Part shown: positions 1 through 64,000 of the stretch, one piece after another
How the letters are laid out: each line of letters starts with the position of its first letter
How positions within the stretch are numbered: position 1 is the first letter of the stretch
DNA from: Candidatus Saccharimonadales bacterium
Lineage (GTDB): Bacteria > Patescibacteriota > Saccharimonadia > Saccharimonadales > EFPC-124
Length of the DNA: 64,000 nt
Direction: 5' to 3'
Assembly (NCBI GenBank): GCA_035457345.1
Contig: DATIBT010000033.1
Location: 2,390 to 66,389 of the forward strand
The notes under the pieces: generated by a model
Told to the model about the DNA's origin: nothing
What the model saw: only the letters and a program-made list of their open reading frames with translations
Databases searched by the model: none
Made by a program: the position numbers and the translations under genes

Positions 1-66
1 GGCCGTAAAGTCACGAGCAAGGCGTATGGCCATTTGGGCAAACCGCCAGTCCGTCCAGACCAAATG

Positions 67-89
67 CCGCTTACATAAGGTAAGCGGCA
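67..89. terminator. Perfect 9-bp inverted repeat gccgcttac-ataag-gtaagcggc downstream of the minus-strand gene ending at 147; possible terminator hairpin
   Basis: Inverted repeat read directly in the sequence; a T-rich run lies 20 nt downstream on the plus strand; no canonical U-tail on the minus strand. Confidence 0.3.
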
Positions 90-146
90 AAGGTTCTGAC
101 TGAGTTTTTTGCTGAGGAGACTTTTTCTCGTCTCGCTCACCGCTCG

Positions 147-434
147 TTATCTGGCGGTATCCCCGGCCTCGGCTACGTCGGCGGAGGCTGGGGAAGTAGT
201 ACTACTCATTTTGGGTGCAAATTGAAGGGCTTTGCCGGCCGAAGCGTTTGTGTCGGTTATGACCAGTGCGCCTCCTGCTGGGTTGAGCTCGGCTTCAATT
301 TTAGCCGATGGGCTCGCCGCCTGCAGAAGGCCGGCGGTGACGCCCACTACCACGATGGCGATCGTGAGCGTACCGGCTGTAATACTCTCGAACAGGTTGT
401 TGCGGATCATTGACTTTATTTGCGTGCCTGTCAT
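147..434 (-). CDS. Small hypothetical membrane protein (95 aa, one hydrophobic segment)
   Basis: ORF immediately downstream of, and co-directional with, the cupredoxin-like gene (stop/start 3 nt apart); hydrophobic stretch TLTIAIVVVGVTAGLL; no recognisable family. Confidence 0.3.
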   Translation of the reverse strand: MTGTQIKSMIRNNLFESITAGTLTIAIVVVGVTAGLLQAASPSAKIEAELNPAGGALVITDTNASAGKALQFAPKMSSTTSPASADVAEAGDTAR

Positions 435-436
435 GA

Positions 437-865
437 CTACTCCTTCACCTCAATTGTGCCTTGGAATTTTTCTGGGGAATTTGGGTCTTGGTAGGTAAAC
501 GTGCCAACAGCGTCGAACGTAAAGCTGTACGTTTCACCGTTATCTATTGGTTCGTCACTCCCGAACCCTTCCATTTCTTTAGGGGGATTGGCGGTGCTGA
601 GAGCCAGTGAGTGTGGGTTTTTATCTTGGTTTGTCCACACGACGCTTTGACCTTTTTTGACAGTGACGACTGACGGGTCAGGGCCGTTACTGGTGATTGT
701 TACCTGGGCATCTTTCTCGTTTGCGTTTGTTTCTACGCCTGCCGTTTTAACTATGACGCTTAGTGATACGCCGATGCTTATGATCGCTACTATGAGGGCG
801 ATGATGAACACTATTTTTCGTGACATAGGTTTTTTCCGCTGCTTAGTTGATGGTTCTTGCATGGT
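437..865 (-). CDS. Membrane-anchored cupredoxin-like (plastocyanin/amicyanin-fold) domain protein
   Basis: N-terminal TM helix KIVFIIALIVAIISIGV followed by a beta-rich domain with cupredoxin-like pattern VTVKKGQSVVWTNQDKNPHSL...GTFTYQDP. Start placed at an internal Met (865) to avoid overlap with the upstream GH5 gene stop; the annotated ORF extends to 904. Confidence 0.45.
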   Translation of the reverse strand, partial: TMQEPSTKQRKKPMSRKIVFIIALIVAIISIGVSLSVIVKTAGVETNANEKDAQVTITSNGPDPSVVTVKKGQSVVWTNQDKNPHSLALSTANPPKEMEGFGSDEPIDNGETYSFTFDAVGTFTYQDPNSPEKFQGTIEVKE

Positions 866-873
866 GGCCCCCT

Positions 874-3459
874 TTAGTACCGCCATAGCTGTACGTCGAG
901 CCATTTAGTTTTGCCAGGGTTCAGGCTGACGCGTTGGGTGTAGCGGTAGAAGCCCCATGCCCTGAAGGTTACGTCGTAGCGGCCGGGAGGAATGTTAGTG
1001 ATCATGTATTGACCGCGCCAGTTGGTAGTGGCTGAGTAGCGTTTATCATTTACCCATACCGTTACTCGTACCCATGGTAGCGGACGCCCGCTGCGGGACT
1101 GTACGGTTCCGCGAAGGGTACTCTTGGCTTCCGTAGCCGGTGGTTCAGAGGCGGTAGTTGCCGTCACAGTGTCGGATTTGGTGCTGTTGCCTGCTGCATC
1201 ACTGGCAGTCACGTAGTAGGTGTAGGTCATGTTGCTGGTCAGGCCGGTATCGCCAAAGGTAGTTTGGGTAGTTGTACCAATTTGTGTTGCGCTATTGCTG
1301 CCTTGTGCACGGAAGACGACATATTGCTTAACGCCTATGTTGTCTGTGCTTGCAGTCCAGCTGAGGTTAATCTGCGACTTGCTTATTGTATTTGCGCTCA
1401 ACTGAGTTGGCTTGCTCGGCGGTTGGGTGTCAGTGACTGGTGCTGCTGGCGTTGTGACCGTTGCCGCGCTTGAGGCAGCTGAACGGTTGTTGGCAGCGTC
1501 GAAGGCGGTAACTTGATAGCTGTAACTAGTGCTGCCACTCACGCCTGTATCCACGTAACTTGTGACCGGCCCAACTGTAGCGATGACGCTGCCGTTGCGG
1601 GACACCCAGTAGCCAGTAGTGGCGACATCGTCCGTGCTTGCAGTCCAGTTTACAGTGACCTTGTTTGGTGCATTGGCCACGGCAGTTACGTTACCCGGAG
1701 TGCTTGGTGCCTTGGTATCACCGTTCTTTATGATGACCGTGTTCGTGTCGGTTGCAGTGTTGCCGGATGAGTCATACGCTTTGGCGGTGACGGTGTAAGT
1801 CCCATTCGGCAGGGTAGTTGTGTCCCAGTCGTATTTGTATGGTGAGCTGGTGTTGGTCGACTTAAGCACGTTTTGTACGTATAGTTCAACTTTGCTTATG
1901 CCGGTGTCGTCGGTCGCGTTAGCGGCAAGGGCAGTGGTACCTGCTACGGTGCTCCCGTCGGCCGGCGCGGTTATGGTGACGACCGGAATGGTTGTGTCAC
2001 CGGCAGCGCTACAGTGGCTAATGTCGCCTTTGTCTTTTGGTACACAGTTTTGGTCGGCAATGGCCATAACCGTGTCGAGCTTAACATTTGGTTCACGACC
2101 GATAAGCTTGAAGGTGTGGGTGCCGGCGCTAAGGGTTGCATTAATCTTTGCGGTGGTGGTGCCGTTTTGGTAATCTACCCAGCTCCAGGTATTGGTGGTG
2201 GTAGAGGCATCACCGACTACGTAACAGTTAGATCCGTCAACTTCTAGGAAGTATGAGTTGTTAGTGGTGTCGGGTGCGCTTACACGGCTCCAGATCCGAT
2301 AGGTACCGGCAGTGGTAACGGAGAAGGTGCTGCTGGCGGTACCGTAGTTGCTCGTGGCTTTACAGTTGGTGGGTGGTGTGGGGGTAGGGGTGGGCGTTGG
2401 AGTTGGTGTGGGGGTAGGGGTGGTGACAATACCGCTAATTTTGTAATTGCTGACCATAGTGGCCGCTGGACTGCCAGGGAAAATTGACCAAGAATTACTG
2501 TAATTGCCCTGACCGTAGTTCCAAGGGAGTACGCCGGATGCTCCAGCAGCAAGGTATCCGTCAAAACGCTTCTTTAGGAAATCCGCGTAGGCCTGCCCAG
2601 TTAACATACCATTTTCGTTCCAAGGGTCACCTACTTCACCCACCATGATGGGCTTATTCAAGGCGTTCGCAACCCCGAGTACCGCCGGCCAGTGGTTGGA
2701 AAGTGTACCGCCGTCGTACTCATGGAAACTGACAACATCAATATTAGAGCTGCTATGGATTGCCTGGTAGCCCGATGTACCACCATAGGTATATTCTGCC
2801 AAGGCTCCCGTACTTACCAGGTGTTGAGGGTCAATGCCCTTAATCACGGCAGATACATCGTCGTAATACGGCTTCATGATAGATGTAGATAGGTTGAGCG
2901 GGTGACCGCCTTCATTTGAGATCTCCCACATACCCACGGCCGGTGAATTCTTGTACTTTGCTACAGTTGTCTTCACCCAGTTCATGTAAGTACCCTTGTA
3001 CGTTGACTGGAAGAAGGTAGCACCCAGGCTCGCTCCTGTGTCCTTGGGGTATCCGTTAGTCTGCCCTTCGCAGTTCATAAGGCCATTACCCAGGGTCATT
3101 ATCACTTTCTGATTGTGGTTGGTGGCACTTTGTATGATGTAGTCCAGATTTGAGCTACGTTCCTGGAAGGCCCATGTGCGGGTCATACTGGCCGGCGGCA
3201 ACGACTTAAAGTAGTTGTCAATCGCCGTATTCGACCACGGTCCGCTTTCACAACCGGTCATGCCGTACGCATTGAAGCCTACAAATTTATATGGTGCACC
3301 GTTAAGCATCATCGTCTTACCGTTACGGTAGACGAAGTTAGCCGGTGCCGCTGCCGCGTTTTTGGCATTAAATAGTACTGACCAGCCGGTGATTATACCG
3401 GCGGCAAGCACTACAACGCCCAATCCAATCTTGAGACGTGCCGTGATTTTGTTTGCCAT
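874..3459 (-). CDS. Secreted multidomain glycoside hydrolase family 5 (cellulase/mannanase-like): GH5 domain, Pro-Thr linker, CBM-like, Ig-like, two FN3 and a C-terminal carboxypeptidase-regulatory-like domain
   Basis: N-terminal signal/TM (LGVVVLAAGIITGW). GH5 hallmarks FVGFNAYGM and catalytic NEP-type motif MWEISNEGG. TPTPTPTPTPTPTPTP linker. FN3-like repeats (KVTVNWTASTDD..., INLSWTASTDN...). C-terminal CarboxypepD_reg-like segment GRYDVTFRAWGF. Confidence 0.75.
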   Translation of the reverse strand: MANKITARLKIGLGVVVLAAGIITGWSVLFNAKNAAAAPANFVYRNGKTMMLNGAPYKFVGFNAYGMTGCESGPWSNTAIDNYFKSLPPASMTRTWAFQERSSNLDYIIQSATNHNQKVIMTLGNGLMNCEGQTNGYPKDTGASLGATFFQSTYKGTYMNWVKTTVAKYKNSPAVGMWEISNEGGHPLNLSTSIMKPYYDDVSAVIKGIDPQHLVSTGALAEYTYGGTSGYQAIHSSSNIDVVSFHEYDGGTLSNHWPAVLGVANALNKPIMVGEVGDPWNENGMLTGQAYADFLKKRFDGYLAAGASGVLPWNYGQGNYSNSWSIFPGSPAATMVSNYKISGIVTTPTPTPTPTPTPTPTPPTNCKATSNYGTASSTFSVTTAGTYRIWSRVSAPDTTNNSYFLEVDGSNCYVVGDASTTTNTWSWVDYQNGTTTAKINATLSAGTHTFKLIGREPNVKLDTVMAIADQNCVPKDKGDISHCSAAGDTTIPVVTITAPADGSTVAGTTALAANATDDTGISKVELYVQNVLKSTNTSSPYKYDWDTTTLPNGTYTVTAKAYDSSGNTATDTNTVIIKNGDTKAPSTPGNVTAVANAPNKVTVNWTASTDDVATTGYWVSRNGSVIATVGPVTSYVDTGVSGSTSYSYQVTAFDAANNRSAASSAATVTTPAAPVTDTQPPSKPTQLSANTISKSQINLSWTASTDNIGVKQYVVFRAQGSNSATQIGTTTQTTFGDTGLTSNMTYTYYVTASDAAGNSTKSDTVTATTASEPPATEAKSTLRGTVQSRSGRPLPWVRVTVWVNDKRYSATTNWRGQYMITNIPPGRYDVTFRAWGFYRYTQRVSLNPGKTKWLDVQLWRY
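2375..2425. repeat. Short tandem DNA repeat (ggtgtgggggtaggggtgg twice) encoding the (TP)n linker of the GH5 protein
   Basis: Direct repeat visible in the sequence; a coding low-complexity region, not a CRISPR. Confidence 0.5.
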
Positions 3460-3549
3460 AGTGTTCCTTTTTACTTTTTTTCGCCTTACGCTTATGCTTG
3501 AGTATGCTTTTGTGGATTGTGTCTGTCAAGTCATGCATAATAGATAATT

Positions 3550-4191
3550 ATGAATAGCCGACTCGTACTACTATTATTACGACCTTCCATTGTGAGCGGA
3601 ATGGCCACTTTGACGGCGGCGGCGGCGGTAATTGGCGCTGCAAACTGGACATATATAACGTATACTTCAGGACTTTACGACTTTTTCTTTGGACGTTCTG
3701 GCTTAGTTACTGCACTCGAGGCCGCCCCTGACCTTGAAGCGCCAACTGCCGCTGCCCAGTCGCCTCTCTATGTGATTATGGTCGCCGTCATTGCTGTTGG
3801 CGGTGGGATTTTGGTCTTTTCTCTGCTTCATTTTATTCATGGGCTTATGCGCCGCGCGTCCGAACATCAAACGACCCAGCTTGAGATATATCGCCGGCGC
3901 GTACTGCGCCAAGAGTTCGGCTCGCGCTTGCTTTCTCGGGCATTAATTTTGGTATGTTGGGTCGGTTATATGGTGGTCTTTCTACAGTGGATGGTGCCCT
4001 ATGGCATCTTATGGTCACGCGTTGGCGCCGAAGATCTCATGTCGACAGAAGGCTGGATTCAGAACGGCACTGCCTTTGCCCTTATTGCAATTGGCTTGCA
4101 TATACACATAATTATGGCGCGGCTTTTTGTTATGCGTCCCCGTGTATTTGGTGGCGAGGCGGCCATAGAAGATGCACTTTCTGGACGCTAA
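3550..4191 (+). CDS. Hypothetical polytopic membrane protein
   Basis: 213-aa ORF with several hydrophobic helices; no family recognised. Confidence 0.35.
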   Translation: MNSRLVLLLLRPSIVSGMATLTAAAAVIGAANWTYITYTSGLYDFFFGRSGLVTALEAAPDLEAPTAAAQSPLYVIMVAVIAVGGGILVFSLLHFIHGLMRRASEHQTTQLEIYRRRVLRQEFGSRLLSRALILVCWVGYMVVFLQWMVPYGILWSRVGAEDLMSTEGWIQNGTAFALIAIGLHIHIIMARLFVMRPRVFGGEAAIEDALSGR

Positions 4192-4225
4192 GCAGTATAA
4201 TGTAGGGTAGTAAAAAGGAATTCCT

Positions 4226-4930
4226 GTGGCATCAACTTCAGCGCCTAAAAAGTCAGAGGGGCAGCCTACATATGCTTCTCAAGTCGGTATAAATCATGCA
4301 ACGCATCCCCCTCATCAGATAACTCCTGAGCAGCTGGCAAAGCATAAAGACTCCAAAGCAAAATATCCCCAGTTGCCCCTTTCGCAAGGTGAATATGTCA
4401 TTGAGGAAGTACGCCGGCACCCTATTGGCATCCTCTCCATTTGGTTTATTACGATATTGCTTATTGGGGTTGCATTTGCTGCAGTGGCGCTGTATGGCAT
4501 GAACCGTGACTATATTGCCGGGTTGTTCATGGTAGTGCCCGATACGCTCCCGAGTGCCGCCATCTTAACGGTCCCAGCTCTTATACTGAGTGCGTTTTTT
4601 GCGCTCGGCGGTATTATTGCCACTATTGTGTACGAAGGCAACCGCTTTTATATTACGAACGAAAGCATTGTGCAATTACTGCAGCCAAGCCTGTTTAACA
4701 CAAAGCAGCAGGTGGTTAATCTTATTAATGTGGAAGATGCCAGTAGTGAGCAGGTTAACATTATTGAACAGATTTTGAACTACGGCACCATTCACCTCTC
4801 AACACAAGGTGAACAAACACGGTATCAGTTTAGATTCGTTGCTAATCCAAAACGGGTCACTCAGTCGGTGAACGACGCGGCTGAACGCGCCGTCCGCGTA
4901 TTGCAGGGCTACCCGATTGGCGAATTCTAG
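4226..4930 (+). CDS. Membrane protein with bacterial PH-like (bPH_2/YdbT-like) domain
   Basis: Pattern GEYVIEEVRRHPIGILSIWFITILLIGV (PH-like strand followed by TM helices) typical of YdbS/YdbT-family proteins; RBS-like aaaaaggaa upstream. Confidence 0.45.
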   Translation: MASTSAPKKSEGQPTYASQVGINHATHPPHQITPEQLAKHKDSKAKYPQLPLSQGEYVIEEVRRHPIGILSIWFITILLIGVAFAAVALYGMNRDYIAGLFMVVPDTLPSAAILTVPALILSAFFALGGIIATIVYEGNRFYITNESIVQLLQPSLFNTKQQVVNLINVEDASSEQVNIIEQILNYGTIHLSTQGEQTRYQFRFVANPKRVTQSVNDAAERAVRVLQGYPIGEF

Positions 4931-4933
4931 CCG

Positions 4934-5326
4934 CTATTTGTTGCGGCTATTTTTGGTGAAGTCGGCTTCTGCTTCTAAGTTTGCGGTCAAGATGTAGCTT
5001 TTGCATTTGCCGTCTTTGCAGTCTTTTGGTTCGTAGCGGTAATCGCTGCCGTAGTCGCCAACGGTAATGCCGCGAGGATCTTTGAGGATTTGCGGGTCGA
5101 CGCCTTTAAGGCCATCTGCCGTCAGTTTTTCTGGGTATGTTTTGTTGGCGGGATAGTATACATCTTCTAGGTTGTAGTACAGCTGATTGATGGCGGTTTT
5201 GCGGTCGCTGTCACGCTTGGCAACCTCTAAGTCACGCTTTTGGACATAAAAAATCGTGCCAGCGATCAGTAAAAAGACGATGGCAATAATGAGTTCGAGT
5301 ACGGTAAATCCGCGCTGTTTGGTCAT
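4934..5326 (-). CDS. Type IV pilin-like protein (prepilin-type N-terminal cleavage/methylation motif)
   Basis: N-terminus MTKQRGFTVLELIIAIVFLLIAG = class III signal peptide (G|FTxLE); 130 aa with C-terminal Cys pair. Confidence 0.7.
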   Translation of the reverse strand: MTKQRGFTVLELIIAIVFLLIAGTIFYVQKRDLEVAKRDSDRKTAINQLYYNLEDVYYPANKTYPEKLTADGLKGVDPQILKDPRGITVGDYGSDYRYEPKDCKDGKCKSYILTANLEAEADFTKNSRNK

Positions 5327-5378
5327 GCTGTGGCTCCTTATTTCCTCCTATTGTATACCACTAGTCGCTGCTTGTGTA

Positions 5379-5422
5379 TTGACATCTCATGCGTCGACGG
5401 GATAAGCATAATACCGTATAAT
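5379..5422 (+). promoter_or_regulatory. Candidate sigma70-like promoter region upstream of recA (TTGACA at 5379-5384; TATAAT at 5417-5422; RBS GAGGGA at 5436-5441)
   Basis: Hexamers read in the sequence, but the spacing between the perfect -35 and the best -10 is non-canonical; weak call. Confidence 0.25.
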
Positions 5423-5445
5423 TAATATGGTAAAAGTGAGGGAAT

Positions 5446-6501
5446 ATGGCAGAATCTACCAAAAAATCGACCGACGCTCCGAAGACCGCTGACGCTAAGA
5501 ACACTGCGAACGACGCCAAGCTAAAAGCGCTTGGCCTGGCGATGGAGCAAATAGAAAAGCAATTTGGCACCGGTGCTATTATGCGTCTGGGCGAGCAAAA
5601 GCATGCTGATGTTGAATTTATTAGCGCCGGGGCGCTTAGCCTTGATTTGGCACTTGGCGGTGGGTATCCTAAGGGGCGAATCATTGAAGTATATGGGCCG
5701 GAAAGTTCCGGCAAAACGACGCTTACCCTGCACGCAATTGCTGAGGTGCAAAAAATGGGCGGTACGGCGGCGTTCATTGACGCTGAGCACGCACTCGATC
5801 CGGCCTACGCCCGCAAACTTGGCGTAGACACTAATTCGCTGCTGGTGAGCCAGCCAGACAATGGTGAGCAAGCCCTTGAGATTGTTGATTCATTGGTGCG
5901 CAGCAACGCTGTAGATCTGATTGTAGTTGACTCAGTTGCGGCGCTTACCCCGCAGGCTGAAATTGAGGGTGAAATGGGCGACAGCCATATGGGTCTGCAG
6001 GCACGCTTAATGAGCCAAGCGCTGCGTAAATTGACGGGTGTGATTAATAAGAGCAAAGCCACGGTGATGTTTATCAACCAAATTCGCATGAAGATTGGCG
6101 TGATGTTCGGCAACCCAGAAACGACCACTGGTGGTAACGCGCTTAAGTTTTACGCCAGTGTGCGTCTCGATATTCGCCGCACCGGCCAAATTAAGGTTGG
6201 CGAGGATGTTATTGGTAACCGCACCAAAGTAAAGGTGGTCAAAAATAAGATTGCACCACCATTCCGTAGCGCTGAGTTCGACATAATGTACGGCGAAGGT
6301 ATTAGCCGCACGGGCGATGTACTTGATCTGGCCGTAGCGCACGGCGTGGTAGATAAAGCAGGTGCGTGGTTCTCGTACAAAGACGGCAAAATCGGCCAAG
6401 GCCGCGAAGCGTCTAAGGCGTACCTGAAGGATAATCCTAAGGTGATGGATGAAATAGATAAGGCTGTCCGCCAAAAGGTGGTCGCCGAAGAAGCGCTGTA
6501 A
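5446..6501 (+). CDS. recA: Recombinase RecA
   Basis: Walker [10 protein letters not shown] and the highly conserved RecA core ([51 protein letters not shown]...) along the full length. Confidence 0.97.
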
Positions 6502-6526
6502 TGAGCGTGCGGCTCGAGACCGGCCA

Positions 6527-7129
6527 GTGAAGATTACGGCTATTAAAGCGCAGGTAAAAAATCCTGAACGCCTAAGTGTTTATGTGGACGAGAAATTTGC
6601 CTTTTCACTCAATTACATGCAGCTGCTCGATGAGAAGCTGCATGCCGGCCTCAATATAGATGAAGCGCGTCTTGCAACCCTCAAACACTTAAGCGATTTT
6701 GGCAAAGCATACGAACGGGCGCTCATGTTCGCCATGATCCGTCCTCGCTCCGTACAAGAGATGCATGACTACGCCCGTCGTAAAAAGTGGGCGCCAGAAG
6801 ATGCGGAGGCGATTGTTGATAAACTTTTGGCTAAGAAGTACCTCGATGACAGACGTTTTGCCCGTGCCTGGATAGAAAACCGTGCGCTCGGCAAAAAGAC
6901 GAGCCAGCGTAAATTACGTTTGGAGCTAAAGCAGAAAGGTGTATCTGAGTCTATTATCACAGAAGTATTGCAACAGGCTAATTACAGTGATACCGTCGCC
7001 CTCAAGCAGCTCATAGTTAAAAAACGTAAGCTAGTCAGGTATGCTCAAGATGAACAAAAACTTGTGCAGTACCTGGCGCGGCTGGGGTTCGGATTTGATG
7101 ATATTAAGAACGCGCTTCAGGATGAGTAG
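6527..7129 (+). CDS. recX: Regulatory protein RecX
   Basis: Immediately downstream of recA (classic synteny); three-helix repeat architecture with RecX-like motifs (YLDDRRFARAWIENR, KQKGV). Confidence 0.8.
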   Translation: MKITAIKAQVKNPERLSVYVDEKFAFSLNYMQLLDEKLHAGLNIDEARLATLKHLSDFGKAYERALMFAMIRPRSVQEMHDYARRKKWAPEDAEAIVDKLLAKKYLDDRRFARAWIENRALGKKTSQRKLRLELKQKGVSESIITEVLQQANYSDTVALKQLIVKKRKLVRYAQDEQKLVQYLARLGFGFDDIKNALQDE

Positions 7130-7718
7130 TGCTCGAGGGTGACGCCGGGCGCGGCACCTCGGGCGGTACGCGCCGGCGTTTGAACGGATTTGTCACCAGG
7201 TGTTCTAATTTTTTGGCTGGAGCCGCATCGTGCACGACAGCCCCGCGCACAATAACGGCCGTATCCGTCACTTCGATAATCTGCGTTCGACTAATTATCA
7301 CTTCCACAGTGCCCCAAGCCTGCATAAACCCAGGCTGAACGTGTAATTGCATAATAAAGAACGATTTTGTGTCTACGGTGTAATTAGCAACTTTGCCGAC
7401 CTTGCGCCCATTCTCTTCAACGACCTGTTTGCCCTCAAGCGTAAAGTTGTAACTAATGATTGTTTTAAGGCGAACAAGATCATCCGGCGACATAAGTGTA
7501 TCTGCGTCGTCGACAATAAAACCTAAGTCGCTAACTTCGCGGATATCGTCAATAGTTAAGATTGCCGGATTTACGTCCAGGGTAGGTCCTTGGCAGTAAA
7601 AAGCGACGATTTTTAGTTCGCGCGGGTCAATTATTGAGGTCTGAGTGCGAGCAAGTTCTGCACCCGTTTGAAGGCTCATGACGGGTATGTTCAAAATGCG
7701 CTCTTTTAGTACAAGCAT
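7104..7718 (-). CDS. PRC-barrel domain protein (two PRC-like repeats) with Pro-rich C-terminal tail
   Basis: Repeats resembling PRC barrel (GKQVVEENGRKVGKVANYTVDTKSFFIMQLHV); convergent with recX and overlapping its 3' end by 26 nt. Confidence 0.4.
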   Translation of the reverse strand: MLVLKERILNIPVMSLQTGAELARTQTSIIDPRELKIVAFYCQGPTLDVNPAILTIDDIREVSDLGFIVDDADTLMSPDDLVRLKTIISYNFTLEGKQVVEENGRKVGKVANYTVDTKSFFIMQLHVQPGFMQAWGTVEVIISRTQIIEVTDTAVIVRGAVVHDAAPAKKLEHLVTNPFKRRRVPPEVPRPASPSSTTHPEARS

Positions 7719-7769
7719 GCTCTTATTATACCCGTACTATTTTTATCGCACCTGTGGAAAACTTGGTAC

Positions 7770-7799
7770 TTTACAGACAGACGCAAACAAGTTCATACT
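7770..7799 (+). promoter_or_regulatory. Candidate sigma70-like promoter for the LTD gene (TTTACA-18 nt-CATACT)
   Basis: Hexamers read in the sequence 10 nt upstream of ATG 7810. Confidence 0.25.
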
Positions 7800-7809
7800 T
7801 CGCGGCATC

Positions 7810-9237
7810 ATGAAACGATTTTACCTATTTGCCCTGATTATTACCGTAATATGCAGTCATGCTTCGCCGGTTGCCGCAGAAGAAGACTTATCATCCCATG
7901 TCGTCATTGCGGCAGTTCAGACCGGCAAGACAGAGGCTACTGGCGAAGATTATGTAGAAATCTATAATCCCACGACAGCCGCTTTAGATGTAACGGGTTG
8001 GAAACTTCAGTATCGTGCCGCTAATGCAAAGGGGGCGAACGGGTGGGCGACGAAGCGTACTGTTGCCTGCCTAGAACCTGTGGCTGTTAATCCATGCATT
8101 GTCACTATTAAACCTCACGACAGATTGCTTTTTGCCACTTACGACATAGCCGGCATAGCCGAGCAGCCACTCGCGACTGGCTTTAATGATGCGGGCGGTC
8201 AGCTGCGATTGGTCGATAATGCGGGTACGGTGCAAGACATGCTTGGCTACGGTACGGCGTTAGAAGCGGAGCAAGCTCAACCGGCTCCGGCACCACCGCT
8301 TGGCCTCGCTTTGCTCCGCAAGAGCAATGAGGGGCATATTGTCGATACCGATAATAATGCCGGTGACTTCCTGGTCGGCTGCTACATGCCCATGCCACCA
8401 GGAGAGGTCTTGCCTGCGGGCCCGCCGGTTACGCAGCCTTGTCCTGTCATTCCTAACGAAGATGATGAGCAGCAAGAGGCGAGCGGCGTGAGCCCTGCGA
8501 CGACTGAAACGCCGCCCTCTGACCCGCAAAAGCCGTATCCACAACTATTTATAACTGAGTTGCTTCCAGACCCCGCTAGTCCACAGACGGATAGCGACGA
8601 TGAGTTTATTGAGCTCTACAACCCTTTTGGCGATCCCGTTGACGCCACAGGCTATATGCTTGAGGGTGGTAGTGACTTCCGTTACCACTTTACGCTTAGC
8701 GGTGTTATTGTGCCTGCGGGCGGCTATGTTGCCATACCATCTTCCGAGTCACATATTAGCCTTGCAAACAGTGGTACGTTGGTGCGCTTAGTGAACCCGG
8801 CCGGCGAAATCGTGGACACGGTTGCAAATTACGGTTCCGCTAAAAGCGGTCAGTCATGGGCCAAAGTGGATGGGGTATGGCAGTGGACGACAAGCCCAAC
8901 ACCGGGCGGTGCAAATGTAATAGTTGTGCCCGCAGTGCCTGTTGCTGCTAAAAAAGCAGCCGCCAAACCTGCCGTCTCAAAAACGAGCAAAATCGCCAAG
9001 GCTTCTACCGGCGCCACTAAAGCGGCAAAGACCACTGCAGCCGCTGCGTCAATTGGCGCTAATAAAAATCAAGGTGACGGAAACGGCTTTTCTTATTGGC
9101 TACTTGCACCAATTGGCGCACTCGCTGTGGGCTATATAGGCTACGAATACCGCCACGACATCGTACGTTTGTGGCACAAAGCAAAACAAGCCGTAAGTGG
9201 CAAGAAAGGCTCAGAGCCTACTCCGCAAACGGATTAA
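7810..9237 (+). CDS. Lamin-tail-domain (LTD) protein: signal peptide, two LTD repeats, Ala/Lys-rich spacer, C-terminal TM anchor
   Basis: Start at an internal Met (MKRFYLFALIITVICSHASPVAA = signal peptide); the ORF frame opens at 7678. Two LTD-like repeats DYVEIYNPTTAALDVTGWKLQY and EFIELYNPFGDPVDATGYMLEG. C-terminal TM WLLAPIGALAVGYIGY. Confidence 0.65.
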   Translation: MKRFYLFALIITVICSHASPVAAEEDLSSHVVIAAVQTGKTEATGEDYVEIYNPTTAALDVTGWKLQYRAANAKGANGWATKRTVACLEPVAVNPCIVTIKPHDRLLFATYDIAGIAEQPLATGFNDAGGQLRLVDNAGTVQDMLGYGTALEAEQAQPAPAPPLGLALLRKSNEGHIVDTDNNAGDFLVGCYMPMPPGEVLPAGPPVTQPCPVIPNEDDEQQEASGVSPATTETPPSDPQKPYPQLFITELLPDPASPQTDSDDEFIELYNPFGDPVDATGYMLEGGSDFRYHFTLSGVIVPAGGYVAIPSSESHISLANSGTLVRLVNPAGEIVDTVANYGSAKSGQSWAKVDGVWQWTTSPTPGGANVIVVPAVPVAAKKAAAKPAVSKTSKIAKASTGATKAAKTTAAAASIGANKNQGDGNGFSYWLLAPIGALAVGYIGYEYRHDIVRLWHKAKQAVSGKKGSEPTPQTD

Positions 9238-9532
9238 TGCGGCCAGTTGGGAATGGCTTGGTCTGCCCGGTATTGTCAGTCGATTTTTGCAAGGTCTTAA
9301 TCTTGTTAATGGTGTCGGTGGTGGTCTTATTAAATTTGCTGCCTATTGTTGCCTGGAATTGTTTGCCCTTGTACTCTTCATCTGTTGGGCTATTAAGTGT
9401 TTGATTGACGGTGTAAATAACGCCAGCTACTGTACTCAAAAGCAAAACGGTCACAATAAAGTAGTGATGCCGGACGAGGGGCTTAAGCTTACTTAGGTAG
9501 GTTAGGATGGCTGGTGGGATGGTGAACTTCAT
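9218..9532 (-). CDS. Small membrane protein at the distal end of the pilMNO operon (possible pilus assembly accessory protein)
   Basis: Single TM (FIVTVLLLSTVAGVIYTV), Thr/Lys-rich, ends ...GRINPFAE. Position directly after pilO suggests a pilus function (inference); start moved to an internal Met to avoid the pilO overlap. Confidence 0.3.
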   Translation of the reverse strand: MKFTIPPAILTYLSKLKPLVRHHYFIVTVLLLSTVAGVIYTVNQTLNSPTDEEYKGKQFQATIGSKFNKTTTDTINKIKTLQKSTDNTGQTKPFPTGRINPFAE

Positions 9533-9534
9533 AG

Positions 9535-10086
9535 CTAGCTCTTTAAATACACCTCGCAACTAAGCGACGGGTTACTAATTTTGTTTGGGTCCTTGTCTGG
9601 CGCGAGGGTAAGGCTGGTGACTTGAATTTTGGTTAGGTTACCTTCGAGATCGCGCAAAAAGTTTAAGAAGGTGACATAAGCGAGCGGCCCTTTAAGGGAT
9701 ACAGTGAATGGCGTCTTTTTTGCGCCGTTAGTTGCAGCTGCATTTTTATTGGTCGTAGAGAAGTCGAAGGTATTTACCTGTATGCCATAGCGCGCCGCGT
9801 AATCGGCCACATCTTTAATGACCTGGTCCTGGTATTGGTATTGGGCACTAGTGGCGGCAATTTGTTTTGCCCGATCTACAATGTCCTTCTGATCTTCAAG
9901 TTGTTTTTTGAGCTGCTTAAGCTGCTGTAACTCTGTGCCACTTAGGTCGGCGTCGGTCCTTGCGTGGTCGGTTTCACGGACTTTTTCGGCGAGCATACCC
10001 TGCACCCACCACACGCCAGCGCCAAAACTAGCCAATAGCACGACAACCAAGCCAATCAACATGTAGCGGAGTTTAGTGGCTGTCAT
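9535..10086 (-). CDS. pilO: Type IV pilus assembly protein PilO-like
   Basis: N-terminal TM, coiled-coil (LQQLKQLKKQLEDQKD), C-terminal alpha/beta domain; translationally coupled after pilN (4-nt overlap). Confidence 0.65.
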   Translation of the reverse strand: MTATKLRYMLIGLVVVLLASFGAGVWWVQGMLAEKVRETDHARTDADLSGTELQQLKQLKKQLEDQKDIVDRAKQIAATSAQYQYQDQVIKDVADYAARYGIQVNTFDFSTTNKNAAATNGAKKTPFTVSLKGPLAYVTFLNFLRDLEGNLTKIQVTSLTLAPDKDPNKISNPSLSCEVYLKS

Positions 10087-10682
10087 TGTTTTGCCCCCGG
10101 CTTTTTGGTAAATTGCGCTTTGAGTGTGACGCTAAAGGGGTACTTTTGGGTGATTGTTGTAGCGGAGCCGGTCGAAGTGTCGGTCTGGCTTATGTTGGCG
10201 ATATTCACATTCTCAAAAATTGGCGAGTTCTCTAGGCTATTTTTTAAGTTCACTGCCCGGTCATACGACATAGCGCGGCCACTTATGTCTATTGGCGCGT
10301 TCGTATTAGTTGTAGTGGGTGTCGTTGAGCCAAGGGTTAGATTGTTAAGTACTACACCCTGCGGAATAACCGCGGCGATGGAGAATATTAAGTCACTAAA
10401 ACTAACATCACTGCCAAGAATGGTTTTGGCCGTTGCCAGGTTCTTGGCAAATTCTTCGGCGGCAGTTTTGGTTTTTGCGTACTCTTGTGCGGCTGTTTGG
10501 TTTTCTGCTTTGATGCGATCGGCGAGTTCTTTGTCGTTTGCCGTTGCCCAAAAACCAACAGTAAATACCACACCAAGAAGCAGCGCAGTCGTCACTACTA
10601 GCGTGCAGTATCTATAAAGGGTCACGTTCATGCGCGCAGCTCGCGCCTGCCGCTTGGTTTCTGGAGGGAGGAGATTTATCAT
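10083..10682 (-). CDS. pilN: Type IV pilus assembly protein PilN-like
   Basis: Conserved N-terminal INLLP motif (MINLLPPETKR) followed by a TM helix; 4-nt overlap with the pilM stop. Confidence 0.75.
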   Translation of the reverse strand: MINLLPPETKRQARAARMNVTLYRYCTLVVTTALLLGVVFTVGFWATANDKELADRIKAENQTAAQEYAKTKTAAEEFAKNLATAKTILGSDVSFSDLIFSIAAVIPQGVVLNNLTLGSTTPTTTNTNAPIDISGRAMSYDRAVNLKNSLENSPIFENVNIANISQTDTSTGSATTITQKYPFSVTLKAQFTKKPGAKQ

Positions 10683-11746
10683 TGCCAGATCTCCTTGGGG
10701 TCAATAATGCCAAGACCGGCTGCAGTTATATAGCGCGGTTTGAACAATTTGCTTGGCGGCGTGAGATGCCCGAAGCTTATTGAGTGCCATGGATTGGCAA
10801 CGCGCGACGGCATGAGCATGGCGTCTGTCATAAATTCACCCAATCCCGGCAGATTGGAACCCCCGCCTACAATAAGAATTTGCTCAATCTTGGTCTTGGC
10901 GCCGAGCCGTTCCGCGTAATACCGCATAATCTTGCGTGTTTCCTGGGCGACTTGTGTAAGGACGGGCTCAAGTGCCAAGCGAATTTGATTCTGCTTGGGG
11001 CCGGGCGCAAGGCCACTGTGCACTTTAAGTTGGTGTGCTTCTTCGAAACTAACTTTGAGCTTATCGGCAATAGTGTAGGTAACGGTGTGGCCGCCAACCG
11101 GCGCGCTGCCGGTGACGCGTACCACTTGGTCGACGAGGGCGATGTCACTTGTGGCGGCGCCCACATCTATGACGATGGTTGGAAGGTGGCCTTCTTCGGT
11201 GCGCCGAATAAGACGTGCGGCCGAACTAATCCCTGGCTCGACAAGCACCACCTGCAAGCCCGCTTTTTCACAGCTGGCAACCGAAGCGTCGACAATCTTT
11301 TTTGGCACCGCAGTAAGCAGTACGGTAATGTTCTCTTTGTTTCGTTCGACAATTTGGTGATCAATATACAGCTCGCTGGCGGCAATAGGAATATATTGTT
11401 CAACCTCAAGCTGGAGTGAGTCTGACAGATTGGCTTCTGCGTCTAGGGGGAGCTCAAGCGTGCGGCTGTAAGTACGCGATGTCGGCACGCTAATGGCTAC
11501 ATGATTGCTTGGCAATTTACCGTGGATTTTTTCCCGCAGCAACTGCCTGACCCCGTCGGCCAAGTAGTCGTCTTTGGCGGCCGTCAAGCTGTTATTTACC
11601 TTTTGCGGGTCGAGGTCAATCGAACCGTATCCAAGCACTGTCATTTTGCGCTGGTTAATCGCCATGGCTTTAATACCGGTCGAGCTAATATCTATGCCGA
11701 CCAGAGGCTTATCATGGTAGAATAATTTCGTTTTTGTGCCCATCAC
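10679..11746 (-). CDS. pilM: Type IV pilus assembly protein PilM (actin-like ATPase fold, FtsA family)
   Basis: LVGIDISSTGIKAMAI N-terminal phosphate-1 motif, DVGAATSDIALV phosphate-2, and IVGGGSNLPGL adenosine motif characteristic of PilM/FtsA. Confidence 0.85.
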   Translation of the reverse strand: MMGTKTKLFYHDKPLVGIDISSTGIKAMAINQRKMTVLGYGSIDLDPQKVNNSLTAAKDDYLADGVRQLLREKIHGKLPSNHVAISVPTSRTYSRTLELPLDAEANLSDSLQLEVEQYIPIAASELYIDHQIVERNKENITVLLTAVPKKIVDASVASCEKAGLQVVLVEPGISSAARLIRRTEEGHLPTIVIDVGAATSDIALVDQVVRVTGSAPVGGHTVTYTIADKLKVSFEEAHQLKVHSGLAPGPKQNQIRLALEPVLTQVAQETRKIMRYYAERLGAKTKIEQILIVGGGSNLPGLGEFMTDAMLMPSRVANPWHSISFGHLTPPSKLFKPRYITAAGLGIIDPKEIWQ

Positions 11747-11779
11747 TGTATACGCTTATGGTTAGTATACCATTTACTG

Positions 11780-13354
11780 TTACGGACCGGTTAGTACTTC
11801 GCGCCACGAAAGCACATTGTAAGTGCTTGTCACTGGCCAGCTTGGCGGTGGCGTGTAAAGCATGTTGTAGTCATACTGTGTGGTGTTATTGAGGACGCCC
11901 GAGATGTAGTTGCCGGTTGACGCTTGCAATGCTGCGTCGCCACAAGAACTACCCCTGAACCATGTCCACGTCCATGACTGCCGGGTAGCAACTGAACCGT
12001 AGAAGTTGAATGTTTGGTTGGCGTTTGTCCAGCCGCGCGTACAGGTGTTGACGGTACGATATGTACTTGGATATTGCACGCTACCCGCTTGGGCAATGAG
12101 CGCTGCGTCAACCTCAAAGTTGAATGACCCGGTAGCTGGCGGCGCGTAAGGGGCGATGAGAATATCTTGTTCGGCCATCAGGCCAATGGCGTCACTGCCA
12201 TCTTTTTGGGCGTAGACCAGGTCATCGGCAATGACTATATTTGCCTCTTGTGACGAGCTGGCGAGCCGCCCTGCCCCAATGGTAACGCGACCATTGTAGG
12301 TGGTGTTGCTGCGCACCCATACGTTGTCTTCGGCAAAAATGACGCCCGAACCTGGGATGGCAATATTCGTGGCTACCGAAGAAAGCGTTAGTGCACTGGT
12401 ATATGGTGTATTGCGGTCGTTTTCGGCATTAACTTGCGACAGGTTATAGGTGCCATTGTTGTTCAGCTCAATCAAGTAGCCTCTGTTAATGGCGAAGGTC
12501 GAAGCACGGCGGGGCAGGTAGGCAGCGGTTCTTGTAGATGGCGTTTGCGAACAGGCATTCGGCATGCTAGCCAGACTGGTAGTTGATGAGTCTGCCAAGA
12601 AGGCATTCTTTTTGATGCTGCACAGCGAGCCGGTCACGGCATTAAAATCAACCGAAGGCACCGGGTAGCGCCAATCAGACTTATTGCGTGTATTGCAGTT
12701 TACCGGCGACGTTACGCTTGTATGGCACCACACACCTGGTTTGCTGCTGCCATCACCGCCTAAGTTGCTTGGTGGGGTGTAGGTTGCGTTGGTGCTTGTT
12801 ACGTCACTATTGCTGGCACCGTCCATGCGAATGCCCTGGTTGGAATGCACTGGTCCGTTGGCGGATTCGGTGTTGCCGAACCATACGGCAGTGTCGGCAA
12901 CAAGGCCATAACTGGCAAACGATGGCGCGCCAATTTGAGCGTCGATAGTCCGTTTTATAGATGTACCGGCTACTTGCCCAATTGCCCTTATCTTAACAAT
13001 GGTCGAGCCGCCGCCTTGGGGATTAATCCATAAGGTAAACGTCCCTTGGGTCTTAGCATTATCGTCTACATAGTTGTGAACGTAGGGGCCATAACCGAGC
13101 TGCGGGTCTGGGGTGGTTGGGGTGCTTTGGCCATCTTTGTAATCGGTGGCATTATGACTGAGGTGCCAGAGATAATAGTTAATGCCCGCCTCGGCAATGT
13201 TGAAGGCCTTTTGGCTTTGAATGTTGTTGCCAACAAGCACAATATTGCTGCCAATAAGCTCAACCACCGACATGAAAATTATTGTAATAACTACTAAAAA
13301 TCCAAGGACACTCGGAAGTACGAAGCCTTTTTGTTGTCTTTTTTGTCTGCTCAT
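11780..13354 (-). CDS. PilX-like minor pilin / pilus-associated large protein (PilX N-terminal domain)
   Basis: N-terminus KGFVLPSVLGFLVVITIIFMSV plus ...SQKAFNIAEAGI matches the PilX_N pattern (hydrophobic helix, then AEAG); 524 aa. Confidence 0.55.
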   Translation of the reverse strand: MSRQKRQQKGFVLPSVLGFLVVITIIFMSVVELIGSNIVLVGNNIQSQKAFNIAEAGINYYLWHLSHNATDYKDGQSTPTTPDPQLGYGPYVHNYVDDNAKTQGTFTLWINPQGGGSTIVKIRAIGQVAGTSIKRTIDAQIGAPSFASYGLVADTAVWFGNTESANGPVHSNQGIRMDGASNSDVTSTNATYTPPSNLGGDGSSKPGVWCHTSVTSPVNCNTRNKSDWRYPVPSVDFNAVTGSLCSIKKNAFLADSSTTSLASMPNACSQTPSTRTAAYLPRRASTFAINRGYLIELNNNGTYNLSQVNAENDRNTPYTSALTLSSVATNIAIPGSGVIFAEDNVWVRSNTTYNGRVTIGAGRLASSSQEANIVIADDLVYAQKDGSDAIGLMAEQDILIAPYAPPATGSFNFEVDAALIAQAGSVQYPSTYRTVNTCTRGWTNANQTFNFYGSVATRQSWTWTWFRGSSCGDAALQASTGNYISGVLNNTTQYDYNMLYTPPPSWPVTSTYNVLSWREVLTGP

Positions 13355-13944
13355 AAGTTTGTCTTCCTGTTGCGTAAGCTGACTTCGCTTGTGATGGTAT
13401 CATTACCCGATTGGCTCGGCAGTGTAATTGGTACGGCAAGGTTAATTCGCATACCTTTTATAGTGTGCAGATCGGCGATTGGCGGCGTGAGTGTATTGCC
13501 GGCTGCATCAAGGTACTGAAAGGTCTTCACCGTGGGTGAGGAGTAGAAATTATCGATGATTGTCACTGTCCGTTGTTGTGCAGTTAAGAGCGTGCCAGCC
13601 GGTGGATTTGCCGACAGCGGCGTAACATCGGCAAACAATTTGGTGCCCGCTGGATTTTTGTAGTAATGAATGAGCGACACATTGGCGTCGTTCGGAGCGA
13701 AGTACGCATATACCGTCACTTCTGTATCGATGGCCTGAGTAACATCGGTCGCCCCGCGGAGCACCTTTGCTATGCGCTGCGACTGCATGGATAGCTGACT
13801 AAACATGAGCCCCTCTTGCTCTAGGACAAAAAATTGCCGGAGGGTTTGGTTAAAAAAGGGATAGGCAATAACAATTAGGATCGCCAGAAGTGATAGTGCG
13901 ATAACAAGCTCGCCAACGGAAAATCCACGACTATGGCGTAACAC
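13351..13944 (-). CDS. Minor pilin (prepilin-type N-terminal domain)
   Basis: RGFSVGELVIALSLLAILIV class III signal; overlaps neighbours by 4 and 14 nt (operon). Confidence 0.7.
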   Translation of the reverse strand: MLRHSRGFSVGELVIALSLLAILIVIAYPFFNQTLRQFFVLEQEGLMFSQLSMQSQRIAKVLRGATDVTQAIDTEVTVYAYFAPNDANVSLIHYYKNPAGTKLFADVTPLSANPPAGTLLTAQQRTVTIIDNFYSSPTVKTFQYLDAAGNTLTPPIADLHTIKGMRINLAVPITLPSQSGNDTITSEVSLRNRKTNL

Positions 13945-15499
13945 TCATACCTCCTAGCAGCGGCGTTCCTGGCAGGGTGAGGGTGCCGCTAGATGTTGTA
14001 AGTTGGAGGCCGAGCGCACCTTGTGTGGCGCTGCTTAGGTCAACGGTACAATTGAGTGATTTCTGGCTTGCGTCGCCGGTGCAGCTTGCGGTGAAGATGG
14101 AAGCGCCCTGGGTGAGCTGTACGGTTGTAGCACAGCTTGCGGGGTTGTTGCCGCAGGGTAGGTTGCGGCCGGTAATGGTAAATGCGAACGCGCTCAGGCT
14201 ACTCCCTTGGCTGGCCTCATCTGGCGAGATGGTGAAGATACGGGGGAAGCTCGGGCTTGTAGTGAAGATCAGCCTGACTTTTTGGTAATAATTATTGCCG
14301 CTAAAGGTGAAGGTTGGGCTTGGCGGGTTGGCAGCGGTGTACGTAGGCACGGTGATTGGTTGTAGCGAATTGTTGCCTGCGTAGGGTACGGCGGCTGCTA
14401 AGTAATAGTTTGTGCTGCCGTTTTGGCAGCCGGAATTGCCATCGTCGCCGCAGAAGAAGTAGTTGCCGGGTACCAGGTTACTGACTGCGGCCAGGCCGCT
14501 ACCGTCGGTCGTTGGCCGAGTATCGGTGGGCGACAGATTATCGTAGTAGTACACGGTATTGCTCGCATCGGTGTAGCTCTTATAGCCGCCCTTCATGTAT
14601 ATTTTGGCGTTGCCTATGGGCGAGCCGCTTGTGTTGACAGCCTCAAGCACGATGCTGTTGGGGCCTTGGGGTTTAATGACCAGCGTCACTGACGATGATT
14701 GTTGGGTTAAAATCTGCTGGCTTGGGTAGGTTGGTTGCAGGGAACCATTTGGCGGCGCAATGGTCGTTAGCGTCGAATAGCCTGTTTTAGACGCTGTCAC
14801 GACATAGCTGTACCCAGTCGTGTCGGGCGGCAGTCCGTAAAAGATTGCCACGCCATTGCTGTCGCTTGTATCAGAAACATTTATATTTGGCGTAATGGTA
14901 TTGTTGGTAACTTGGATAGTGGCGCCTGATACTGGTGTGCCTGTGTCATCTAAAACAGTGACGAACAGAGCGCCAGTCGTGCTTGCCGTCTCGGCCACCC
15001 GGGCAGATATTTGCGTGTCTACCTCGGCTAAAAGGGAGGTGGCAGGAGCATATACCGACACATGGACAATCTTATAGTCCGCTGGGTTCGTGTCTGTAGC
15101 CGGCGCCGTAGCAGGCGGCGGGTAGTTGCGACAATAGAGCATTTTGAGTGCGAGCGTAGGGTAATTGGCGCAGCCATCGAATGCATCATCGACGTAATTT
15201 ATACTCGTTTTAATAGTATAAGTGACGCCATTGTATACTTTGGTGGTTGTATTGGGCAGTGGACTGGCACTGTAAATGCTGCCGCCTGCTACGGCAAGCG
15301 TGTCATACGGCAACGATTTTAAATATTCCATTTGATTAGTGGCAAGGGTAGAGGCAATTGCCTTGCGTTTGGTCACGGCTGCACTGTTGGCAAGGGTCGT
15401 GAACAGGCTTAAAATCGCCAGGGTCACAAAAGTAAGCACGGTCAAACTTATGACCAGCTCGACAAGCGTATAGCCCGACGTACTCTTAGGGGTGCCCAC
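13931..15499 (-). CDS. Large minor pilin (PilV/PilW-like) with carboxypeptidase-regulatory-like beta-sandwich repeats
   Basis: SGYTLVELVISLTVLTFVTLAIL prepilin motif; 522 aa, Thr/Ser/Gly-rich beta-rich C-terminal region. Confidence 0.65.
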   Translation of the reverse strand: MGTPKSTSGYTLVELVISLTVLTFVTLAILSLFTTLANSAAVTKRKAIASTLATNQMEYLKSLPYDTLAVAGGSIYSASPLPNTTTKVYNGVTYTIKTSINYVDDAFDGCANYPTLALKMLYCRNYPPPATAPATDTNPADYKIVHVSVYAPATSLLAEVDTQISARVAETASTTGALFVTVLDDTGTPVSGATIQVTNNTITPNINVSDTSDSNGVAIFYGLPPDTTGYSYVVTASKTGYSTLTTIAPPNGSLQPTYPSQQILTQQSSSVTLVIKPQGPNSIVLEAVNTSGSPIGNAKIYMKGGYKSYTDASNTVYYYDNLSPTDTRPTTDGSGLAAVSNLVPGNYFFCGDDGNSGCQNGSTNYYLAAAVPYAGNNSLQPITVPTYTAANPPSPTFTFSGNNYYQKVRLIFTTSPSFPRIFTISPDEASQGSSLSAFAFTITGRNLPCGNNPASCATTVQLTQGASIFTASCTGDASQKSLNCTVDLSSATQGALGLQLTTSSGTLTLPGTPLLGGMSVTP

Positions 15500-15620
15500 T
15501 GCTTTTGTTTGCTCGTTCTACTTCTTTAAGCATAAGCGGTAGCGGCTTTTTAATCAATGTTACTAACAAAACAGCCCCGGAGTACGAGACTGTTTTGCTT
15601 CTTACGCGTGTCTACAGCGG

Positions 15621-16079
15621 TTAGTTCAAACTGTCTTTGGTCTGAACCGCGTTTGTGTCTTCCTTAAGCCAGGTTAGCTTAAACTTGGCACATGGCGCAG
15701 TGGTACAGGCAGTTGTGCCGTCGCTTGCAAAGGTACGGTAACCGTAGTGGTCTTTGTCTGGCGTAGCACTGTTGTTTACGCTGTTAGCGGTTGCACCCGG
15801 AGCGCGAGTCGACTGAATGTCGATACCCTTCAGGTTTGCGCTTACCCAGCTGTCAGTGTCTAGGCTGCCAGTAAGGATTGGGTAGCCACCGTTGTCGTTG
15901 TAGTAGACTTCAAGCTGTGTCGCGATTGAGTTCACGTCTGTTTGGCGCTCAGTGTCACGTGCACGGCGCTGTACGCCGCTAAAGGTGTTCAACACCAAGG
16001 CGGCCAAGATGCCGATGACCACGATGACGATCAGAAGCTCGACGATCGTGAAGCCTTTTTGTAAATGTTTTTTGAGCAT
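15621..16079 (-). CDS. pilA: Type IV major pilin (PilA-like)
   Basis: QKGFTIVELLIVIVVIGILAALVL canonical prepilin leader and alpha1 helix; 152 aa; own promoter upstream; sits between pilC and the minor pilins. Confidence 0.85.
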   Translation of the reverse strand: MLKKHLQKGFTIVELLIVIVVIGILAALVLNTFSGVQRRARDTERQTDVNSIATQLEVYYNDNGGYPILTGSLDTDSWVSANLKGIDIQSTRAPGATANSVNNSATPDKDHYGYRTFASDGTTACTTAPCAKFKLTWLKEDTNAVQTKDSLN

Positions 16080-16139
16080 TGAATGCCCCCCTTTTAAATT
16101 ATTGTAGCCGCGTAAGAATTACACCGCGTCTTGAGCTTA

Positions 16140-16167
16140 AGTATAACCATAAGCGCGTTGCCGTCAA
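16140..16167 (-). promoter_or_regulatory. Sigma70-like promoter for pilA (minus strand: TTGACG-16 nt-TATACT; RBS AAAGGGGGG)
   Basis: On the minus strand, TTGACGgcaacgcgcttatggtTATACT lies about 55 nt upstream of the pilA ATG, followed by a strong G-rich SD. Confidence 0.4.
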
Positions 16168-16193
16168 CTCTTTGCTTGTGGATAACTAGCTCT

Positions 16194-17414
16194 CTAACCC
16201 TTAATATTAGTCGAGAGGCTAGAGATCGGTCCCATCACACTAGCGGCAATCAAACCAATCATACTGCCCATAATCACAATCATGACTGGCTCTAGGATTG
16301 AGCTGAGGCTACCAATGAGGGTGTCGACTTCTTCTTCGTAAAATTCGGCAACTTTAATAAGAATAGTGTCTGTTTGGCCGGTCTCTTCACCCACAGCGAG
16401 CATCTGCGACACAATCATGGGGAACATATTGCTTTCGCTCAATATAACCGACAATTGCTTGCCGTTTTTAACTCCCTCGGCGGCCTTATCCAACGCTTCT
16501 TTGTAGGCCGAATTACCCACTGCGCCGCCACTCACCTTAAGCGCCTCAACGACGCTTACGCCGGCGCCTAGTAAACTCGCAAACGTGCGAGAGAAGCGCG
16601 CTACGGCGAGCTTGCTAATAATAGTGCCAATCGCGGGAACTTTGAGCATAAAGGTATTGAAGGTGCGCTTGCCTTCGGGAGTTGCTACCCAACGGCGGAA
16701 CAGAAATATACCGCCTACAGTCAATCCAATAAGAATGTACCACTGGTTCGTCATAAAGCTGCTAATCGCAAGCATGGCCTGTGTTATTGGGGGGAGCTCG
16801 GCATCGGGGCCGCCAAGGTCTTTTACAATCTGCCCAATGCGCGGCACAATGAACACCATAAGGCCAATGAATGCCACAACAGTAATGGTGAGCAGTACAA
16901 TAGGGTAGGTCATGGCACCCTTCACTTTTTTGCGGATTGATTCGCTTTTTTCTTGTTGCAGGGCCAGGCGTTTTAGAATTTCGTCGAGAATACCACCAGC
17001 TTCACCGGCGCGTACCATATTAACGTATACCTCGTTAAACACTTTCGGATGTTTGGCAAAGGCGTCGCCAAGCGACATGCCACCCTGTACGTCTTTGTTG
17101 ACAACAGTGAGCACTTCTTGAAGGCGCTTGCTTTCCGATTGCTGTCCCAATGTATTCAGCGCCCTAAGTAACGGCACGCCCGCGCTCACCATGGTACTCA
17201 GCTGGCGGGTAAAAATAACAAGCTCTTTCGATTTGACCTTGCCCTTAAACAAACCGCTCATTGCTTTGGCGCGCGTGCTTTCTTCGCGCAGGCCAACAGG
17301 ACGCAGTTTTTGCTTGCTTAGTAATGCGGTGGCAGCGGCCCGGTCTTTGGCTTCAAGGGCGCCTGTCACTTTTTTGTTTTGCGCGTTCATAGCGCTGTAG
17401 GTAAATTTAGCCAT
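16194..17414 (-). CDS. pilC: Type IV pilus inner-membrane platform protein PilC (GspF family)
   Basis: Two GspF-type repeats, 406 aa, three TM regions; directly downstream of pilB (3-nt gap). Confidence 0.9.
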   Translation of the reverse strand: MAKFTYSAMNAQNKKVTGALEAKDRAAATALLSKQKLRPVGLREESTRAKAMSGLFKGKVKSKELVIFTRQLSTMVSAGVPLLRALNTLGQQSESKRLQEVLTVVNKDVQGGMSLGDAFAKHPKVFNEVYVNMVRAGEAGGILDEILKRLALQQEKSESIRKKVKGAMTYPIVLLTITVVAFIGLMVFIVPRIGQIVKDLGGPDAELPPITQAMLAISSFMTNQWYILIGLTVGGIFLFRRWVATPEGKRTFNTFMLKVPAIGTIISKLAVARFSRTFASLLGAGVSVVEALKVSGGAVGNSAYKEALDKAAEGVKNGKQLSVILSESNMFPMIVSQMLAVGEETGQTDTILIKVAEFYEEEVDTLIGSLSSILEPVMIVIMGSMIGLIAASVMGPISSLSTNIKG

Positions 17415-17416
17415 AG

Positions 17417-19213
17417 TTATTCGCGAGTTACACGCAGGATTTCCTCAATGCTCGTTTGGCCGCGCAAGGCTTTAATAAACCCGTCCATTTGCATGGTGAC
17501 CATACCCTCTTTGATAGCTTCTTCCTGAATGGTGTTGCTGGTGGCGTTGGTGGTGATGAGCTTTTGCACTTCTACGCTATTAGACAATACCTCGTAAATA
17601 CCCATGCGCCCCTTGTAACCGCTGTGCCCGCAATTATCACAGCCTTCGGGCTTGGGGCGGTAGAGGCGCGTAATGGTACCGCCTTTTATTGATGTCTCGG
17701 CGCCAATATCTTCGCCAATTTTTTGGCTAGCGGCTAATTTTTCGAGTTCGGCGTAATGTTCAAATGTGTCTTTATCTTTTATGCCAAACATTTGGCCAAT
17801 GGTAGTGAGCTCGCCATCTTCGGGCTTGTATTCCTGCTTACATTTTGGGCACAGGCGGCGCACTAAGCGCTGGCCAACAACGGCCCGGACGGTGCTGGCA
17901 ATAAGAAACGGCTCAATGCCCATGTCGAGCAAGCGCGGCAAACAGGTGGCGGCGTTGTTGGTGTGCAAGGTACTAAATACTAAGTGGCCGGTTAAGGCGG
18001 CCTGTACGGCGAGGTCGGCGGTTTCGCCGTCACGAATCTCACCCACCATGATAATGTTGGGGTCCTGGCGCAGCAGTGCGCGCAAACCGGCCACAAACGT
18101 CATGCCTGCTTTGGGATTCACCTGTGTTTGGTTGGTGCCCATAATGCGGTACTCCACTGGGTCTTCGACGGTTGAAATGTTCACGCCAGGACTGTTCAAT
18201 AAGGTGAGCGTGCTGTACAAACTGGTTGATTTACCTGAACCAGTAGGGCCGGTTACTAAGATCATGCCGTGGGGTTGTTTGATTGCTTCGTTGATTTTAT
18301 CGAGGCTCCATCCCCAGTAGCCGAGTTGCTCTAGGGTGAGTGCCTTGTTTGATTCATCAAGCACGCGCATAACCACTTTTTCGCCGTCTTGGATTGGGAG
18401 GGTTGAGACACGCATGGCATATAGTTTGCCGCCGACCGTCACTTTAAAGCGGCCGTCTTGCGGCACGCGGCGTTCGTCGATTTTAAGATTACTCAAAATT
18501 TTAATGCGCGAAACAAGCGCAGCCAGTACATTGCGAGGTAGTTTGTTCGCCTCGCGTAAAATGCCATCTATGCGGTAGCGAACTTGTACAAAATCTTCCC
18601 TCGGCTCAATATGAATGTCGGACGCACCGGCACGAATAGCATACTCTAGCAGCAAATTGACCGTTTGGGCAATTGGGGAGTCCTCGGCGACGTCTTCTTC
18701 GCTGACCAACTCCTCTTTTTGTTCCTCTTTTTCTACTTCAACGTCAATTACCTTGGTCAGCTCATTGCTAATGCCGCCAATGCCTTCGCGGTACTGGTCC
18801 AAGGCCGCCAAGATATTATCTTTGGTCGCAATATAGAGCGCAAAGCTGGCGCCGATGTATTTTTTTAGGAAATCCACTGCCTGGACATCGTCTGGGTCTT
18901 CCATGGCGAGTTGTTTGATGCCATCTTTAACAGCAAAAATAACGGCGTTGTACTGCCGGGCAATGCGCTCTGGCAGCAAGCTGATGGTCTTTTTTGTGAT
19001 GGTTTTGGGGTCGAGTTCGATAAACGGTATGCCAATTTCTTTAGCGTAGAGTTCCGTCAATTCTTTTTCGTTGATGAGCTCGGCCTTTAGCACCAGATCC
19101 TGTAATGGCTTGCCGGTCTTCTTTTCTTCGGCACGCACCTTATCAAGCTCGGCAGGTTTGACCTTGCCAGCTTTAGATAACAGCGTCTCCAGTGTCGCAT
19201 CGGCTATGCGCAT
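17417..19213 (-). CDS. pilB: Type IV pilus assembly ATPase PilB (GspE family)
   Basis: N-terminal GSPII_E_N domain, Walker A GPTGSGKST, Asp/His boxes, tetracysteine motif CPKC...CDNCGHSGYKGR. Start set at the internal ATG (MRIADATLE); the ORF extends to 19264. Confidence 0.9.
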   Translation of the reverse strand: MRIADATLETLLSKAGKVKPAELDKVRAEEKKTGKPLQDLVLKAELINEKELTELYAKEIGIPFIELDPKTITKKTISLLPERIARQYNAVIFAVKDGIKQLAMEDPDDVQAVDFLKKYIGASFALYIATKDNILAALDQYREGIGGISNELTKVIDVEVEKEEQKEELVSEEDVAEDSPIAQTVNLLLEYAIRAGASDIHIEPREDFVQVRYRIDGILREANKLPRNVLAALVSRIKILSNLKIDERRVPQDGRFKVTVGGKLYAMRVSTLPIQDGEKVVMRVLDESNKALTLEQLGYWGWSLDKINEAIKQPHGMILVTGPTGSGKSTSLYSTLTLLNSPGVNISTVEDPVEYRIMGTNQTQVNPKAGMTFVAGLRALLRQDPNIIMVGEIRDGETADLAVQAALTGHLVFSTLHTNNAATCLPRLLDMGIEPFLIASTVRAVVGQRLVRRLCPKCKQEYKPEDGELTTIGQMFGIKDKDTFEHYAELEKLAASQKIGEDIGAETSIKGGTITRLYRPKPEGCDNCGHSGYKGRMGIYEVLSNSVEVQKLITTNATSNTIQEEAIKEGMVTMQMDGFIKALRGQTSIEEILRVTRE

Positions 19214-19285
19214 AATTATTCTATATTGTAGCTGATGACGCTTATGATTGCTATGCACCCCCACGCGTCAGGTATAATGTTCCCG

Positions 19286-19771
19286 ATGGAATATAAGTTT
19301 GTCTGTAAGACTACCGATGACACCAAGCGGCTTGCCGAAGAGATGGGTAAGGCGCTGCACGGTGGCGAGGTTATTGAGTTCCACAGTGATCTGGGCGGGG
19401 GCAAAACCACCTTCATGAAAGGGCTGGCCGTTGGCATGGGTGTGGTAGATGTGGTGCAGAGCCCAACCTTTTCAATCAGCCAACTGCATAAAGCGGCACA
19501 TGGCTTAGAACTGCATCATTTTGATTTTTATCGGCTCGATGACCCCGGCGTGGTGCGAGCTTCACTCGTTGAATCACTCGCCCAGCCCAATGCGGTCGTG
19601 GCAATAGAGTGGGGCGAGACAGTGCATGATGTGCTGGGCGCCAATATTATCTCTATCACTCTCACTGTGCAGGATGACGACGCGCGCGTTGTTACTATCG
19701 CAGTGCCCGCAGTAGCTGAACATGTTGCCAAAATATTGCAAAATTACCAACAAAATAGGACAATTGCCTGA
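19286..19771 (+). CDS. tsaE: tRNA threonylcarbamoyladenosine biosynthesis protein TsaE
   Basis: P-loop GDLGGGKTTFMKGLA plus SPTFSI and LHHFDFYRL motifs of TsaE/YjeE. A TATAAT at 19273-19278 lies 7 nt before this ATG (possible leaderless start); alternative starts at 19277 and 19235. Confidence 0.8.
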   Translation: MEYKFVCKTTDDTKRLAEEMGKALHGGEVIEFHSDLGGGKTTFMKGLAVGMGVVDVVQSPTFSISQLHKAAHGLELHHFDFYRLDDPGVVRASLVESLAQPNAVVAIEWGETVHDVLGANIISITLTVQDDDARVVTIAVPAVAEHVAKILQNYQQNRTIA

Positions 19772-20160
19772 TGTTTTTAACCCTACGCACCGATAACCCG
19801 GACGCCGAAATCGGCGTGTTTGATACAGAAGGCAACCAACTCGACTATTACAAATGGCACGCCGACCGCAACCTGGCAAAGGAGTTACTAAGCACTATAC
19901 GCGACCGTTTGGCAACCCAAAAAGCCGATTGGTCGGCCATTACTGGACTGGTGGTATACCAAGGGCCCGGTTCGTTTACGGGCTTGCGTATTGGTGTAAC
20001 TGTGGTAAATGCCATCGCCTATGGCCAACAGGTGCCTATTGTTGCCGAACAGGGTGAGGAATGGATAAGTAAGGGGCTTAAGCGTCTCGCTAGTGGGGAC
20101 AATGACCGCTTGGCCTTGCCTCATTACGGCGCCGAAGCCAATATTACACTGGCCAAGTAG
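19771..20160 (+). CDS. tsaB: TsaB-like protein, short form (N-terminal domain only, 129 aa)
   Basis: YQGPGSFTGLRIGVTVVNAIAYG motif of TsaB/YeaZ; ATGA start/stop overlap with tsaE. Confidence 0.7.
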   Translation: MFLTLRTDNPDAEIGVFDTEGNQLDYYKWHADRNLAKELLSTIRDRLATQKADWSAITGLVVYQGPGSFTGLRIGVTVVNAIAYGQQVPIVAEQGEEWISKGLKRLASGDNDRLALPHYGAEANITLAK

Positions 20161-20533
20161 TGGTCGTGGCCGGTTCTTCTTGAATCTCGGAGATAGATGG
20201 CCAGCGGACAGTTAAGAACAGGCAATCAGTTATTGCTTCCCAGTTATGGTCGACACCGGGGCCCCACATAACGTAGTCACCTTGTTTGCTGAGGGTGATT
20301 ACTTTTTCGCGGAACAGGCAGTTGCAGCTACCAGAAATAAGAATGCCAATAGTGGTGCGAGTTTCGTTAGTTACCCACTCGCCACGCTTCCAGCCAGCTG
20401 GGTGATGACTCCATTTAATTTCGACATCTTTGGTTTTATGCAGGCCGGTCCAGTTGGGCAAAAAGTTGCCAACAATCCAACCGCGAGTGTCTTTGCCATC
20501 TTCAAAAGCATTGCCCTCATAAATATCCTGCAT
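20144..20533 (-). CDS. Cupin-like small protein (hypothetical)
   Basis: HH...E...G and G..PG..H..N patterns reminiscent of the two cupin motifs; weak. Confidence 0.3.
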   Translation of the reverse strand: MQDIYEGNAFEDGKDTRGWIVGNFLPNWTGLHKTKDVEIKWSHHPAGWKRGEWVTNETRTTIGILISGSCNCLFREKVITLSKQGDYVMWGPGVDHNWEAITDCLFLTVRWPSISEIQEEPATTTTWPV

Positions 20534-20620
20534 ACCCTACATATATCACAACGGTTATGGTTATGCCATTGTAGAATGTTGCTTCGTGGGGACACCAGAT
20601 AGACTGGTGCCCCCACGTTG

Positions 20621-22558
20621 TCACGCAGCCGCCGGGGCGGCGAAGAGCGCTTGCAGCCCTTCTGCATCGAGCGATTCGACTTCGAGCAGCTTGGTGCGCA
20701 GCAGCTCAAGTTTTTCGCGATGCCCGGTAAGTAGGGTGATCGCTGTCTGTTCAGCCTCCTTTACGAGCTTGTCAATCTCGGCAGTGACGTCGGCCAGGCG
20801 CGGGTCATGGCCTGAAGTTCCGAGTGGCACTTGGGCAGTGTACTTCTCGCCCATGCCCACTTTCGTCACCATGTAGGTGGCGAGTTGGGTTGCGACTTCG
20901 AGGTCAGACTCGGGGCCTGTGGTGAAGTCGTCGCCAAAGATCACCCGCTCGGCGGCCCGTCCGCCCATGTAGTAGGCGAGCCGGGCTTTGAGCTGTTTGA
21001 CTGTTAGGTACAGCCAGTCGCCGGTGTCCATGCGGGTATGGCCGCCGGATCCGCCTCTGGGCACAATGGTTACCCGGTGGGGCGGGTCGCCATGCTCTAG
21101 CAGCATCGCTACCAGTGCGTGGCCGCTTTCGTGGTATGCCGTGTAGTTGCGGTCACGCTCGGCTACTTCCCGGTTGCGTGCCAGGCCCACTTCGATGATC
21201 TCCAGGGCATCCCTGAAGTCCTTCATGGTGACACTTGGCGCGTCCCGCTTGATAGCAAGCAGACCTGCCTGGTTGCATAGAGCAGCCAGCTTTGCGCCGG
21301 TCATGCCGCTGGTGAGTCGCGCCAGCTCGGCATACGACACGTCGTCGTCCACTTGGGCGAGCTTAGCGGCATGGAGCCGCAGGATCAGCTCGCGTGCCTT
21401 AGGATCGGGTGCAGGCATGCTGGCATGCCGTGTGAAGCGACCCGGACGCATGATGCCAGGGTCGAGATCGTCAGGCCGGTTAGTCGCACCGAGCACTAGG
21501 ATTGTCGCGTCCGTGTCCTCTGTGAAACCGTCCATCTGCGCCAGCAGCTCGTTGAGCGTGTTGTTGAGCTCCTTGCTGCCGGAGTCGTCGTTGCTACTCC
21601 GCTTGCTGGCGATTGAGTCAATCTCGTCGATGAACAGAATACCCCGTCCGTGACGGCGAATTTGTGCGAACGCCTCCTTGACGGCGCGCGGGCCGTCGTT
21701 CAGCCAGCGGCCCATGAAGTCGGAACCCTTCATAGAGAAGAACGGCACACCGGCTTCACCAGCAATAGCTCGTGCCAACAGCGTCTTGCCCGTACCGGGA
21801 TCTCCCAGAAGGAGAATGCCGGTGAGGGGCTTGACCCCGCGCGCTTTGTACTTCTCGGGGTACTTGAGTGCGTCGACGCTTTGGGCGATTTCGGCAATGA
21901 CCTCGTCGGCACCGCCAACATCCTTGAAGCGCACGTTGGGTATGGCGGCGGGCGCTACCACCACGCCAGATGACTTCAGGCTATTTCCTATGCTCATACT
22001 CCTTAATGTGGTGCGATTGAGCCATATCAGGAGTAGGAGGAACAGGAATAGGAATAGGAATCCAAAGAACCACTGGTATTTTTCGGCAAAGCCCTTGCCT
22101 GCCACGGTCAGTGGGACACGTGGATTGGCCTTTTCGGCCGCCTCGACAAGATTCGGGCCGTAGCCTGTGGGGTAGGCCACCAGATAACCCTCACCATCCT
22201 TTAGCGTGACGGTCATCTGGTTGTGGTCGTTTTGGAGCTCTAGCTCCTGCACCTTCTGCTGCTTCAGGTCGGCATAGAACTGGCTGATCGGTTTGGTGTC
22301 TGGCTTGTGCTTCTCCGGCGAGGCAAGTAATGGCCACATGAGGAAGAAGACCATCAACGCCAACACTGGCCATACCGGTTTCAAGTGCACTGCGACCGGC
22401 TTGGCCTTCTCGCGCCACCAGCGCTTAAACTGTAGAACGTTCACCACTCTCCTAGTTTTTCTAGGTTTTGCGGACTTGTTGATTTTAAAATGAACTCGTA
22501 CATTAGTAAATGGCGCATTCCAGTAGTGTTTGACGTATGCCAAAAATACAGCGTACAA
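20621..22558 (-). CDS. ftsH: ATP-dependent zinc metalloprotease FtsH
   Basis: Two TM helices; AAA Walker A GDPGTGKTLLARAIAGEAGVPFF; SRH TNRPDDLDPGIMRPGRF; zinc site HESGHALV. The N-terminal extension before TM1 is unusual, so the true start may be internal. Confidence 0.93.
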   Translation of the reverse strand: MYAVFLAYVKHYWNAPFTNVRVHFKINKSAKPRKTRRVVNVLQFKRWWREKAKPVAVHLKPVWPVLALMVFFLMWPLLASPEKHKPDTKPISQFYADLKQQKVQELELQNDHNQMTVTLKDGEGYLVAYPTGYGPNLVEAAEKANPRVPLTVAGKGFAEKYQWFFGFLFLFLFLLLLIWLNRTTLRSMSIGNSLKSSGVVVAPAAIPNVRFKDVGGADEVIAEIAQSVDALKYPEKYKARGVKPLTGILLLGDPGTGKTLLARAIAGEAGVPFFSMKGSDFMGRWLNDGPRAVKEAFAQIRRHGRGILFIDEIDSIASKRSSNDDSGSKELNNTLNELLAQMDGFTEDTDATILVLGATNRPDDLDPGIMRPGRFTRHASMPAPDPKARELILRLHAAKLAQVDDDVSYAELARLTSGMTGAKLAALCNQAGLLAIKRDAPSVTMKDFRDALEIIEVGLARNREVAERDRNYTAYHESGHALVAMLLEHGDPPHRVTIVPRGGSGGHTRMDTGDWLYLTVKQLKARLAYYMGGRAAERVIFGDDFTTGPESDLEVATQLATYMVTKVGMGEKYTAQVPLGTSGHDPRLADVTAEIDKLVKEAEQTAITLLTGHREKLELLRTKLLEVESLDAEGLQALFAAPAAA

Positions 22559-22559
22559 T
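22529..22559 (+). promoter_or_regulatory. Candidate sigma70-like promoter for rny (TTGACG-19 nt-TACAAT) within the divergent ftsH/rny region
   Basis: Hexamers read in the sequence about 150 nt upstream of the rny ATG; the spacer is slightly long. Confidence 0.25.
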
Positions 22560-22708
22560 AAAGTCAGGTTTTCAGTATGTTAACCAACTGACTGTTTTCA
22601 ATATAACTTTTATGTATTCAGGAAATCAGATACCGCTTGCGTAACACATAGAGTGAGCATTGCTATTCGCTATATTTGCGAGCGGTAGCTGCCAGAAGGA
22701 AGGAAAAT

Positions 22709-24226
22709 ATGGAGCTAGGAGTTATCTTAGCAGCATTACTCGGCGCCGGGGCTGGCGCGGGTGGTGTCTTTGTCGTAAATCAGCGACAGGGCGCGGCCGG
22801 GGCAGCCAAAGCGGCGCAGCTTATTGCTGACGCAAAAAGTAAGGCCAAGACCATTGAGCTTGAGGCAAAAGACAAAGCCCTCAAAATAACTGACGAGGCC
22901 ACTAAAGAAGGCCAGAAGCGTCGTAACGATTTGACTGCCATTGAAAAACGATTGGCCGAACGCGAAGAAAATATAGACAAAAAACTTGAGGACTTGGACA
23001 AGCGCAGCGACAAGCTCCGCCGCGAAGAAGGCGAAGTAGACGCACTCAAGAATGATATTCGGCAGATTCGCGAACAGCAGATGGCGAAGCTCGAAAAAGT
23101 TGCTGGGCTGACCAAAAAGGAAGCTGGCGAAAAGCTCATGCAGATGACTGAGCGCGACGTAAGTAAAGATCTCCTTGGTCTGGTCAACAAGCTGCAAAAT
23201 GACGCCATGCAAGATGCCGAAGAACGTGCCCAAACCATTCTGGTGAGCGCCATGGAGCGCATGGCATCAGAGGTGACTTCAGAAAAGACTGTTACTGCCG
23301 TAAAGCTGACCGACGACGAAATGAAAGGCCGTATCATTGGCAAAGAAGGCCGCAACATTCAAGCCATTCAGCGGGAAACTGGTGTGGATATTTTGGTAGA
23401 CGACACGCCTGGCATGGTGGTGCTTAGCAGCTTTGACCCGATCCGTCGCCAAGTTGCCCGGGCTGCACTTGAGATGCTCATGAAAGACGGCCGCATTCAC
23501 CCTGCTCGCATTGAAGAGGTGGTCGCTAAAGCCCAGAAGGCTATCGACAAAGAAATTGACCAAGCGGGCGAAGATGCAATCCGCGAAGTTGGCGTTGTTG
23601 GTTTGGTGCCAAAAGAAATGCAGCGCCTGCTTGGTGAACTGAAATTCCGCACAAGCTATGGTCAGAACGTACTGAAGCATTCAACAGAGATGGCGCACAT
23701 TGCTGGGCTCATTGCCGAAGAGATTGGCGCAGATGTCCGTACGGTAAAGGTCGCCGCGCTACTACACGACACTGGCAAGGCCCTTACGCATAAAATCGAA
23801 GGCAAGCACCACCACATTAGCGCTGAAATGGCCCGCAAGTACGGCATGCCTGACCCAATTGTGCACGCTATTGAGGCCCATCATGACGACATAGAGGCAA
23901 CGACGCCAGAGGCATTGGTAGTGAGGGTTGTTGACGCGCTTAGCGCTGCCCGCCCAGGCGCCCGCAACATTAGCGCGGAAAACTTTGTGGAGCGCATGCG
24001 CGAATTAGAAAACGTTGCCCTTGGTTTTGATGGCATAGACAAAGCCTATGCCATAAGTGCCGGCCGCGAAGTCCGCGTGATTGTGAAGCCGCAGCAAGTT
24101 GACGACCTCAGTGCCATTAAACTTGCCCGCGACATTGCCACCAAAATTGAAAGCACTATGCAATACCCCGGCACCATTAAGGTGAATGTGATCCGCGAGA
24201 CCCGCGCGACCGAATACGCCAAATAA
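22709..24226 (+). CDS. rny: Ribonuclease Y
   Basis: N-terminal TM, long coiled-coil, KH domain (GRIIGKEGRNIQAIQRETGV) and HD domain (LLHDTGKALTH); strong RBS AGGAAGGA 7 nt upstream of ATG 22709. Confidence 0.92.
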   Translation: MELGVILAALLGAGAGAGGVFVVNQRQGAAGAAKAAQLIADAKSKAKTIELEAKDKALKITDEATKEGQKRRNDLTAIEKRLAEREENIDKKLEDLDKRSDKLRREEGEVDALKNDIRQIREQQMAKLEKVAGLTKKEAGEKLMQMTERDVSKDLLGLVNKLQNDAMQDAEERAQTILVSAMERMASEVTSEKTVTAVKLTDDEMKGRIIGKEGRNIQAIQRETGVDILVDDTPGMVVLSSFDPIRRQVARAALEMLMKDGRIHPARIEEVVAKAQKAIDKEIDQAGEDAIREVGVVGLVPKEMQRLLGELKFRTSYGQNVLKHSTEMAHIAGLIAEEIGADVRTVKVAALLHDTGKALTHKIEGKHHHISAEMARKYGMPDPIVHAIEAHHDDIEATTPEALVVRVVDALSAARPGARNISAENFVERMRELENVALGFDGIDKAYAISAGREVRVIVKPQQVDDLSAIKLARDIATKIESTMQYPGTIKVNVIRETRATEYAK

Positions 24227-24227
24227 C

Positions 24228-24761
24228 ATGAAAACCATCTATTACGTCCGCCACGGTGAATCAGAAGGCAACGCGGCGGGCGTTTTAGTTGACGCTAGCC
24301 TAGATGCGCCGTTGACTACGCGGGGCGAACGGCAGGCGCGGCAAGCAACAGTATTGCTGGAAGGCAAGCAAATTGATGCCATTATTGCCTCCCCAATGCG
24401 CCGGGCGCTTCAAACCGCCCGAATTATTGCCGACGGGTTGGGGTACAAAAAGGAAGTTGTCGCCGATGCACTATTTACCGAACGCGACTTAGGGAGCGCC
24501 ACAGGCCTGCCGCGAGAAGAAGGCTTGGCGCTGGTTAGAAGCGGTAAAGCGGTCGGCTTCGAAACCGAAGAACAACTCTACGACCGGGCAATGAAGGCCA
24601 TCGAAAAGCTACGTGTCCTACCCGAAGATCATATTCTCGTTGTTGGCCATAATGGTATGGGTAAAATGATGCGCCTTGCCATTGAAGGTAAGCCTGCTAG
24701 CGAATTTACCGTTGGTGAACGCCTCGAACATGCTAAAGTCTACGAGTTTATTCTGGGGTAG
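24228..24761 (+). CDS. Histidine phosphatase family protein (phosphoglycerate-mutase-like)
   Basis: RHG catalytic motif at N-terminus (IYYVRHGESEGN); 177 aa. Confidence 0.8.
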   Translation: MKTIYYVRHGESEGNAAGVLVDASLDAPLTTRGERQARQATVLLEGKQIDAIIASPMRRALQTARIIADGLGYKKEVVADALFTERDLGSATGLPREEGLALVRSGKAVGFETEEQLYDRAMKAIEKLRVLPEDHILVVGHNGMGKMMRLAIEGKPASEFTVGERLEHAKVYEFILG

Positions 24762-24799
24762 TCATAAGCATAAACCGCTGCATACCCTGCGTAGAAATT

Positions 24800-25237
24800 T
24801 TGTTAACTCGCTATATATTTGGCATAATAATGAATATGGCAGAGCTAAGCTTCGACGACGTACGCCGAGCAGCCCAGACAGCTGCAACTAGCTTACAAAC
24901 TGCCCTGAACGATATCCGGACAAATATTCAGAACACCCGCGGTGACATTAGCCGGCTCAATCCCAACAACGACTTCCAATATCGATTCAACAACTTAGAA
25001 CGACAAATAAACGATTTAAACCAGTATACCCAGCGGCTTATGTTGGCGTTGCAGAATTTACAGGCAGTCAGTTCGACCGCCCAGCAAAATCAGCAACTGG
25101 TGCTGCGAGTAGAACAGCGACTGGTCAACACGGAGCATATGATTGGCGAACTTACCCGTTATGTAGAGGTCATGCACGCTCAAATGGTGCAATTAAGTGA
25201 AACGGCAACGCGATTATACAGCCGGGCAGAGCCTTGA
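24800..25237 (+). CDS. Hypothetical coiled-coil protein
   Basis: Gln/Leu-rich heptad-like sequence; no family recognised; ATGA overlap with the downstream ymdB start. Confidence 0.3.
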   Translation: MLTRYIFGIIMNMAELSFDDVRRAAQTAATSLQTALNDIRTNIQNTRGDISRLNPNNDFQYRFNNLERQINDLNQYTQRLMLALQNLQAVSSTAQQNQQLVLRVEQRLVNTEHMIGELTRYVEVMHAQMVQLSETATRLYSRAEP

Positions 25238-26043
25238 TGCTAAAGGTGCTTTATTTAGGCGACATTATGGGCCGCCCTGGCCGCGACGTGGTCAGGTACA
25301 TATTGCCCAAACTTCGTGAAACCTATACACCCGATCTAGTCATTGCTCAGTCCGAAAACGTCAGTCATGGCAAAGGTATCAGTCCGGGTCATGTGCACGA
25401 ACTGCAAAAGCTTGGGATAGATGTGTTTACTGGCGGCAATCATACTATTGAACGCCCGGCCGTGAAGCCGCTTTTGGCCGACGCGGCGGTGCCCGTACTC
25501 GCACCCATAAATCAAGAAGGGGTAGAGCTGGCATGGGGCGCAAAGCGCGTCGCCACAGCCAAGGGCGATGTGCTAGTGGTGAGCTTGCTTGGGAGTGTTT
25601 TTCCAACCCCGTTTCCCATGAGGAATCCGCTACTGGTAATCGATGACCTGCTTGCGAGCGATAAAAGTAAGGGTGTGGTGGGAACAATTGTTAATTTCCA
25701 TGCTGATCTATCGAGCGAAAAGCGTGTGATTGGCTATTATTTAGATGGCCGGGTGAGTGCGGTGATTGGCGACCACTGGCACGTGCCATCGGCTGACGCC
25801 ATGGTGCTGCCAAAGGGTACGGCGCACATAACCGATGCGGGCATGTGTGGCACGCTTCACAGCAGCCTGGGGGTGACAAAAGAAATCATTGTGGCCCGCT
25901 GGCGCGACGGGGCGAAGCTCAAGAATGATATTGCCGAGGGCGGGCCGTGGCAGGCGAACGGGGTGGTGGTGACGATTGATACAAAAACCGGATTCGCAAA
26001 AAAGATAGTGCAGGTGAATGAGGTGATTGAAAAGTTACAGTAG
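25234..26043 (+). CDS. ymdB: YmdB-family metallophosphoesterase (2',3'-cyclic-nucleotide phosphodiesterase, TIGR00282-like)
   Basis: N-terminal KVLYLGDIMGRPGR and GNH motifs of the YmdB family; lies downstream of rny, as in the Bacillus rny-ymdB arrangement. Confidence 0.8.
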   Translation: MMLKVLYLGDIMGRPGRDVVRYILPKLRETYTPDLVIAQSENVSHGKGISPGHVHELQKLGIDVFTGGNHTIERPAVKPLLADAAVPVLAPINQEGVELAWGAKRVATAKGDVLVVSLLGSVFPTPFPMRNPLLVIDDLLASDKSKGVVGTIVNFHADLSSEKRVIGYYLDGRVSAVIGDHWHVPSADAMVLPKGTAHITDAGMCGTLHSSLGVTKEIIVARWRDGAKLKNDIAEGGPWQANGVVVTIDTKTGFAKKIVQVNEVIEKLQ

Positions 26044-26181
26044 TTAGGATATAATTCAAGCTGTTCGTTTGGCGGTTTTACCAAAGGCCGATATGGGCAT
26101 ACTATCGTTTTCCCCTCGTTCGCGATAAATCGCTCCACTCGGGCGTGAAGTAGGAAAACGTTAATTGCCACCGGCAATTAA

Positions 26182-26259
26182 CGGGGCGTGGCGCAGTCCG
26201 GTTAGCGCGCGCGGTTTGGGACCGCGAGGTCGAAGGTTCGAATCCTTTCGCCCCGACCA
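26182..26259 (+). tRNA. tRNA-Pro (anticodon TGG)
   Basis: Cloverleaf folded by eye: acceptor CGGGGCG/CGCCCCG with C1-G72 (a tRNA-Pro signature), D arm GCGC-AGTCCGGTTA-GCGC, anticodon loop TTTGGGA, T arm, discriminator A, encoded CCA. Confidence 0.88.
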
Positions 26260-26260
26260 A

Positions 26261-26295
26261 GAAAAATGTCCGACCTTTGTGGTCGGACATTTTTC
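26261..26295. terminator. Perfect 15-bp hairpin (gaaaaatgtccgacc-tttgt-ggtcggacatttttc) flanked by A and T runs; bidirectional intrinsic terminator
   Basis: Inverted repeat read in the sequence immediately after the tRNA-Pro CCA end. Confidence 0.6.
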
Positions 26296-26346
26296 TTGGT
26301 GGAGAGTGATTCGCCCGGCCTCCTCTCATTTGCTATCATTAGAGTA

Positions 26347-26808
26347 ATGCCTACGCGTTCTGCTGGTTTTGCATTGATCGAACTGGGGGTCGTCCTGGTG
26401 ATTATTGGCTCACTGTTATTTATTGTGGTGACGCAGACGGTTCAATCTCACTCGCAGTCGGGTAATATCCAGCGGCGCGCCGACGTGAACAGTATTTTGA
26501 ACGCTGTATTGGCGTACGCAAAAGATAATGGTGGCAAGCTCCCGGAAGGCGTGGCACAGCAGCCAAAACTTATTGCTTCAACAAATGCCGAGAGTGCCGT
26601 GAACTTATGCCATGCCTTGGTGCCCAAGTATTTAACCACCATTCCTATTGATCCGAATAATGGGTTAGCCGTGCCGGTCGGCTCCAAATGCAACGAAAAG
26701 AATGCCCGCTATAGCAGCGGCTACATGGTCCAAGCAACTCCGGACAATAAGGTGCTTGTCAGTGCGCCTGGTGCCGACGGCACTGACGCTATTTTTGCCC
26801 AGAATTAA
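26347..26808 (+). CDS. Type IV pilin (paralog of the pilin at 43502)
   Basis: Prepilin leader MPTRSAGFALIELGVVLVIIGSLL. The C-terminal half (LCHALVPKYLTTIPIDPNNG) is alignable with the pilin at 43502 (LCTALVPTYIADIPLDPVTG). Start at the internal ATG 26347; the ORF frame begins 26266. Confidence 0.75.
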   Translation: MPTRSAGFALIELGVVLVIIGSLLFIVVTQTVQSHSQSGNIQRRADVNSILNAVLAYAKDNGGKLPEGVAQQPKLIASTNAESAVNLCHALVPKYLTTIPIDPNNGLAVPVGSKCNEKNARYSSGYMVQATPDNKVLVSAPGADGTDAIFAQN

Positions 26809-27968
26809 GCCGCTAGCACTATTCCTTTGTTGGCATCGACTGTTACTTTTTGACCTTCTTTTAGGATGGAGGTAGCATTTTTTGTACCTGTAACGCACGG
26901 CTTTTTGAGCTCGCGCGCGATTATGGCTGCATGGCTGAGTACGCCACCTAGGTCGGTGACAATGGCTGCGGCTTGTTGCATGAGCGGCAGGTAGTCAGGG
27001 GTGGTCATGTGGCAGACAAGCACGTCGTTCGCGTTCAAGCGCACCTTTGCAATGGCGTCGGCAGCTACAATACGCACCACGCCACTTGCCTGGCCTACGC
27101 TGCCTGCTCGCCCTTTTACAAGTGCTGCCTTGGTTGTTTTGACTGGTGGTTGCACCTCGTAAATGTCGGCCAGCAGACGATTGTAATCGATAAACCAAAT
27201 GCCATACTCTTCTGATTTTGAGGTTTCAAAATAGCCTTTGAGATAATCATGGGCGAACTCAGCCCCTAGCTCTTTTTTGAGTTTCTTTTGCTGCTCAGGA
27301 TTAGTTACTTTAATTTTTTCAACCACTTCAATCAGGTGGTCTTTAATGCCTGGCTGCAGGCCGTCGAACTTCCATGTTTTAAAATCGTAGGCAAATGTGG
27401 TTGGTGGCACATCTTCGTAGAACCCCTGAGTGAGGGAGTTGGGCTGACCTTTTTTGGCCTCGCCAAAGATACCCTTGTTGGTGACGGTAAAGATGGTGGC
27501 CCATTTGGCGTCGTCGTGGGGCACAAAGTCAACGTCGTAATCTTTGGGATTGACCTTTTGCTCGTCGAACCACTCAAGCGCCTTTTTAATGCTATAACCG
27601 CGCATGCGTAATTTGGGTACGGTTGGTTTGAGGGGGATAAGCCGGATGGCACATAATTCGTCGCCATGTTGCTCTACGAACATGCGCAGCGTTACGGTAC
27701 GCTTGGCAACTTCGGTGCCTTTAAAGCGCGACGGCTTACCAAACGGCAGGCCGATTATCTTTTGCAATGTGTCGAGCCGGTCATGTTTGCGGGCGTCTTC
27801 CTCGCGTAGCTCCTTGGCGCGCGGATCACCAATTGCCTCAAACCATTCTGTAAGTGAAATTTGTTTTTCGTAGAGTTTGGTCAGATAGGAATCCATAATC
27901 CTCCTTACAGGGTTGTTATTGGCCGCGCTTGCAAAATATACAGTTGGCCGGTTGTGCCATACGCCCAC
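26805..27968 (-). CDS. PEP-utilizing enzyme mobile (phosphohistidine) domain protein, C-terminal fragment of a PEP synthase/rifampin-phosphotransferase-like gene
   Basis: Phosphohistidine swivel-domain motif TDLGGVLSHAAIIARELKKPCVTG near the C-terminus; overlaps the upstream fragment by 64 nt in another frame. Confidence 0.55.
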   Translation of the reverse strand: MGVWHNRPTVYFASAANNNPVRRIMDSYLTKLYEKQISLTEWFEAIGDPRAKELREEDARKHDRLDTLQKIIGLPFGKPSRFKGTEVAKRTVTLRMFVEQHGDELCAIRLIPLKPTVPKLRMRGYSIKKALEWFDEQKVNPKDYDVDFVPHDDAKWATIFTVTNKGIFGEAKKGQPNSLTQGFYEDVPPTTFAYDFKTWKFDGLQPGIKDHLIEVVEKIKVTNPEQQKKLKKELGAEFAHDYLKGYFETSKSEEYGIWFIDYNRLLADIYEVQPPVKTTKAALVKGRAGSVGQASGVVRIVAADAIAKVRLNANDVLVCHMTTPDYLPLMQQAAAIVTDLGGVLSHAAIIARELKKPCVTGTKNATSILKEGQKVTVDANKGIVLAA

Positions 27969-28687
27969 TCAACGTCAACAGGGTAGCCATAGTGATCTTC
28001 TATGGCTGTCACCGTACGGGCAAGCTCTTTGAGCTGCCTGGGCTTGAGGCTTGGGTTGTTTTGTTTGTGCGGCGGAACTGCTGCTTCTATGGTAGCGCCT
28101 TGCTCGTAGGTAAGAAAGGTGAGTTTAGTGGCAATGTCTTGATCCAAGAGGTTCCCTTGTTTGGTGAGGAGGTAGTTGTCGGGGGTAGCAGTGCCCTGTA
28201 CAAGCAGCTCGCCTAATCCGTAAACCGACTCAATGACTAATTCGTTACGATTACCGGTAACAGGGTTGGCGCTGAATGCCACGCCGGCAATCTCACTATG
28301 GATCATTTGTTGCACGAGCACGGCAAGGTCAAAGCTCTCCCCAGAGGCGTAGGCTCTTGTCCTGGCGGATTGCGCGGAAGCTATGCAGGTTTGCACTGCC
28401 TGGCAAAGCTCGCTTTGTGTAACATGCAACAATGTCGCAAATTGTCCGGCCCACGATTTGTCTTTGCCGTCTTCGCCAATACCAGATGAGCGGACGGCAA
28501 CGTTTTCTAATTCGAGCTCTTCGTAGGCGGTGAGTAACTCTTCGTCAGAAATGGCGGAGCCCGCTAGCACGGCAAACCCCGTCGGCACTTGGTGGCCAGC
28601 GGCCATGAGCTCCCCTAGGCGTGCCGCCTTGCCACCCACAAGGGGTGTGTCGCTGGCCCGAATATCTGTAAGATACTTGATGCTCAT
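27905..28687 (-). CDS. PEP/pyruvate-binding (PPDK_N, ATP-grasp) domain protein, N-terminal fragment of the same PEP synthase-like gene
   Basis: N-terminus LVGGKAARLGELMAAGHQVPTGFAV, later VRSSGIGEDGKDKSWAGQFATLLHV, and YILQARP at the end = the ATP-grasp domain of PEP synthase / PPDK. Confidence 0.6.
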   Translation of the reverse strand: MSIKYLTDIRASDTPLVGGKAARLGELMAAGHQVPTGFAVLAGSAISDEELLTAYEELELENVAVRSSGIGEDGKDKSWAGQFATLLHVTQSELCQAVQTCIASAQSARTRAYASGESFDLAVLVQQMIHSEIAGVAFSANPVTGNRNELVIESVYGLGELLVQGTATPDNYLLTKQGNLLDQDIATKLTFLTYEQGATIEAAVPPHKQNNPSLKPRQLKELARTVTAIEDHYGYPVDVEWAYGTTGQLYILQARPITTL

Positions 28688-28748
28688 TGTCGGTTGCTGG
28701 AGTTACTTGTTGTGTTGTGGCTCAAATGCCGGATGCGGTGATGGGGGA

Positions 28749-29135
28749 TTACTCTAGTTTCCATGTAATTTTCTCTCCACCATTTGGCAAATAGTAGGCA
28801 GCACTTTTTTGGACGAGCACGTCATCTACATAGAAGTTCCAATATGTATTATCAGCTCCGCCCTTTACGCCGTTAATAGCGGTAACGAACGGGCCGTACG
28901 ATGAATGTTGTGTTTCTACGCTCGCATGTGCTTTGAGCTGATCAAGTATGCTCGTGCCTTCGCTGGCGATAAACGACAGCTCGGTCGTTTGGGCGGGTAG
29001 CCCCTGTTGGGTTACGGTTTCAGCGCCCTTTACGGCGGTGTGAGATGGTTTTTCGACCAATGTTAACGTAGTGATGCCGAGACCGATGGCCGCAAGCGCC
29101 AGTACACTGGTCGCAATAGTTTTTATTTTTTTCAT
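28749..29135 (-). CDS. DUF4430-domain secreted protein
   Basis: Signal peptide MKKIKTIATSVLALAAIGLG. DUF4430-like C-terminal motif YGPFVTAINGVKGGADNTYWNFYVDDVLVQKSAAYYLPNGGEKITW. Start at an internal Met. Confidence 0.5.
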   Translation of the reverse strand: MKKIKTIATSVLALAAIGLGITTLTLVEKPSHTAVKGAETVTQQGLPAQTTELSFIASEGTSILDQLKAHASVETQHSSYGPFVTAINGVKGGADNTYWNFYVDDVLVQKSAAYYLPNGGEKITWKLE

Positions 29136-29268
29136 ATCTTTTCCCCCATCGTCATTATTGCGCTTATGTAGCGTGAGGGTCAATATGTTTACGCTATATG
29201 TTGTGTATTAGACGATGCGGAACAGAGGTTGCGAGCTTACCGATGAAGTGCCATAATGGGTTTTGCAT

Positions 29269-29345
29269 CGGAGATTAGCGCAGCCTGGTAGCGCGCCGCG
29301 TTCGGGACGCGGAGGTCGTGGGTTCAAATCCCGCATCTCCGACCA
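29269..29345 (+). tRNA. tRNA-Pro (anticodon CGG)
   Basis: Acceptor CGGAGAT/ATCTCCG (C1-G72), D arm GCGC-AGCCTGGTA-GCGC, anticodon loop TTCGGGA, T arm AGGTC-GTGGG-TTCAAAT-CCCGC, discriminator A, CCA encoded. Confidence 0.88.
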
Positions 29346-29614
29346 TGATGTTATCCACAAAAAAGTTGCATGGTACCGTTCGGTATACCATAAGAATAGC
29401 CGGGGTGCTATGTGAAAAATTTATCATTCCACCCCTGTAGAACAAATCAAATTGAAGCCACAAAGAACCAATTTTACAAGATTGTTAAGTTAATGTAGTT
29501 TAGCATATACTGCGTGAGGCTCAATAATTTTGGTCTATGCAAGCCATGTATAGGCTTAGTTTTTGCTGCCAAAAAACTGTTTCTTCGTACCCAGCAATGG
29601 GGAAGGGAGTGAGC

Positions 29615-30160
29615 ATGCGGAACATGCTCAACAGGCTCAAGGGACGTACCGCGCTGCTGATCGCCGGTGCGGCCACCGCGGCGGCAATCGTCGGCGTGTC
29701 GGGCGGGGCGGCCTACGCGGTCATCACCGGCGCCACGTCCGGAACGGCCGTGCAGCATTCAATCGCCCGCAACGACACCGCGCTGCTGGTGCCCGGAGCA
29801 GCCAACACCTGGCAGACCGTCAGCGGCATGGTGCGGACCGTCTCGGTGCCGTCCGGCCAGCGGCGGCTGTTCATCGCCACGTACACCGCGGAGTCGCAGT
29901 GCACGGGCGGCAGCTGGTGCTCGGTGCGCATCGTGGTGCGCAACAACGCCACCGGCGCCGTGAGCGAGCTGTTGCCGGCCTCGGGCACGGACTACGCCTT
30001 CGACGCCCCGTCGACGGATCTGTGGGAAGGCCACGCCCGCACCCAGAGCACCAACTACCTGCCGGCGGGCAGCTACACCTTCTCCGTGCAGGCCAACCGG
30101 GTCGGCGGCAGCACGTTCCGCCTCGACGACATGCATTTCGAGGTCGTCGCGACCACCTGA
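29615..30160 (+). CDS. Secreted hypothetical protein encoded on a roughly 75% GC segment with actinobacterial-type codon usage
   Basis: RBS GGGAAGGGAG upstream of ATG 29615. Signal peptide MRNMLNRLKGRTALLIAGAATAAAIVGVSGGAAYA. Third codon positions almost all G/C. Two Cys; beta-rich; no recognisable family. Confidence 0.55.
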   Translation: MRNMLNRLKGRTALLIAGAATAAAIVGVSGGAAYAVITGATSGTAVQHSIARNDTALLVPGAANTWQTVSGMVRTVSVPSGQRRLFIATYTAESQCTGGSWCSVRIVVRNNATGAVSELLPASGTDYAFDAPSTDLWEGHARTQSTNYLPAGSYTFSVQANRVGGSTFRLDDMHFEVVATT

Positions 30161-30180
30161 CCCGCGGAGCAACAGTTGAA

Positions 30181-30213
30181 AGCCTCGGCCGCCCACCACG
30201 CGGGCGGCCGAGG
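30181..30213 (+). terminator. 13-bp GC-rich hairpin (gcctcggccgccc-accacgc-gggcggccgaggc) without U-tail, directly after the high-GC gene
   Basis: Perfect inverted repeat read in the sequence; this hairpin style is typical of high-GC Gram-positive terminators. Confidence 0.45.
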
Positions 30214-30243
30214 CCCCAACTATCCCCTGGCAGCCAGGTATTT

Positions 30244-31623
30244 ATGAGCAGTCCTCTTACGTTTACGCCGATTAAGCTTTACAATAGTGACATTATGCTT
30301 ATGTTTATTAAGCGCCTGTGGCACGACGCCGTACAGGGTGGCATTAAAGACAATGCCAGTGGCCCTCAGCGTGAGCTTGTCTATTTTATTAATGTGTATT
30401 CGTGGCTGGCTTTCTTGTCGTTGAGTGGTTTTGGCGTTCTGCACATTATCTCCGAAGGAAATCCGCAGTTAGGAAATCTTGAACTTCTTTGCGCCGCCGT
30501 TATCGTGTTGAATATGCTGGCACTGCGAGCCACCTACAACATTGCCATTGCTAGGTTTGGCCTCCTTGCCACTGTATTAACGGCACTCATTATTATGCTT
30601 ATGACCGGGGGCATGCAGAACACTGGCATTTTTTGGCTCTATGTATTCCCTGTCCTTGCATTCTTTTTGGCCGGGCGCCAAGGGGGTATTGCGTGGATGG
30701 CTGTGCTGTACGCAGCCATTTTCTTATTGTTCGCGCTTGAGAGGTACGAGTGGGTGGACATTCCGTATGCCCCTATTGTCTTGCGTCAGGCACTGATAAG
30801 CCTATTTGTGGTAACGATTGGCGTAGCCGTATATCAGCGCTCGCGCGATAAATATCAGAAAGAGGAGCAGGAAATTGATCAAGCTAAGAGCCAATTTGTG
30901 ACGCTGGCTTCGCACCAGCTCCGGACGCCCATTGCTGCGGTGAACTGGTTTGCAGAAATGCTCCTGAATGGCGATGCTGGCAAGCTCAACAAAGAGCAGC
31001 ACGATTACACGCGGCAGCTATACGCCAGCAACCGCCGGTTGTCTGGCATGGTAGATGTTATGCTACTTGTTTCCAGCCTGGAGCTCAATGAGTTGCGTAT
31101 TCGTTTGGAACCTACGGATATGGCGGCGTTGAGCCATCGGTCGTTAGAAGCGCAAATCCAAAAAGAGGGTAAGCACGACCTTCATATTGAAGAGCGGTAT
31201 GAAGATGGCTTGCCACGCATACGCGTAGACGCGCATGTCATGGGTATTATTATGCAGAATCTATTCTCGAACGCCCTTAAATATACTCCCAAAGGAGGCG
31301 CCGTAACAGTAACGATCAAGCGCAGCCCAGAGAAATTGACGATTGGCAGCAAGGGAAGCATAGAGATTGCGATAACAGATACAGGATACGGCATTCCTAC
31401 CTCACAACGGGACAAAGTGTTTGGCAAACTCTTCCGGGCAGATAATATAAAAATCAAAGACACTGACGGCACTGGCTTGGGGCTATATAGTGTGCGTGCC
31501 CTTTTATCGCAGGTGGGCGGCCGCATATGGTTTGAGTCCCAGGAAGACAAGGGCACGACGTTTTTTGTCCTTTTGCCTATTGAGGGTATGAAAAAACAAC
31601 ATGATTCCGAGGGAAAAAGGTGA
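30244..31623 (+). CDS. Sensor histidine kinase with N-terminal polytopic membrane sensor domain
   Basis: Six predicted TM helices, then HisKA (LASHQLRTPIAAVNWFAEML, phospho-His) and HATPase_c (N box NLFSNALKYTP, G1 DTGYGIP, G2 GTGLGLYSV). Start at ATG 30244 after the GC-rich segment. Confidence 0.85.
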   Translation: MSSPLTFTPIKLYNSDIMLMFIKRLWHDAVQGGIKDNASGPQRELVYFINVYSWLAFLSLSGFGVLHIISEGNPQLGNLELLCAAVIVLNMLALRATYNIAIARFGLLATVLTALIIMLMTGGMQNTGIFWLYVFPVLAFFLAGRQGGIAWMAVLYAAIFLLFALERYEWVDIPYAPIVLRQALISLFVVTIGVAVYQRSRDKYQKEEQEIDQAKSQFVTLASHQLRTPIAAVNWFAEMLLNGDAGKLNKEQHDYTRQLYASNRRLSGMVDVMLLVSSLELNELRIRLEPTDMAALSHRSLEAQIQKEGKHDLHIEERYEDGLPRIRVDAHVMGIIMQNLFSNALKYTPKGGAVTVTIKRSPEKLTIGSKGSIEIAITDTGYGIPTSQRDKVFGKLFRADNIKIKDTDGTGLGLYSVRALLSQVGGRIWFESQEDKGTTFFVLLPIEGMKKQHDSEGKR

Positions 31624-33524
31624 TGCATAAAGGTCTTTCATTACGGGTAAAACTTAGCTTGGCGTTTCTGTCGCTGGCCGTGCTAGTAGGCGCGGTGGGT
31701 GCGTTGCAAATTCAAACGCTCGAGCGCATAAGGACATTATTTGAAGACGTTATCACTGTTGATATTGGACGGCTAAACAAGATGCAGCTGGCTCACCAAC
31801 ACCTATTAGAGATGGAAGAAGAGCTTCTTCAGCATCAAATCGAAGGCACGGTGCCAGAGCACGGTGACGAAAAAGACGGTATTACCCACCAGGCCGAGGC
31901 AATCAAGAAAGAAATTAAAGAATATGCAGATTCCCCCCGGAATGGTGCGCCACTTGCACTAGATGTGGCGGCTACGAACGACACTATTGATAGGCTTGCC
32001 GCGCTTGCTCTCAGTTCAATTACGGCGACACACCATAACAACAAGGCACAAGCGCTCGCGGCCTTTGGTGAGTTCACTACGCTCCAAAGTCAGCTAGAAG
32101 GCGACATGGGACGAATCATTGCATCCGAGCGCGAGAGCATCTTAGGCGGCAGTGAGGAAGTAGTGGCAAGGATAAATGGGTTGGTCGCGACCGACATGCC
32201 CGTTGTGGGACTCATTATTGCGATAGCCGTGATCCTGGGGCTGTTGGTTGCCTCGCGTCTGACCAAGGCGCTCGCATTAGTCAGAAGAGGCGCTCAAGAC
32301 CTCGCCAATGGCAACTTGGCTAAGCGTGTCGAGGTGCGGTCCGGCGACGAGATCGGACAACTAGCCATGGCGTTCAACCAAATGGCTGATCGTTTGAGCG
32401 ATTCATACAGTCGCATCGCCCTGGAGGGTAAACGGGATGAAACTATTCTAGAGAGTTTAGGCGAAGGGCTTATTGCTCTCGATACTGACGCCCAGGTGGT
32501 GCTTATCAACTCTAAAGCGCTAGAGTTATTTGAGCTTTCAAGTCGCAACGGGGTTGTTGGCAAGAAGATTGCGAGCGCTGTGACCATCTATGGTGAGCAC
32601 GATGTTGTCTTGGAGCCCGAACAACACCCCGCCTTTGCTGTCCTGCAAACAGCTAAGCAGATTAACGAAAGCTACAGTTTTGTCCGTAAAGACGGGAAGA
32701 AAATTCTCATTAATATTATCGCCAGCCCGGTCCTGCTGGACGGAAAAGTTACCGGCGCAATTTTTGTTATCCGTGACGTCACCAAAGAGAAAGAGGTGGA
32801 CCGCATGAAGACCGAGTTTATCTCGCTCGCCTCCCACCAATTACGCACTCCCTTATCTGCCATTAAGTGGTTTACTGAGATGCTGGTGTCTGGCGATGCT
32901 GGAAAGCTTAATGCGGAGCAGTTGGATTTCGCTAAGAATGTAGCTGATTCTACAGAGCGCATGATTGAACTCGTTAATTCGTTGCTTAATATCTCCCGTA
33001 TTGAATCAGGACGCATTATTGTGGATCCTAAGCCAACCGACCTAAACGTTTTGGTGGGCGGCATTGTGAATGATCTTAAGGCTAAGACCGCTGAGCGGGA
33101 GCAGACACTCGTAGTCAGCATTCATAAGGATCTGCCTAAGATTAACCTTGACCCGCGATTAATCGGGCAGGTGTACATGAACTTTTTAACCAACGCCATA
33201 AAATACACGCCAAAGGGTGGTGAAATTACGGTGTTTGTCTCGCGCAAAGATGATGAGCTGGTGTCGCAGATATCTGACAACGGCTACGGTATCCCTAAGG
33301 CGCAGCAGGATAAATTATTCCAGAAGTTCTTTAGGGCCGACAATGTGTCGAAGGTGGAAACGGATGGCACCGGCCTTGGCTTGTACTTGGTGAAAGCAAT
33401 TATTGAATCGTCGGGCGGGCGTGTGTGGTTTAAGAGCGAAGAAAATAAAGGCACAACTTTTTGGTTTAGCTTGCCTATGAGCGGTATGAAAGCAAAGGAA
33501 GGGGAGGTTACGCTAGATGTCTAG
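31620..33524 (+). CDS. Sensor histidine kinase (TM-periplasmic-TM, HAMP, PAS, HisKA, HATPase_c)
   Basis: HAMP (LANGNLAKRVEVRSGDEIGQLAMAFNQMADRL), PAS-like segment, H box LASHQLRTPLSAIKWFTEML, N/G boxes (FLTNAIKYTP, DNGYGIP, GTGLGLYLV); ATGA overlap with the upstream HK. Confidence 0.88.
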   Translation: MMHKGLSLRVKLSLAFLSLAVLVGAVGALQIQTLERIRTLFEDVITVDIGRLNKMQLAHQHLLEMEEELLQHQIEGTVPEHGDEKDGITHQAEAIKKEIKEYADSPRNGAPLALDVAATNDTIDRLAALALSSITATHHNNKAQALAAFGEFTTLQSQLEGDMGRIIASERESILGGSEEVVARINGLVATDMPVVGLIIAIAVILGLLVASRLTKALALVRRGAQDLANGNLAKRVEVRSGDEIGQLAMAFNQMADRLSDSYSRIALEGKRDETILESLGEGLIALDTDAQVVLINSKALELFELSSRNGVVGKKIASAVTIYGEHDVVLEPEQHPAFAVLQTAKQINESYSFVRKDGKKILINIIASPVLLDGKVTGAIFVIRDVTKEKEVDRMKTEFISLASHQLRTPLSAIKWFTEMLVSGDAGKLNAEQLDFAKNVADSTERMIELVNSLLNISRIESGRIIVDPKPTDLNVLVGGIVNDLKAKTAEREQTLVVSIHKDLPKINLDPRLIGQVYMNFLTNAIKYTPKGGEITVFVSRKDDELVSQISDNGYGIPKAQQDKLFQKFFRADNVSKVETDGTGLGLYLVKAIIESSGGRVWFKSEENKGTTFWFSLPMSGMKAKEGEVTLDV

Positions 33525-33536
33525 GAGAATATCACA

Positions 33537-34298
33537 ATGAAACGGGCACGCTCGTTAGTACTATTTATACTACTGTTCAGCCTTATCTTGCCGGGGCTTA
33601 TGTGGTTTATGCCAGCCCCAGAAGTAAGCCGGTTTGGCCCCGATGGTTTTAAATTCCAGGCGGCTATAACAATGCTGCTTGCCTGGCTTCATGTAGGAGC
33701 GGCAATTTTGTTTGTGGCTGGGCTGGATGGATTTAAGGCAACGCTCAAGCGGGCGTACTTTGCTATATGTTTGGGATTGGTTGTAACGGCCGTTGCGGTT
33801 GCGCAGTTGCCATTGATCGCCATATTCAATTTATGGAATTCACCGTGGGCACTTAAAGGAGGCTTAACGCTGCCGATGATCGGTACGTTGTTGATATATG
33901 CTGGTGTTTACACGTTTGCAAGGGCGCTACAAATACGGCACGTGCCTACCTCGCCTTGGGTGGTGGTGCCGCTGTTTGTTGTAGCGGCAGGGGCGGTTGG
34001 CCTGGCCATGGACCCCTCTTTCGATCTCACTACTGCCGGCTACATAACAGGTCTTATACTGGGCACAGCAATAGTGTGGCTTACCTTCCGCATTAAGCAG
34101 ACGGCTGGGCCAGCCTACACAAATGCTCTTGCATGGTTTATGCTTCCGCCCCTGTTGAATACGTGCGGCGTGGGGCTGCTTATTATCTGGGCTCTAGCCA
34201 GAGAAGAGGCGCCTTGGTACGCAGCCATTCCTTTTGCATTTGTGGGCGCCTTGTATGTGAAGGCAGGGTACGCATTTAATAAGATTAAGGAGTATTAG
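33537..34298 (+). CDS. Polytopic membrane protein (paralog A)
   Basis: Seven or so hydrophobic helices; alignable with the protein at 34651 (e.g. FKATLKRAYFAICLGLVVTAVAVAQLPLIAIFNLWNSPW vs FKPTFKVAYLLLCAGVLCIGLGVVILPLITIFDPTESW). Confidence 0.5.
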   Translation: MKRARSLVLFILLFSLILPGLMWFMPAPEVSRFGPDGFKFQAAITMLLAWLHVGAAILFVAGLDGFKATLKRAYFAICLGLVVTAVAVAQLPLIAIFNLWNSPWALKGGLTLPMIGTLLIYAGVYTFARALQIRHVPTSPWVVVPLFVVAAGAVGLAMDPSFDLTTAGYITGLILGTAIVWLTFRIKQTAGPAYTNALAWFMLPPLLNTCGVGLLIIWALAREEAPWYAAIPFAFVGALYVKAGYAFNKIKEY

Positions 34299-34300
34299 GC

Positions 34301-34654
34301 ATGTCGTGGCTATCATCGTTCTTTGGCACCTCAGAAACTCGCCCCTCGACAAGTCCAGAAGGGGCGACGGCGGTAGATGTCATTACCTACCTTGCTTCGT
34401 TGGCTTCTAACCCTCGCGAGATTGACCCTATTCTAGACCGGCTTCGTGAAGTCACTGTCCGGCAAGGAAAAAATACCACATTAACAGAGGCTGATCAGGC
34501 CGCGCTGGCTGAAGTATTTCAGCAGCTCTTGCGCTATTTGGTAGAGCGGGAGCCGCTGCGTGCTTTTACTCGCGAGGAAATTTTAGCGAAGGTCCATGGG
34601 CAATTTAAACCTGCCCCAACCGAAACTGTATTTTGGGGAAAGGCGGGGTTATGA
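34301..34654 (+). CDS. Small soluble hypothetical protein between the two paralogous membrane proteins
   Basis: 117-aa ORF, tightly coupled (3-nt gap upstream, ATGA overlap downstream). Confidence 0.35.
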   Translation: MSWLSSFFGTSETRPSTSPEGATAVDVITYLASLASNPREIDPILDRLREVTVRQGKNTTLTEADQAALAEVFQQLLRYLVEREPLRAFTREEILAKVHGQFKPAPTETVFWGKAGL

Positions 34655-35451
34655 AAAGAATCGACCGATTATTATGGGCAATGGTAGCGATAGTGTTCGG
34701 GCTGTCATTGCTATCCCTGCTCATTCCTCAACCGTCAAGCAGCGTTGTAGACGTGCTTGCGTTCCACTTTGATTTGGCGCTGATACTCTTTGGCGCTGGC
34801 CTTTTTGTCCCGGCAGTTGTGCTGTTTGTGCGTGGCCTGCGCGGTTTTAAGCCAACGTTTAAAGTGGCTTATTTGTTACTGTGCGCCGGCGTGTTATGTA
34901 TTGGGCTGGGCGTAGTGATTTTGCCGCTGATAACTATTTTTGATCCTACCGAATCGTGGCGCAACAACCCCATAGTGGTAGTACTGCCCTTTATTGTCTC
35001 GGGCGCCTTGATTTATGCCGGCATGCTTTTATATGCTCGGCTTTTACAGGTGGCCAGTATTTGGTCTAAGCCGTGGTTTGTGCTGGCATTCATTCTGGGT
35101 GGCCTGGCCATTACCATTTTTTTGCCGCACGCAGACGTACCGGATGAAACCGCACTCGATGTATTAAATGCCATGGTAATGTGGGTAGGACTCTTTATTT
35201 TTGCGGCAGCCATGCTCATTATGGCTATTAAGCGCCAAACAAGTAGCATTTATACGAATAGTCTGGCTTGGCTGTTTTTTGCCTTAATAAGCAGTGTGCT
35301 TACGCCAGTGCTAACCGTGTTGTTTGGGCTGTTTGCATACGATGCATGGCTCAGCGATGCATTAGTGGATTTTTGTGTATTTATTTCGGGAGTGCTATAT
35401 ATGCGTTCTGGCTATGCATTCGTGCAGATTACGGCCCCAGATATTAACTAA
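34651..35451 (+). CDS. Polytopic membrane protein (paralog B)
   Basis: Start at ATG 34651 (ATGA overlap with the upstream stop, RBS-like GGGAAAGGCGGGG); paralogous to 33537..34298. Confidence 0.5.
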   Translation: MKRIDRLLWAMVAIVFGLSLLSLLIPQPSSSVVDVLAFHFDLALILFGAGLFVPAVVLFVRGLRGFKPTFKVAYLLLCAGVLCIGLGVVILPLITIFDPTESWRNNPIVVVLPFIVSGALIYAGMLLYARLLQVASIWSKPWFVLAFILGGLAITIFLPHADVPDETALDVLNAMVMWVGLFIFAAAMLIMAIKRQTSSIYTNSLAWLFFALISSVLTPVLTVLFGLFAYDAWLSDALVDFCVFISGVLYMRSGYAFVQITAPDIN

Positions 35452-35470
35452 GTTATGCTAAAGTAAAGGT

Positions 35471-35884
35471 ATGTCGAGAGAAAACCCAACCATTATGGTG
35501 GTGGAAGATGAGACTCTTCTGCTGCAAGCAATTACTAAAAAACTCAAATTATCCGGGCTTGACGTTGTCTCGTGCGCCAGTGGGCAGCAAGCGGTTGACT
35601 ACCTGAGTAACCTTGATGAACTCCCCGATGCCGTCTGGCTCGATTATTACCTGAAGGATATGAACGGGCTGGCATTCATGCAGACCCTCAAAGAGAATGC
35701 TAAATGGTCAGATATTCCAGTGATTGTGGTTAGCAACTCGGCTAGTCCGGAGAAGGTGCATAACATGCTGGGATTGGGCGCAAAGAAGTACATACTAAAG
35801 GCTGAATATCGTTTAGATGAAATTATCGAAATGATCCGCGACTTTATTAGGGACGGTAGCGACAGCAAGGAGGCAAAGAAGTAA
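35471..35884 (+). CDS. Stand-alone response-regulator receiver (CheY-like) protein
   Basis: REC domain only (137 aa): acidic pocket VVEDE, phospho-acceptor region AVWLDYYLKDMNG, conserved Lys in KKYILK. Confidence 0.8.
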   Translation: MSRENPTIMVVEDETLLLQAITKKLKLSGLDVVSCASGQQAVDYLSNLDELPDAVWLDYYLKDMNGLAFMQTLKENAKWSDIPVIVVSNSASPEKVHNMLGLGAKKYILKAEYRLDEIIEMIRDFIRDGSDSKEAKK

Positions 35885-36255
35885 TGGGCAAGGTATTGGT
35901 TATTGAGGATGACAAGTTTTTGGCAAGCGCGTACCGCGCCAAATTGACCAAGAGCGGGTTTGAAGTACAACTGGCTGGAGACGGCGAAGAAGGAATACAA
36001 ATGCTTGGCAGCTTCACGCCTGATATTATTTTGCTCGACCTTGTCATGCCTCGTAAGGACGGCTTTGCCACCCTCCCCGAAATCCGTAAGATTTTGAAAG
36101 ATGTGCCGGTAATTGTTACGTCTAATCTAGGGCAAAAAGAAGACCTCGATAAAGCCATGGCGCTTGGTGCTACTGACTACCTTATTAAGAGTGATCTTTC
36201 CATGGTTGCATTGATCAACAAAATAAACGACACCATAAAGCCCAGCTCTAGTTAA
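35884..36255 (+). CDS. Stand-alone response-regulator receiver (CheY-like) protein
   Basis: REC domain only (123 aa): VIEDD, DIILLDLVMPRKDG (phospho-Asp), TSNLGQ, ATDYLIK (conserved Lys); ATGA overlap with the upstream gene. Confidence 0.85.
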   Translation: MGKVLVIEDDKFLASAYRAKLTKSGFEVQLAGDGEEGIQMLGSFTPDIILLDLVMPRKDGFATLPEIRKILKDVPVIVTSNLGQKEDLDKAMALGATDYLIKSDLSMVALINKINDTIKPSSS

Positions 36256-36276
36256 GCTGGATAGGGAATACGCGGC

Positions 36277-37998
36277 ATGGTGGGCACCTACGCTGGTATA
36301 GATGACAAAAAGCTATACGATATTCTGAGCGAGCTTAATTATGTGCCCGAGGAAGAGCTCAAGCGAGCCCAGGCAATTGCAAGCGCTGAGAGTATCTCTT
36401 TATACGATGCCCTGCTAAAAAGTGACATTATATCCGACGAAAACCTAGGCAAGCTCATTGCCTATTCTTTGCAGTTACCGTTTACGTCGTTAGCACAAGC
36501 AAGCATTCCAGAAGACATACTTCACATTACCCCTCAGGCGGTGGCTGCGCAGTTTCATGTGCTCACATATGGCATGGACGAAGAGAAGGGTTTAAAGATT
36601 GCCGCCTCAAACCATTTGCAGACAGATGTATTTGACATGCTGGCTAAGAAAGCTGGCGTTAAGAACTACCGTGTCTTTTTTGCTACTGACCGAGATATAC
36701 AAGACGCCCTTCGATTGTACAAAAAAGAGTTAGGCCTGGCGTTTGAAAGTCTGCTTGCTTCTAAGACGGGGGACGTCCAGGTTGAAGTGCCGGTTGCGAA
36801 GATTGTGGATACGGTCATTGACTATGCTTATATTAACAAAGCTTCCGACGTGCATATTGAACCAACGCGCGGTGTGACCTTGGTGCGTTTTAGGATAGAC
36901 GGTATTTTGCATGACATGGTGCGTCTCCCTCATGCCACACATGGTCAGCTGGTAGCCCGTATTAAGGTGTTGGCACGCCTCCGTACAGATGAGCACTTTA
37001 GTGCCCAGGATGGCCGCATGCGAATGAGCGTGGAGCAAGAAGACCTCGACGTCCGCGTATCGATTGTGCCCACAGTAACGGGCGAGAAGGTGGTGCTTAG
37101 GTTGCTTTCCAGCCACAACAGGCAGTTTAGCTTAACGGATTTAGGCATGGGCGAAGCCGATCTTAAAAAGATCCGCGCCGGATTTATGCGTCCATTTGGC
37201 ATGGTTATGTCTACCGGGCCAACAGGATCGGGTAAGACCACCAGTATGTACGCTATCTTAAAGATCTTAAACACGCGCGAAAAAAATATTGCCACCATTG
37301 AAGATCCAGTTGAATACGAAATTGACGGTATTAACCAGATTCAGGCAAACCCCAAAACCAATCTGACATTTGCGAACGGCTTACGGTCGCTGCTTCGCCA
37401 AGACCCTGACATTATGTACGTTGGTGAAATCCGCGACGAAGAGACCGCCGACATTGCCATTAATTCTGCCATGACCGGCCACCTCGTGCTATCTACCCTC
37501 CACACAAACAATGCAGCCACGACGCTGCCACGGTTGATGGACATGAAGATTGAGCCGTTCTTGGTCGCAAGCACGGTGAACGTTATTATTGGCCAGCGTT
37601 TGGTGCGCAAAATCTGCGATCGCTGCCGGGTGAGTTTTGAGCTTAAAAAGACAGAGCATGGCTGGCACGGTGAAGAAGAGGCAACGGCAACGCAGCTCTC
37701 CCACATAGACCCTAAGCAACTGTCCCGGCACTTTGGCGACGGGTCGAGTGTGCGATTGTATAAAGGCAAGGGGTGTAATGTGTGCCACGAAACAGGCTAC
37801 CGGGGCCGCGTGGGAATCTTTGAAGTGCTAGAGGTGTCGCCAAAAATTGAGGCGCTTATTACCCAAAAGGCAGATGCCGATGCCATCTTACAGCAAGCAA
37901 TAAGCGAAGGTATGACGACCATGATGGACGACGGCTTAGATAAGGTGCAACAAGGCATTACGACCGTCGGTGAGATAATGAGGGCGACCCGGGCATGA
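36277..37998 (+). CDS. Second PilB/GspE-family secretion ATPase
   Basis: GSPII_E_N-like N-domain, Walker A GPTGSGKTT, His box, tetracysteine CDRCR...CNVCHETGYRGR; paralog of the pilB at 17417. Confidence 0.9.
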   Translation: MVGTYAGIDDKKLYDILSELNYVPEEELKRAQAIASAESISLYDALLKSDIISDENLGKLIAYSLQLPFTSLAQASIPEDILHITPQAVAAQFHVLTYGMDEEKGLKIAASNHLQTDVFDMLAKKAGVKNYRVFFATDRDIQDALRLYKKELGLAFESLLASKTGDVQVEVPVAKIVDTVIDYAYINKASDVHIEPTRGVTLVRFRIDGILHDMVRLPHATHGQLVARIKVLARLRTDEHFSAQDGRMRMSVEQEDLDVRVSIVPTVTGEKVVLRLLSSHNRQFSLTDLGMGEADLKKIRAGFMRPFGMVMSTGPTGSGKTTSMYAILKILNTREKNIATIEDPVEYEIDGINQIQANPKTNLTFANGLRSLLRQDPDIMYVGEIRDEETADIAINSAMTGHLVLSTLHTNNAATTLPRLMDMKIEPFLVASTVNVIIGQRLVRKICDRCRVSFELKKTEHGWHGEEEATATQLSHIDPKQLSRHFGDGSSVRLYKGKGCNVCHETGYRGRVGIFEVLEVSPKIEALITQKADADAILQQAISEGMTTMMDDGLDKVQQGITTVGEIMRATRA

Positions 37999-39035
37999 GC
38001 ATGAGGCTCTCGCGCAAAGAGAAATTGGCCGTTATATCCAGCCTTGCTACCATGCTTAATTCGGGCATCTCCATTCTGGAAGCCGTCGACACTCTGTTAG
38101 AGGACAATAAGGGGAGCTCACGTCGTCTCTTGTTACTATTCAGAGAGGCATTGAACGACGGCCACATGCTATCGACTGCCATGGAAAAAGCGACTGGCGT
38201 ATTTGACCCGGTAGACATAAACCTCATACGTGCCGCCGAAGAAGCGGGCACGCTCGACGAGGCACTGCACGATCTCACGCAGACCATTAAAAAAGACATG
38301 GCGTTTAGCGACAAAATTCGCGGCAGCCTTTTGTATCCAGTCTTTATTATGGTCATTTTTTTTGGTGTGTTGATTATGATATTGACCTTTGTGGTGCCCC
38401 GCATGTCAAAGGTCTTCTCTAGCCTCAGGGTTGACCTGCCTGCGCCGACTAAGTTTCTGATTGAGCTGTCCAATTTTATCTTAGCGAATTGGATATATCT
38501 GGTGGTTGTGGCGGTGGTGGCCGCGGTATTGTTGGTGCTATTTTATAAAACACAGAAGAAGCTGCTTTTTAACGCGCTGTCGCGTTTGCCACTATTTAAC
38601 ACATTGGCACAGCATATTGATTTCACCCGGTTCACTCGCAGTATGGCATTACTGCTGCGGGCGGGCGTGCCGGTCGCAGAGGCGCTCGATTTATCCCAAA
38701 AAGTTGTCATACGGCACGACGTAAGTCACGCCATTGCCCGTATGAAACAAGGGGTGAACACTGGCCACCCTATGTCCGAGGGGCTGAAGGCATCGCATAT
38801 TGCACCCTCGATCATGGTGCACATTTTACAGACCGCCGAACACAGTGGCACACTCGAAAAGACCATGCAGGAGCTTTCCGAGTATTTTGAAACTCAAGTG
38901 GCGCGCCGCTTAAAGGCAATCACTACGCTTATAGAACCGGTGCTGATTGTAGTGATTGGTGTGTTGGTGGGCGGCATGATGATGGCGGTAATTGCACCAA
39001 TCTATAACATCATAAGCCAAATTGGCTCGAGGTAG
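37995..39035 (+). CDS. Second PilC/GspF-family platform protein
   Basis: Two GspF-type repeats with TM segments, 346 aa; ATGA overlap with the upstream ATPase gene. Confidence 0.85.
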   Translation: MSMRLSRKEKLAVISSLATMLNSGISILEAVDTLLEDNKGSSRRLLLLFREALNDGHMLSTAMEKATGVFDPVDINLIRAAEEAGTLDEALHDLTQTIKKDMAFSDKIRGSLLYPVFIMVIFFGVLIMILTFVVPRMSKVFSSLRVDLPAPTKFLIELSNFILANWIYLVVVAVVAAVLLVLFYKTQKKLLFNALSRLPLFNTLAQHIDFTRFTRSMALLLRAGVPVAEALDLSQKVVIRHDVSHAIARMKQGVNTGHPMSEGLKASHIAPSIMVHILQTAEHSGTLEKTMQELSEYFETQVARRLKAITTLIEPVLIVVIGVLVGGMMMAVIAPIYNIISQIGSR

Positions 39036-39529
39036 TGGCTATGCATGTGCCACGCTCCAGCGCCAGGCAGCCAGGGTTTACGCTCGTTGAGCTTTTGCTT
39101 GTTATGGGGCTGGTGGCGGTCCTTGCCGGAATAACATCGGTTAACCTGTTCAGCCCGCAAACCAAAGCCAACATAAACAGCCTAACAGACCGGCTTGCCG
39201 CAGATATTAAGAGCCAACAAATCAAGGCCATGTCTGGTGACAGTATGAGCGCCAGCGCGGCACAGGAGCACGGCGTGTATATCCAAACTGGCACCTACAC
39301 TCTATTTAAAGGGACAGCTTATAGTGGTGCAGATACCGATAATATCCCCATTGCCAGCGAAGGCGGCGTCACGCTCAGCACTACCTTTCCGTCTACACAG
39401 GTGGTATTCGACAAGGGCAGCGGCGAAGTCATTGGCTTCACGAACGGCTCAAATACTATTACACTCAGCGGTTCGGGGGAAACAAAAACAATAACCATTA
39501 ACCGTTACGGGGCGGTGACGGTCAACTGA
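39035..39529 (+). CDS. Pseudopilin / minor pilin (GspH/FimT-like)
   Basis: Prepilin motif RQPGFTLVELLLVMGLVAVLAGI; 164 aa. Confidence 0.7.
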   Translation: MAMHVPRSSARQPGFTLVELLLVMGLVAVLAGITSVNLFSPQTKANINSLTDRLAADIKSQQIKAMSGDSMSASAAQEHGVYIQTGTYTLFKGTAYSGADTDNIPIASEGGVTLSTTFPSTQVVFDKGSGEVIGFTNGSNTITLSGSGETKTITINRYGAVTVN

Positions 39530-39530
39530 T

Positions 39531-42002
39531 ATGTATAAGCAGCGCGGACAAACAATCATTGAGCTTCTGGTGGCGATAGGCATTTCAGCCATTATGTTGC
39601 CTGCGCTCGCTACTGCAGTGTTTGCGTCACGCGAGGGGCGGGCGCAAGATGCTGAACGCCTTCAGGCGGCAGCGTTATTGCGAGAGACTGATGAAGCGGT
39701 TCGTTCTGTGCGCGAAAAGGGGTGGGCCGCCTTCGCCGTTAACGGTACATACCATCCAGCCATAAATATAGCGGCATGGAACTTAGTCGCAGGGTCGGAG
39801 GTGGTGGGTAACTTTACACGCCAGGTGGTGATATCAGACGTGCAGCGTAATGCGGCTGGAGCCATTGTACCGAGTGGGGGTACGATTGACCAATCGACTA
39901 AAAAAGTAACGACAACGGTGTCATGGTCACAGCCAATGAACGGGTCGCTTAGCACTGAAACGTACTACCAACGCTATCTGGGTAATGCTGCCTGGGCACA
40001 GACAACTCAGGCTGAATTTAACGCGGGAACCAAAACTAATACAACCGCAACCTCTACCGGGGACGGCCAAGTTGAATTGGCCGGTGGCGGAGGCGGAAGC
40101 CACGTGCAGACAGCCGGCTCTAATAATGATGCTAGCGCCACGACTATCGCACAAGCCCTTCCGGCAAATGTGAACGGCGAGAGCTTAATTGTCGCAAGCA
40201 TATCTTGGGATACCACTTCTTCTACTACAGTTACCTGTTCTGATAATCAGAATAATACCTATACTACCGTCGTTAATATTAACGACACGACTAATACCCA
40301 GGCGCTGGCAATTTGTTACGCATCGAATGTCCCAGCTGCGGCTACTACTGTTACTGCTACGTTTGGCGCCGCATCTACACTACGTCGAATCACGGTAAGC
40401 GAGTACAGTGGCGTGGCGGCCGTGGTGCCGGTGGATGTGAGCAAAACAAACATTGCCAACGGTACAACGGCCACAGATAACATTACTAGTACTGCCGCCA
40501 CAACTACGGCTGCAAACGACCTTATTTACGGTGCAGTGGTCGAAACATCGGCAGGGACGGCGACGATCACGGGCGGCACCGGCTTTACGCAACGCAATAC
40601 AAATGCTACCGATACGACGCTTGCGGTGCAGGATCGTATTTTAGGGACTGCTGGCTCTACCTCCTCGACACACACCTTCAGTGCTGCTCTCAGATATGCC
40701 GCAGGGATGGTGGCATTCAAGACGAAGTCGTCAACGGCCAATTGGGCTTCTCCTTCTGTTGGCGGCACGTATGATGCGAGCGGTACTCAGGATGCGCTCG
40801 ACGTATTTACTGCAGGTAACTACGCCTATTTATGTAACGGTTCGGTACTGACGATTTTGAATATCTCAAACCCGACCTCGCCAACGTTGGTCGGTACCTA
40901 CACGGCGTCATCAACGGTGCGGCATGTGTACGTTGATGGTAATTACGCTTATTTATCAACGGCAAGTGATACTGCCGAGCTCACTATTGTAAACATAACA
41001 AATCCCGCAAGCCCGACCCTTGCTTCGTCGGTCAACCTAACCGATACCAACGACGGCTTCGCAACATTTGTAACCGGTGGATACGCCTATGTTGGCCGCG
41101 CTCTCGACACAACCACAGGAACGAATGAATTCTACATTTTAAATGTTACCAATCCTGCCAGTCCTTCCGTATTGGGCAGCGTCAACTTAACCGGCGCAGT
41201 AAACAACATAAAAGTAAGTGGCAACTTCGCTTTTTTGGCAACTACTATTGATACGCAAGAGATGGTGGTCATTAATGTTACCAACAAAAGTTCGCCCACA
41301 TTGTCGACGAGTTACAACGCCGCAGGCACGTCAGATGCTAACGATCTTGGTATCCTGGGGACCGTCTTATACGTGGCAACAGTAGCCAATGCCTCTGGCG
41401 CCGAGGTGTTCGCACTTAATATAACTACGCCAACCTCACCGGCACTTTTAGGCACATACGAAACGGGGGCAAACGTAACCGGTGTTTCGGCAGTTCCTAA
41501 TAATTTGTTTTTATCGGTAGCGAATCAGCTGACGGTGTTGAATAATTCCAATCCGAGTAGTTTGCAGCTAAGGTCAACATTGGGCTTTGGGTCCCCGGCT
41601 AACGACGTTAAAGCCTGGGGCGATTATGTGTACGTCGCTACTGCCAGTAATACGCAGGAGATGGTGATTGTGGCGCCAACATTTGCGTCGAGCGGGTATG
41701 CGACGTCGGGTAGTTTTGATTCATCTACATTCGATGCCGGTGCTAGCGCGGCGTTTAACTATCTTACCTTTACGATCACAGAGCCGGCGAGTACCAACAT
41801 CAGCTTCCAGCTTGCCACTAACAACGATAACGCAACGTGGAACTATGTAGGCCCAGACGGTACGGCCTCTACCTTCTATACCTCGGCTCAGACCATACGC
41901 CTGAATACCGTTGGCCGTTATTTACGGTACAGAGCCGCCTTTACGGGACCGGGCACGTCGACCCCGGTGTTAAGTGACATATCGATAAACTATTCGCCAT
42001 GA
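39531..42002 (+). CDS. Giant prepilin-like protein with LVIVD-type beta-propeller repeats (putative pilus tip or surface adhesin)
   Basis: N-terminus MYKQRGQTIIELLVAIGISAIMLPAL (class III signal with Glu5). C-terminal half carries six or more repeats of the LVIVD pattern (GNYAYL...LTILNISNPTSPTLVGTY; TIVNITNPASPTL; YILNVTNPASPSVLGSV; VVINVTNKSSPTLSTSY; VFALNITTPTSPALLGTY; LTVLNNSNPSSLQL). Confidence 0.7.
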   Translation: MYKQRGQTIIELLVAIGISAIMLPALATAVFASREGRAQDAERLQAAALLRETDEAVRSVREKGWAAFAVNGTYHPAINIAAWNLVAGSEVVGNFTRQVVISDVQRNAAGAIVPSGGTIDQSTKKVTTTVSWSQPMNGSLSTETYYQRYLGNAAWAQTTQAEFNAGTKTNTTATSTGDGQVELAGGGGGSHVQTAGSNNDASATTIAQALPANVNGESLIVASISWDTTSSTTVTCSDNQNNTYTTVVNINDTTNTQALAICYASNVPAAATTVTATFGAASTLRRITVSEYSGVAAVVPVDVSKTNIANGTTATDNITSTAATTTAANDLIYGAVVETSAGTATITGGTGFTQRNTNATDTTLAVQDRILGTAGSTSSTHTFSAALRYAAGMVAFKTKSSTANWASPSVGGTYDASGTQDALDVFTAGNYAYLCNGSVLTILNISNPTSPTLVGTYTASSTVRHVYVDGNYAYLSTASDTAELTIVNITNPASPTLASSVNLTDTNDGFATFVTGGYAYVGRALDTTTGTNEFYILNVTNPASPSVLGSVNLTGAVNNIKVSGNFAFLATTIDTQEMVVINVTNKSSPTLSTSYNAAGTSDANDLGILGTVLYVATVANASGAEVFALNITTPTSPALLGTYETGANVTGVSAVPNNLFLSVANQLTVLNNSNPSSLQLRSTLGFGSPANDVKAWGDYVYVATASNTQEMVIVAPTFASSGYATSGSFDSSTFDAGASAAFNYLTFTITEPASTNISFQLATNNDNATWNYVGPDGTASTFYTSAQTIRLNTVGRYLRYRAAFTGPGTSTPVLSDISINYSP

Positions 42003-42496
42003 TACAACATGCTAACCAAAAAGGCTTTACTCTTGCCGAACTCCTCATTGTCATGGGGCTTATGTCGATGTTCATGTTGGTGCTGACCGATGTGTTTACG
42101 GCGGCAGTGACAGTACGGAGTGAGTCAGAGGCAACGTCTGCCGTGGCGAATGACGGACGGTTTTTATTATCTCGTCTCAGCTACGATATTGAATGTGCCA
42201 GCTCGATTACCACCCCTGCCAGTTTAGGGGCGAGCGGCGCCAGTCTTGCAATGGTCATAGACGGCGTGACGCATACCTACGCACTTTCGGGCGGAAACTT
42301 ACAGCTCACCAATAACCTCGGCACGAATAATCTTAACGGCAGTGAAACCACCATATCCGGTCTTACTTTTCAACGACTCGGCAACGCCGGTGGCAAAGAT
42401 ACGATACGGCTAAGTCTGACTGTTACGAGCGACGCCATCCGCGAAGGCGGATCGCCAGAAGCCGAAACATTCACCACTACTGTGGGGAGGCGGTGA
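41999..42496 (+). CDS. Pseudopilin / minor pilin (PilW/GspJ-like)
   Basis: Prepilin motif NQKGFTLAELLIVMGLMSMFMLVL; ATGA overlap with the upstream gene. Confidence 0.7.
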   Translation: MIQHANQKGFTLAELLIVMGLMSMFMLVLTDVFTAAVTVRSESEATSAVANDGRFLLSRLSYDIECASSITTPASLGASGASLAMVIDGVTHTYALSGGNLQLTNNLGTNNLNGSETTISGLTFQRLGNAGGKDTIRLSLTVTSDAIREGGSPEAETFTTTVGRR

Positions 42497-42885
42497 TGAA
42501 AAGGAGTACTACGCATGCGCAGTCTGGTCAGGCGCTCGTGGCGCTGCTCTGCTTTATGGCTATGGCCATTACCATCACGACCGCTGCGGTTATCGTGACG
42601 CTGGTCAATGCCCAAACAACCTCCAAATATACATTAGGCCAAGAGACGCTTAGTATTGCTGAGTCAGGCATCGATAATGCTATGCTCCGGCTGGCTCGCG
42701 ACCCTGCATATACCGGGGAGACGCTGACGGTCGGGAACGGAACTGTTACAATAACCGTAAGCGGTTCACCCACTATAACCATTACTTCGGTTGGTACTAT
42801 GGGCAATTTCCGCAGGACGATAGAGGCTACTGCCTCTAGGACCAATAACACGCTCGTAATCTCGAGCTGGAAAGAAACGCCATAG
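42493..42885 (+). CDS. PilX/GspK-like minor pilin
   Basis: Hydrophobic N-terminal helix without Glu5 (SGQALVALLCFMAMAITI) followed by SIAESGIDNAML (PilX_N-like AEaG motif). Confidence 0.5.
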   Translation: MMKRSTTHAQSGQALVALLCFMAMAITITTAAVIVTLVNAQTTSKYTLGQETLSIAESGIDNAMLRLARDPAYTGETLTVGNGTVTITVSGSPTITITSVGTMGNFRRTIEATASRTNNTLVISSWKETP

Positions 42886-42886
42886 C

Positions 42887-43444
42887 ATGATTTTCCAGAA
42901 TAACCCTACTGTTGCTTTGCATGTCACCCGCGAGGGGCTGACCGGCTATACTAAATCTGGTAAAAATGGCCATAGCCAAAAGTTGTCGTTTCCGCCAGAA
43001 GTAGTGCGCAACCTAGAAGTAGTAGACCAGCCGCAGCTCGCCAAGCTCGTTGCAACATTTGCAGCCGAAAATAAACTGCACGGCCAGCGGGTGGTCATTT
43101 TATTGGACGATTCCGTTATTTTCCAAAAGATCGTGCCGGCGGCGGAGGAAATAAAACAGCCGGGGGTAGTGGCAGATTTCGAGCATAAAGTGCCATTCGA
43201 TCCCGAAAAGCGGCGAGTGATCACCCTGCACCCTAAAGACCAGCTCGTCATTCTTGGCACGAATAGAGTGTTGTACGAGACGATTGCTACCGCCCTCCAG
43301 ACCGTCGGTGCAAAAGTGTTGGCTGCTGCTCCTATGGCAATTTATGGGAAGGGCAAAGGGGGGCAATTAAATCGTGAAACCCTCGCACCGGTGTTAAACG
43401 ACACTCGCAGGGCAGAGGCTGCAAATTTCTTGCACGTCAATTAA
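42887..43444 (+). CDS. Hypothetical cytoplasmic protein in the pilus-like operon (possibly a truncated PilM/GspL-like assembly factor)
   Basis: No TM; the N-terminus VALHVTREGLTGYTK weakly resembles the PilM N-terminal strand-loop; speculative. Confidence 0.3.
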   Translation: MIFQNNPTVALHVTREGLTGYTKSGKNGHSQKLSFPPEVVRNLEVVDQPQLAKLVATFAAENKLHGQRVVILLDDSVIFQKIVPAAEEIKQPGVVADFEHKVPFDPEKRRVITLHPKDQLVILGTNRVLYETIATALQTVGAKVLAAAPMAIYGKGKGGQLNRETLAPVLNDTRRAEAANFLHVN

Positions 43445-43501
43445 TTGACTTAACGACCGAGTCAGGTAATATTAAGAGTAGAGTAAAAAGGGTATGCTTT
43501 T

Positions 43502-43975
43502 ATGCAAATTGCGAACAGGCAAAAGGGCTTTACATTAATTGAAGTGCTTGTGGTGATCGGTATCCTCGCGGTACTGCTCGCATTAGTGTTAATTGCGGTG
43601 AATCCGCGGCAACACTTTATACAGGCCAATAACACACAGCGGCGTTCAGATGCTAACGCAATCCTGAATGCTATTGGGTCGTACATGTCCCAAAACAAGG
43701 GCCAATTGCCAGCTGGTATCGATGGGACGGTCAGGACAATTACATCGACCGCTGGAGCTAGCAACATTAACTTGTGTACTGCTTTGGTGCCCACCTATAT
43801 TGCTGACATTCCGTTAGACCCAGTCACCGGCACCGAGACTCCCGCCGGTTCACAGTGTACAACGGGTGGTGCTACCTATAGTAGTGGCTACACGGTAACA
43901 ACGACCGGTGGTAACCGAGTCACCGTAGCTGCGCCAGCTGCCGAGAACGGCGAAACAATTAGCGTTACCCGCTAA
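43502..43975 (+). CDS. Type IV pilin (likely the major pilin of the second system)
   Basis: RQKGFTLIEVLVVIGILAVLLALVLIAV canonical prepilin leader; RBS-containing 57-nt gap before it; terminator after it. Confidence 0.85.
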   Translation: MQIANRQKGFTLIEVLVVIGILAVLLALVLIAVNPRQHFIQANNTQRRSDANAILNAIGSYMSQNKGQLPAGIDGTVRTITSTAGASNINLCTALVPTYIADIPLDPVTGTETPAGSQCTTGGATYSSGYTVTTTGGNRVTVAAPAAENGETISVTR

Positions 43976-43992
43976 CAAGACGCACAACTAAA

Positions 43993-44028
43993 TGACCCCG
44001 AGCACTTGCCGCCCGGGTCATTTTTTAT
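43993..44028 (+). terminator. Hairpin (tgacccc...gggtca) followed by TTTTTTATT; intrinsic terminator after the pilin gene
   Basis: Imperfect 7-bp stem plus a T6 run read in the sequence. Confidence 0.45.
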
Positions 44029-44076
44029 TCCGGCGATACCTGGCTGAACTACTGAAAATGCGCTACACTAACTGAT

Positions 44077-46704
44077 ATGTGCGGTATCGCTGGTTATTTC
44101 GGGTACTCCGATGACAAACAACTCCTAAAAACAATGAACGCTGCCCAGGCGCACCGTGGGCCCGACGGCCCCGGCTACTTTACCGACGGTCCGGTTGGTT
44201 TTGCGCATCTGCGTTTGGCCATTATTGACCGCGCGCATGGCATGCAGCCAATCACCGATGCCAGTGGCAATTACACGGTCATCTACAACGGCGAAATTTA
44301 TAACTACCTCTCACTCAAAAAAGAGCTAGAAGACGCGGGCCGTACATTTAAGACCGAATCCGATACAGAAGTTATCGTGGAGGGCTTTGCGGCGTGGGGC
44401 GCCGATATATTCGACAAGCTCAACGGTATGTTCGCCGTTGCTATCTGGGACAAGAGCAAAAGCCAGCTTATCTTGGCGCGCGATCACTTTGGCATAAAGC
44501 CGCTTTATATAGCCCGCGATGGCAAGAACCTGTTGTTTGCCTCAGAAATTAAAGCGTTGCTGGCAACTAAAAAGATTGAAACGTCACCCAATGACCGTCT
44601 TATTTACCGCTATTTGCGGTTCCGCATTCATGAAGATTCGGCCGAAACATTCTTTACCGGTATAGAAAAACTCATGCCAGGCGAAATGATGGTGGTTGAT
44701 AAAAATGGTGCGACACGTTCGCAATTTACCACGTTTGTCGATGATCTTGCCAAACAAGGCAATAAAACACAGCCCTACACGCAATCTATCACCGACGAAT
44801 ACGCCAAACGGTTGACCGAATCTGTCCGCATGCGCCTCATGAGTGAAGTGCCAGTTGGCACCTGCCTATCCGGCGGCTTAGACTCGTCGGCTATCATGCT
44901 GACCATCAACAAATTATTGAACGAGAAAGATGCTGCCACTCAATCTGTCGGCGCGCTACAAAACACCTTTAGCGCCGTTTTCCCTGGTTCAATTAATGAC
45001 GAAGAAAAATACATAGACGCCGTGCTCGCACAAGCCAAAGGCAAGGTAGCGGAGCACAAGATTTACCCCACGGCGGACACTTTTGCCACTGACCTAGAAG
45101 ATTTTATCCGCACCCAAGAAGAGCCGACTATTAGCACCGGCCCCTACGCCCAGTATAAAGTTATGGAAGAGGCCGCCAAGCACGTCACGGTGCTGCTCGA
45201 CGGCCAAGGGGCAGACGAAATGCTCGCCGGTTACTACCCCTACTATTTCGTATATTTGCGTCAGCTGAAGCGCCAAGGCCGCTACCTTAAAATGATGGGT
45301 GAAATGCTGCGTTCTACCGATGTCCTTTTCCGTTTCCTGCGGTTCCGCCTGTACGACAAGCTGAACTTCCGCAAAAGAGTCGGCATAAGTGAATTGCTCA
45401 ACAGCACATTCAAGCAAACTCACTCCGCTGAGACGTTTGCGCCCGTGCCCGACGACCTAAAGAAACGTTTTATAGAAGACTTGTTTCATAATAGCCTGCC
45501 GGCGCTCCTTAGGTACGAAGACAAAAATACCATGCGCTTTAGCTTGGAGGGCCGCGTCCCATTCCTCGACAAAGAAACGGTGACATTTTTGTTTGGCCTG
45601 AGCGACGAAGCTATTATTCGTGGTAGTTGGAACAAGCGTATTTTGCGTGACGCCACAAAGGGGTTGCTGCCGGAAGCGGTACGCGCACGCCGCAATAAAA
45701 TCGGCTTTACAACTCCTGAAGTTGAATGGTTCAAGCGCCTTAAGACCCGTTTTTACGGTATCTTCCTGAGTGAGAGTTTTGCTAACCGCCCTTACTTCAA
45801 CCAGCAAGCGGTACTAAGCGCGTTTGAAGGTCATATTAAGGGCCGTAACACCACTGATACTATGATTTTTTGGCGTATGCTCAATGTTGAGCTGTGGCTG
45901 CGTGAATTCTTCGACGAAAAAGCACCGGAGCAACCGGTACACGAAAAAACCGACCTCGAACCTAACAAAGAAAAGCAGCTCGATCTTGTGGCAAACGGCA
46001 AAACCTACCGCCGCTATCCTCTGCGCACCAAAATGGTTGCCGCTACAGACGAGCTGGCTCCATTTGTCGCGGACCGCCTGAAGGATTTCTTCCAGACATT
46101 ACAGGCTTCTGACCACAAAGCCTACATGCAAAAGGACTGGCGTTTGTTTATTAGCGAAAAAGTAGTCGCGATTACCCAGGGCCGTTCCTACTTTATCTGG
46201 GATATTAAGCCTGGCTTTTGGGCGCGTACCCTCAGTAAATTTGTGGTTAAAACGCCATATGGGATTGGCCTGGGCAGCCCATGGACCATGCAGCTTGCCA
46301 TAGAAGAAGCCGGCTTGACGCGCATTTTATTTGCCTCCGTGGGGGGTGCGGTAGGCAAGGTGCTCGGCAAGAAAGGGGTGTTTTATGAGCTTGCCGGCGC
46401 GAATGTCCGCGCCATTGACGGCCCGACCGAATACTCGGTGTACCCCAGCAATGTTTCGGCTAAATTGCCACCGAAAGACCCAACCAAAGTGGCCGCTCAG
46501 CTCGATGCTGCTATTCGCGACGTCCTCCCTGCTGAAGCTGTCGAGCACTTCAAGGGCGTTGTAGTAATTGACGCTAATGACCTGGGCCGTAATGTTCTTG
46601 GCCATAATACCGACCACCATCCAGCGGACCTAGAGGCTGTGTTTGCCGATAACCCCCTTGGGCAGGGGAGCGAACAAACGCCGTTATGCGTGGTGTTCGA
46701 GTAA
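44077..46704 (+). CDS. Asparagine synthetase (glutamine-hydrolysing, AsnB-like) fused to a C-terminal CofE-like (F420-0:gamma-glutamyl ligase family) domain
   Basis: N-terminal Ntn-hydrolase MCGIAGYFGY (Cys2 nucleophile) and the AsnB synthetase PP-loop TCLSGGLDSSAI. C-terminal roughly 230 aa show CofE-family motifs: ISEKVVAITQGR (cf. SKAEGR), NVRAIDGP, GVVVIDANDLGRNVLGHNTD (cf. ITDTNGR). Confidence 0.75.
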   Translation: MCGIAGYFGYSDDKQLLKTMNAAQAHRGPDGPGYFTDGPVGFAHLRLAIIDRAHGMQPITDASGNYTVIYNGEIYNYLSLKKELEDAGRTFKTESDTEVIVEGFAAWGADIFDKLNGMFAVAIWDKSKSQLILARDHFGIKPLYIARDGKNLLFASEIKALLATKKIETSPNDRLIYRYLRFRIHEDSAETFFTGIEKLMPGEMMVVDKNGATRSQFTTFVDDLAKQGNKTQPYTQSITDEYAKRLTESVRMRLMSEVPVGTCLSGGLDSSAIMLTINKLLNEKDAATQSVGALQNTFSAVFPGSINDEEKYIDAVLAQAKGKVAEHKIYPTADTFATDLEDFIRTQEEPTISTGPYAQYKVMEEAAKHVTVLLDGQGADEMLAGYYPYYFVYLRQLKRQGRYLKMMGEMLRSTDVLFRFLRFRLYDKLNFRKRVGISELLNSTFKQTHSAETFAPVPDDLKKRFIEDLFHNSLPALLRYEDKNTMRFSLEGRVPFLDKETVTFLFGLSDEAIIRGSWNKRILRDATKGLLPEAVRARRNKIGFTTPEVEWFKRLKTRFYGIFLSESFANRPYFNQQAVLSAFEGHIKGRNTTDTMIFWRMLNVELWLREFFDEKAPEQPVHEKTDLEPNKEKQLDLVANGKTYRRYPLRTKMVAATDELAPFVADRLKDFFQTLQASDHKAYMQKDWRLFISEKVVAITQGRSYFIWDIKPGFWARTLSKFVVKTPYGIGLGSPWTMQLAIEEAGLTRILFASVGGAVGKVLGKKGVFYELAGANVRAIDGPTEYSVYPSNVSAKLPPKDPTKVAAQLDAAIRDVLPAEAVEHFKGVVVIDANDLGRNVLGHNTDHHPADLEAVFADNPLGQGSEQTPLCVVFE

Positions 46705-47015
46705 CGCCAAAACAGGCAGCTTACACTATTGCGGGACTGCTCGCCCTGTTGCTCGTGAGTGGCTATGCGGCTGCCATTTGGTTGGAGCGAACTGCGCCAG
46801 TGCATCCGGTGACCGGATTCCATACTTCGTTGGCTGGATCGCTTCTGTTCTTTGCGTATCCTGTGCTAGTAGTGCTGCAGTCGGTGCTGCTGCTCGCGGG
46901 CATAATTATGGCGGTTTGGGGCGCTATGGGCGCCAAGAAATACCTCGCGCCCGGTTTGCTTTTGTTGGCGATCGGGGCTGCATTCGCCCTTCTTAATTAC
47001 ATTGTTGGGGAGTAA
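46686..47015 (+). CDS. Small hypothetical membrane protein
   Basis: 109 aa, three hydrophobic helices; overlaps the AsnB stop by 19 nt. Confidence 0.3.
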   Translation: MRGVRVTPKQAAYTIAGLLALLLVSGYAAAIWLERTAPVHPVTGFHTSLAGSLLFFAYPVLVVLQSVLLLAGIIMAVWGAMGAKKYLAPGLLLLAIGAAFALLNYIVGE

Positions 47016-47046
47016 GATTTTGGCTGACGTGATAGGATAAAAGTAT

Positions 47047-47424
47047 ATGCTCATCGCCACATTTTTCGCATGGTGGTACGGCGTTGGCTGGATGACGTTA
47101 GTGCAAAAAGTAAGCGGCCGGGTGACTGGTGTGCTTAGTTTCTTTTCCGTTGGGCAGCTTTTGACGAGTTTGTTCGCTCCGTTTAGGCAAATATCTGCGG
47201 GTAGAGTGCAAGGCCCTTTGGGGGTCATTATGCGAGCATGGGTTGACCGCTTATTCTCGCGCGGTATTGGGGCGATTGTCCGCTCCCTGCTTATTCTTAC
47301 GGGGCTTTGTTGCGCTGCCTTTTACGGTGTTCTTGGTGTTGTCATGATTGTGTTTTGGCCGGTCCTGCCAGTGTTGCCTTTGCTTGGGTTGGTCTTAATG
47401 ATTTCAGGATACAAAATTATATGA
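47047..47424 (+). CDS. Small hypothetical membrane protein
   Basis: 125 aa, hydrophobic; its stop overlaps the start of the Clp-like ATPase (ATGA). Confidence 0.3.
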   Translation: MLIATFFAWWYGVGWMTLVQKVSGRVTGVLSFFSVGQLLTSLFAPFRQISAGRVQGPLGVIMRAWVDRLFSRGIGAIVRSLLILTGLCCAAFYGVLGVVMIVFWPVLPVLPLLGLVLMISGYKII

Positions 47425-49817
47425 AACCCGGGCTTGACCTTAGTAGCTCGCGCGCGCAACAAGCCAGATTGAGTTTGGCAATTGCCAGGCCGTTGATTCG
47501 TGCCAGTCTTATTGTGGCGTACCTTTTTGGCATGGGAGTGGGGCTGTGGCTAGTAGTGTTGGGCCATGCCTCTGGTTGGCTGCTTGCGACATTGGCCTTT
47601 TGGCCGGTTATGCCCCTTGTGTGGTACGAATGGTGGCTGAAAGAATTGCCGCCACCAAAACGTGCGGAGAGCGTTGATGATTGGCTCGAGCCAGAACTAC
47701 TCGGCAGACTCAAAGGTAATATGTCTCCGCAACAGATTGCAGAATTGACCATGCGTACCAATGGCGGCTTGTTCTTTATGGCACGCTTGGGTATTGGCCC
47801 GAATTTCTTACGCGATATGAGCCCTCAGAACGCTGCTGAAAGCCAAGTGGTATGGCAAAACGCCTTGCAACTGCGGCATGATCTACAGCTTAAACAACTG
47901 TCTGCTCCTGTGGTGGCTGCGGCATTGGTGCGGTCCATGGCTAATCGCGATCAGCTGTTGGCGCGGCTACAGATAACATTTGAGGACGTACTGTCCGCGG
48001 TTCGTTGGTACCATCACATTGATGATTTGCGCGAGATGCACAGCCGCCGGCGTAACGATGGCGGCATTGGCCGCGACCTAAGCTTTGGCTACACAAACAT
48101 GCTGAGCCGGTTTGCTACTAACGTTAGCCAGGCAGTGGGAAGGGGTGGTCTTACCCGTGAACTCGAGGCGCATCAAAATATCCTCGACCAGCTTATACAA
48201 CAGCTCACCACGAGCGGGCGACGCAATGCGGTACTCGTGGGTCCAAATGGCGTAGGTAAGACAACGCTCGTGTACGCCTTTGCTGAACGGTTATTGCAAG
48301 ATGCCAAGCAAGTGCCGCCGGCATTGCGCTATCGTCAGGTTATGGCGCTCGATCCGGCAAGCCTTATCTCGCACGCGCGGGGCCGCGGTGAGCTCGAGGC
48401 GTTGCTGACACAGCTACTCAACGAAGCGTACGCCGCCAAAAATGTCATTCTTTTCTTCGATAACGCCGAGCTTTTTTTCGGCGAAAGCACTGGCGCAGTA
48501 GATGTGCGCAATATTTTGTTGCCAGTGCTCGAGAGCGGAGCGATTACCATCATCTTGAGTATGGATGAACAGCAATGGCTCAAACTGGGCCGCACTACCC
48601 CAAGCCTGACACAGCAACTTAGCCGCATAAGCGTGCAAAGCCTCAATGAATCAGATACCCTGTTGGTCTGCGAAGATAAAATCCTGGAGTTTGAGTACCG
48701 TAGCAAATCCATATACATGTACCAGGCCATGAAGACCGCGTATCGCCTTGGTACGCGTTATGTGGCCGACATGGCTATGCCTGGACAGGCGCTCCATATT
48801 TTAGAGGCAGCCGCTCAACACGCTGAGGGTAAACTAGTAACTGCCGCAAGTGTCGAGAAGGCCGTGGAGCAGCTGTACGGTGTTAAAGTCGCCAACGCGC
48901 GCGGGGGTGACGAGCGCCAGATGCTACTTAACTTGGAGAATCTCCTCCACGAGCGCATGATCAACCAAGTAAAGGCTGTGGCCGCTGTGGCAAATGCCCT
49001 ACGCCGCGCACGGAGCGGCGTACGTAACCAGAACCGGCCAATCGGCAGCTTTATGTTCCTCGGCCCGACTGGCGTGGGTAAAACCGAACTCGCCAAAGCA
49101 TTGGCAGCGGTGTATTTTGGCGGCGAAGACCACTTAATACGCCTCGACCTCAACGAGTTTGGCCGCGCCAGCGACGTTGGCCGCCTTATTGCTGACGCCG
49201 CCACCGACCCCCTTAGCCTCACCGCTCAAATTAGCAAGCAGCCGTTCAGTGTGGTTCTGCTCGACGAAATTGAAAAAGCGCACCCTAATGTCCTCAACAC
49301 CTTGCTGCAACTACTTGATGAAGGCATTATGCGAGATGTTAATAACCGCGAAATCAGCTTTCGTGACGCCGTACTTATTGCCACAAGCAACGCTGGCGCC
49401 GATCGCATTCGCCAATATATAGAAGCTGGTTATGAGCTGGAGCAATTCCAAAAAACATTCGTCGATGAGCTCATTAACGCCGGTCTATTTAAGCCCGAAT
49501 TCTTAAACCGTTTCGACGAGATTGTCGTATTTAGGCCACTCAAAGAAAACGAACTCCTGCAGGTCATTGACCTCATGCTGGCAGGCGTGAACAAAACGCT
49601 GGCGCAACAACAGCTATCGGTGCACGTTGCAGACGATGCCAAGAAGGTGCTTGTAGGCAAAGGTAACGACCCGCGCCTTGGCGCCCGGCCTATGCGCCGT
49701 ATTGTGCAGCGCACCGTAGAGAATATTGTGGCCAAACGATTGCTCGAAGGAGAAATTGCGCCCGGCACCACAATTGAGATATCATTGAGCGACATACAAG
49801 GAGCACTAGAAGAGTGA
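47421..49817 (+). CDS. Membrane-anchored Clp/Hsp100-family AAA+ ATPase (two nucleotide-binding domains, ClpB/ClpC-like)
   Basis: Two N-terminal TM helices. D1 Walker A GPNGVGKTT. D2 Walker A GPTGVGKTE, Walker B VVLLDEIEKAH, sensor/arginine ATSN...RP.FLNRFDEIVVF, ClpB_D2-small. Start at ATG 47421 overlapping the upstream stop. Confidence 0.75.
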   Translation: MKPGLDLSSSRAQQARLSLAIARPLIRASLIVAYLFGMGVGLWLVVLGHASGWLLATLAFWPVMPLVWYEWWLKELPPPKRAESVDDWLEPELLGRLKGNMSPQQIAELTMRTNGGLFFMARLGIGPNFLRDMSPQNAAESQVVWQNALQLRHDLQLKQLSAPVVAAALVRSMANRDQLLARLQITFEDVLSAVRWYHHIDDLREMHSRRRNDGGIGRDLSFGYTNMLSRFATNVSQAVGRGGLTRELEAHQNILDQLIQQLTTSGRRNAVLVGPNGVGKTTLVYAFAERLLQDAKQVPPALRYRQVMALDPASLISHARGRGELEALLTQLLNEAYAAKNVILFFDNAELFFGESTGAVDVRNILLPVLESGAITIILSMDEQQWLKLGRTTPSLTQQLSRISVQSLNESDTLLVCEDKILEFEYRSKSIYMYQAMKTAYRLGTRYVADMAMPGQALHILEAAAQHAEGKLVTAASVEKAVEQLYGVKVANARGGDERQMLLNLENLLHERMINQVKAVAAVANALRRARSGVRNQNRPIGSFMFLGPTGVGKTELAKALAAVYFGGEDHLIRLDLNEFGRASDVGRLIADAATDPLSLTAQISKQPFSVVLLDEIEKAHPNVLNTLLQLLDEGIMRDVNNREISFRDAVLIATSNAGADRIRQYIEAGYELEQFQKTFVDELINAGLFKPEFLNRFDEIVVFRPLKENELLQVIDLMLAGVNKTLAQQQLSVHVADDAKKVLVGKGNDPRLGARPMRRIVQRTVENIVAKRLLEGEIAPGTTIEISLSDIQGALEE

Positions 49818-50353
49818 AAGCAAAATTTGAACAATACCTGGGGCAGTTAGTGTACGGAGCGATTGATGGCTCGGTGACAACCTTTGCGGTTGTGGCTGGA
49901 GCTGCAGGCGCTAAGCTCGGCTCGACGGTCATAATTATTTTAGGATTCGCTAATTTAATTGCGGATGGGTTCTCTATGGGCGCAAGCGCATACCTGGCCG
50001 CCAAGTCAGAGCGGGATCTTAAACTCAGCAAAGATGAAAATCATGAAGGCGGTGAGACGCCGGCTGGCGATGGCATTGCCACGTTTACCTCGTTTGTAGT
50101 GGTTGGCTTTGTGCCAATTATCGTCTATGTTGTTGATGCGTTATTGGGTAGCAAGGGTGACTCAATAATTCTCTTTGCAATCAGTTGTTTCCTTACTGGT
50201 GCGGCCTTTATGGCGATTGGTATTGTGAAGGGGCAGATGACTAAAACAAATCAGCTAAGGGCAGCGCTCGAGACATTGCTGCTTGGCGGTATTGCCGCCG
50301 GCTTGGCCTATGCGTTGGGCGATGTGCTGGGCCGGGCATTAGGCGGTAGTTAA
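49814..50353 (+). CDS. VIT1/CCC1-family (vacuolar iron transporter-like) membrane protein
   Basis: N-terminal motif LVYGAIDGSVTTFAVVAGAAGA and a GFANLIADGFSMG helix typical of the VIT family; ATGA overlap with the upstream gene. Confidence 0.65.
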   Translation: MKAKFEQYLGQLVYGAIDGSVTTFAVVAGAAGAKLGSTVIIILGFANLIADGFSMGASAYLAAKSERDLKLSKDENHEGGETPAGDGIATFTSFVVVGFVPIIVYVVDALLGSKGDSIILFAISCFLTGAAFMAIGIVKGQMTKTNQLRAALETLLLGGIAAGLAYALGDVLGRALGGS

Positions 50354-50436
50354 CAATCTTTAGAAAAGGCGAAAGGGCCGGGACGCATAGAGTGCCACGG
50401 CCCTTTCGGACATCGGTTTGTATACGCGAGTCCGCG

Positions 50437-51237
50437 CTAGTTCCCTTGGGGTGCTAGCTCACGCCTTCGCTTGCTTGCACGGTCGGCCGCGACGCCATAC
50501 GCAACCATCAGTAGGATGGTGATGGTGATTCCTAGGCTGACCATCCACGCGCCGAGTGTTCCGCGGGCACGGAATCCTTCCCGCAGTAGGAATACGGCGA
50601 TGAAGTACTCCCACACCTGGACCTTCATGGTGAGGCGCATCAACAGGACGCTAAATCGGAAATCAAAATCCGAGTAGGCCGCCCAGTACTGTTCTGTCCG
50701 ATCTTCTAGTACGGCCACCAGCTGGCGCCGGTCACGCCGGCACCACCAGGGGATGGCGTCGGTAACACGCAGGATGATGATTGCGTCGAGTACGCCGCTT
50801 ACTCCTCCGGAGAATGCCCACCGGACACACCACCAGCGCCACCATAGCGGATTGGCATACCGTGCGAAATCTTCGCGGCCCGCCGGTGTACTTTGGGTGG
50901 CGGTGACGTAGCGCCAGCAGAAGTTGCGGGCGTACTTGATGACAGTCTGGTGCCGCAGGGCACTATCCCATATGACGCCGGTCGCCAGCAGGGTGATACC
51001 GATTGGCCACGCCAGCTTCCAGCCGTCGAAGGCCGGATGCCAGACGGGGTAGGTGGACCAGACGCATGTCATGAGCACCAATAACCAGAAGGCAGTTTGC
51101 ACCGACCGCCGGTCATCTCGGAACTTCGCCGACCATCGGTCGACCACGTACGGCGCCCGGCCGATACCGAGCACTGAGCCTGCGAAGCGCATTGCGCCTG
51201 CAAAACCCATCAGCTGTTCTCCTTGTTCTATTGGCAA
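50437..51237 (-). CDS. Hypothetical Trp/Arg-rich polytopic membrane protein on a GC-elevated segment
   Basis: 266 aa, several TM helices, about 58% GC versus about 49% for the surroundings; no family recognised. Confidence 0.3.
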   Translation of the reverse strand: MPIEQGEQLMGFAGAMRFAGSVLGIGRAPYVVDRWSAKFRDDRRSVQTAFWLLVLMTCVWSTYPVWHPAFDGWKLAWPIGITLLATGVIWDSALRHQTVIKYARNFCWRYVTATQSTPAGREDFARYANPLWWRWWCVRWAFSGGVSGVLDAIIILRVTDAIPWWCRRDRRQLVAVLEDRTEQYWAAYSDFDFRFSVLLMRLTMKVQVWEYFIAVFLLREGFRARGTLGAWMVSLGITITILLMVAYGVAADRASKRRRELAPQGN

Positions 51238-51318
51238 GCTTGCTAGGCCTAATGACTATAAAATATATGATATTTATAGTCAATGCTTCTAACAGATGTG
51301 ATATAATATCCTCTGCCT

Positions 51319-51393
51319 GCGGGTGTGGTATAACGGTTATTATTCCAGTTTTCCAAACTGGCGACGAGAGTTCGACTCTCTCCACCCGCACCA
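51319..51393 (+). tRNA. tRNA-Gly (anticodon TCC)
   Basis: Acceptor GCGGGTG/CACCCGC, anticodon stem CCAGT/ACTGG with loop TTTCCAA, T arm GAGAG-TTCGACT-CTCTC, discriminator A, CCA encoded. Confidence 0.8.
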
Positions 51394-51395
51394 AG

Positions 51396-51426
51396 AAAAA
51401 TAGCCTACTTCATGTAGGCTATTTTT
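51396..51426. terminator. Perfect 13-bp hairpin (aaaaatagcctac-ttca-tgtaggctattttt) between the convergent tRNA-Gly and tRNA-His; bidirectional terminator
   Basis: Inverted repeat with flanking A/T runs read in the sequence. Confidence 0.55.
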
Positions 51427-51428
51427 CT

Positions 51429-51506
51429 TGGGGCGAATGATGGGGTTCGAACCCACGGCCTCCGGAGCCACAATCCAGCGCTCTAACCAGCTGAGCTACA
51501 TCCGCC
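51429..51506 (-). tRNA. tRNA-His (anticodon GTG) with encoded G-1 and C73
   Basis: Reverse-complement reads G(-1)-GCGGATG-TA-GCTC-AGCTGGTTA-GAGC-...loop TTGTGGC...-T arm-CATTCGC-C-CCA. An extra 5' G opposite discriminator C73 is the tRNA-His identity element. Confidence 0.85.
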
Positions 51507-51625
51507 AAGTAACGGAGCCTATTATATCAGTTTGTTTGCATGTTTAACAGATGGGATTTAGTGTTTTCTTGGAATACGACCAGGGGAGAGGTGCTTGGGG
51601 CCGGCGCTGGTCCGGCCCACTCGCG

Positions 51626-52168
51626 TCATGCTTTGAGGTAGGCAATGCCGGCCTTGCGCAGTGCATCTTCGATTCCTTCGACCATGTCCGGGGTCATGTC
51701 CGGAATCTCGCGCAGCTCTGCTGGCGTCCAGCGGCGCAGGAACTCTACCGAGGTGATACAAGTTGCTATGAGGACGTTCCATATTGGGTCACTTAGTTCC
51801 AGTTTGTCTTTCAGGTCTTCCCTGAGCAGTTCCTCCGGCGTGACGTCTGCGAACCTGAGACCCAACTGCTTCATGAGGCTGAGGATCACGAGCATGGAGT
51901 TGTGGTTCTGACCGATCATCACCCAGAAGTGACGGAACGCCATGTCTCTGGCCCGGTCCAGCGTGTACCACCACTCGGGCCTGAGCGGGTTCAAGCAATC
52001 GCTCAGCGGCACGTAGTCGCCGATGCGGATTTGATCCGCCGGCAGCGGCTCACCTTTCTGGCCGAGTGGCGTAAATTGCAACCCATGCACGGCTGCAGTC
52101 GCAGCAATTTGGTGTACTGCGCCCTCGCCGAGAGGCTCGCCGGTGATGGTAAGGTGAAATACGGGCAT
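51626..52168 (-). CDS. Hypothetical protein with C-terminal RNA polymerase alpha-subunit CTD-like helix-hairpin-helix domain (paralog 1)
   Basis: The C-terminus LELSDPIWNVLIATCITSVEFLRRWTPAELREIPDMTPDMVEGIEDALRKAGI matches the alphaCTD pattern. Start at ATG 52168 preceded by GGAGG-N6; the annotated ORF begins at an upstream TTG. Confidence 0.5.
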   Translation of the reverse strand: MPVFHLTITGEPLGEGAVHQIAATAAVHGLQFTPLGQKGEPLPADQIRIGDYVPLSDCLNPLRPEWWYTLDRARDMAFRHFWVMIGQNHNSMLVILSLMKQLGLRFADVTPEELLREDLKDKLELSDPIWNVLIATCITSVEFLRRWTPAELREIPDMTPDMVEGIEDALRKAGIAYLKA

Positions 52169-52195
52169 GGTGCCCCTCCAATCCTGGTCGAGCAA

Positions 52196-52224
52196 ACTAT
52201 ATCATTAATAAGCAATTCTAACAA
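52196..52224 (-). promoter_or_regulatory. Sigma70-like promoter of alphaCTD-like paralog 1 (TTGTTA-17 nt-TATAGT)
   Basis: Hexamers with 17-nt spacer read on the minus strand; a near-identical promoter precedes paralog 2. Confidence 0.45.
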
Positions 52225-52380
52225 ATTTAGCAGGTGGCTTGTCCTGGGCGGCCACGATGATTATACCTTCGCCCGTTTGAGGAGCGGCTTTGTCGCACAG
52301 ACAAACTTTATTATTGTTTCCGGGGTAATTGACCAGGGTGGAGCATTCGCGCTGGCGGGGCCTGCAGCCCCGCCGGCACG

Positions 52381-52938
52381 TCACTCGCCTGCGAGCTTGA
52401 GTCCGAGCAGGGCCAGCTTACGTCGGATCTCGCCAATGCCTTTGTCGCCGAGGTTGCGGAAATCGTTCAGGTCGCCTTTGGTCCAGAAGCTCAAGAAGTA
52501 CATCGATTTGATTTTTTCGCGGTCGAGTACGTTAAATACTCGTACGCTGAAGTTCATGTCGTTGATGTCGTTCGTTAGTAGCCGTTCAGGGTCGGCGTCG
52601 GCGAATGACGCATCGTTGTCGCGCATCAGCCTGATGATCTGGAAGGCGGCCTCGAGGCAGGCGTCATTGCGGTGTAATAGGGTGGTGTTCCAGAACTGCC
52701 TGAAGGTGACGGCTTCCAGGTCTGCCACCGTGATCATGTTGCCTTGCTTGAGCCGGCTGGCTATGCCGTCTGGCAACACGACATGCTCGGCAATGACGAC
52801 CGTAGCTCCTTGCGAGATGTAGTCCTGCCCCTCCACTACCTCCACTTGGAAACCGACTTGACGCGCGAGTGAAATGACTCGCCGCGACGGCGCGCCCGCT
52901 AGTTCTGCACCGCCCGAAATCGTGATAACAATTTCCAC
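52381..52938 (-). CDS. Hypothetical protein with C-terminal RNA polymerase alphaCTD-like domain (paralog 2)
   Basis: The C-terminus FSVRVFNVLDREKIKSMYFLSFWTKGDLNDFRNLGDKGIGEIRRKLALLGL closely follows the alphaCTD consensus (L.VR..N.L....I..i.dL......eL....N.G.KSL.EI...L...GL). Probable GTG start at 52938 after GGAGG-N6. Confidence 0.5.
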   Translation of the reverse strand: MEIVITISGGAELAGAPSRRVISLARQVGFQVEVVEGQDYISQGATVVIAEHVVLPDGIASRLKQGNMITVADLEAVTFRQFWNTTLLHRNDACLEAAFQIIRLMRDNDASFADADPERLLTNDINDMNFSVRVFNVLDREKIKSMYFLSFWTKGDLNDFRNLGDKGIGEIRRKLALLGLKLAGE

Positions 52939-52965
52939 TAGGATCCTCCATCCTGGTCGTGGCAA

Positions 52966-52994
52966 ACTATATCATCGCAAAGAAATAATTACAA
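52966..52994 (-). promoter_or_regulatory. Sigma70-like promoter of alphaCTD-like paralog 2 (TTGTAA-17 nt-TATAGT)
   Basis: Duplicated about 30-nt promoter/5'UTR block shared with paralog 1 (…atgatatagtttgcNcgaccaggatNggagg…). Confidence 0.45.
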
Positions 52995-52997
52995 TCA

Positions 52998-53073
52998 TGG
53001 CGCCCCGGGTAAGATTCGAACTTACGGCCAGAAGCTTAGAAGTCTCCTGCTCTATCCACTGAGCTACCGGGGC
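52998..53073 (-). tRNA. tRNA-Arg (probable anticodon TCT)
   Basis: Reverse-complement reads acceptor GCCCCGG/CCGGGGC (7 perfect bp), T8 A9, D arm GCTC-AGTGGATA-GAGC, anticodon loop CTTCTAA (one mismatch closing the stem), T arm GTAAG-TTCGAAT-CTTAC, discriminator G, CCA. Confidence 0.75.
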
Positions 53074-53127
53074 CTGATTGTAGTATTGTAGCAAACTCTT
53101 TTGTAGAGTCGCGTATAATACAAGCAT

Positions 53128-53718
53128 ATGCTATTTGACACCACGCCCCGGCGACGGTACGGTTGGATATTGCCCCTAGTGGCCGTGATTGCGGTTGGTG
53201 TTGGATTATATCTGTTATTGTTATCGACGGCACCATCTTTGCCTGCGATATCATTGTTTGGCATGTCAGATGTTGATATCGAGGCGTCGTTAGCCGAAAA
53301 GCCTGGTGCGCGTGGCGATCGTTTATATATTCCACAACTCGCCATCGATGTGCCTATTGGCGAAGAAGAAAATGCTTTGGAGCGTGGCGCCTGGCACCGC
53401 GTACCTGAAAACGGTAATCCAATTAAGGGCGGTAATTTTGTGTTGAGCGCGCACCGTTTTGTCATAGGTTGGACACCGCAGCAGACGCGTAATAACTCGC
53501 CATTTTATCGGCTTGACCAGCTGCTGCCGGGTAATCTCATTTATGTTGATTACAAATCTAAGCGTTACACGTACCGGGTGGACCGGTTGTACCCGGTGCC
53601 CTCAACAGCTACTGAGATTGAGGCGCCGAGCAACGCGGCAAAGTTAACGTTATATTCGTGTGATTTACGAGGTGAAAGCGCTGGGCGGTTAGTGGTCGAG
53701 GCAGTGCCGCAGCGGTGA
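53128..53718 (+). CDS. Sortase family transpeptidase
   Basis: N-terminal TM anchor, catalytic His in NFVLSAHR, catalytic Cys in LTLYSCD, conserved Arg in GRLVVEA. Confidence 0.8.
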   Translation: MLFDTTPRRRYGWILPLVAVIAVGVGLYLLLLSTAPSLPAISLFGMSDVDIEASLAEKPGARGDRLYIPQLAIDVPIGEEENALERGAWHRVPENGNPIKGGNFVLSAHRFVIGWTPQQTRNNSPFYRLDQLLPGNLIYVDYKSKRYTYRVDRLYPVPSTATEIEAPSNAAKLTLYSCDLRGESAGRLVVEAVPQR

Positions 53719-53772
53719 GGGCACGGCCCGGGCTGCTGGTTGGAGCCAGTCCCCGGGCCGTACACGCCGATT

Positions 53773-54627
53773 TTAATGACGGCGCCTTATCCACTGGTTG
53801 CCGCCGCTGATGGGCTTGGCTGTTGCGAACCGGACGGGCGGCCGCAATTGCAAGGTGCGCTTTCCGATGAACCTATCCAATAGTGACTCAACCTCTTTGA
53901 GCACGGGAATGGATGCTTCACGCGTGTTCAATAGTCGGTCAATGATCGATCCGCTGAGCACCACCTCTCGCTCTGGATGTGTCAGAATCAGAGGCACGAG
54001 CGCCCATTGCACGAAGTTGCGCAGATGAAAGTGTTGCCATTGCTCTTGCCGAATGTTGCCGAAATCGCCATTCGCGAAGTCCCGCAGCCCAGCTGCGCCG
54101 ACCAACAGGTCTACGCAGCACCCTACGCCGCACGGGCAGTTCAATCCATTCCCGGCGTAAGGTGCTGGGAAGTGACCGATGGGCACTCGTGTAGCAGCCA
54201 GACTGTCGCTTGCGGTAGTTGCCGCCGTGATGCCGGCATCCCACGATACGCAGGTGAGAGCCTTTGGGGAGCTAGTGCCAGACAGTTCTCCCGCTAGTAC
54301 GGCTTCTGCTGCCTCGCAGACGCTCACCGGAATGTCACCGAGTGCTTCCTTCAGGTTCATCTCCACCGTCGGGCCAGCCCAATTTGCGTACAAGACACCC
54401 ATACTGAGCACTCGCCTCATAGGAGTGAGCGCCGCGGGGAGCACAAGCACCGCCTCTTCCGGCGGTACGCTTCCCCACGCCGCCTGGGCCGCCCGGGCAG
54501 TGTTTTCGAGCCAGGTCCAGTAATCACGGTTTGTGGGAAATGTGCGGTCGCCAGCAAGCCCGCCGGGAGATGGAATGCCAAGCCGTGTGTTGCTCACGTC
54601 AACGGCAATGACAAGTCGTCTTGTCAT
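53773..54627 (-). CDS. ROK-family protein (sugar kinase/regulator-like) on a GC-elevated segment
   Basis: N-terminal LVIAVDVSNTRLGI (actin-fold phosphate-1) and a Cys-rich zinc motif CPCGVGCC resembling the ROK CxCGxxGC signature; about 60% GC. Confidence 0.55.
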   Translation of the reverse strand: MTRRLVIAVDVSNTRLGIPSPGGLAGDRTFPTNRDYWTWLENTARAAQAAWGSVPPEEAVLVLPAALTPMRRVLSMGVLYANWAGPTVEMNLKEALGDIPVSVCEAAEAVLAGELSGTSSPKALTCVSWDAGITAATTASDSLAATRVPIGHFPAPYAGNGLNCPCGVGCCVDLLVGAAGLRDFANGDFGNIRQEQWQHFHLRNFVQWALVPLILTHPEREVVLSGSIIDRLLNTREASIPVLKEVESLLDRFIGKRTLQLRPPVRFATAKPISGGNQWIRRRH

Positions 54628-54675
54628 GGGTGCATCACCTACCTTCTAAGTGGATGACGCTACTATACAATAGTT

Positions 54676-56205
54676 TTATAATTCGCGCAGCACTTCTATG
54701 TGGGCGCCAATTGAGTTGAGCCGCGCGGCCAGGTCCTCGTAGCCACGGTTAATAGAGTAGACATTACGCAGTACCGAAACGCCATCGGCGGCAAGCATGC
54801 CGATCAAAATAAGCACAGCAGGCCGCAAGGCAGGCGGACAAATGACTTCGGCGGCTCGCCAGTGCGTCGGCCCGTTAACGTAGGCACGGTGCACGTCGGC
54901 AAGCGTAATTTCAGCATTGAGTTTGTTTAGTTCCGTGTAATAGATGGCGCGGTTTTCGTATGTCCAGTCATGAATAAGCATTTTACCCCGTGCGTTTGCG
55001 GCAATTGGCACAAAGTAAGGCAGGTTGTCCATGTTCATACCTGGATCGTCGTGGGCTTCAAGCTTGTCTTCAAGCGCAATCAGGTGCGATGCGTCGAGGC
55101 ACTGGATATCCACGAGTGCCGTGTGACCGTTTTTGGCTTTGTACTCGTCGCTAACTTTAAACTTGAAGTTCATCTTTTCGAGCTTAAGCAGCTCAAGGTC
55201 GAGGTAGTCAATCGGTACACGGCGAATAGTGATAGGTGAGTTAGTGGTGGCCGCGATGCTTAAGAAGGTCATGGCTTCGATTGGGTCTTCGCTGGGCCAA
55301 TATTCAACATCTTCATTTATAGTCTTTTTGCCGTGGATGCGGAGGGTGTGCGTGCCAATGCCTTCTACCTTGACCCCAAGCTTGGTTAAGAAGTGACAGA
55401 CGTCGACAACCATATAGTTACTGGCAGCGCGGCGGATTTCAACGACACCGTTGATACGGGCTGCGGCCATAATAGCGTTTTCGGTTGGGGTGTTACCACT
55501 TTCGTACATCACAACTTTGCCTGGGTTGCGTGGCTTGCTTGTACAGTTGTACCAGCCGGTCGTGGTAGTAACTTTGAGGCCCATTTCTTCAAGGGCAAAC
55601 AGGTGAGGGCGGATGGTGCGCTCGCCCAACTTGCAGCCACCAGCGAACGGAATTTTAAATTCAGGAAGCAAGTGCATGAGCGGACCCATGTACATAAGGA
55701 CACTGCGGGTTTTGCGGCCCGCTTCGACGTCGATATTTTTCATCTGCAGCTTGGCCGGCGGCTTGATCTCCAGGTCGCCAAGGTCATTCAGCCAGCGCAC
55801 TTTTACGCCAATGCTGATGAGTACCTCGATAAGGCGGTTGACCTCTTCAATCTTTGGCATCCGGCGTAGGGTTGTTGTGCCCTTGTTGAGTAACGAGGCG
55901 CACAAAAGACCAACGGCGGCGTTTTTGCTTGTACGCACAGTAATCTCACCTTTGAGCTTATGGCCGCCTTCGATACGGAAGTTCAGCGTGCCAGGACGGT
56001 TAAGCGATACAATCTCGCTGTTAAGCGCGTCGCTAATACGGGCCAACATTTCCATGCTCAGGTTCTGGCCTCCGTTCTCGATGCGGTTTACCGCGCTTTG
56101 GCTCGTCTTAAGCGCCTTAGCGAATTCGGCCTGGGTAAGGCCGCGGTCGAGTCGGGTTTGTTGAATTAACTTACCAATCTTTTGCTTGTAGTGCAGATCT
56201 GTCAT
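54676..56205 (-). CDS. murA: UDP-N-acetylglucosamine 1-carboxyvinyltransferase (MurA) with N-terminal XRE-type helix-turn-helix domain
   Basis: First roughly 70 aa IGKLIQQTRLDRGLTQAEFAKALKTSQSAVNRIENGGQNLSMEMLARISDAL = Cro/C1-type HTH. The remainder has MurA/EPT motifs (GEITVRTSKNAAVGLLCASLL; catalytic-Cys loop AGGCKLGERTIRPH). Confidence 0.85.
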   Translation of the reverse strand: MTDLHYKQKIGKLIQQTRLDRGLTQAEFAKALKTSQSAVNRIENGGQNLSMEMLARISDALNSEIVSLNRPGTLNFRIEGGHKLKGEITVRTSKNAAVGLLCASLLNKGTTTLRRMPKIEEVNRLIEVLISIGVKVRWLNDLGDLEIKPPAKLQMKNIDVEAGRKTRSVLMYMGPLMHLLPEFKIPFAGGCKLGERTIRPHLFALEEMGLKVTTTTGWYNCTSKPRNPGKVVMYESGNTPTENAIMAAARINGVVEIRRAASNYMVVDVCHFLTKLGVKVEGIGTHTLRIHGKKTINEDVEYWPSEDPIEAMTFLSIAATTNSPITIRRVPIDYLDLELLKLEKMNFKFKVSDEYKAKNGHTALVDIQCLDASHLIALEDKLEAHDDPGMNMDNLPYFVPIAANARGKMLIHDWTYENRAIYYTELNKLNAEITLADVHRAYVNGPTHWRAAEVICPPALRPAVLILIGMLAADGVSVLRNVYSINRGYEDLAARLNSIGAHIEVLREL

Positions 56206-56279
56206 GACAAAATTATATCATTTTTGATATAAATGGGAATACTTTTACAGAGAAAAGTAGTCACCGACCATAACATGGG

Positions 56280-56579
56280 TTAGTGCTGTGCGGCAAGCGC
56301 CGTTGCAACAACGTGCGAACACATCCTACTACCGCCAGAAGTACTGCCGGTAGACCCGCAGGTGCACTGCCAGCTCAGCCCGAAAGCGCTGCTGGCCAGA
56401 ACGGTGTTGTACGTTTGTTGTAGGGTAGGATCGGCGATCTGTCCATCGATGCGCGCATCTTCTATATGCGTTGCCCGTGCCTGATTTTGGCTGAAGTATT
56501 CTTGCCCCTGTTGCATGTCCTGCGTTGACGCGTGGGTGCGCAGTGTGTTGTTGTCAATGAGCGTTCTCGCTGGTTGCAT
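56280..56579 (-). CDS. Small hypothetical protein
   Basis: 99-aa ORF between murA and glyA, Gln/Thr-rich with a Cys cluster; coding status uncertain. Confidence 0.2.
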   Translation of the reverse strand: MQPARTLIDNNTLRTHASTQDMQQGQEYFSQNQARATHIEDARIDGQIADPTLQQTYNTVLASSAFGLSWQCTCGSTGSTSGGSRMCSHVVATALAAQH

Positions 56580-56676
56580 ACTTCGTGTACCATTCTCCTG
56601 TTACTTGCTACAATGGAATTATGATCTAGTATTGCAAACCCAGCTGTGAAAAATCTTAATCTCGAGGACAGTTGTT

Positions 56677-57936
56677 ATGCATGATAAAGAAATTGAAACG
56701 TTAATTCAGGCCGAAATCGCCCGCCAGACAAACGGCCTGGAGATGATCCCAAGCGAAAACCACACGTCTGGCGATGTGCTCAAAGCCCTAGGGTCTCGTT
56801 TAACCGATAAATACTCCGAAGGCTACCCCGGCAAGCGCTACTACGGCGGCTGTGAAGTTGTTGACCAGGTAGAGAACTTGGCTCGCGACCGTGCCAAGGC
56901 GTTATTCGGCGTGAACCATGTGAATGTGCAGGCATATAGTGGTAGCCCGGCAAATATGGCGGTGTACTACGCATTGTGCGATCCGGGCGACACAGTCATG
57001 GGCCTTCAATTGTACTTCGGCGGTCACATGACGCACGGGCTCAAAGTGAACTTTAGCGGCAAGTGGTTTAACAGCGTACAATACCAAACAGGCAAAGATG
57101 GCTACCTAGATTACAATGCCATTGCGGACCTTGCCGCTCAGCACAAGCCCAAGCTTATTGTTGTGGGCGCTACTGCTTACCCGCGCATTTTTGACTGGAA
57201 GCGGTTGCGAGACATTGCCGACACGTGCGGCGCCTATTTGCTTGCGGATATCTCGCATATTGCCGGGTTGGTGGTGGCTGGTGAGCATCCATCGCCAGTG
57301 GGAATTGCAGATGTCGTTACTACGACGACGCATAAGACTCTTCGGGGTCCACGCGGCGCGCTTATTATGTGCAACGGTAATCCGTCTAATCCGCTCAAAG
57401 CAGTGGATCGTAGCCGCGAGAATTTACCCACGCTTATTGACCGGGCAATCATTCCCGGTTTGCAAGGCGGCCCGCATAACCACCAGACGGCAGCCATTGC
57501 TGTTGCACTGCATGAAGCGGCGCAACCTTCCTTTACGGAGTACGGACGCCAAATAGTAAAAAATGCCAAACGATTGGCAGAAAATCTTTCTAGCCGGGGC
57601 TACGAGTTAGTGACCGGCGGCACCGACAACCATCTGCTCCTCGTTGATTTAACGAACAAAGGGGTGACTGGCGCCGAGGTCGAGTCGGCACTCGGCAAGG
57701 CTGGTATTACGGTGAATAAAAATACGGTGCCATTTGACCCACGCCCGCCGTTCAGCCCAAGTGGGATCAGGCTAGGCACGCCGGCACTTACGACCCGCGG
57801 CCTAAAAGAGGCTGAGATGGATAAGGTTGCTGAATGGATTGATACTGCTGTAGCCGCCAGAGGTGACGATACCAAGCTATCTACCATTCACAAAGAAATA
57901 ACAGAATTCACAAAAGCGTTTCCGTTGCCAAACTAG
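56677..57936 (+). CDS. glyA: Serine hydroxymethyltransferase
   Basis: Full-length SHMT: MIPSENHTS, PLP-Lys motif TTTTHKTLRGPRGALIM, and VNKNTVPFD. Confidence 0.95.
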   Translation: MHDKEIETLIQAEIARQTNGLEMIPSENHTSGDVLKALGSRLTDKYSEGYPGKRYYGGCEVVDQVENLARDRAKALFGVNHVNVQAYSGSPANMAVYYALCDPGDTVMGLQLYFGGHMTHGLKVNFSGKWFNSVQYQTGKDGYLDYNAIADLAAQHKPKLIVVGATAYPRIFDWKRLRDIADTCGAYLLADISHIAGLVVAGEHPSPVGIADVVTTTTHKTLRGPRGALIMCNGNPSNPLKAVDRSRENLPTLIDRAIIPGLQGGPHNHQTAAIAVALHEAAQPSFTEYGRQIVKNAKRLAENLSSRGYELVTGGTDNHLLLVDLTNKGVTGAEVESALGKAGITVNKNTVPFDPRPPFSPSGIRLGTPALTTRGLKEAEMDKVAEWIDTAVAARGDDTKLSTIHKEITEFTKAFPLPN

Positions 57937-58030
57937 AAGCGGGGCCCGCGATCTCTTATTGTGTTCGAGACCGCGGGCCGAGCCCTACGACTGGGCGGAT
58001 GGGCCACTTGTTTGGCGCCGCCCGGTAGCG

Positions 58031-58630
58031 TCAGCCACCCGAGTTGCTTCGACCGGCGCCGATGAGGACGTTTTCACCCGTGACGGACGAGGCGTCTGGC
58101 GCGGGCGGTTCGGCCGTCAGCGCCTTGGCACTGGTGATGCCGCGTGCGGCCTCGACACTGGAGCGCAGGACGTACCGGAACGCGAGGTGTCGGCCGATAC
58201 CGAAGCGTGGCTTCACGTACCTGAGCAGTGTGTCGGCCAGCTCGGGCTCACCCATGAAGATGAGCGCCAGTCGCTCTGGCGTGGCATATAGCTGCACGTG
58301 ACCACGGTCCGACGGACTCCATGAGCCCGGCGTTTGGGTGAGGACGTTGGTCAGGCGGCTGACGAGCGCACCCTCGTCTTGGCCGATGGCAGCCTTGATC
58401 GCGCGGTTGTCGGTGCCGCCGTACGTGATCTTCATGCCCATGCCGCGGGCGGTCAGGAGCAGGTCACGCACGACAGCCTGCATGCTGGTGACTTCGCTTC
58501 GCAGGTGCATCACCAGAGGTTCCTGGCTAGACCGGCGGATCTTGCTGATCGCGTTCCCCGCAGCCCACACCGGCAGGGTGGAGGCAAGCAGGATGGCGAC
58601 CGGATTGTAAAGCAGATCTTGCGGGGACAT
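58031..58630 (-). CDS. Hypothetical protein on a high-GC (about 62%) segment
   Basis: ORF with GC3-rich codon usage; start placed at the internal Met (MSPQDLL...) where GC-rich sequence begins; the annotated ORF extends to 58747. Confidence 0.35.
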   Translation of the reverse strand: MSPQDLLYNPVAILLASTLPVWAAGNAISKIRRSSQEPLVMHLRSEVTSMQAVVRDLLLTARGMGMKITYGGTDNRAIKAAIGQDEGALVSRLTNVLTQTPGSWSPSDRGHVQLYATPERLALIFMGEPELADTLLRYVKPRFGIGRHLAFRYVLRSSVEAARGITSAKALTAEPPAPDASSVTGENVLIGAGRSNSGG

Positions 58631-58851
58631 AGCAGCCTTTCGGCCATAGCTCGCGAGGGGCCAACTATTGGCATCGCACGCCACCAATGGCTTCAGTAGC
58701 GATCGTAGAGCTTTTGTTGTTATAGTCTTTTTTAGTTTTAGTGTCAAGATAAAACGCGAGAGAGTTAGGAATGCCCGCGGCTAGGCCGCGGGCTTCCCTA
58801 CGCTGTTGCACATGCACTGTTAGCGTGGCCCCGGGGTGGTGGGCCACGGTG

Positions 58852-59484
58852 TTACTCGGAACGAGGGGGGCCGGTGTCGGGGCTGTTTGCCCTATTGTTG
58901 TTACCGATGGTTGGCTGTTCACCAGTGCTTCCGGTGTGATTTGCCAGTGCCTCCTGAAAGAACCCGAGGCCTTGGGTGTTCTCCACGAGGGTTGCCAGAG
59001 GGCCTTCTGGCGGTACTGCCACCTCTTCGGTAGGCGGTACTGGCGGTGCCGAGATGGGAACAGAGAGGAGAACATCTCCGTCCGAAGTGACTGGGGTGGC
59101 CGTACGCGGCTCTCTCGTAGGAACGGGGTTCGGCCTGGCGAACCGTTCGCGGCCCGTCACGGCTTCGGGGTCCGGGGTGGTCGGCGACGGTGCAACCGGC
59201 ATGGGAAGCTGGTCACCCGAGGGGCTGATCCCGCTTTCCAGCAGGCGCGTTCTGCTGAGATCCCTCCCCAGATGAGGGAACTGGCTGTAGACGAACTCAA
59301 GCGCGGTTCGTACAGCAACTGCCACGTCCTCTCTGCGCCGTTCCGCTGCGGCCGCCAGATCTTCGTCGCGTTGGAGCAAGAGATCCTTATATGTGTCCTC
59401 CGCGGCTTTTCGTAACTTCTCGTGGTCGGCCCGGACGGTGTGGTACCCGGCCATCGCTCCTTCGATCTGGTTGGCTAGGGTCAC
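58852..59484 (-). CDS. Hypothetical Pro-rich protein on the high-GC segment (probably longer, with an N-terminal TM helix encoded upstream of the first ATG)
   Basis: Pro/Thr-rich linker PMPVAPSPTTPDPEAVTG. In-frame upstream sequence encodes a TM-like helix (WLTLIGIAILIVTSLV), suggesting a GTG/TTG start near 59600. Confidence 0.35.
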   Translation of the reverse strand: MTLANQIEGAMAGYHTVRADHEKLRKAAEDTYKDLLLQRDEDLAAAAERRREDVAVAVRTALEFVYSQFPHLGRDLSRTRLLESGISPSGDQLPMPVAPSPTTPDPEAVTGRERFARPNPVPTREPRTATPVTSDGDVLLSVPISAPPVPPTEEVAVPPEGPLATLVENTQGLGFFQEALANHTGSTGEQPTIGNNNRANSPDTGPPRSE

Positions 59485-59734
59485 AATGTCTTCGTCGATC
59501 TCACGTACTCGCCGCCCCGTCTCCCAGGCAATGACTGCCCGGACGAGGCTTGTGACGATCAGGATGGCAATGCCAATCAGCGTGAGCCATTGGAAGGTAG
59601 AAAAGGTAGAGATGACGGACTCCTCTTCCTTGTAGTGTGCATGCTCTAAACGGCTAAGCCGTCCGCGCTTCTGAGCGCCTTGCGTAGAGCGACCGTATTT
59701 TATACTTATTAGATGTGATGGTCAAGCCTTTGGG

Positions 59735-60760
59735 CTATAGCACTTGTGGTTCGCGTGCCAGCTGAATGCCGAACTTTTGTTGTACTGCGTCGATAATTTT
59801 TTGCTCGAACTTTAGTGCATCGGCCGTACTTTTTGCATGCTCATTCACTAAAACCAGTGCTTGGGCAGGCCAGGTTGCCATGCCTGTTTCTGTATCGTGT
59901 GCGGCTTTAAACCCTGCTTCTTGTACTAGCCAGGCAGCGGGAATTTTGTATGCGCCATCACCGACTGGCCAATAGGTGAGGTCGGGGTAGGCTGCTTGCA
60001 GTGCCTCAAGTTGCGGCTGGGAAATGATGGGGTTTGCAAAAAAAGAGCCATTGTTTGCAATCTTTTTAGGGTCTGGCAGCTTGGCGGTGCGCACGGCAAT
60101 CACTGCTTCTCGGAGGGTGCGCGGGGTGAATTCAGTTATGTGATGCTCATCTAAATAGCGCTGTAGCGGAGGGTAGAACGGCGGCTGCGGATTCCCTTTT
60201 TCAAGGTCGAGTACAATAGAAGTGATAAAAAATCTTCCGTGGTCATTCGTTTTAAACCGGCTGCTGCGGTAGGTGAGTTCGCATTCTTCTTTTGGAATGG
60301 TAACCATACGGTTAGATTGGGCGTCGTAAGCATGCACCTCAACCAACGTGTTTGCAATCTCTTGGGAGTAGGCGCCCACGTTTTGCACCGGCGTTGCACC
60401 GGCCGTGCCTGGTATGAGGCTGAGATTTTCGATGCCGGATAGTCCGTGTTCGGCAGTTCGGGCTACAATATCGTCCCATATCTCGCCGGCACCAATTGTT
60501 AGACGGTAGTGCGTGTCGTTAAGTTGCTCTTCGCGGTAGCCTTTTATTTCATTCACGAGCACCAGGCCCGGAAAGCCCGCATCATTCCATAAAATGTTGC
60601 TGCCGCCGCCAATCATGACCACGGGGAGTTTTTTGCCCTGGGCCCAGGCAATAGCTTCTTTCAGTTCATCTTCTGTGTGTATGTGAGCAAGGTAGGCTGC
60701 ATTGCCGCCCAGCCGCATGGTAGAGTAGGCTTTTAGCGAAACATCTGATTGAATCTGCAT
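59735..60760 (-). CDS. murB: UDP-N-acetylenolpyruvoylglucosamine reductase
   Basis: FAD-binding domain LKAYSTMRLGGNAAYL...PVVMIGGGSNILW and the MurB C-terminal domain. Confidence 0.9.
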   Translation of the reverse strand: MQIQSDVSLKAYSTMRLGGNAAYLAHIHTEDELKEAIAWAQGKKLPVVMIGGGSNILWNDAGFPGLVLVNEIKGYREEQLNDTHYRLTIGAGEIWDDIVARTAEHGLSGIENLSLIPGTAGATPVQNVGAYSQEIANTLVEVHAYDAQSNRMVTIPKEECELTYRSSRFKTNDHGRFFITSIVLDLEKGNPQPPFYPPLQRYLDEHHITEFTPRTLREAVIAVRTAKLPDPKKIANNGSFFANPIISQPQLEALQAAYPDLTYWPVGDGAYKIPAAWLVQEAGFKAAHDTETGMATWPAQALVLVNEHAKSTADALKFEQKIIDAVQQKFGIQLAREPQVL

Positions 60761-60787
60761 AATTACCCATTATACTGTACTAAGTAT

Positions 60788-60863
60788 GCGCCCGTAGCTC
60801 AGGGGATAGAGCGTTGGTTTCCGGTACCAAAAGTCGTAGGTTCGAATCCTACCGGGCGTACCA
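60788..60863 (+). tRNA. tRNA-Arg (anticodon CCG)
   Basis: Acceptor GCGCCCG/CGGGCGT, D arm GCTC-AGGGGATA-GAGC, anticodon stem TTGGT/ACCAA with loop TTCCGGT, T arm GTAGG-TTCGAAT-CCTAC, discriminator A, CCA encoded. Confidence 0.85.
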
Positions 60864-60873
60864 GAACGGAATT

Positions 60874-61173
60874 ATGGAAAGATTATTTACTTACGGAACA
60901 TTGCAAGACCCGGAGGTTCAGAAGCAGGTTTTTGGACGTGTTGCCGATATGCATAGTGATGCGCTCAAGGGATATCGCAAAAGCGTCATCAAGCTTAAGG
61001 GAAAGGTCTATCCAATCGCCGTATACGACGCTAGCTCCCTAATAGAGGGTATGACCTTAGAAGCTACCCAAGAAGAGATCCTCATGATGGATAAATACGA
61101 AACATCGGCCTACAAAAGGATTGAGGTCACCCTTGCGAGCGGCCAACGCGCATGGGTGTATTGTCGACCATGA
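60874..61173 (+). CDS. Gamma-glutamyl cyclotransferase-like (AIG2/GGCT-fold) protein
   Basis: N-terminal LFTYGTLQDPEVQ and overall roughly 100-aa size typical of the GGCT/YtfP family; start at ATG 60874 just after the tRNA. Confidence 0.55.
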   Translation: MERLFTYGTLQDPEVQKQVFGRVADMHSDALKGYRKSVIKLKGKVYPIAVYDASSLIEGMTLEATQEEILMMDKYETSAYKRIEVTLASGQRAWVYCRP

Positions 61174-61226
61174 ATGGTATAAATAGGGTATTATTTAATT
61201 AGAACCATAAACGGAATAATTAAGGG

Positions 61227-63404
61227 ATGGGCCGACTTCCAATACCTGGATCTGATAGCGGTACTTGGGGCTCCATACTCAATACTTTTTTAAGTGTCGA
61301 GCATGCCGCAGACGGAAGCTTGAAGATCCGCAGTGACGGCACGCTAACTGCCGCCCAGAATGCTGTCCAAAAAGGCACGCTTATTCTGAACGCCGCTGAT
61401 TACGGGGCGGTTGCCGATAACGCCACCGATGCACGTACGGCAATTCAAAACGCCATCGATGCTGCAAGTGCTGCCGGGGGCGGCGCGGTATATATTCCAG
61501 CGGGAACGTACCGTGTTGCATCTGCTCTGACTATCAAAAGCCGGGTCATTATTGTAGGGGCTGGCAAGGGTGCGACTATCCTAAACGCTCCTTCGAATGC
61601 CTTGTTTAACTTTAGTGGCAATACCCAGCGGTGGGGCCTGCGCCATCTGACCGGCAGAGCGACCGGGGGCCATATATTTGCCGGTTCGTTTAATGTATTT
61701 GAGGTAGTAATAGCTGAGTGTGAGTTTAGTGTACTCTCGGCTGGGTCTTCTATTTGGTTCCAGAACTCCGGGCAGTATATTCAGGTTATTTTCCGTGACT
61801 GCTACTTGTATGCGGGCGGCACACCGCGCACCACGCCGGCAATAGATCTTACCGATCCTGGCGGCGCATTTAACGAGAATATATTTGAAAACTGTACGTG
61901 CGAGACAGAGGCAAGTTCCTCACAGTATTTTTTCCGGTTGCGCTGTACCTCAACGGGCGATTATTCCTACAACAATACGCTGCGCAATATTATTTTCGAA
62001 GTCTGTGATGGCGGCGGTGTGCGGGCGGAGTCGCAGTTTGGCTTAACGCTCGACGGCTGCCAGGCATGGGACAACACTACTATTCAAAATGACTTCTTCA
62101 GTATTGGCAAAACGGGTGTCAGCGGATTGGGCAGCCGCCGTACGGTGGTGCGAAACAGTGGGCGCATTGGCAATTCTTTGGGCGGGGGTTTGTACGACCT
62201 AACACTAGATGTCAGTACGCAGCAGACAACAATAGACAGTTTTCGCTGCGCCCCAGACAACGCTCGTATAAATTTGGGTGATTCGGATTACGTGCATATT
62301 GTTAATAAGTCGCCGGGGACGACTATCATCGGTACGGCGGAGTATATCGCATACCGTGGTGAAGGCAGTGCATCGACCGATTTCCTAGCAAGTGGTTCAG
62401 TCGCGGGCGATACTCGCCAGCGTGCCGTCATACGCATGAGCGGTGCGTTAGAAATGGGCGATGGTACAAACCCGCGGGACACTAATTTATATAGGCAAGC
62501 GGCGGGTGAACTGCGGAGCGACGGCACCCTCGATCTTGGCGCCAACCTGCGTGTGCATGGTGGCAGCATTGTGCTGAACGACACAAACCTTTACCGGTCC
62601 GCCGCGGCCCAATTGACTACCGATAATGAGTTAATTGTGGGCACCACGCTGAGTGTGAATGGCGGTACGGCCTCTATTACAAATGATCCCAACACCAACC
62701 GTGAGCTCAATCTGGGGAGCCGTTGGGGCATGCGCGCCGATAACGGTTCTGAATCTGGGGGGAATGCTGGTTCCGATTTTCGACTGGTTCGGTATTCTGA
62801 TACTGGGGTAGCGTTAGACAACCCTATTTTTGTAAAGCGTTCAAACGGATTCGTATCAGTCAGCGGTAGTACTGACCCGCAAACCAATCTGGAGGTAGGC
62901 AGCGCGACTTCCGGAACGGTGGGCATGCGTATCTACCGGGGGGCTACGACGAATTTCGCGAGCTTGCTGTTCTCAACTGCTTCGACTGACCGCTGGGGAT
63001 TGCAAATGTTGAACGATTCGACGCAGAACCTTTATCTGCGTGATGTGGCAAATGGCCGAACCCTTATTGCCCTCGGAGCGACTACCGGGGCAGCCACCAT
63101 ACCGAACGGATTTGCCAGGGGAAGAACCGCGGTCAATGATGCGAATTACTTGGTCGTAACAACAGATAGCAAAGTGTGCTACACGGCACTTTCTGCGGCG
63201 CGTACTGTTACGCTGCCTGCGGCTTCATCCATGCCGGGTCAAGAATTGGTTGTTAAGGACGAGTCAGGAAGTTGCAGCGGTGTGAACACTATAACGACCA
63301 CCCCGTCTTCTGGAACAATCGATGGTGCTGCAAGTTTAGCTATTAGTACGGCTTATGGCGTACTAAGGATATATTCCAACGGTACGCAGTGGTTCAGCGC
63401 GTAA
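61227..63404 (+). CDS. Right-handed beta-helix protein of the pectate-lyase superfamily (tailspike / polysaccharide depolymerase-like)
   Basis: N-terminal region ADYGAVADNATDARTAIQNAIDAASAAGGGAVYIPAGTYRV matches the Pectate_lyase_3 signature (dyGA.gDG.tDdt.Aiq.Ai.....gG.vy.P.GtY); 725 aa, Gly/Thr/Asn-rich repeats consistent with a beta-helix. Confidence 0.6.
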   Translation: MGRLPIPGSDSGTWGSILNTFLSVEHAADGSLKIRSDGTLTAAQNAVQKGTLILNAADYGAVADNATDARTAIQNAIDAASAAGGGAVYIPAGTYRVASALTIKSRVIIVGAGKGATILNAPSNALFNFSGNTQRWGLRHLTGRATGGHIFAGSFNVFEVVIAECEFSVLSAGSSIWFQNSGQYIQVIFRDCYLYAGGTPRTTPAIDLTDPGGAFNENIFENCTCETEASSSQYFFRLRCTSTGDYSYNNTLRNIIFEVCDGGGVRAESQFGLTLDGCQAWDNTTIQNDFFSIGKTGVSGLGSRRTVVRNSGRIGNSLGGGLYDLTLDVSTQQTTIDSFRCAPDNARINLGDSDYVHIVNKSPGTTIIGTAEYIAYRGEGSASTDFLASGSVAGDTRQRAVIRMSGALEMGDGTNPRDTNLYRQAAGELRSDGTLDLGANLRVHGGSIVLNDTNLYRSAAAQLTTDNELIVGTTLSVNGGTASITNDPNTNRELNLGSRWGMRADNGSESGGNAGSDFRLVRYSDTGVALDNPIFVKRSNGFVSVSGSTDPQTNLEVGSATSGTVGMRIYRGATTNFASLLFSTASTDRWGLQMLNDSTQNLYLRDVANGRTLIALGATTGAATIPNGFARGRTAVNDANYLVVTTDSKVCYTALSAARTVTLPAASSMPGQELVVKDESGSCSGVNTITTTPSSGTIDGAASLAISTAYGVLRIYSNGTQWFSA

Positions 63405-63484
63405 AGTTATCTCGTAGCCGTATTGACAAGCGGCATAAGGCGCAAGCATTATAAGCTTAAGGTTTAAGCAAGGATAAGGGTAAA

Positions 63485-64000
63485 ATGGCGAGTCTTATTG
63501 AAGAGATCCGAAACGCACCGCGCTCCGACAAAATTATAGCAGCCATTGTTGCCCTCAGCGTGGCGATTACCGGCTACACATTTATGATTACCCGGGCCGT
63601 CGGGCCATTCACTGCCATTGAGGCCGAAGCGGGTACCGTTAGCGGTGCGGCGAAAGTTATCACTGACTCGACCGCATCAGGGGGTAAGGCCCTCCAATTT
63701 GGCGTAACGGATTCCACTCCGCCAACCACGAGCGCAATGAGCGTGAGAATTTCCGGTAATAAATTTATAGACAAAGATAATCAAACGCTCCGTCTGATCG
63801 GTGTAAACTTTTCTGGCATGCAATACGCGTGCGCTGAAGGCTGGGGATTTTATGATGCACCTGCAACAGACGCAACAATTACCGCATTGAAATCTTGGGG
63901 AATCACCGCTGTTCGCGTGCCGCTGAACGAAAGCTGCTGGCTCAATATTAATGGAGTTGCAGCGGCGTATGGTGGTGCCAATTACCAAAAAGCAGTCGGA
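63485..64000 (+). CDS. Glycoside hydrolase family 5-like protein, 5' partial (runs off the window end); paralog of the GH5 at 874
   Basis: N-terminal TM (IIAAIVALSVAITGY), then LIGVNFSGMQYACAEGWGFYD...ITAVRVPL, alignable with FVGFNAYGMTGCESGPW of the first GH5 protein; ATG 63485 preceded by RBS AGGATAAGGG. Confidence 0.55.
   Translation, partial: MASLIEEIRNAPRSDKIIAAIVALSVAITGYTFMITRAVGPFTAIEAEAGTVSGAAKVITDSTASGGKALQFGVTDSTPPTTSAMSVRISGNKFIDKDNQTLRLIGVNFSGMQYACAEGWGFYDAPATDATITALKSWGITAVRVPLNESCWLNINGVAAAYGGANYQKAVG

Follow-up and report, generated by a model that had tools for sequence, protein, structure and literature searches.

The nearest solved folds to the protein analyzed here are those of the bacterial TNF-like lectins, namely the N-terminal domain of BC2L-C from Burkholderia cenocepacia (BC2L-C-Nt; 2wq4) and PLTL from Photorhabdus laumondii (9ib6; PMC12914763). 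In BclA of the Bacillus exosporium and in complement C1q, C1q-like heads sit on collagen stalks, and a TNF-like domain forms the C-terminal part of Chlamydia Pgp3, a three-domain, plasmid-encoded virulence protein. Our protein is similar in fold to BC2L-C-Nt and PLTL, yet it is only 13–16% identical to them, which is too low for the transfer of binding-site residues; moreover, its sequence profile matched no PDB chain and its family carries a cleavable signal peptide. In contrast to BclA and C1q it consists of a signal peptide and the head only, and it has no sequence relationship to Pgp3. The gene resembles tRNA-linked genomic islands in lying directly 3' of a tRNA, in its deviant composition and, as judged by gene order, in apparently being missing from a relative. 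Unlike integrase-mediated tRNA islands, it is a single gene without an integrase and without a repeat of the tRNA 3' end, and its other copies have no adjoining tRNA. In the amelioration model of Lawrence and Ochman, atypical composition is regarded as evidence of recent horizontal transfer. The gene behaves as this model describes in that its GC3 and codon usage are far from those of the host genome, and it departs from simple amelioration in that the anomaly is confined to the open reading frame (ORF), lies behind a conserved leader of host type and recurs in deeply diverged copies. Little is known of the means by which ultrasmall epibionts recognize their hosts and stay attached to them, and the gene may offer a lead on attachment. 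With a probability of roughly 0.45, i.e., somewhat short of even odds, we propose that it forms a self-contained unit which is passed around among Saccharimonadia and originated in an unsampled lineage whose coding DNA is rich in GC. Since its AT-rich control region recurs in other Saccharimonadia, it is not shown that the gene was newly imported from an actinobacterium serving as host.

The window, i.e., the complete stretch of 64,000 nucleotides that was analyzed, comes from a soil Saccharimonadales genome and has a GC content of 52%. The segment 29600–30235 reaches 70.3%, peaks at 72% when read in 300-nt windows, and is flanked by DNA of 37.4% (29346–29599) and 48.8% GC (30236–31623). The abrupt rise at about 29600 that the original prediction had described is therefore present at 70.3% rather than at about 75%, and the AT-rich stretch behind tRNA-Pro (claimed at about 35%), as well as the fall back to about 48% at the histidine kinase gene, were confirmed. 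The same holds for the tRNA-Pro itself, which is 85% identical to the tRNA-Pro(TGG) of the window, and for the gene with third codon positions that are almost all G or C: GC1, GC2 and GC3 of the ORF at 29615–30160 are 0.59, 0.58 and 0.93, and GC3 lies 6.5 standard deviations above the 58 long ORFs of the window (0.56 ± 0.057, maximum 0.74). By trinucleotide signature the GC-rich segment is the most deviant 636-bp window (z = 5.9). The 13-bp GC-only hairpin without a U-tail was found as described; its region folds with −43.6 kcal/mol (z = −5.2), no T-run follows directly 3', and a later 5-bp hairpin (30226–30238) precedes TATTTAT. The features are summarized in Table 1.

Table 1. Feature map of the locus, in window positions.
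Feature	Position	Strand	Role or remark	Basis
DUF4430 gene	28749..29183	-	left native neighbour, synteny anchor	Pfam PF14478, 2.8e-14; also a neighbour on the P0192 contig
tRNA-Pro(CGG)	29269..29345	+		ARAGORN; Rfam RF00005, 64.7 bits
tRNA-adjoining stretch	29346..29411	.	probable left end of the extra DNA	no alignment with other leaders
AT-rich promoter and 5' leader of the gene	29412..29614	+		homology to L003 and L038 leaders
Palindrome ACAAGATTGT	29476..29485	+	putative operator, overlaps -35 hexamer	ACAAnnTTGT also in other loci
Sigma-70-like promoter TTGTTA-N18-TATACT	29482..29511	+		consensus scan
GCGTGAGGCTCAATA	29512..29526	+	immediately 3' of -10 hexamer	14/15 copy at 29171-29185, upstream of tRNA-Pro
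First 5'UTR hairpin, then T-run	29532..29566	+	terminator- or attenuator-like	
Second small 5'UTR hairpin CCCA-GCAA-TGGG	29590..29609	+	abuts Shine-Dalgarno GGGAAGGGAG	folding
Signal peptide, codons 1-35	29615..29719	+	predicted cleavage between AYA and V	sequence, model, Ala35 conservation
Mature C1q/TNF-like jelly-roll domain and stop codon	29720..30160	+	invariant Cys96, Cys102	
13-bp all-GC hairpin, 7-nt loop	30182..30214	+	arms 30182-30194 / 30202-30214	folding
Second 5-bp hairpin CCTGG-CAG-CCAGG, then TATTT	30226..30243	+	end of GC-rich segment	
MASE6 histidine kinase	30295..31623	+	right native neighbour; closest relative P0192, 69% identity	start from NCBI annotation

The ORF encodes a protein of 181 amino acids whose N-terminus (MRNMLNRLKGR, then the hydrophobic stretch TALLIAGAATAAAIVGVSGGA, then AYA before V) has the make-up of a Sec signal peptide on inspection of the sequence. 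Residues 3–28 form a helix in the model, and Ala35, the residue in front of the predicted cleavage site, is at least 90% conserved among 43 homologues. Residues ~45–180 are modelled by AF2 as a compact eight-strand beta sandwich (pLDDT 89) that superposes on C1q or TNF heads, which places the protein in the C1q/TNF-like jelly-roll superfamily at the level of the fold. The earlier description of a Sec signal peptide followed by a beta protein thus agrees with both the N-terminus and the model. Comparison with Pfam, NCBIfam, PHROGs and PDB sequence profiles gave no family match; neither Pfam C1q (PF00386) nor TNF (PF00229) was matched, and the sole Pfam match, DUF2793, stayed below the cut-off (E = 0.081). 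Judging from the single-chain model, the mature domain of ~15 kDa with its one conserved Cys pair is most likely a trimer, and most likely a lectin- or adhesin-like extracellular binding head.

The AT-rich DNA behind the tRNA had been taken for a spacer and ~29600 for the junction of host and foreign DNA. Comparison with other loci did not support this view, as ~29412–29614 is the promoter and leader of the gene itself, homologous in L003, a contig assigned to Saccharimonadia by its AlaRS, and in the Saccharimonadia-like contig L038. Transcription is predicted to start near 29518. The leader is 67% identical to that of L003 over 233 aligned nt with a score of 42, and real AT-rich segments used as controls score at most 12 (n = 102) and at most 20 (n = 354); the alignment is continuous only from ~29412. 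An nhmmer model of these two leaders matches L038 at 1–62 (E = 0.009), and both L003 and L038 have a TATAAT aligned with the -10 hexamer of the window. The palindrome ACAAnnTTGT recurs at the equivalent position in front of the homologues in L003, L038, L001, L034 and L040, hence in six of the six mid-GC copies for which the promoter could be read, and may serve as an operator. The hairpin in front of the Shine-Dalgarno sequence is retained by compensatory changes (CCCAG/CTGGG in L003, CAGGAT/ATCCTG in L038). The small upstream ORFs of the loci are unrelated, and a conserved ORF of this kind was rejected as a part of the unit.

This leader bears directly on the explanation put forward in the original prediction, namely that the ORF passed straight from a high-GC actinobacterial host to the tRNA-Pro locus in the very recent past. 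This explanation would now require that a promoter of epibiont type was captured, or evolved, after the transfer. The AT-rich leader reaches to within 25 nt of the ATG, the GC enrichment ends with the ORF and its hairpin, and actinobacterial copies are GC-rich upstream as well (67–80% GC). The ORFs behind the homologous leader on the three contigs are only 42–52% identical, which makes independent promoter capture implausible. A search of 5.8e9 proteins returned a best homologue of 58% amino-acid identity and found the protein itself on one contig only. Among the fetched loci the best local nucleotide identity was 73.5% over 223 nt, to Pilimelia anulata, which falls short of the actinobacterial homologue of more than about 80% nucleotide identity that had been named as support for a recent transfer. 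In a neighbor-joining tree of 135 columns all mid-GC copies together with Pilimelia form one clade (95% bootstrap), and the window copy pairs with Pilimelia in 1% of the bootstraps. What speaks for such a transfer is the apparently unameliorated GC3, an RSCU correlation of 0.90 with actinobacterial ORFs, compared with 0.54 with the ORFs of the window, the occurrence of the family mostly in Actinomycetota (11 of 18 genome loci) and the place of Pilimelia within the 95% clade. In addition, Saccharibacteria are naturally competent and the cultivated ones live on Actinobacteria (PMC10633639); published studies, however, report little gene exchange of Saccharibacteria with these hosts and no strong signal of host-to-TM7x transfer (PMC7427843, PMC8406219). 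With no donor identifiable and upstream DNA of epibiont type, we consider a direct actinobacterial transfer improbable. The sequences suggest an actinobacterial link at the subfamily level only, in the form of shared ancestry with the Pilimelia genes.

The proposed actinobacterial codon usage agrees with the RSCU correlation, but a specifically actinobacterial codon dialect is not supported at a finer level: the choice among GC-ending codons fits host usage about as well as Pilimelia usage (log-likelihood −89.8 versus −87.3, a difference of only 2.5), and the GC-ending codons of the gene are also the commonest codons of the host itself. Nc against GC3 did not discriminate as a codon test, and GARP/FYMINK was uninformative as a proxy for donor GC. 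The R/(R+K) ratio climbs with GC3 from 0.67 to 0.92, which points to mutation pressure, as would fit a donor, and not to selection at the codon level.

GC-discordant copies, with GC3 of 0.82–0.88, are also found on at least three further contigs of mid GC: the copy in L003 has a GC3 of 0.88 next to flanking genes of 0.64–0.71, that in L038 has 0.86 in flanks of 0.52 and that in L037 has 0.82 in flanks of 0.47–0.62. Synonymous sites are saturated between all copies. As the ORF-limited discordance recurs in copies that diverged this deeply, the GC anomaly alone can neither date a transfer nor reveal its source. Copies that have leader type 1 are high in GC3; those that have leader type 2 show native GC3. 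The type-1 leader is shared by ORFs that are not nearest relatives, the L003 copy grouping with the crown clade (95% bootstrap), so that leader and ORF may have different histories. In L003 and L038 alike, the gene lies convergent to AlaRS. Vertical inheritance of the AlaRS-adjoining copy was not established, as closer relatives of L003 are without the gene and the ORFs of 157 and 158 amino acids are unrelated. Likewise, synteny of L001 with L038 and with L034 through a 400-aa neighbour was rejected because the neighbour proteins are unrelated.

These copies raise the alternative that the gene is a long-standing one of Saccharimonadia, that some lineages actively maintain a high GC content in its coding sequence, either through selection, behind a strong type-1 promoter, for mRNA stability or high translation or through biased gene conversion, and that crown-clade copies with a different leader relaxed to genomic GC. 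The persistence of GC3 values of 0.82–0.93 in four mid-GC contexts despite synonymous saturation fits such maintenance in place, as do the limitation of the enrichment to the ORF (the 3'UTR beyond the hairpin has 52–62% GC), the association with leader type, the use of the host's commonest codons and the second occurrence, upstream of tRNA-Pro, of the motif that follows the -10 hexamer. It is countered by the trend in R/(R+K) and by the lack of a similar bias in the pilin (GC3 0.62), RecA (0.55) and the rest of the 58 ORFs of the window. Furthermore, an unrelated second GC-rich ORF adjoins the L003 copy (GC3 0.85, with an AT-rich promoter of its own), and the GC-discordant loci of the window and of L003 are apparently both missing from close relatives. 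We know of no case in which selection raised the GC3 of a single gene by ~37 points, and we regard maintenance in place as rather unlikely.

The source of the gene is a single short-read MAG contig, and its protein is known from that contig only, which calls for attention to an assembly chimera in which a high-GC fragment of 0.64 kb was spliced into a Saccharimonadales contig. This would need two joins 640 bp apart that exactly bracket an intact unit of ribosome-binding site, ORF and terminator. The transition from leader to ORF, which would be the left join, is homologous in L003 and L038 at the same relative position. The architecture of AT-rich leader and GC-rich ORF is repeated in four independent assemblies (NCBI MAG, Logan, JGI and NCBI metagenome), which largely removes this worry, and a chimera is hardly credible.

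Whether the gene is new at this tRNA was assessed in the nearest available relative, P0192, by gene coordinates. Its contig, m2JqBXJF of JGI 3300078620, has the order PPDK_N, DUF6580, DUF4430, a gap of 238 bp at 2396–2633 and the MASE6 histidine kinase, this comparison being one of gene order only with a relative whose kinase is 69% identical. In the window 1,111 bp separate DUF4430 from the kinase, of which 85 + 77 (tRNA) + 59 = 221 bp look native; with the gene missing from the relative's locus, ~0.87 kb of the window is extra. A deletion in the relative may also account for the difference. More distant histidine-kinase loci are non-syntenic and have no tRNA. A second site without the gene is provided by L039, whose AlaRS is 81% identical to that of L003 and which lacks the gene that L003 has between FtsA and AlaRS. 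Pfam annotation of the ORFs from 24 to 47 kb revealed no integrase or transposase within ~10 kb upstream or ~17 kb downstream; these ORFs encode His_Phos_1, YmdB, PEP/PPDK, DUF4430, histidine kinases, response regulators, type IV pilus genes and AsnB, and several have no Pfam match. Between 29200 and 30400 (seed 7) neither att-type direct repeats of the tRNA 3' end nor flanking inverted repeats were detected, Rfam found no family besides the tRNA in 28700–30700, and candidate DGR-like repeats proved to be chance GC-rich 18-mers. Homologues were found neither in viruses by IMG/VR pattern scans nor in INPHARED phages and PLSDB plasmids by tblastn, none of the other copies was found near a tRNA, and the window holds no paralogue. 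Of the predicted new acquisition at a tRNA locus, the apparent absence of the gene from this site in the nearest relative is retained, and a tRNA-directed integration finds no counterpart in an integrase, an att site or a tRNA near other copies.

Under our preferred reading of a mobile unit, the GC-rich segment would be the coding part of a unit of ~0.85–0.9 kb that comprises the AT-rich promoter with its putative palindromic operator, a 5'UTR with two hairpins, a strong Shine-Dalgarno sequence, the 181-codon ORF and GC-rich terminal hairpins. The precursor would be exported by Sec and cleaved after AYA35, and the mature head, probably trimeric, would act outside the cell in the manner of a lectin or adhesin. 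The unit appears patchy among soil Saccharimonadia and here would have come to lie between the genes for tRNA-Pro(CGG) and the histidine kinase. It was most likely taken up by natural transformation and then inserted by illegitimate recombination; RecA as well as two type IV pilus clusters are encoded in the window. An epibiont-type promoter and leader combined with GC-richness limited to coding DNA argue that the immediate donor was most likely an unsampled, Saccharimonadia-like lineage with GC-rich coding DNA and not an actinobacterium. No Saccharimonadia-like locus above 60% GC was present among the loci examined, so this donor lineage is hypothetical, and described Saccharimonadia are not known to come near 70% GC. 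A related and more tentative proposal, with odds well below even, is that of a surface-lectin cassette in soil Saccharimonadia in which the leader is conserved and the ORF is held at, or reset to, the high-GC composition of Actinomycetota; this could occur by mRNA selection, or if alleles from hosts or high-GC donors repeatedly replaced the ORF in place. If the cassette proposal were true, the composition of the gene would mark the interface between epibiont and host rather than a one-off transfer.

The abrupt intergenic switch in GC at this locus belongs to the gene unit and is conserved with it; it is not an insertion junction. The profile of a host-interaction factor fits the gene in that its product is secreted with a predicted TNF-like lectin fold, is gained or lost between close relatives, belongs to a subfamily shared with actinomycete genes and has a conserved regulatory leader of its own. 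The family as a whole comprises more than 1,600 clusters at 50% identity, is unnamed and has neither a Pfam nor an NCBIfam model. Among its members P0042 and P0043, fusions of the head to a collagen-like stalk or to an SLH cell-wall anchor occur.

The abrupt change from AT-rich to GC-rich DNA between tRNA-Pro(CGG) and the MASE6 histidine kinase is real and its description in the original prediction holds apart from two GC figures, while the interpretation given there is partly supported. The tRNA stands beside the segment, the GC content falls back 3' of the gene nearly as predicted (about 48%), the third codon positions are mostly G/C, and the 13-bp all-GC hairpin is present at the 3' side of the gene, followed by a smaller hairpin and TATTTAT. 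The AT-rich stretch had been put slightly too low (about 35% GC) and the GC-rich segment slightly too high (about 75% GC). The 58 long open reading frames (ORFs) of the window show a mean GC3 of 0.56 ± 0.057 and a maximum of 0.74, which places the gene at +6.5 sd, and by trinucleotide signature its segment is the most deviant of the window (z = 5.9). The source contig is part of a MAG labeled Candidatus Saccharimonadales at NCBI.

Coordinates of the cassette, its surroundings and further features (window positions unless a locus is named)
Feature	Position	Remarks
Repeat, first copy	29171-29185	~100 nt upstream of tRNA-Pro(CGG)
tRNA-Pro(CGG)	29269-29345	
AT-rich stretch	29346-29599	37% GC
Leader	~29412 to ATG	67% identity over 233 nt to DNA upstream of the L003 gene
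Repeat, second copy	29512-29526	~100 nt upstream of the ATG of the GC-rich gene
GC-rich segment	29600-30235	70% GC
GC-rich gene	29615-30160 (+)	GC3 0.93; product identical to hypothetical protein VLA88_03695
Region 3' of the segment	30236-31623	49% GC
Artefact ORF	29563-31623	686 aa
Histidine kinase start	30295, possibly 30244	30295 by NCBI annotation
RecA/RecX	5446-7129	
Type IV pilus cluster	9500-19300	PilN, PilM, pilin, PilC, PilB
FtsH	20621-22558	GC3 0.70
PPDK/PEP-synthase-like enzyme	26805-28687	two ORFs, PPDK_N (260 aa) and PEP-utilizers (387 aa), 64-nt overlap
Type IV pilus cluster	36270-43500	PilB, PilC, pilin, 823-aa LVIVD-repeat protein
Hypothetical ORF cluster	50400-54650	GC3 0.64-0.72; no Pfam match
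Second deviant segment	57900-59500	62-67% GC; trinucleotide distance 0.51-0.53
Overlapping hypothetical ORFs therein	58031-58747(-), 58852-59484(-), 58771-59415(+)	no Pfam match
Membrane protein (predicted), L003	1496-1969	157 aa; GC3 0.85
Native-GC gene copy, L001	4530-4952	among hypothetical genes

The leader aligns with DNA upstream of the homologous gene in L003, a locus assigned to Saccharimonadia by its AlaRS (74-81% identical to named Saccharimonadales), with a score of 42 compared to ≤12 and ≤20 for real AT-rich control segments. An nhmmer model built from these two sequences only recovers a fragment upstream of the copy in L038 (E = 0.009), a locus whose AlaRS is of the same short type and 63% identical to that of L003. 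By this homology the AT-rich stretch is not an anonymous spacer. Common to the leaders are the palindrome ACAAnnTTGT, which overlaps the -35 hexamer, the promoter TTGTTA-N18-TATACT / TATAAT, two 5'UTR hairpins with compensatory changes in the second (CCCA/TGGG, CCCAG/CTGGG, CAGGAT/ATCCTG), and a purine-rich Shine-Dalgarno sequence; the palindrome is also found at the -35 position of copies with native GC (L001, L034, and L040). Since the leader is homologous across these contigs, the AT-to-GC switch ~25 nt before the ATG belongs to the gene unit as a conserved trait and is not the junction of host and foreign DNA for which it had been taken. An assembly chimera is very unlikely because the same leader-to-ORF join is present in independent assemblies. 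A 14/15-nt repeat, GCGTGAGGNTCAATA, occurs twice in this region (Table), with similarity extending to ~23/29 nt and including a -10-like hexamer, and could represent a shared promoter/discriminator element or local conversion.

The flanking histidine kinase has its closest relative (69% identical) on a JGI contig of 4.6 kb, where the neighbourhood is the same, i.e., PPDK_N, DUF4430, and a divergent MASE6 histidine kinase. The gap between DUF4430 and the kinase measures 238 bp there vs. 1,111 bp in the window, of which 221 bp look native (85 + 77 (tRNA) + 59); by gene order, therefore, ~0.87 kb, comprising the AT-rich stretch and the GC-rich gene, would be extra in the window. The difference may also stem from a deletion in the relative instead of a gain in the window. 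In its placement the segment is similar to an island of one gene beside a tRNA, but integration as such an island is not supported: no integrase or transposase lies between 24 and 47 kb of the window, no att-type repeats were found around the segment, and none of the other copies examined is near a tRNA. A reading frame other than that of the GC-rich gene runs without a stop from the leader across this gene and on into the histidine kinase, which yields an artefact ORF. With either kinase start, no more than 59 nt of native DNA separate the kinase from the cassette hairpins, and the kinase may now depend on read-through.

A protein search recovered no homologue above 58% amino-acid identity anywhere, and at the nucleotide level the best local match is 73.5% identical over 223 nt (Pilimelia anulata), where a donor above about 80% had been proposed as the check. 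Among 18 loci in species-representative genomes, 11 belong to Actinomycetota (Pilimelia, Solirubrobacteraceae, Acidimicrobiia, others) and 7 to Chloroflexota, Acidobacteriota, Proteobacteria, and one Saccharimonadales; in all these genomes gene GC equals host GC. The GC-discordant state of the window (GC3 0.93 against an ORF average of 0.56) is also observed in L003 (0.88; flanking genes 0.64-0.71), L038 (0.86; flanking AlaRS 0.52), and L037 (0.82; flanking genes 0.47-0.62), and the case of the window is therefore not unique. The remaining mid-GC copies have host-like GC3, namely L007 (0.62; ~60% GC contig), L036 (0.60; ~53%), L004 and L009 (0.58; 51-53%), L040 (0.51; ~50%), L001 and L008 (0.48; ~52%), and L034 (0.41; ~50%). 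The L001 copy, from another Saccharimonadales MAG, is separated by ~1.5 kb from a protein with a Peptidase_S74 domain (tail-fibre chaperone), and this region may be a prophage remnant.

The fraction of identical codons among identical amino acids was compared with the expectation from codon usage and is near the prediction for almost every pair of copies (window vs. L003, 0.66, predicted 0.53; L003 vs. L038, 0.53, predicted 0.52; crown clade, 73-81% identical, 0.39-0.46, predicted 0.34-0.38), so that all splits are old relative to synonymous turnover. In a neighbor-joining (NJ) bootstrap tree over 135 columns, all mid-GC copies group with two Pilimelia genes (95%), as does the crown clade with L037 and L003 (95%), while mid-GC copies without Pilimelia (8%) and the window with Pilimelia alone (1%) do not; the window and L038 form deep separate branches inside the mid-GC and Pilimelia clade. 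Within this subfamily, a gene has passed at least once, in one direction or the other, between Actinomycetota and the epibiont-type lineage.

We rank three readings of the GC-rich ORF. A direct recent transfer from an actinobacterium, as in the original prediction, is ranked third: composition and RSCU match (r = 0.90), but upstream DNA of actinobacterial copies is 67-80% GC and no type-1-like leader was found there, and both a donor and island machinery are missing. Fresh transfer from host to symbiont is not established by these data, and the leader evidence speaks against it. GC-richness kept in place by mRNA selection or biased conversion is ranked second. It matches the ORF-limited pattern and the link of leader type 1 with high GC3, and the GC-ending codons most frequent in the host suit the gene roughly as well as those of Pilimelia (log-likelihood -89.8 vs. 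-87.3); however, no other window gene is similar (GC3 of pilin 0.62, RecA 0.55), and we know of no precedent for such maintenance. Ranked first is a donor from an unsampled high-GC Saccharimonadia-like lineage, which would combine GC-rich coding DNA with epibiont-type AT-rich promoters. Such a donor would account for the leader and the ORF-limited enrichment, the absence of the gene from close relatives of the window and L003, the age of the splits between copies, the increase of R/(R+K) as GC3 goes up, and a second, unrelated GC-rich ORF with its own AT-rich promoter beside the L003 copy, although no such lineage is in hand and the fetched Saccharimonadia-like loci span 47-60% GC. This second ORF, directly downstream of the L003 gene, encodes a predicted membrane protein (GC3 0.85, vs. 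0.64-0.71 in flanking genes); the 158-aa ORF that occupies the equivalent position in L039, a relative of L003, is not related to it.

We class the cassette as a horizontally mobile accessory gene of atypical composition, a kind already known. To our knowledge, the recurrence in an epibiont of a conserved AT-rich leader joined to a strongly GC-discordant ORF is apparently undescribed. In published analyses of characterised pairs, gene flow from host to Saccharibacteria was slight or absent (PMC7427843, PMC8406219), and natural competence has been shown for Saccharibacteria (PMC10633639).

The product, 181 residues long, has a positively charged N-terminus followed by a hydrophobic stretch and AYA|V. 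Of 43 homologues, at least 90% keep the Ala at -1; conservation also covers Cys96 and Cys102 as well as the motifs TAES.C / WCS.R / G.D.AFD / W / DD. Pfam, NCBIfam, PHROG, and PDB sequence searches gave no match, and a profile search returned 1,605 clusters at 50% identity (287 below 1e-30), by which the family is large and unnamed. At the fold level the protein belongs to the C1q/TNF-like heads, closest to bacterial TNF-like lectins, and is a member of neither the Pfam C1q nor the TNF sequence family. Because family heads occur fused to a collagen-like stretch (Pfam Collagen match under the curated threshold) or to an SLH cell-wall anchor, as in L015 and L017, fold and domain context suggest that the product is an exported, probably trimeric, ligand-binding head. 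Points of interest are a plausible host-interaction candidate open to testing, a large unnamed family, and an unusual compositional paradox.

Elsewhere in the window, the second most deviant segment may be older foreign DNA, and the hypothetical ORF cluster is interleaved with tRNA-Gly(TCC), tRNA-His(GTG), and tRNA-Arg(TCT). Two separate type IV pilus clusters together with RecA/RecX fit a competent epibiont. The GC3 of FtsH is clearly above the window mean. The PPDK split seems to be a conserved feature and not due to a sequencing error, since the relative's contig also carries a 260-aa PPDK_N gene.

Follow-up and report, generated by a model that had tools for sequence, protein, structure and literature searches.

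Judged by gene order and sequence comparison, the block of 15 genes at 30295-43975 of the 64-kb stretch of Candidatus Saccharimonadales DNA analysed here (the window) is the form taken in Saccharimonadales by an operon that is ancient and widely conserved in the Patescibacteria (CPR). The same comparison gives a conserved core of one HAMP/PAS kinase, two receivers (REC1 and REC2), PilB, PilC and pilins. We consider it fairly probable that in this locus a type IVa-like module for pilus assembly is hard-wired to a two-component system whose outputs are stand-alone receivers. All data derive from MAGs.

Organization of the locus

All 15 open reading frames were confirmed on the + strand and form a tightly packed, operon-like block, the compact locus that a sequence-only reading had described. 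Junctions are at most 21 nt or overlapping, with the sole exception of 57 nt before pilA, the last pilin gene. The overlaps are of 4 nt (HK1/HK2, small protein/MP2, PilB/PilC, LVIVD/pil3 and pil3/pX) or 1 nt (REC1/REC2 and PilC/pil1), and the other gaps are of 1, 1, 2, 12, 19 and 21 nt. Every domain type expected from that reading (kinase, receiver, GspE/GspF-type, N_methyl and LVIVD) was matched by Pfam HMMs, which identified two HisKA kinases, two single-domain receivers, PilB, PilC and four N_methyl prepilins (39035-39529, 39531-42002, 41999-42496 and 43502-43975); a fifth pilin-like protein is also encoded. The features are as follows.

30280-30285, + strand: putative operon promoter, -10 box TACAAT 9 nt 5′ of the HK1 ATG
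30295-31623, + strand: HK1, sensor histidine kinase that crosses the membrane several times; 442 aa with the revised start (Pfam)
31620-33524, + strand: HK2, kinase whose extracytoplasmic sensor resembles a four-helix bundle (Pfam)
33537-34298, + strand: MP1, membrane protein with an N-terminal helix plus a 7TM receptor-like part; no Pfam family
34301-34654, + strand: small cytoplasmic MP partner, 117 aa; no Pfam or PDB match
34651-35451, + strand: MP2, paralogue of MP1 (~30% identity)
35471-35884, + strand: REC1, stand-alone CheY/RR468-like receiver; Response_reg only (Pfam)
35884-36255, + strand: REC2, second stand-alone receiver; Response_reg only (Pfam)
36277-37998, + strand: PilB-type extension ATPase, 573 aa; T2SSE (E 1e-123) and MshEN (Pfam)
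37995-39035, + strand: PilC/GspF-type platform, 346 aa; two T2SSF domains (Pfam)
39035-39529, + strand: pil1, minor pilin 1, class III signal peptide G↓FTLVE; N_methyl
39531-42002, + strand: 823-aa LVIVD beta-propeller prepilin, candidate tip adhesin; N_methyl, LVIVD (E 1e-32)
41999-42496, + strand: pil3, minor pilin 3, G↓FTLAE; N_methyl
42493-42885, + strand: pX, pilin-like protein without Glu5 (G↓QALVA) at the PilX/GspK-type minor pilin position, from sequence
42887-43444, + strand: u185, soluble 185-aa protein
43445-43473, + strand: sigma70-like promoter-like site for pilA (TTGACT-N17-TAATAT), from sequence
43502-43975, + strand: PilA, major pilin candidate, 157 aa, G↓FTLIE; N_methyl (E 9e-10)
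~43990-44030, + strand: intrinsic-terminator-like hairpin and T-run closing the locus
26347-26808, + strand: orphan pilA paralogue ~3.5 kb upstream, 44% identical to pilA

As had been noted, PilT, PilD and PilMNO are not encoded in the locus, and neither PilT nor PilD was found in the whole 64-kb window. The description of a "complete" machine was therefore too strong, because the peptidase, retraction ATPase and alignment proteins are missing in cis. A canonical pilBCA-minor pilin-pilMN(O) operon elsewhere in the window was confirmed (9535-19264, - strand); its PilB is 40% identical to that of the locus.

Conservation of the gene order

The full gene order recurs in six further Saccharimonadales contigs despite protein identities of only 26-87%; L001, L004, L005, L008, L009, L010 and a JGI contig keep it in full. 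It was also found in Microgenomates genomes. The Woesebacteria locus L042 reads MASE6-HK, Cache/HAMP/PAS-HK, REC, REC, PilB, PilC, pilin, 621-aa protein, two pilins and pilA, with junctions of 0-25 nt and a 62-nt gap before pilA. Counts in GTDB species genomes, where REC1 has at least 360 relatives, were anchored on REC1 in 70 loci, 62 of them with enough downstream sequence for PilB to be counted. REC1 is preceded on its own strand by a kinase in 69/70 loci and followed directly by REC2 in 56/70; PilB comes within 1.5 kb after REC1 in 39/62, Woese-, Ames-, Levy- and Daviesbacteria among them. PilB was absent from this interval in about one-third of the loci with enough sequence, including the complete genome CP025011 (L032) and Roizmanbacteria.

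It is very unlikely that adjacency is meaningless and that two unrelated operons are simply packed together in a small, gene-dense genome. CPR genomes are indeed compact and short intergenic distances common, but the order is held across lineages with 30-60% identical proteins, and linkage is kept in rearranged blocks (L018, L027, L028, L035, L069 and L072). Moreover, the REC pair accompanies PilB proteins of two clades with only ~40% mutual identity, and therefore it is the linkage itself that is kept. The earlier proposal that signalling and pilus genes form one unit thus held up, with a coupling far beyond chance. Its view of an unusual, extra "second" machine did not, as this is a conserved ancestral locus whose PilB groups in one clade with those of Woese-, Ames-, Levy- and Daviesbacteria (48-60% identity).

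Kinases, membrane proteins and receivers

HK1 carries MASE6, HisKA and HATPase_c domains (Pfam), and L001, L004, L008 and L009 have 45-52% identical orthologues in the corresponding place; a MASE6 kinase is present in L042 too. The start previously placed at 30244 was revised: ATG 30295 is most likely the translation start on sequence grounds, because homologues in the closest loci are 411-441 aa long and the TACAAT box lies downstream of 30244. This box also occurs 5′ of HK1 in L004, L008 and L009. An ATG follows it after 6-9 nt; in the window and in L009 HK1 begins at this ATG, whereas in L004 and L008 the called start of HK1 is ~30 nt downstream of the box; no -35 box is conserved with it upstream of HK1. 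HK2 has a 4HB_MCP (weak)/HAMP/PAS/HisKA/HATPase_c architecture (Pfam), and the NCBIfam models closest to it, WalK (307 bits), PnpS and PhoR, all score far short of their cut-offs. These three families control envelope or phosphate, not pili.

From sequence comparison, MP1 and MP2 are a lineage-specific insert and belong to a Pfam-less, 7TM-receptor-like family. Their copy number is zero in L008 and L009, one in L004, two in the window and L001, and three in L005 and L010. The small partner is fused to the MP domain in L010 (proteins of 375-389 aa) and, in either order, in many other genomes. The HK-HK-MP-MP layout described earlier, with two kinases and two membrane proteins, is lineage-specific and not part of the core.

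REC1 is the best-conserved gene of the locus, with 72-87% identity across syntenic loci, invariant residues E12, D13, D58, S88 and K110, and an invariant alpha5 stretch (R114-I119); its best PDB relatives are CheY and RR468. REC2 is 30% identical to REC1 and 68-73% identical across loci, where D9, D10, D52, S80 and K102 are invariant. Both receivers thus retain every phospho-acceptor residue.

Pilus motor and pilins

PilB has an MshEN-like N-terminal domain and a CxxC...CxxC motif, and is 64-73% identical to its counterparts in syntenic loci and 48-60% in Microgenomates. PilC is ~55 N-terminal residues shorter than the other PilC of the window (16194-17414), to which it is 28% identical.

Orthologues of the minor pilins at the same positions are 42-58% (pil1), 43-63% (pil3) and 51-65% (pX) identical, and those of the LVIVD prepilin are 600-846 aa long; the large protein at the equivalent position in Microgenomates loci gave no LVIVD match. 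All pilins of the locus have G↓(F/Q)xxxE-type leaders, except the protein at the PilX/GspK position. The u185 homologue in Microgenomates is 340-370 aa long, with an extra TM helix and a LytR_C domain, and u185 may be the cytoplasmic remnant of such a bitopic accessory protein. Across loci PilA shows 48-70% identity, a high level for a pilin. The orphan pilA paralogue may encode another subunit of this filament; L019, L020, L024, L036 and L057 have pilA genes in tandem.

A short endopilus for T2SS-like protein secretion or Com-like DNA uptake, gated by the signalling module, seems to us quite improbable. The top NCBIfam models of PilC, pilA, pil1 and pX are GspF, GspG, GspH and GspK, the locus lacks PilT, Saccharibacteria have been credited with "T2SS" genes in papers, and in TM7x a third GspE-like ATPase, TM7x_02335, is encoded apart from the four T4P loci. 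However, every Gsp match is below cut-off and most span the N-terminal helix only. PilC scores 246 bits with GspF and ~200 bits with PilC, both below cut-off; pil1 reaches 30 bits with GspH (cut-off 80), pX only 16 bits with GspK, and the "GspJ-like" protein has no specific NCBIfam match, so the earlier GspH-, GspJ- and PilX-like labels reflect that helix alone. GspC, D, L and M were not found in the locus. PilB scores are tied between T4aP PilB (491.5 bits) and GspE (491.0 bits), neither reaching its cut-off, and among solved structures its best relatives are the Geobacter and Myxococcus PilB proteins; its long N-domain is not found in ComGA (238 bits, cut-off 300). The suggestion that the machine might be T2SS/Com-like rather than T4aP-like is accordingly not supported. 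The 823-aa propeller pilin and a well-conserved major pilin with a strong predicted promoter fit a surface filament better, and TM7x T4P-2 mutants stay competent.

The 57-nt gap before pilA holds a sigma70-like promoter that is conserved in syntenic loci (TTGAC[AT]-N17-TATnnT in L001, L005, L008 and L010; TTGAAC in L004), and pilA is therefore probably also transcribed on its own. The site is followed by a conserved leader, AGTAAAAAGG, which reads AGTAAAAAGGTAATG in L001, L004 and L005 and AGAAAAGGTAATA in L009 and is absent from L008 and L010. Because of this promoter, the single transcript proposed earlier is probably only partly true: the unit is compact, yet pilA has its own promoter-like site. 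The locus closes, as had been reported, with a predicted terminator, a hairpin of -17 kcal/mol followed by TTTTTTATT, and hairpins lie at the equivalent position in L001, L004, L008 and L010.

Comparison with known systems

Nanosynbacter lyticus TM7x (T4P-1/T4P-2; PMC12206443) and Southlakia epibionticum (T4P1/T4P2; PMC10633639) belong to the same phylum and have T4aP-like PilB/PilC. The window shares with TM7x a five-pilin block including a large beta-propeller pilin, and a second machinery operon beside recA-recX (5.4-19.3 kb of the window; T4P locus two in TM7x). In TM7x, locus three comprises pilA2, pilX2, pilW2, pilV2 and pilZ2 (Grossman et al. 2025, PMC12206443), and the beta-propeller pilin PilX2 together with PilA2 mediates host binding (PMC12206443). 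This five-pilin block is apart from its ATPase and platform, whereas here they are joined; locus one of TM7x has pilT, pilMNO and pilD, which the present locus lacks. No kinases or receivers are described with the pilus genes of either organism (PMC12206443, PMC10633639), in contrast to the locus studied here. Kinases or response regulators are not mentioned in Grossman 2025, Wang 2023, Xie 2022 or the 2024 PNAS perspective. A literature search that included full text found no paper describing this kinase/receiver-pilus operon, in line with the claim that the arrangement is undescribed, though the gene order recurs widely in CPR.

Better-known systems offer partial parallels. The Pil-Chp system of the Pseudomonas aeruginosa T4aP comprises PilG/PilH with ChpA, PilJ and PilI, and in Synechocystis phototaxis CheY-like/PatA-type receivers act on PilB1. 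Here as there, the proposal is that a pair of receivers, stand-alone or CheY-like, acts after translation on the machinery for extension and retraction, with one of the two perhaps opposing the other. Unlike in either, the receivers here are encoded immediately 5′ of pilB in the same operon; unlike in Pil-Chp, the kinases are orthodox HisKA enzymes rather than CheA, and no MCP, CheW or methylation enzyme accompanies them. The earlier likening to PilG/PilH therefore applies to function only, as the locus has no CheA-type kinase, MCP or CheW. PilS-PilR adjoin pilA in Pseudomonas and Myxococcus, and Geobacter has the cluster pilB-pilT-pilC-pilS-pilR-pilA; PilS senses membrane pilin, and PilR belongs to the NtrC-type activators of sigma54, having AAA+ and HTH domains. 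A two-component system inside a pilus gene cluster and a multi-pass membrane kinase (here the multi-TM MASE6 kinase HK1) are common to both, but the present receivers lack an output domain and the pilA promoter looks sigma70-like. The ATPase-platform-pilins order without PilMNO/PilT in cis recalls T2SS (GspE-F-G-H-I-J-K) and Com (ComGA-GG), whereas the major pilin here comes last, not first, and one minor pilin carries an 800-aa propeller.

Proposed control of the pilus

Most likely, the two-component system controls the pilus motor post-translationally via its stand-alone receivers. The kinases would sense surface or membrane cues, HK2 by its extracytoplasmic sensor/HAMP/PAS and HK1 by its membrane-embedded MASE6, with the MP/small-protein modules adding inputs in Saccharimonadales. 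HK1 and HK2 would then phosphorylate REC1 and REC2, whose output must be protein-protein because neither has an output domain. The likeliest targets would be PilB, perhaps at its MshEN-like N-domain, or PilC, switching extension on or off, because the receiver genes directly precede pilB-pilC in most genomes; one receiver may serve as an antagonist or phosphate sink. PilB/PilC would polymerise PilA, made from its own strong predicted promoter, starting from a primer of four minor pilins. By analogy with PilY1 and TM7x PilX2, the large primer member may display its LVIVD propeller at the tip as an adhesin. Other parts of the genome would have to provide the prepilin peptidase, alignment proteins of the PilMNO type and, if there is one, a retraction ATPase.

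Alternatively, the two-component system could govern transcription or envelope homeostasis (WalK/PhoR-like), with the receivers acting via a partner that is not linked to the locus (a DNA-binding protein or partner-switching module, for example) and the pilus operon being a regulated target or conserved neighbour. We hold this to be unlikely. It would agree with the best models of HK2 and with the separate conserved pilA promoter, owing to which control could also be transcriptional. HK-REC1-REC2 without an adjoining PilB (L032, L040, L043/44/48, L061/62/68 and L077/78) also agrees with it, and from the loci with no nearby PilB it follows that the module is able to act in trans or to have different targets. 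Nevertheless, every kinase match is far below its family cut-off, Pfam found no DNA-binding domain in the receivers and no transcription factor among the locus proteins, the REC2-to-PilB junction is 17-21 nt even in distant lineages, and linkage outlasts the PilB clade swap.

Post-translational control by the receivers would bear on the regulation of extension and retraction, which has been named an open question (Grossman et al. 2025, PMC12206443). CheY-like genes are ~2-fold commoner in sediment-enriched than in planktonic ultra-small (CPR + DPANN) MAGs (PMC9938205). Because the same gene order recurs widely across CPR, the locus is a good candidate for pilus control in CPR epibionts and, if the proposed mechanism is true, shows an apparently undescribed way in which these ultrasmall organisms control their pili.

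Compact linkage of signalling and pilus genes

The + strand of the window carries 15 consecutive, head-to-tail ORFs between 30.2 and 44.0 kb, in the order HK1, HK2, MP1, small protein, MP2, REC1, REC2, PilB, PilC, pil1, LVIVD pilin, pil3, pX, u185 and pilA (MP, 7TM-receptor-like membrane protein; u185, a 185-aa protein). When the junctions were re-measured, we counted five 4-nt overlaps, two 1-nt overlaps, six gaps of 1-21 nt and a sole gap of 57 nt, located ahead of the last gene, pilA. Together with the domains confirmed by Pfam, these values bear out the compact signalling and pilus series described in the sequence-only reading, and the terminator said to close it was found as a hairpin followed by a T-run downstream of the last pilin. 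The start of HK1 had been placed at 30244 and is probably 30295, because a TACAAT box (30280-30285) sits downstream of the former position and recurs upstream of HK1 in L004, L008 and L009 (L-numbers denote contigs or loci of other genomes compared with the window). The 57-nt gap holds TTGACT-N17-TAATAT. A comparable site, TTGAC[AT]-N17-TATnnT, is present in L001, L005, L008 and L010, with TTGAAC in L004, and the leader that follows it, AGTAAAAAGG, also occurs in L001, L004 and L005 and in a related form in L009. Since both site and leader are conserved in other loci, pilA is probably also transcribed on its own. Promoter- and terminator-like matches inside genes were regarded as noise, the exceptions being two sites conserved in other loci.

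The following features flank the locus in the window:
26347-26808, +, orphan gene for a prepilin that shares 44% identity with the major pilin of the locus, about 3.5 kb upstream of HK1 and directly 3' of tRNA-Pro (26182-26259)
26805-28687, -, pyruvate phosphate dikinase/PEP-utilising enzyme in two overlapping ORFs (PPDK_N 27905-28687, PEP-utilizers 26805-27968), which could reflect a frameshift, a pseudogene or a truly split gene
29537-30216, +, GC-rich region with a 207-aa ORF that has no Pfam match and is overlapped by long ORFs in other frames, the ORF being followed by the hairpin listed next
30181-30216, very stable hairpin (-43.6 kcal/mol) without a T-run, between the 207-aa ORF and the operon promoter
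44077-46704, +, immediately 3' of the locus, 875-aa glutamine-dependent asparagine synthase fusion (GATase_7 + Asn_synthase) with an F420-0:gamma-glutamyl-ligase-like C-terminal domain (24 bits, just below the cut-off)

Tandem pilA genes in two or three copies are often seen in related loci (L019, L020, L024, L036 and L057).

Kinases and stand-alone receivers

According to Pfam, HK1 consists of MASE6, HisKA and HATPase_c, and HK2 of a weak 4HB_MCP/TarH-type sensor, HAMP, PAS, HisKA and HATPase_c, so that both are class I kinases (HisKA+HATPase_c); in REC1 (137 aa) and REC2 (123 aa) the sole domain is Response_reg. Residues E12/D13/D58/S88/K110 of REC1 and D9/D10/D52/S80/K102 of REC2 are invariant across seven aligned loci, and the features expected for classical two-component phosphotransfer (H-box and catalytic domain; acidic pocket, Asp, Thr/Ser and Lys) can be recognized in the sequences. 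MCPsignal, CheW and Hpt domains were not found in the locus by Pfam, no transcription factor is encoded in it, and neither receiver has an output domain. An alternative that we consider unlikely is a WalK/PhoR-like system whose output is transcription or the envelope and for which the pilus operon is no more than a target or neighbour.

Control of type IV pili (T4P) by CheY-type proteins is known from PilG/PilH in Pseudomonas and from CheY-like and PatA-type receivers in cyanobacteria. The Pil-Chp system combines a CheA-type kinase (Hpt, P2-P5) with MCP and CheW, whereas the locus shares with it only the stand-alone receivers; membership was rejected in the absence of CheA, MCP and CheW from the locus. 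PilS-PilR was rejected likewise, because its NtrC-type regulator (REC + sigma54 AAA+ + HTH) has no counterpart in the locus, where the receivers carry Response_reg only. By analogy, the locus would function like CheY-type T4P control without belonging to that family.

Type of pilus machine

PilB of the locus (573 aa) is full-length and contains MshEN and T2SSE (T2SSE E 1e-123), with the T4aP PilB proteins of Geobacter and Myxococcus as its nearest PDB relatives; a look-up for its exact sequence gave no record. Its score against TIGR02538 (491.5 bits) lies under the cut-off of 675.65 and ties with that for GspE (491.0; cut-off 630). The N-terminal domain is MshEN-like (PF05157 match, 36 bits). 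Its key Arg/Gly positions were compared, in an uncurated reading by eye, with the c-di-GMP-binding MshEN motif of MshE and some PilB proteins, a tandem RLGxxLLxxGLIxxxxLxxxLxxQ, and read KLYDILSELNYV and SLYDALLKSDII; by this comparison the motifs look degenerate, and c-di-GMP control via the domain was judged unlikely. PilC, with two T2SSF domains (PF00482 E 7e-49), fits a T4aP platform protein. N_methyl was assigned to four proteins of the locus, one of which is the 823-aa protein with LVIVD repeats (E 1e-32); pX and u185 matched no Pfam family. Prepilin leaders were recognized by eye, in gene order, as G|FTLVE, G|QTIIE, G|FTLAE, G|QALVA and G|FTLIE, the fourth being without Glu5, as in PilX/GspK-type proteins. 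This set of class III signal peptides, on four proteins in minor-pilin position and the major pilin, is as expected of a T4aP (G|F/M xxxE). The GspH-, GspJ- and PilX-like labels proposed earlier are supported by the N-terminal helix only.

PilD and PilT are encoded neither in the locus nor elsewhere in the 64-kb window, and PilM-PilN-PilO are absent from the locus, occurring in the window only in its other pilus operon (9535-11746). The sequence-only reading had noted the lack of PilMNO, PilT and a prepilin peptidase correctly, and its description of the machine as complete does not apply in cis: although T4aP-like, the locus lacks the PilD, PilT and PilMNO that a T4aP would need in cis.

A secretion or DNA-uptake endopilus is an alternative reading of the filament module; the sequence-only reading had raised the question whether the second PilB is T2SS- or Com-like, not T4aP-like. 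By Pfam, the locus holds no genes for the GspD secretin, GspC or GspL/GspM, and all T2SS models scored under their cut-offs (bits, cut-off in brackets: GspF 246 (424), GspG 32 (89), GspH 30 (80), GspK 16 (130), GspE 491 (630)); a T2SS was therefore rejected. ComGA (238 bits, cut-off 300) and ComGB (151, cut-off 240) also fell short. The Com pilus has a short ComGA without an N-terminal domain, whereas the ATPase here has 573 aa and an MshEN-like N-domain, and its major pilin ComGC comes first after ComGB, whereas the major-pilin candidate of the locus is the last gene; a Com pilus was rejected on these grounds. The endopilus reading appears improbable.

Conservation in other genomes

Contigs carrying relatives of MP1 encode a MASE6 kinase, a HAMP/PAS kinase, one to three MPs with small proteins and two receivers, followed downstream by PilB (~566 aa), PilC (~344 aa), a pilin, an LVIVD protein of 600-820 aa, three small proteins and a pilin. 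Many PilB relatives share 57-74% identity, including those of Saccharimonadales with 0.7-1.2-Mb contigs, and relatives in Daviesbacteria, Woesebacteria and Curtissbacteria are about 60% identical. Loci L008, L009 and L010 show the order kinase(s), REC, REC, PilB, PilC, pilin, LVIVD pilin, pilin, two small proteins and pilin; the membrane proteins are absent from L008 and L009. Among the syntenic loci, identity to the window is 72-87% for REC1, 68-73% for REC2, 64-73% for PilB, 48-70% for pilA, 50-53% for PilC, 45-60% for the kinases, 30-37% for u185 and 26-42% for the membrane proteins.

As the most conserved and most central gene, REC1 was taken as the anchor for a scan of GTDB (one genome per species), which contained at least 360 relatives. 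The best 79 of these at least 360 loci were examined with 10-kb flanks and annotated with HMMs from seven syntenic loci; ORF calling was crude, and 'LVIVD' scores below ~90 reflect the pilin N-terminus only. Among these best 79, a kinase lies upstream on the same strand in 69 of 70 REC1-clade loci, REC2 is immediately 3' of REC1 in 56/70, and PilB follows within 1.5 kb, succeeded by PilC and pilins, in 39 of the 62 loci whose sequence extends over 3 kb downstream. The linkage is rearranged in some loci, with the pilus genes upstream of the kinases (L018, L027, L028) or divergent (L035, L069, L072), and PilB is not nearby in L032 (complete genome CP025011), L040, L043, L044, L048, the Roizmanbacteria loci, L077 and L078. 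Record titles name Saccharimonadales, Woesebacteria, Amesbacteria, Levybacteria and Daviesbacteria; all sequences, the window included, are from MAGs and metagenome contigs, and several bin names are implausible and clearly mis-binned.

Independent Pfam annotation of the Woesebacteria locus L042 yielded MASE6-HK, Cache/HAMP/PAS-HK, REC, REC, MshEN+T2SSE and T2SSF, followed by a pilin block of N_methyl, a 621-aa protein, N_methyl, a small protein and an N_methyl pilin, with junctions of 0-25 nt and a 62-nt gap ahead of the last pilin. The locus type defined in this analysis, in which a HAMP/PAS kinase precedes a REC1-clade receiver and REC2, PilB, PilC, one pilin, a large pilin, two more pilins and pilA come after it, is matched at all positions by the window and shared with L001, L004, L005, L008-L010, L025, L039, L042, L045, L051, L052, L058, L064, L066, L070, L075 and others. 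The order in L042 and the GTDB counts indicate that the HK-REC-REC-PilB-PilC arrangement is ancient and has been kept in two or more CPR classes, with loci from Saccharimonadales and Microgenomates, rather than being an oddity of this genome. Its conserved core comprises a single HAMP/PAS kinase, REC1, REC2, PilB, PilC and a block of five pilins; a second kinase, the MASE6 type, is frequent.

A neighbour-joining distance tree of PilB, without support values, separates three clades. Clade 1 comprises the window PilB, the fully syntenic Saccharimonadales and the Microgenomates PilBs (48-74% identity), and clade 2 comprises REC-linked PilBs of many soil Saccharimonadales at 39-41% identity, where REC1 is 80-88% identical to that of the window. 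The PilB of the window's other pilus operon stands apart as the third (40-42% identity). The receiver pair is thus kept ahead of two very different ATPases, which argues that the REC-PilB linkage itself is under selection; a meaningless adjacency of signalling and pilus genes is highly improbable in view of these divergent clades. Clade-1 loci also share the window's upstream neighbours, namely TsaE, RNase Y and YmdB in L009 and L025 and YmdB only in L008.

One syntenic contig bears a further gene:
L001 1-2268, -, 2536-aa SpvB/TcdB/RHS-type toxin gene on a 148-kb contig (GCA_040383985.1), located ~3 kb upstream of the syntenic locus; unusual as cargo in a reduced CPR genome, provided that the contig is indeed CPR

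Membrane proteins, small protein and u185

MP1 (33537-34298, +), MP2 (253 and 266 aa, respectively) and the 117-aa small protein belong to no Pfam family. A word-indexed search found few close relatives of MP1 (19), and a profile search of 1.84 billion representatives returned 616 clusters. Lengths in the family are bimodal, ~265 aa and ~360-395 aa, the longer proteins being fusions with the small domain at either end. In L010, three 375-389-aa proteins that fuse MP and small protein take the place of the separate genes, which suggests that the two form one functional unit. Fusions of 350-400 aa were observed at L010 3477-9096 and in L011, L014, L032, L043, L044 and L048, with the small domain at either end, and are also scattered beside kinase-receiver modules without an adjacent PilB. 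Among the loci compared, the MP module is confined to Saccharimonadales. A pattern from the MP alignment was too narrow (0 matches in the GTDB scan, two loci in the JGI scan), and divergent MP homologues were later seen in many GTDB loci. MP was judged unrelated to the MASE6 sensor of HK1 (hhalign probability 0.5%). For the small protein, neither a Pfam match above noise (Trans_reg_C, E 0.11) nor a PDB match was found; a winged-helix reading was dismissed as unsupported.

The product of u185 (42887-43444, +) is soluble in the window and has no Pfam family. Its homologues in Microgenomates are 340-370 aa long, with an extra transmembrane helix and a LytR_C domain, and are encoded by the last gene of the pilus operon:
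L042 17390-18475, u185-TM-LytR_C gene
L052 11565-12677, u185-TM-LytR_C gene
L069 3643-4662, u185-TM-LytR_C gene
L035 10045-11085, u185-TM-LytR_C gene

This layout resembles that of GspL, a bitopic assembly-platform protein, and the u185-TM-LytR_C protein may be a lineage-specific substitute for PilM/N/O-type or GspL-type assembly proteins. Profile comparison of u185 with PilM was negative, with no sequence similarity; the structure model of u185 is poor, its fold matches are unspecific, and a predicted resemblance to the PilM fold is weak and of low confidence.

Other pilus genes and comparison with TM7x

The other pilus operon proved real: at 9535-19264 (-) it encodes PilB, PilC, PilA, three minor pilins, PilM, PilN and a protein in PilO position. 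Its PilB has 615 aa, and one minor pilin of 522 aa carries a CarboxypepD_reg domain. The operon adjoins recA (5446-6501, +) and recX (6527-7129, +), a neighbourhood shared with T4P locus two of TM7x (Nanosynbacter lyticus), which encodes thin host-binding pilus machinery (PMC12206443). Locus three of TM7x groups five pilins, a beta-propeller pilin among them (PMC12206443), and resembles the pilin block of the locus studied here. We treat the putative correspondence of the locus to TM7x pilus loci as only a lead. Beyond its annotated pilus loci, TM7x carries a third GspE-like gene, and in the present genome a third pilus ATPase locus with PilT and PilD may lie elsewhere.

Surface-protein genes were observed around the pilus loci, and the window also encodes an unusual fusion that combines DNA binding with a cell-wall or shikimate enzyme fold:
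874-3459, -, 861-aa Big_7/fn3/CarboxypepD_reg protein
7678-9237, +, 519-aa protein with two lamin-tail domains
53128-53718, +, sortase gene
54676-56205, -, 509-aa fusion of an N-terminal Cro/C1-type HTH with an EPSP-synthase/MurA-type enolpyruvyl transferase domain

Proposed control of the pilus motor

We consider it fairly likely that a two-component system with stand-alone receivers gates the pilus motor post-translationally and that the propeller pilin is a tip adhesin. HK1 and HK2 would phosphorylate REC1 and REC2, and the receivers would gate extension by acting on PilB, perhaps through its MshEN-like N-domain, or on PilC; one of the two may serve as a sink or antagonist. The adhesin role is proposed by analogy with PilY1 and with PilX2 of TM7x, a pilin that acts with PilA2 in host binding (PMC12206443). 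The peptidase, retraction ATPase and alignment proteins would come in trans. More tentatively, a CPR-ancestral phosphorelay could gate the T4P motor directly, through phosphorylated receivers that bind PilB/PilC, and thereby set the motile/host-seeking versus the attached state, with the 7TM receptor-like family and its partner domains feeding in host-contact signals in Saccharimonadales; we regard this as less probable than the proposal above.

Two-component control of a type IV pilus is already known in kind. What appears to be new, from gene order, is the position of stand-alone receivers directly ahead of the motor genes, conserved over a large radiation. Kinases, response regulators and two-component systems go unmentioned in the main experimental Saccharibacteria pilus papers and in a recent perspective, and full-text searches, in which not all journals are covered, returned no relevant literature on CPR pilB/pilC with a histidine kinase, response regulator or CheY, so a prior description is possible. 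Among the nearest published statements is a roughly twofold higher frequency of CheY-like genes in ultra-small (CPR and DPANN) MAGs that are sediment-enriched than in planktonic ones (PMC9938205).

The few Patescibacteria in culture find and attach to their hosts by means of type IV pili, which are essential for these steps or central to them, and the regulation of extension/retraction and of the swarmer-to-attached transition is a stated gap in the field (PMC12206443, PMC11665869). The individual genes are ordinary and lie in public genomes; it is their conserved linkage that addresses this openly stated gap. A sensor kinase and two receivers ahead of pilB, from Saccharibacteria to Woesebacteria, provide a concrete candidate for pilus control in genomes with very few regulators, and the linkage hypothesis is testable in existing genetic systems. 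The MP/small-protein family, with about 600 clusters, no Pfam model and a 7TM fold, is a separate lead towards a bacterial receptor class. If the proposed gating is true, the locus would represent a compact case of classical two-component signalling directed at a molecular motor, not a promoter.

Follow-up and report, generated by a model that had tools for sequence, protein, structure and literature searches.

A second-slot minor pilin with a nested LVIVD beta-propeller in a Saccharimonadales bacterium: a known modular architecture and a candidate pilus-tip adhesin

The closest described counterparts of the protein presented here are the modular pilins catalogued by Raynaud et al. in 2021, which include 30 proteins combining IPR012902 with IPR013211 (PMC8179133, Dataset S1), the latter entry being LVIVD, a repeat without established function (PMC10210494), and one of these LVIVD pilins is an 860-aa protein of Candidatus Falkowbacteria (PMC8179133). 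Other modular pilins are Streptococcus sanguinis PilB, with a vWA module, and PilC, with a lectin module, and it was concluded that such pilins probably present their adhesive modules at the tip (PMC8179133). Closer to home is the minor pilin PilX2 of Nanosynbacter lyticus TM7x, the deletion of which reduces the proportion of bound host cells from 10.6% to 4.6% (PMC12206443). A first-pass annotation of the DNA discussed below had called a propeller displayed on a pilin an unusual adhesin architecture, a claim that has to be given up in view of the thirty N_methyl plus LVIVD proteins already on record since 2021 (PMC8179133); when reported pilin-propeller fusions are looked for, precedents are found in both sources (PMC8179133; PMC12206443), and the combination of pilin and LVIVD is thus an already known, expected modular pilin and no new principle. 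CPR/Patescibacteria are attached to other microbes and their host recognition is at issue, tip-located minor pilins have been named in a perspective as proteins to test for this very function (PMC11665869), and the family described here provides a concrete candidate for host recognition that lies outside the oral TM7x model.

The window, by which I mean the whole stretch of 64,000 nucleotides that was analysed, from an uncultivated bacterium of the Saccharimonadales (Patescibacteria/CPR), contains on its forward strand (as for every feature given below) an open reading frame at 39531..42002 with an ATG start and an 823-aa product, which is on record at NCBI as HSE61384.1, 'prepilin-type N-terminal cleavage/methylation domain-containing protein'. 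Its N-terminus reads MYKQRG/QTIIELLVAIG, with Gly at -1 (G6) and Glu at +5 (E11), so that aa 1-6, MYKQRG (39531..39548), form a class III (prepilin) leader according to the sequence itself, the N_methyl match and the leaders of relatives. The N_methyl model (PF07963) matches aa 1-23 in Pfam with 23.2 bits, only 2 bits above its cut-off of 21.2, and the protein is not among the matches of the TIGR02532 profile; G6 and E11 are conserved at 90% or more in an alignment of 54 family members, and the class III signal with Glu5 that had been proposed at first therefore stands, both on the above-threshold match and on the motif kept in these relatives. Behind the leader follows the pilin module, aa 7-150 (39549..39980), delimited by AlphaFold2 (AF2) and the alignment as a hydrophobic alpha1 containing E11 and then a beta-sheet; the model predicts a helix at 9-63 (55 residues) and strands at 72-147, a 'lollipop' with pLDDT 67-92 within a full-length model of mean pLDDT 86.3. 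Mean pairwise identity of the module is 55.5%, the PilV, ComGE, GspH and HpsB models give weak sub-threshold matches in 7-8 of the 54 family members, and the family, when used as a profile to search PDB sequences, gave just matches of the alpha1 helix to geopilins, plus noise.

The propeller occupies aa 403-718 (40737..41684) and is the second of two nested domains. Pfam, AF2 and Foldseek all contribute to this assignment: LVIVD (PF08309) is matched at E=1.2e-32 with 111.4 bits against a cut-off of 20.2, in 5 stretches; AF2 places 28 strands in 7 groups of 4, mostly at pLDDT >90, which I read as the seven four-stranded blades of a predicted closed propeller; and Foldseek matches the model to seven-bladed propellers at TM 0.7-0.77, among them the WD40 domain of TLE1 (TM 0.74 to target). 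With N_methyl and LVIVD both above their cut-offs in Pfam, the observation of a prepilin with an LVIVD beta-propeller is confirmed, and the propeller of the first-pass annotation is borne out both by the LVIVD match and by a seven-bladed AlphaFold model that folds with high pLDDT. It had counted 'at least six' repeats; the model has seven blades, and Pfam detects five. The extent and placement of the repeats have to be corrected as well: they had been assigned to the C-terminal roughly 450 aa, whereas LVIVD is confined to some 316 aa (403-718) and is followed by a beta-sandwich of 103 aa that is not LVIVD. The propeller is also the most variable domain, with a mean identity of 44.2% against 55-56% for the scaffold.

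Could such a propeller be an enzyme displayed on a pilus, for example a hydrolase acting on host envelope polymers? The best Foldseek match outside the WD40 proteins is indeed 5hrm, a phosphotriesterase from Sphingobium TCM1 that has seven blades (E 4e-10, TM to target 0.48-0.50), a faint sequence match (E=0.68) goes in the same direction, modular pilins with peptidase modules exist (PMC8179133), and the domain that precedes the propeller is found alongside phosphoesterases in other proteins. A TM of only about 0.5 to the phosphotriesterase is low, however, and the only His of the propeller, H465, is shared by 7 of 54 relatives, no Cys is conserved, and the conserved polar residues are Glu, Asn and Tyr occurring at a repeat position once per blade, with no single active-site cluster. 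A phosphotriesterase-like enzyme is rejected on the absence of conserved His and Cys, and I regard enzymatic function of any kind as very improbable.

The sandwich that comes after the propeller has a second, distant part. Its first segment, aa 153-186 (39987..40088), was delimited by alignment with short orthologues and carries the motif W-x-Q-T-T-x-x-E-F-x-x-G ... V-E-L, and its second segment, aa 721-823 plus the stop codon (41691..42002), was delimited by AF2, with strands at 726-822, and by a motif search (TWNYVGPDG ... RYLRYR ... NYSP) that retrieved 380 loci when run over GTDB genomes; the mean identity of this second segment is 56.3%, and it gives a weak F5/8 type C match (E=0.036). 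Eight short orthologues of 293-325 aa align at 48-55% identity to aa 1-186 plus 721-823 with one gap, which covers aa 187-720, and these alignments show the propeller and a beta domain of about 210 aa to be a nested insertion of about 535 aa in one loop of the sandwich, around which aa 153-186 would pack with aa 721-823. Orthologues of about 295 aa occupy the same operon slot as the 823-aa protein, and others of about 620 aa miss only aa ~190-402. The arrangement extends beyond pilins, since a Dehalococcoidales protein that is not a pilin (L036) opens with the motif of the first segment, and the two parts of the sandwich are found on either side of a Kelch propeller in a Dehalococcoidales protein, again not a pilin; a split beta-sandwich hosting nested propellers is a by-product of this work that annotators may find helpful.

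The first nested domain, at aa ~190-400 (40098..40730), is predicted by AF2 and delimited by the gaps of orthologues as an all-beta domain of about 205-210 aa; it had gone unmentioned in the first-pass annotation. Pfam finds no match in this region. Modelled separately, the domain reaches pLDDT 85.8 and pTM 0.85, and Foldseek returned no fold match from the PDB (best E 0.007, TM<0.3) and 71 matches at E<=1e-3 from BFVD, the best with E 1.8e-16, TMq 0.82 and 31% identity. Those with a name are each a 'minor tail protein' of Mycobacterium or Gordonia phages, which may be due to the large number of actinophages that the library contains. At the level of the fold, the modelled domain resembles predicted phage tail proteins; tblastn with the domain as query gave no match in 50,697 phage genomes, and for this reason fold resemblance and not homology to tail proteins of cultured phages is claimed. 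The domain is anything but rare, as phmmer retrieved 3,869 cluster representatives (E<=1e-3), and in other proteins it is combined with extracellular modules, namely PKD, He_PIG, fn3, LamG and Big_7; a widespread extracellular domain of about 205 aa that has no Pfam model may be of use to annotators.

The gene belongs to an eight-gene operon of the order pilB-pilC-pilin-X-pilin-pilin(no Glu5)-p185-major pilin, X being the 823-aa protein, in which stop and start codons are shared, overlap or lie 1 nt apart from pilC through the gene of the 130-aa protein, and about 30 Patescibacteria loci, belonging to Saccharibacteria, Woykebacteria, Roizmanbacteria, WWE3, Nomurabacteria and Microgenomates, share this synteny. 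First come an assembly ATPase of the PilB/GspE type with an MshEN N-domain (36277..37998; T2SSE E=1e-123, MshEN E=9e-9) and an N-terminally short platform protein of the PilC/GspF type (37995..39035; T2SSF E=7e-49 in 2 stretches), the alignment of which to the GspF model begins at model position 58. The PilB and GspE equivalogs tie on the ATPase at 491 bits each, both under the cut-off, and with all scores below cut-off the ATPase and platform protein are not separable into T4aP, T2SS or Com. The first minor-pilin slot holds a protein of 164 aa (39035..39529; G/FTLVE, N_methyl 27.7 bits, GspH E=0.012), with sub-threshold GspH and ComGD matches and Glu5 kept in about 30 loci; the third holds one of 165 aa (41999..42496; G/FTLAE, N_methyl 31 bits, Glu5 conserved), the gene of which overlaps its neighbour on either side by 4 nt; and the fourth holds a pilin-like protein of 130 aa (42493..42885; G/QALVA) with a sub-threshold N-terminal GspK match (E=0.007) and without Glu at +5, where 28 of 32 examined loci have A, S or T, a GspK/PilX-type trait. 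Then follow a conserved protein of 185 aa with a weakly PilM-like N-terminus (42887..43444; TIGR01175 pilM E=0.004, far under the cut-off), which most of the syntenic loci have at the same place, with 22-42% identity, and a candidate major pilin of 157 aa (43502..43975; G/FTLIEVLVVIGILAVLLA..., N_methyl 38.2 bits, GspG-like below threshold), the alpha1 of which is the best conserved in the operon. A scan for promoters and terminators gave counts near chance. The window also holds a second T4P locus, beside recA, which seems nearer to the TM7x locus that has recAX in it.

The 823-aa protein thus stands second in a set of four minor pilins with the Glu5 pattern E, E, E, no-E in about 30 loci, and from gene order and weak hits I assign it to the slot of GspI/PilV/ComGE. 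The PilV and ComGE models each match 7 of the 54 family members, always under the cut-off, and neither matches the window protein itself; several family members bear the name 'PilV' at JGI. The GspH-, GspJ- and GspK-like flanks that had been proposed for the gene agree with operon order and the Glu5 pattern, but as labels they amount to sub-threshold N-terminal matches only, and for the 165-aa neighbour there is no GspJ evidence.

An operon of this kind could also build a pseudopilus of the Com or T2SS kind that takes up DNA or exports proteins, in which the big minor pilin would not be adhesive at all and would instead serve, for example, in spanning or opening the wall or in capturing DNA. 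The order of ATPase, platform and pilins with neither PilM/N/O nor PilT resembles comG operons, sub-threshold matches to ComGA, ComGB, ComGD and ComGE occur, and natural competence as well as an enrichment in competence genes has been described for Patescibacteria (PMC11665869). Against this, the major pilin gene comes last and not right behind the platform gene, exchangeable heads of the lectin, LamG and propeller kind are typical of ligand-binding adhesins and not of DNA receptors, and it is the locus by recA that is nearer in appearance to the recAX locus of TM7x. CPR cells are not known to have an outer membrane, which makes a T2SS unlikely, and the pseudopilus as a whole appears quite unlikely.

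The protein may alternatively be a surface protein that is merely anchored by its pilin part and does not assemble into a long filament, signal and alpha1 acting as a membrane anchor or as a short pseudopilus stub, much as in the archaeal 'bindosome' with its sugar-binding proteins that bear prepilin signals. Such a view would accommodate the very large head, with about 670 aa past the pilin module, the truncated N-terminus of the platform protein and an ATPase that is not classifiable as T4aP, and the weak F5/8 type C match and the partner domains, which are of the carbohydrate type, would fit a protein that binds ligands while anchored at the cell surface. PilT is missing from the operon, and in all six frames of the 64-kb window there are no signature motifs of PilD or PilT and only the two Walker A boxes of PilB. 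However, the operon does have a typical major pilin, whose alpha1 is better conserved than any other in the operon, and a full set of four minor pilins with the Glu5/no-Glu5 pattern that goes with priming of filaments, and T4P filaments of Saccharibacteria are visible by cryo-ET (PMC12206443). I consider a surface anchor of this type unlikely.

On balance, the protein is probably a minor pilin of modular build that belongs to a compact type IV filament system and displays an adhesin at the tip, the tip role being, as I infer it, the most reasonable reading. Cleavage after Gly6 would be the work of a prepilin peptidase with its gene in another part of the genome, and alpha1 would then dock with the three neighbouring minor pilins to form an assembly-priming complex, which, as it primes assembly, would end up at the filament tip. 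A bulky head would be tolerated only there, and it is consequently at the tip that the propeller and the domain resembling phage tail proteins would be shown, binding a surface ligand that is most plausibly a component of the cell envelope of the epibiont's bacterial host. The adhesin function of PilY1 would in this manner be built directly into a core minor pilin.

The heads found in this one slot vary from no insert to one or two propellers, insert plus propeller, LamG and DUF4082/lectin, and even close relatives within one PilB clade differ in head content (WIN_823, L018_624, L001_846 and L005_625, in a neighbour-joining PilB tree that has no support values). A pattern of exchangeable heads suits a module that determines specificity, and since the slot is conserved while the head differs between close relatives, head type could be correlated with host or habitat. 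I do not take up the idea that the short form came first and acquired its propeller afterwards, as propeller forms are basal in the PilB tree and short forms nested, which makes loss at least as likely as insertion. One may speculate further, with a good deal of doubt, that the second-slot pilin is a plug-in scaffold, one sandwich loop of which gains, loses and swaps receptor-binding heads, and the supposed, equally doubtful, repertoire would comprise one or two LVIVD propellers, lectin/DUF4082, LamG and the domain of about 205 aa with its phage-tail fold. If so, the pilus tip would act like the receptor-binding device of a phage and set which bacteria serve the epibiont as hosts, and the split sandwich with a propeller in Dehalococcoidales would point to a 'host domain' of general use, not described before, on which propellers are displayed.

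How, then, does the locus compare with what has been described? The core minor-pilin sets GspH-I-J-K, FimU-PilV-PilW-PilX and ComGD-GE-GF-GG share its four-gene order with a fourth member lacking Glu5, and here too the minor-pilin genes are directly associated with those of the ATPase and platform, but every family-specific model stays below its cut-off. The second-slot minor pilin is normally the smallest of its set, whereas here it is the largest. LVIVD surface proteins of the choice-of-anchor B kind, from bacteria and archaea, contain the same repeat family but have Sec signals and other anchors where the window protein is anchored by its pilin module; although 23 of the 54 family members have sub-threshold choice_anch_B matches, membership (TIGR04312) is ruled out for the window protein by 34.4 bits against a cut-off of 100. 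The PilY1/PilC tip adhesins of T4aP (IPR008707) likewise hold a seven-bladed propeller at the tip together with core minor pilins, as is proposed here, but PilY1 is a non-pilin that docks non-covalently on the minor pilins and the window protein is a pilin with its own signal; PilY1/Neisseria_PilC membership is ruled out, there being no Pfam match at E<=1 other than LVIVD and N_methyl. No RCC1 family is listed by Pfam for the window protein, and a search with the scaffold only returned no protein named Nanosynbacter; the TM7x loci, which have PilX1 and PilX2, also differ in their organisation. TM7x PilX2, of T4P-2, is likewise a Saccharibacterial minor pilin with a seven-bladed propeller head, but one that is made of RCC1 repeats, has no predicted PilD signal and is encoded in a five-pilin locus apart from the machinery, in contrast to an LVIVD protein with a conserved G/E5 motif that is encoded inside the machinery operon. 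The modular pilins of Raynaud et al. have the same plan of an N-terminal IPR012902, a pilin module and a bulky domain with no specific tie to pilus biology; as a variant of this design, the module of the window protein is nested with a second domain in a sandwich and not appended by a linker, and head content varies among the orthologues of its family within one operon slot.

The open reading frame at 39531..42002 (+ strand), whose coordinates agree with the first-pass annotation, encodes an 823-aa protein that matches Pfam LVIVD (PF08309; E=1.2e-32) in five stretches and, over residues 1-23, Pfam N_methyl (PF07963), the latter at 23.2 bits and so narrowly over the 21.2-bit cut-off. A search of 5.8 billion proteins returned one identical NCBI entry, HSE61384.1, from a Candidatus Saccharimonadales-type MAG and annotated as a 'prepilin-type N-terminal cleavage/methylation domain-containing protein', together with at least 120 further cluster representatives. 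The N-terminus reads MYKQRG|QTIIELLVAIG; across an alignment of 54 relatives conservation of Gly(-1) and of Glu(+5) is 90% or higher, and all full-length members carry the prepilin motif G|[QASF][TSA][LI][VI]E. Given these Pfam matches, database relatives and conserved residues, the pairing of prepilin signal and LVIVD repeats is real and far above chance, and both elements proposed from the sequence, including the Glu5 of the signal, are borne out.

The AlphaFold2 model built from the family alignment is confident (mean pLDDT 86.3); in it, an N-terminal helix (aa 9-63), a pilin beta-sheet (aa 72-147) and a few short strands (aa 153-183) are followed by an all-beta region (aa 192-396), a propeller of 28 strands in seven groups of four (aa 403-718) and a beta-sandwich (aa 726-822), with strand 403-414 read as completing the last propeller blade. 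Foldseek searches of the PDB with this model likewise return seven-bladed propellers, for example TLE1 WD40 (TM 0.74 to target), the Sphingobium phosphotriesterase 5hrm and PorZ. The first-pass annotation was therefore right about an LVIVD propeller but not about its extent, since the C-terminal ~450 aa it assigned to repeats consist of a propeller of ~316 aa and then 103 aa that are not LVIVD. Within the blades (40830-41620), the LVIVD-consensus Asp has become Asn in six cases, creating the N-x-S/T sequons LNISNP, VNITNP, LNVTNP, INVTNK, LNITTP and LNNSNP; the whole protein has 24 sequons and 14-20% Thr per domain, and O-glycosylation has been predicted for the large minor pilins of Nanosynbacter lyticus TM7x (PMC12206443).

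The family falls into size classes of ~620 aa, ~840 aa (18 clusters, this protein among them) and ~940 aa, and searching GTDB genomes for the C-terminal motif [AST][TG]W[NS][YF]xGPDG found 380 loci, some with orthologues of just 293-325 aa. These short forms match residues 1-186 and 721-823 at 48-55% identity with a single clean gap (residues 187-720), and the ~620-aa forms are without residues ~190-402 only. From these alignments, the architecture is best described as a pilin module followed by a putative split beta-sandwich (aa 153-186 and 721-823, with a weak F5/8 type C match) enclosing first a ~210-aa domain and then the propeller. In a Dehalococcoidales MAG, a non-pilin surface protein of 1,312 aa has a Kelch propeller between the same two segments, which supports the view that these segments probably form one domain tolerating nested propellers. 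Such non-pilin proteins (L036 6987-10925, from a Dehalococcoidales MAG, also L038, L050, L058, L059 and L064) have an N-motif, W-x-Q-T-[TS]-x-x-D-F, immediately after the signal peptide and a C-motif, TWNYKGPDG, ~350 aa beyond it, with the Kelch propeller enclosed, then fn3-like repeats and a C-terminal membrane anchor.

The other nested element, an all-beta domain of about 205-210 aa (aa ~190-400; 40098-40730), has no Pfam match and no fold match in the PDB, and is a candidate new domain family. Modelled alone it is again confident (pLDDT 85.8, pTM 0.85), and phmmer against 1.84 billion representatives found 3,869 proteins at E<=1e-3, of 160 to 2,993 aa, with one to five tandem copies beside PKD, He_PIG, fn3, Big_7, LamG, Kelch and phosphoesterase domains, and in one other pilin. 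Its model also matches 71 predicted phage proteins at E<=1e-3 (best E 1.8e-16, TM 0.82, 31% identity), of which those with names are annotated 'minor tail protein', belong to Mycobacterium and Gordonia phages and share 14-18% identity. Since a tblastn search of 50,697 phage genomes gave no match, this likeness is a fold-level lead, which the make-up of the library may colour.

What lies beyond the pilin module, the head, differs among relatives that share that module and the C-terminal segment: P0025 and P0026 have two propellers with ten LVIVD stretches, P0084 has a propeller and LamG, and in P0094 and P0106 DUF4082/lectin-like domains replace the propeller. Of all parts the propeller has diverged most: pairwise identity averages 44% there, against 55-56% in the pilin module and sandwich. 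A neighbour-joining tree of PilB (no support values) places the 823-aa form with loci encoding forms of 624 (L018), 846 (L001) and 625 aa (L005), with short forms branching from within the propeller forms. Close relatives thus differ in head content, and the short state may be the product of loss, not the ancestral one.

The gene sits in an eight-gene + strand order that recurs at ~30 loci in Saccharibacteria, Woykebacteria, Roizmanbacteria, WWE3, Nomurabacteria and Microgenomates MAGs: a PilB/GspE ATPase with an MshEN domain (36277-37998), a PilC/GspF platform (37995-39035), a 164-aa pilin (39035-39529), the 823-aa protein, a 165-aa pilin (41999-42496), a 130-aa pilin-like protein (42493-42885), a 185-aa protein (42887-43444) and a 157-aa pilin (43502-43975). 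The genes are closely packed: from pilC through the 130-aa gene, each stop codon is shared with or overlaps the next start codon, or lies 1 nt from it. Across the syntenic loci Glu5 is kept in the first three minor pilins, and position 5 of the 130-aa protein is Ala, Ser or Thr. All matches to the GspH, GspJ, GspK, PilV and ComGE models are sub-threshold, so the GspH/J/K labels first given to the neighbours are tentative, but operon order and the Glu5 pattern support the reading of these pilins as a priming/tip set of four, in which the large protein takes the second slot. The last gene, behind a 57-nt gap, shows the strongest alpha1 conservation across these loci (GFTLIELLVVIGILAILLAI), which fits a candidate major pilin. 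Within that gap lies a promoter-like TTGACT-16-TAATAT (43445-43472), a pointer only, such sites showing no excess in the region (18 vs 15.2 in shuffles). The platform protein is short (346 aa), its GspF alignment starting only at position 58, and the 185-aa protein, at the same position in most syntenic loci with just 22-42% identity, has no membrane segment predicted by eye and, as its sole hint, resembles the N-terminal region of PilM at a score far under threshold (E=0.004). Directly downstream (44077-46704) is an 875-aa fusion, a glutamine-dependent asparagine synthase (GATase_7 and Asn_synthase) whose C-terminal region matches F420-0:gamma-glutamyl ligase at 24.3 bits, just under the cut-off of 25.

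Upstream of pilB (29563-36255) are two histidine kinases, one with a MASE6 sensor, two single-domain response regulators and two multi-pass membrane proteins (33537-34298 and 34633-35451) that look alike by eye. Such kinase and regulator genes stand ahead of the operon in relatives (L001, L002) as well, and so suggest regulated expression.

A second type IV pilus locus (9535-19264 on the - strand, with 5446-6501 and 7678-9237 on the + strand) encodes, on the - strand, PilB (17417-19264), PilC (16194-17414; 406 aa, aligning with the GspF model at full length), a 522-aa modular pilin with N_methyl and CarboxypepD_reg (13931-15499), PilM (10679-11746) and PilN (10083-10682), as well as a 197-aa pilin-like protein and a 524-aa protein that faintly matches PilX_N. 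It is adjoined by RecA and a 519-aa lamin-tail-domain protein, an adjacency that recalls 'locus two' of TM7x (pilB2, pilC2, pilM2N2O2, recAX).

The prepilin motif, pilin fold, nested propeller, conserved slot and variable head are firm, and from established knowledge of type IV filaments one would expect prepilin peptidase to cleave the protein, the four minor pilins to assemble into a polymerisation-priming complex that remains at the tip, and the head to be displayed there. A rival account would make it a pilin-anchored surface protein that is not polymerised, and another would make the operon a Com- or T2SS-like pseudopilus in which its role is non-adhesive; PilB and GspE models tie for the operon ATPase, and the 64-kb window contains no PilD or PilT motif. 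A tip-displayed head would, by analogy with PilY1, TM7x PilX2 and Streptococcus sanguinis PilB and PilC (PMC8179133), bind a ligand. The alternative that the propeller is a displayed enzyme, despite the phosphotriesterase among its fold matches, is disfavoured because the propeller's single His is not conserved, no Cys is conserved in it, and the polar residues that are conserved belong to the repeat unit, recurring from blade to blade. For a ligand-binding head, the most plausible target is one on the host envelope, since cultivated Saccharibacteria live on Actinobacteria (PMC11665869).

The 'unusual adhesin architecture' once claimed does not hold, as N_methyl+LVIVD proteins had been catalogued 30 times (rows 8, 8, 7, 4, 1, 1, 1), an 860-aa Falkowbacteria example being named in the text (PMC8179133), and the protein falls within the definition of a modular pilin. 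In the searched literature I found LVIVD pilins nowhere treated as a topic in their own right, and no description of nested placement within a split sandwich, of a range of head states within a single operon slot or of the unmodelled ~205-aa domain. Membership of the PilY1 family, identity with the RCC1-type PilX2 and identity with choice-of-anchor B were each rejected on defining features. Deletion of PilX2, the propeller-bearing minor pilin of TM7x, cut the proportion of bound host cells from 10.6% to 4.6% (PMC12206443), and by analogy the 823-aa protein plausibly works like PilY1 or PilX2.
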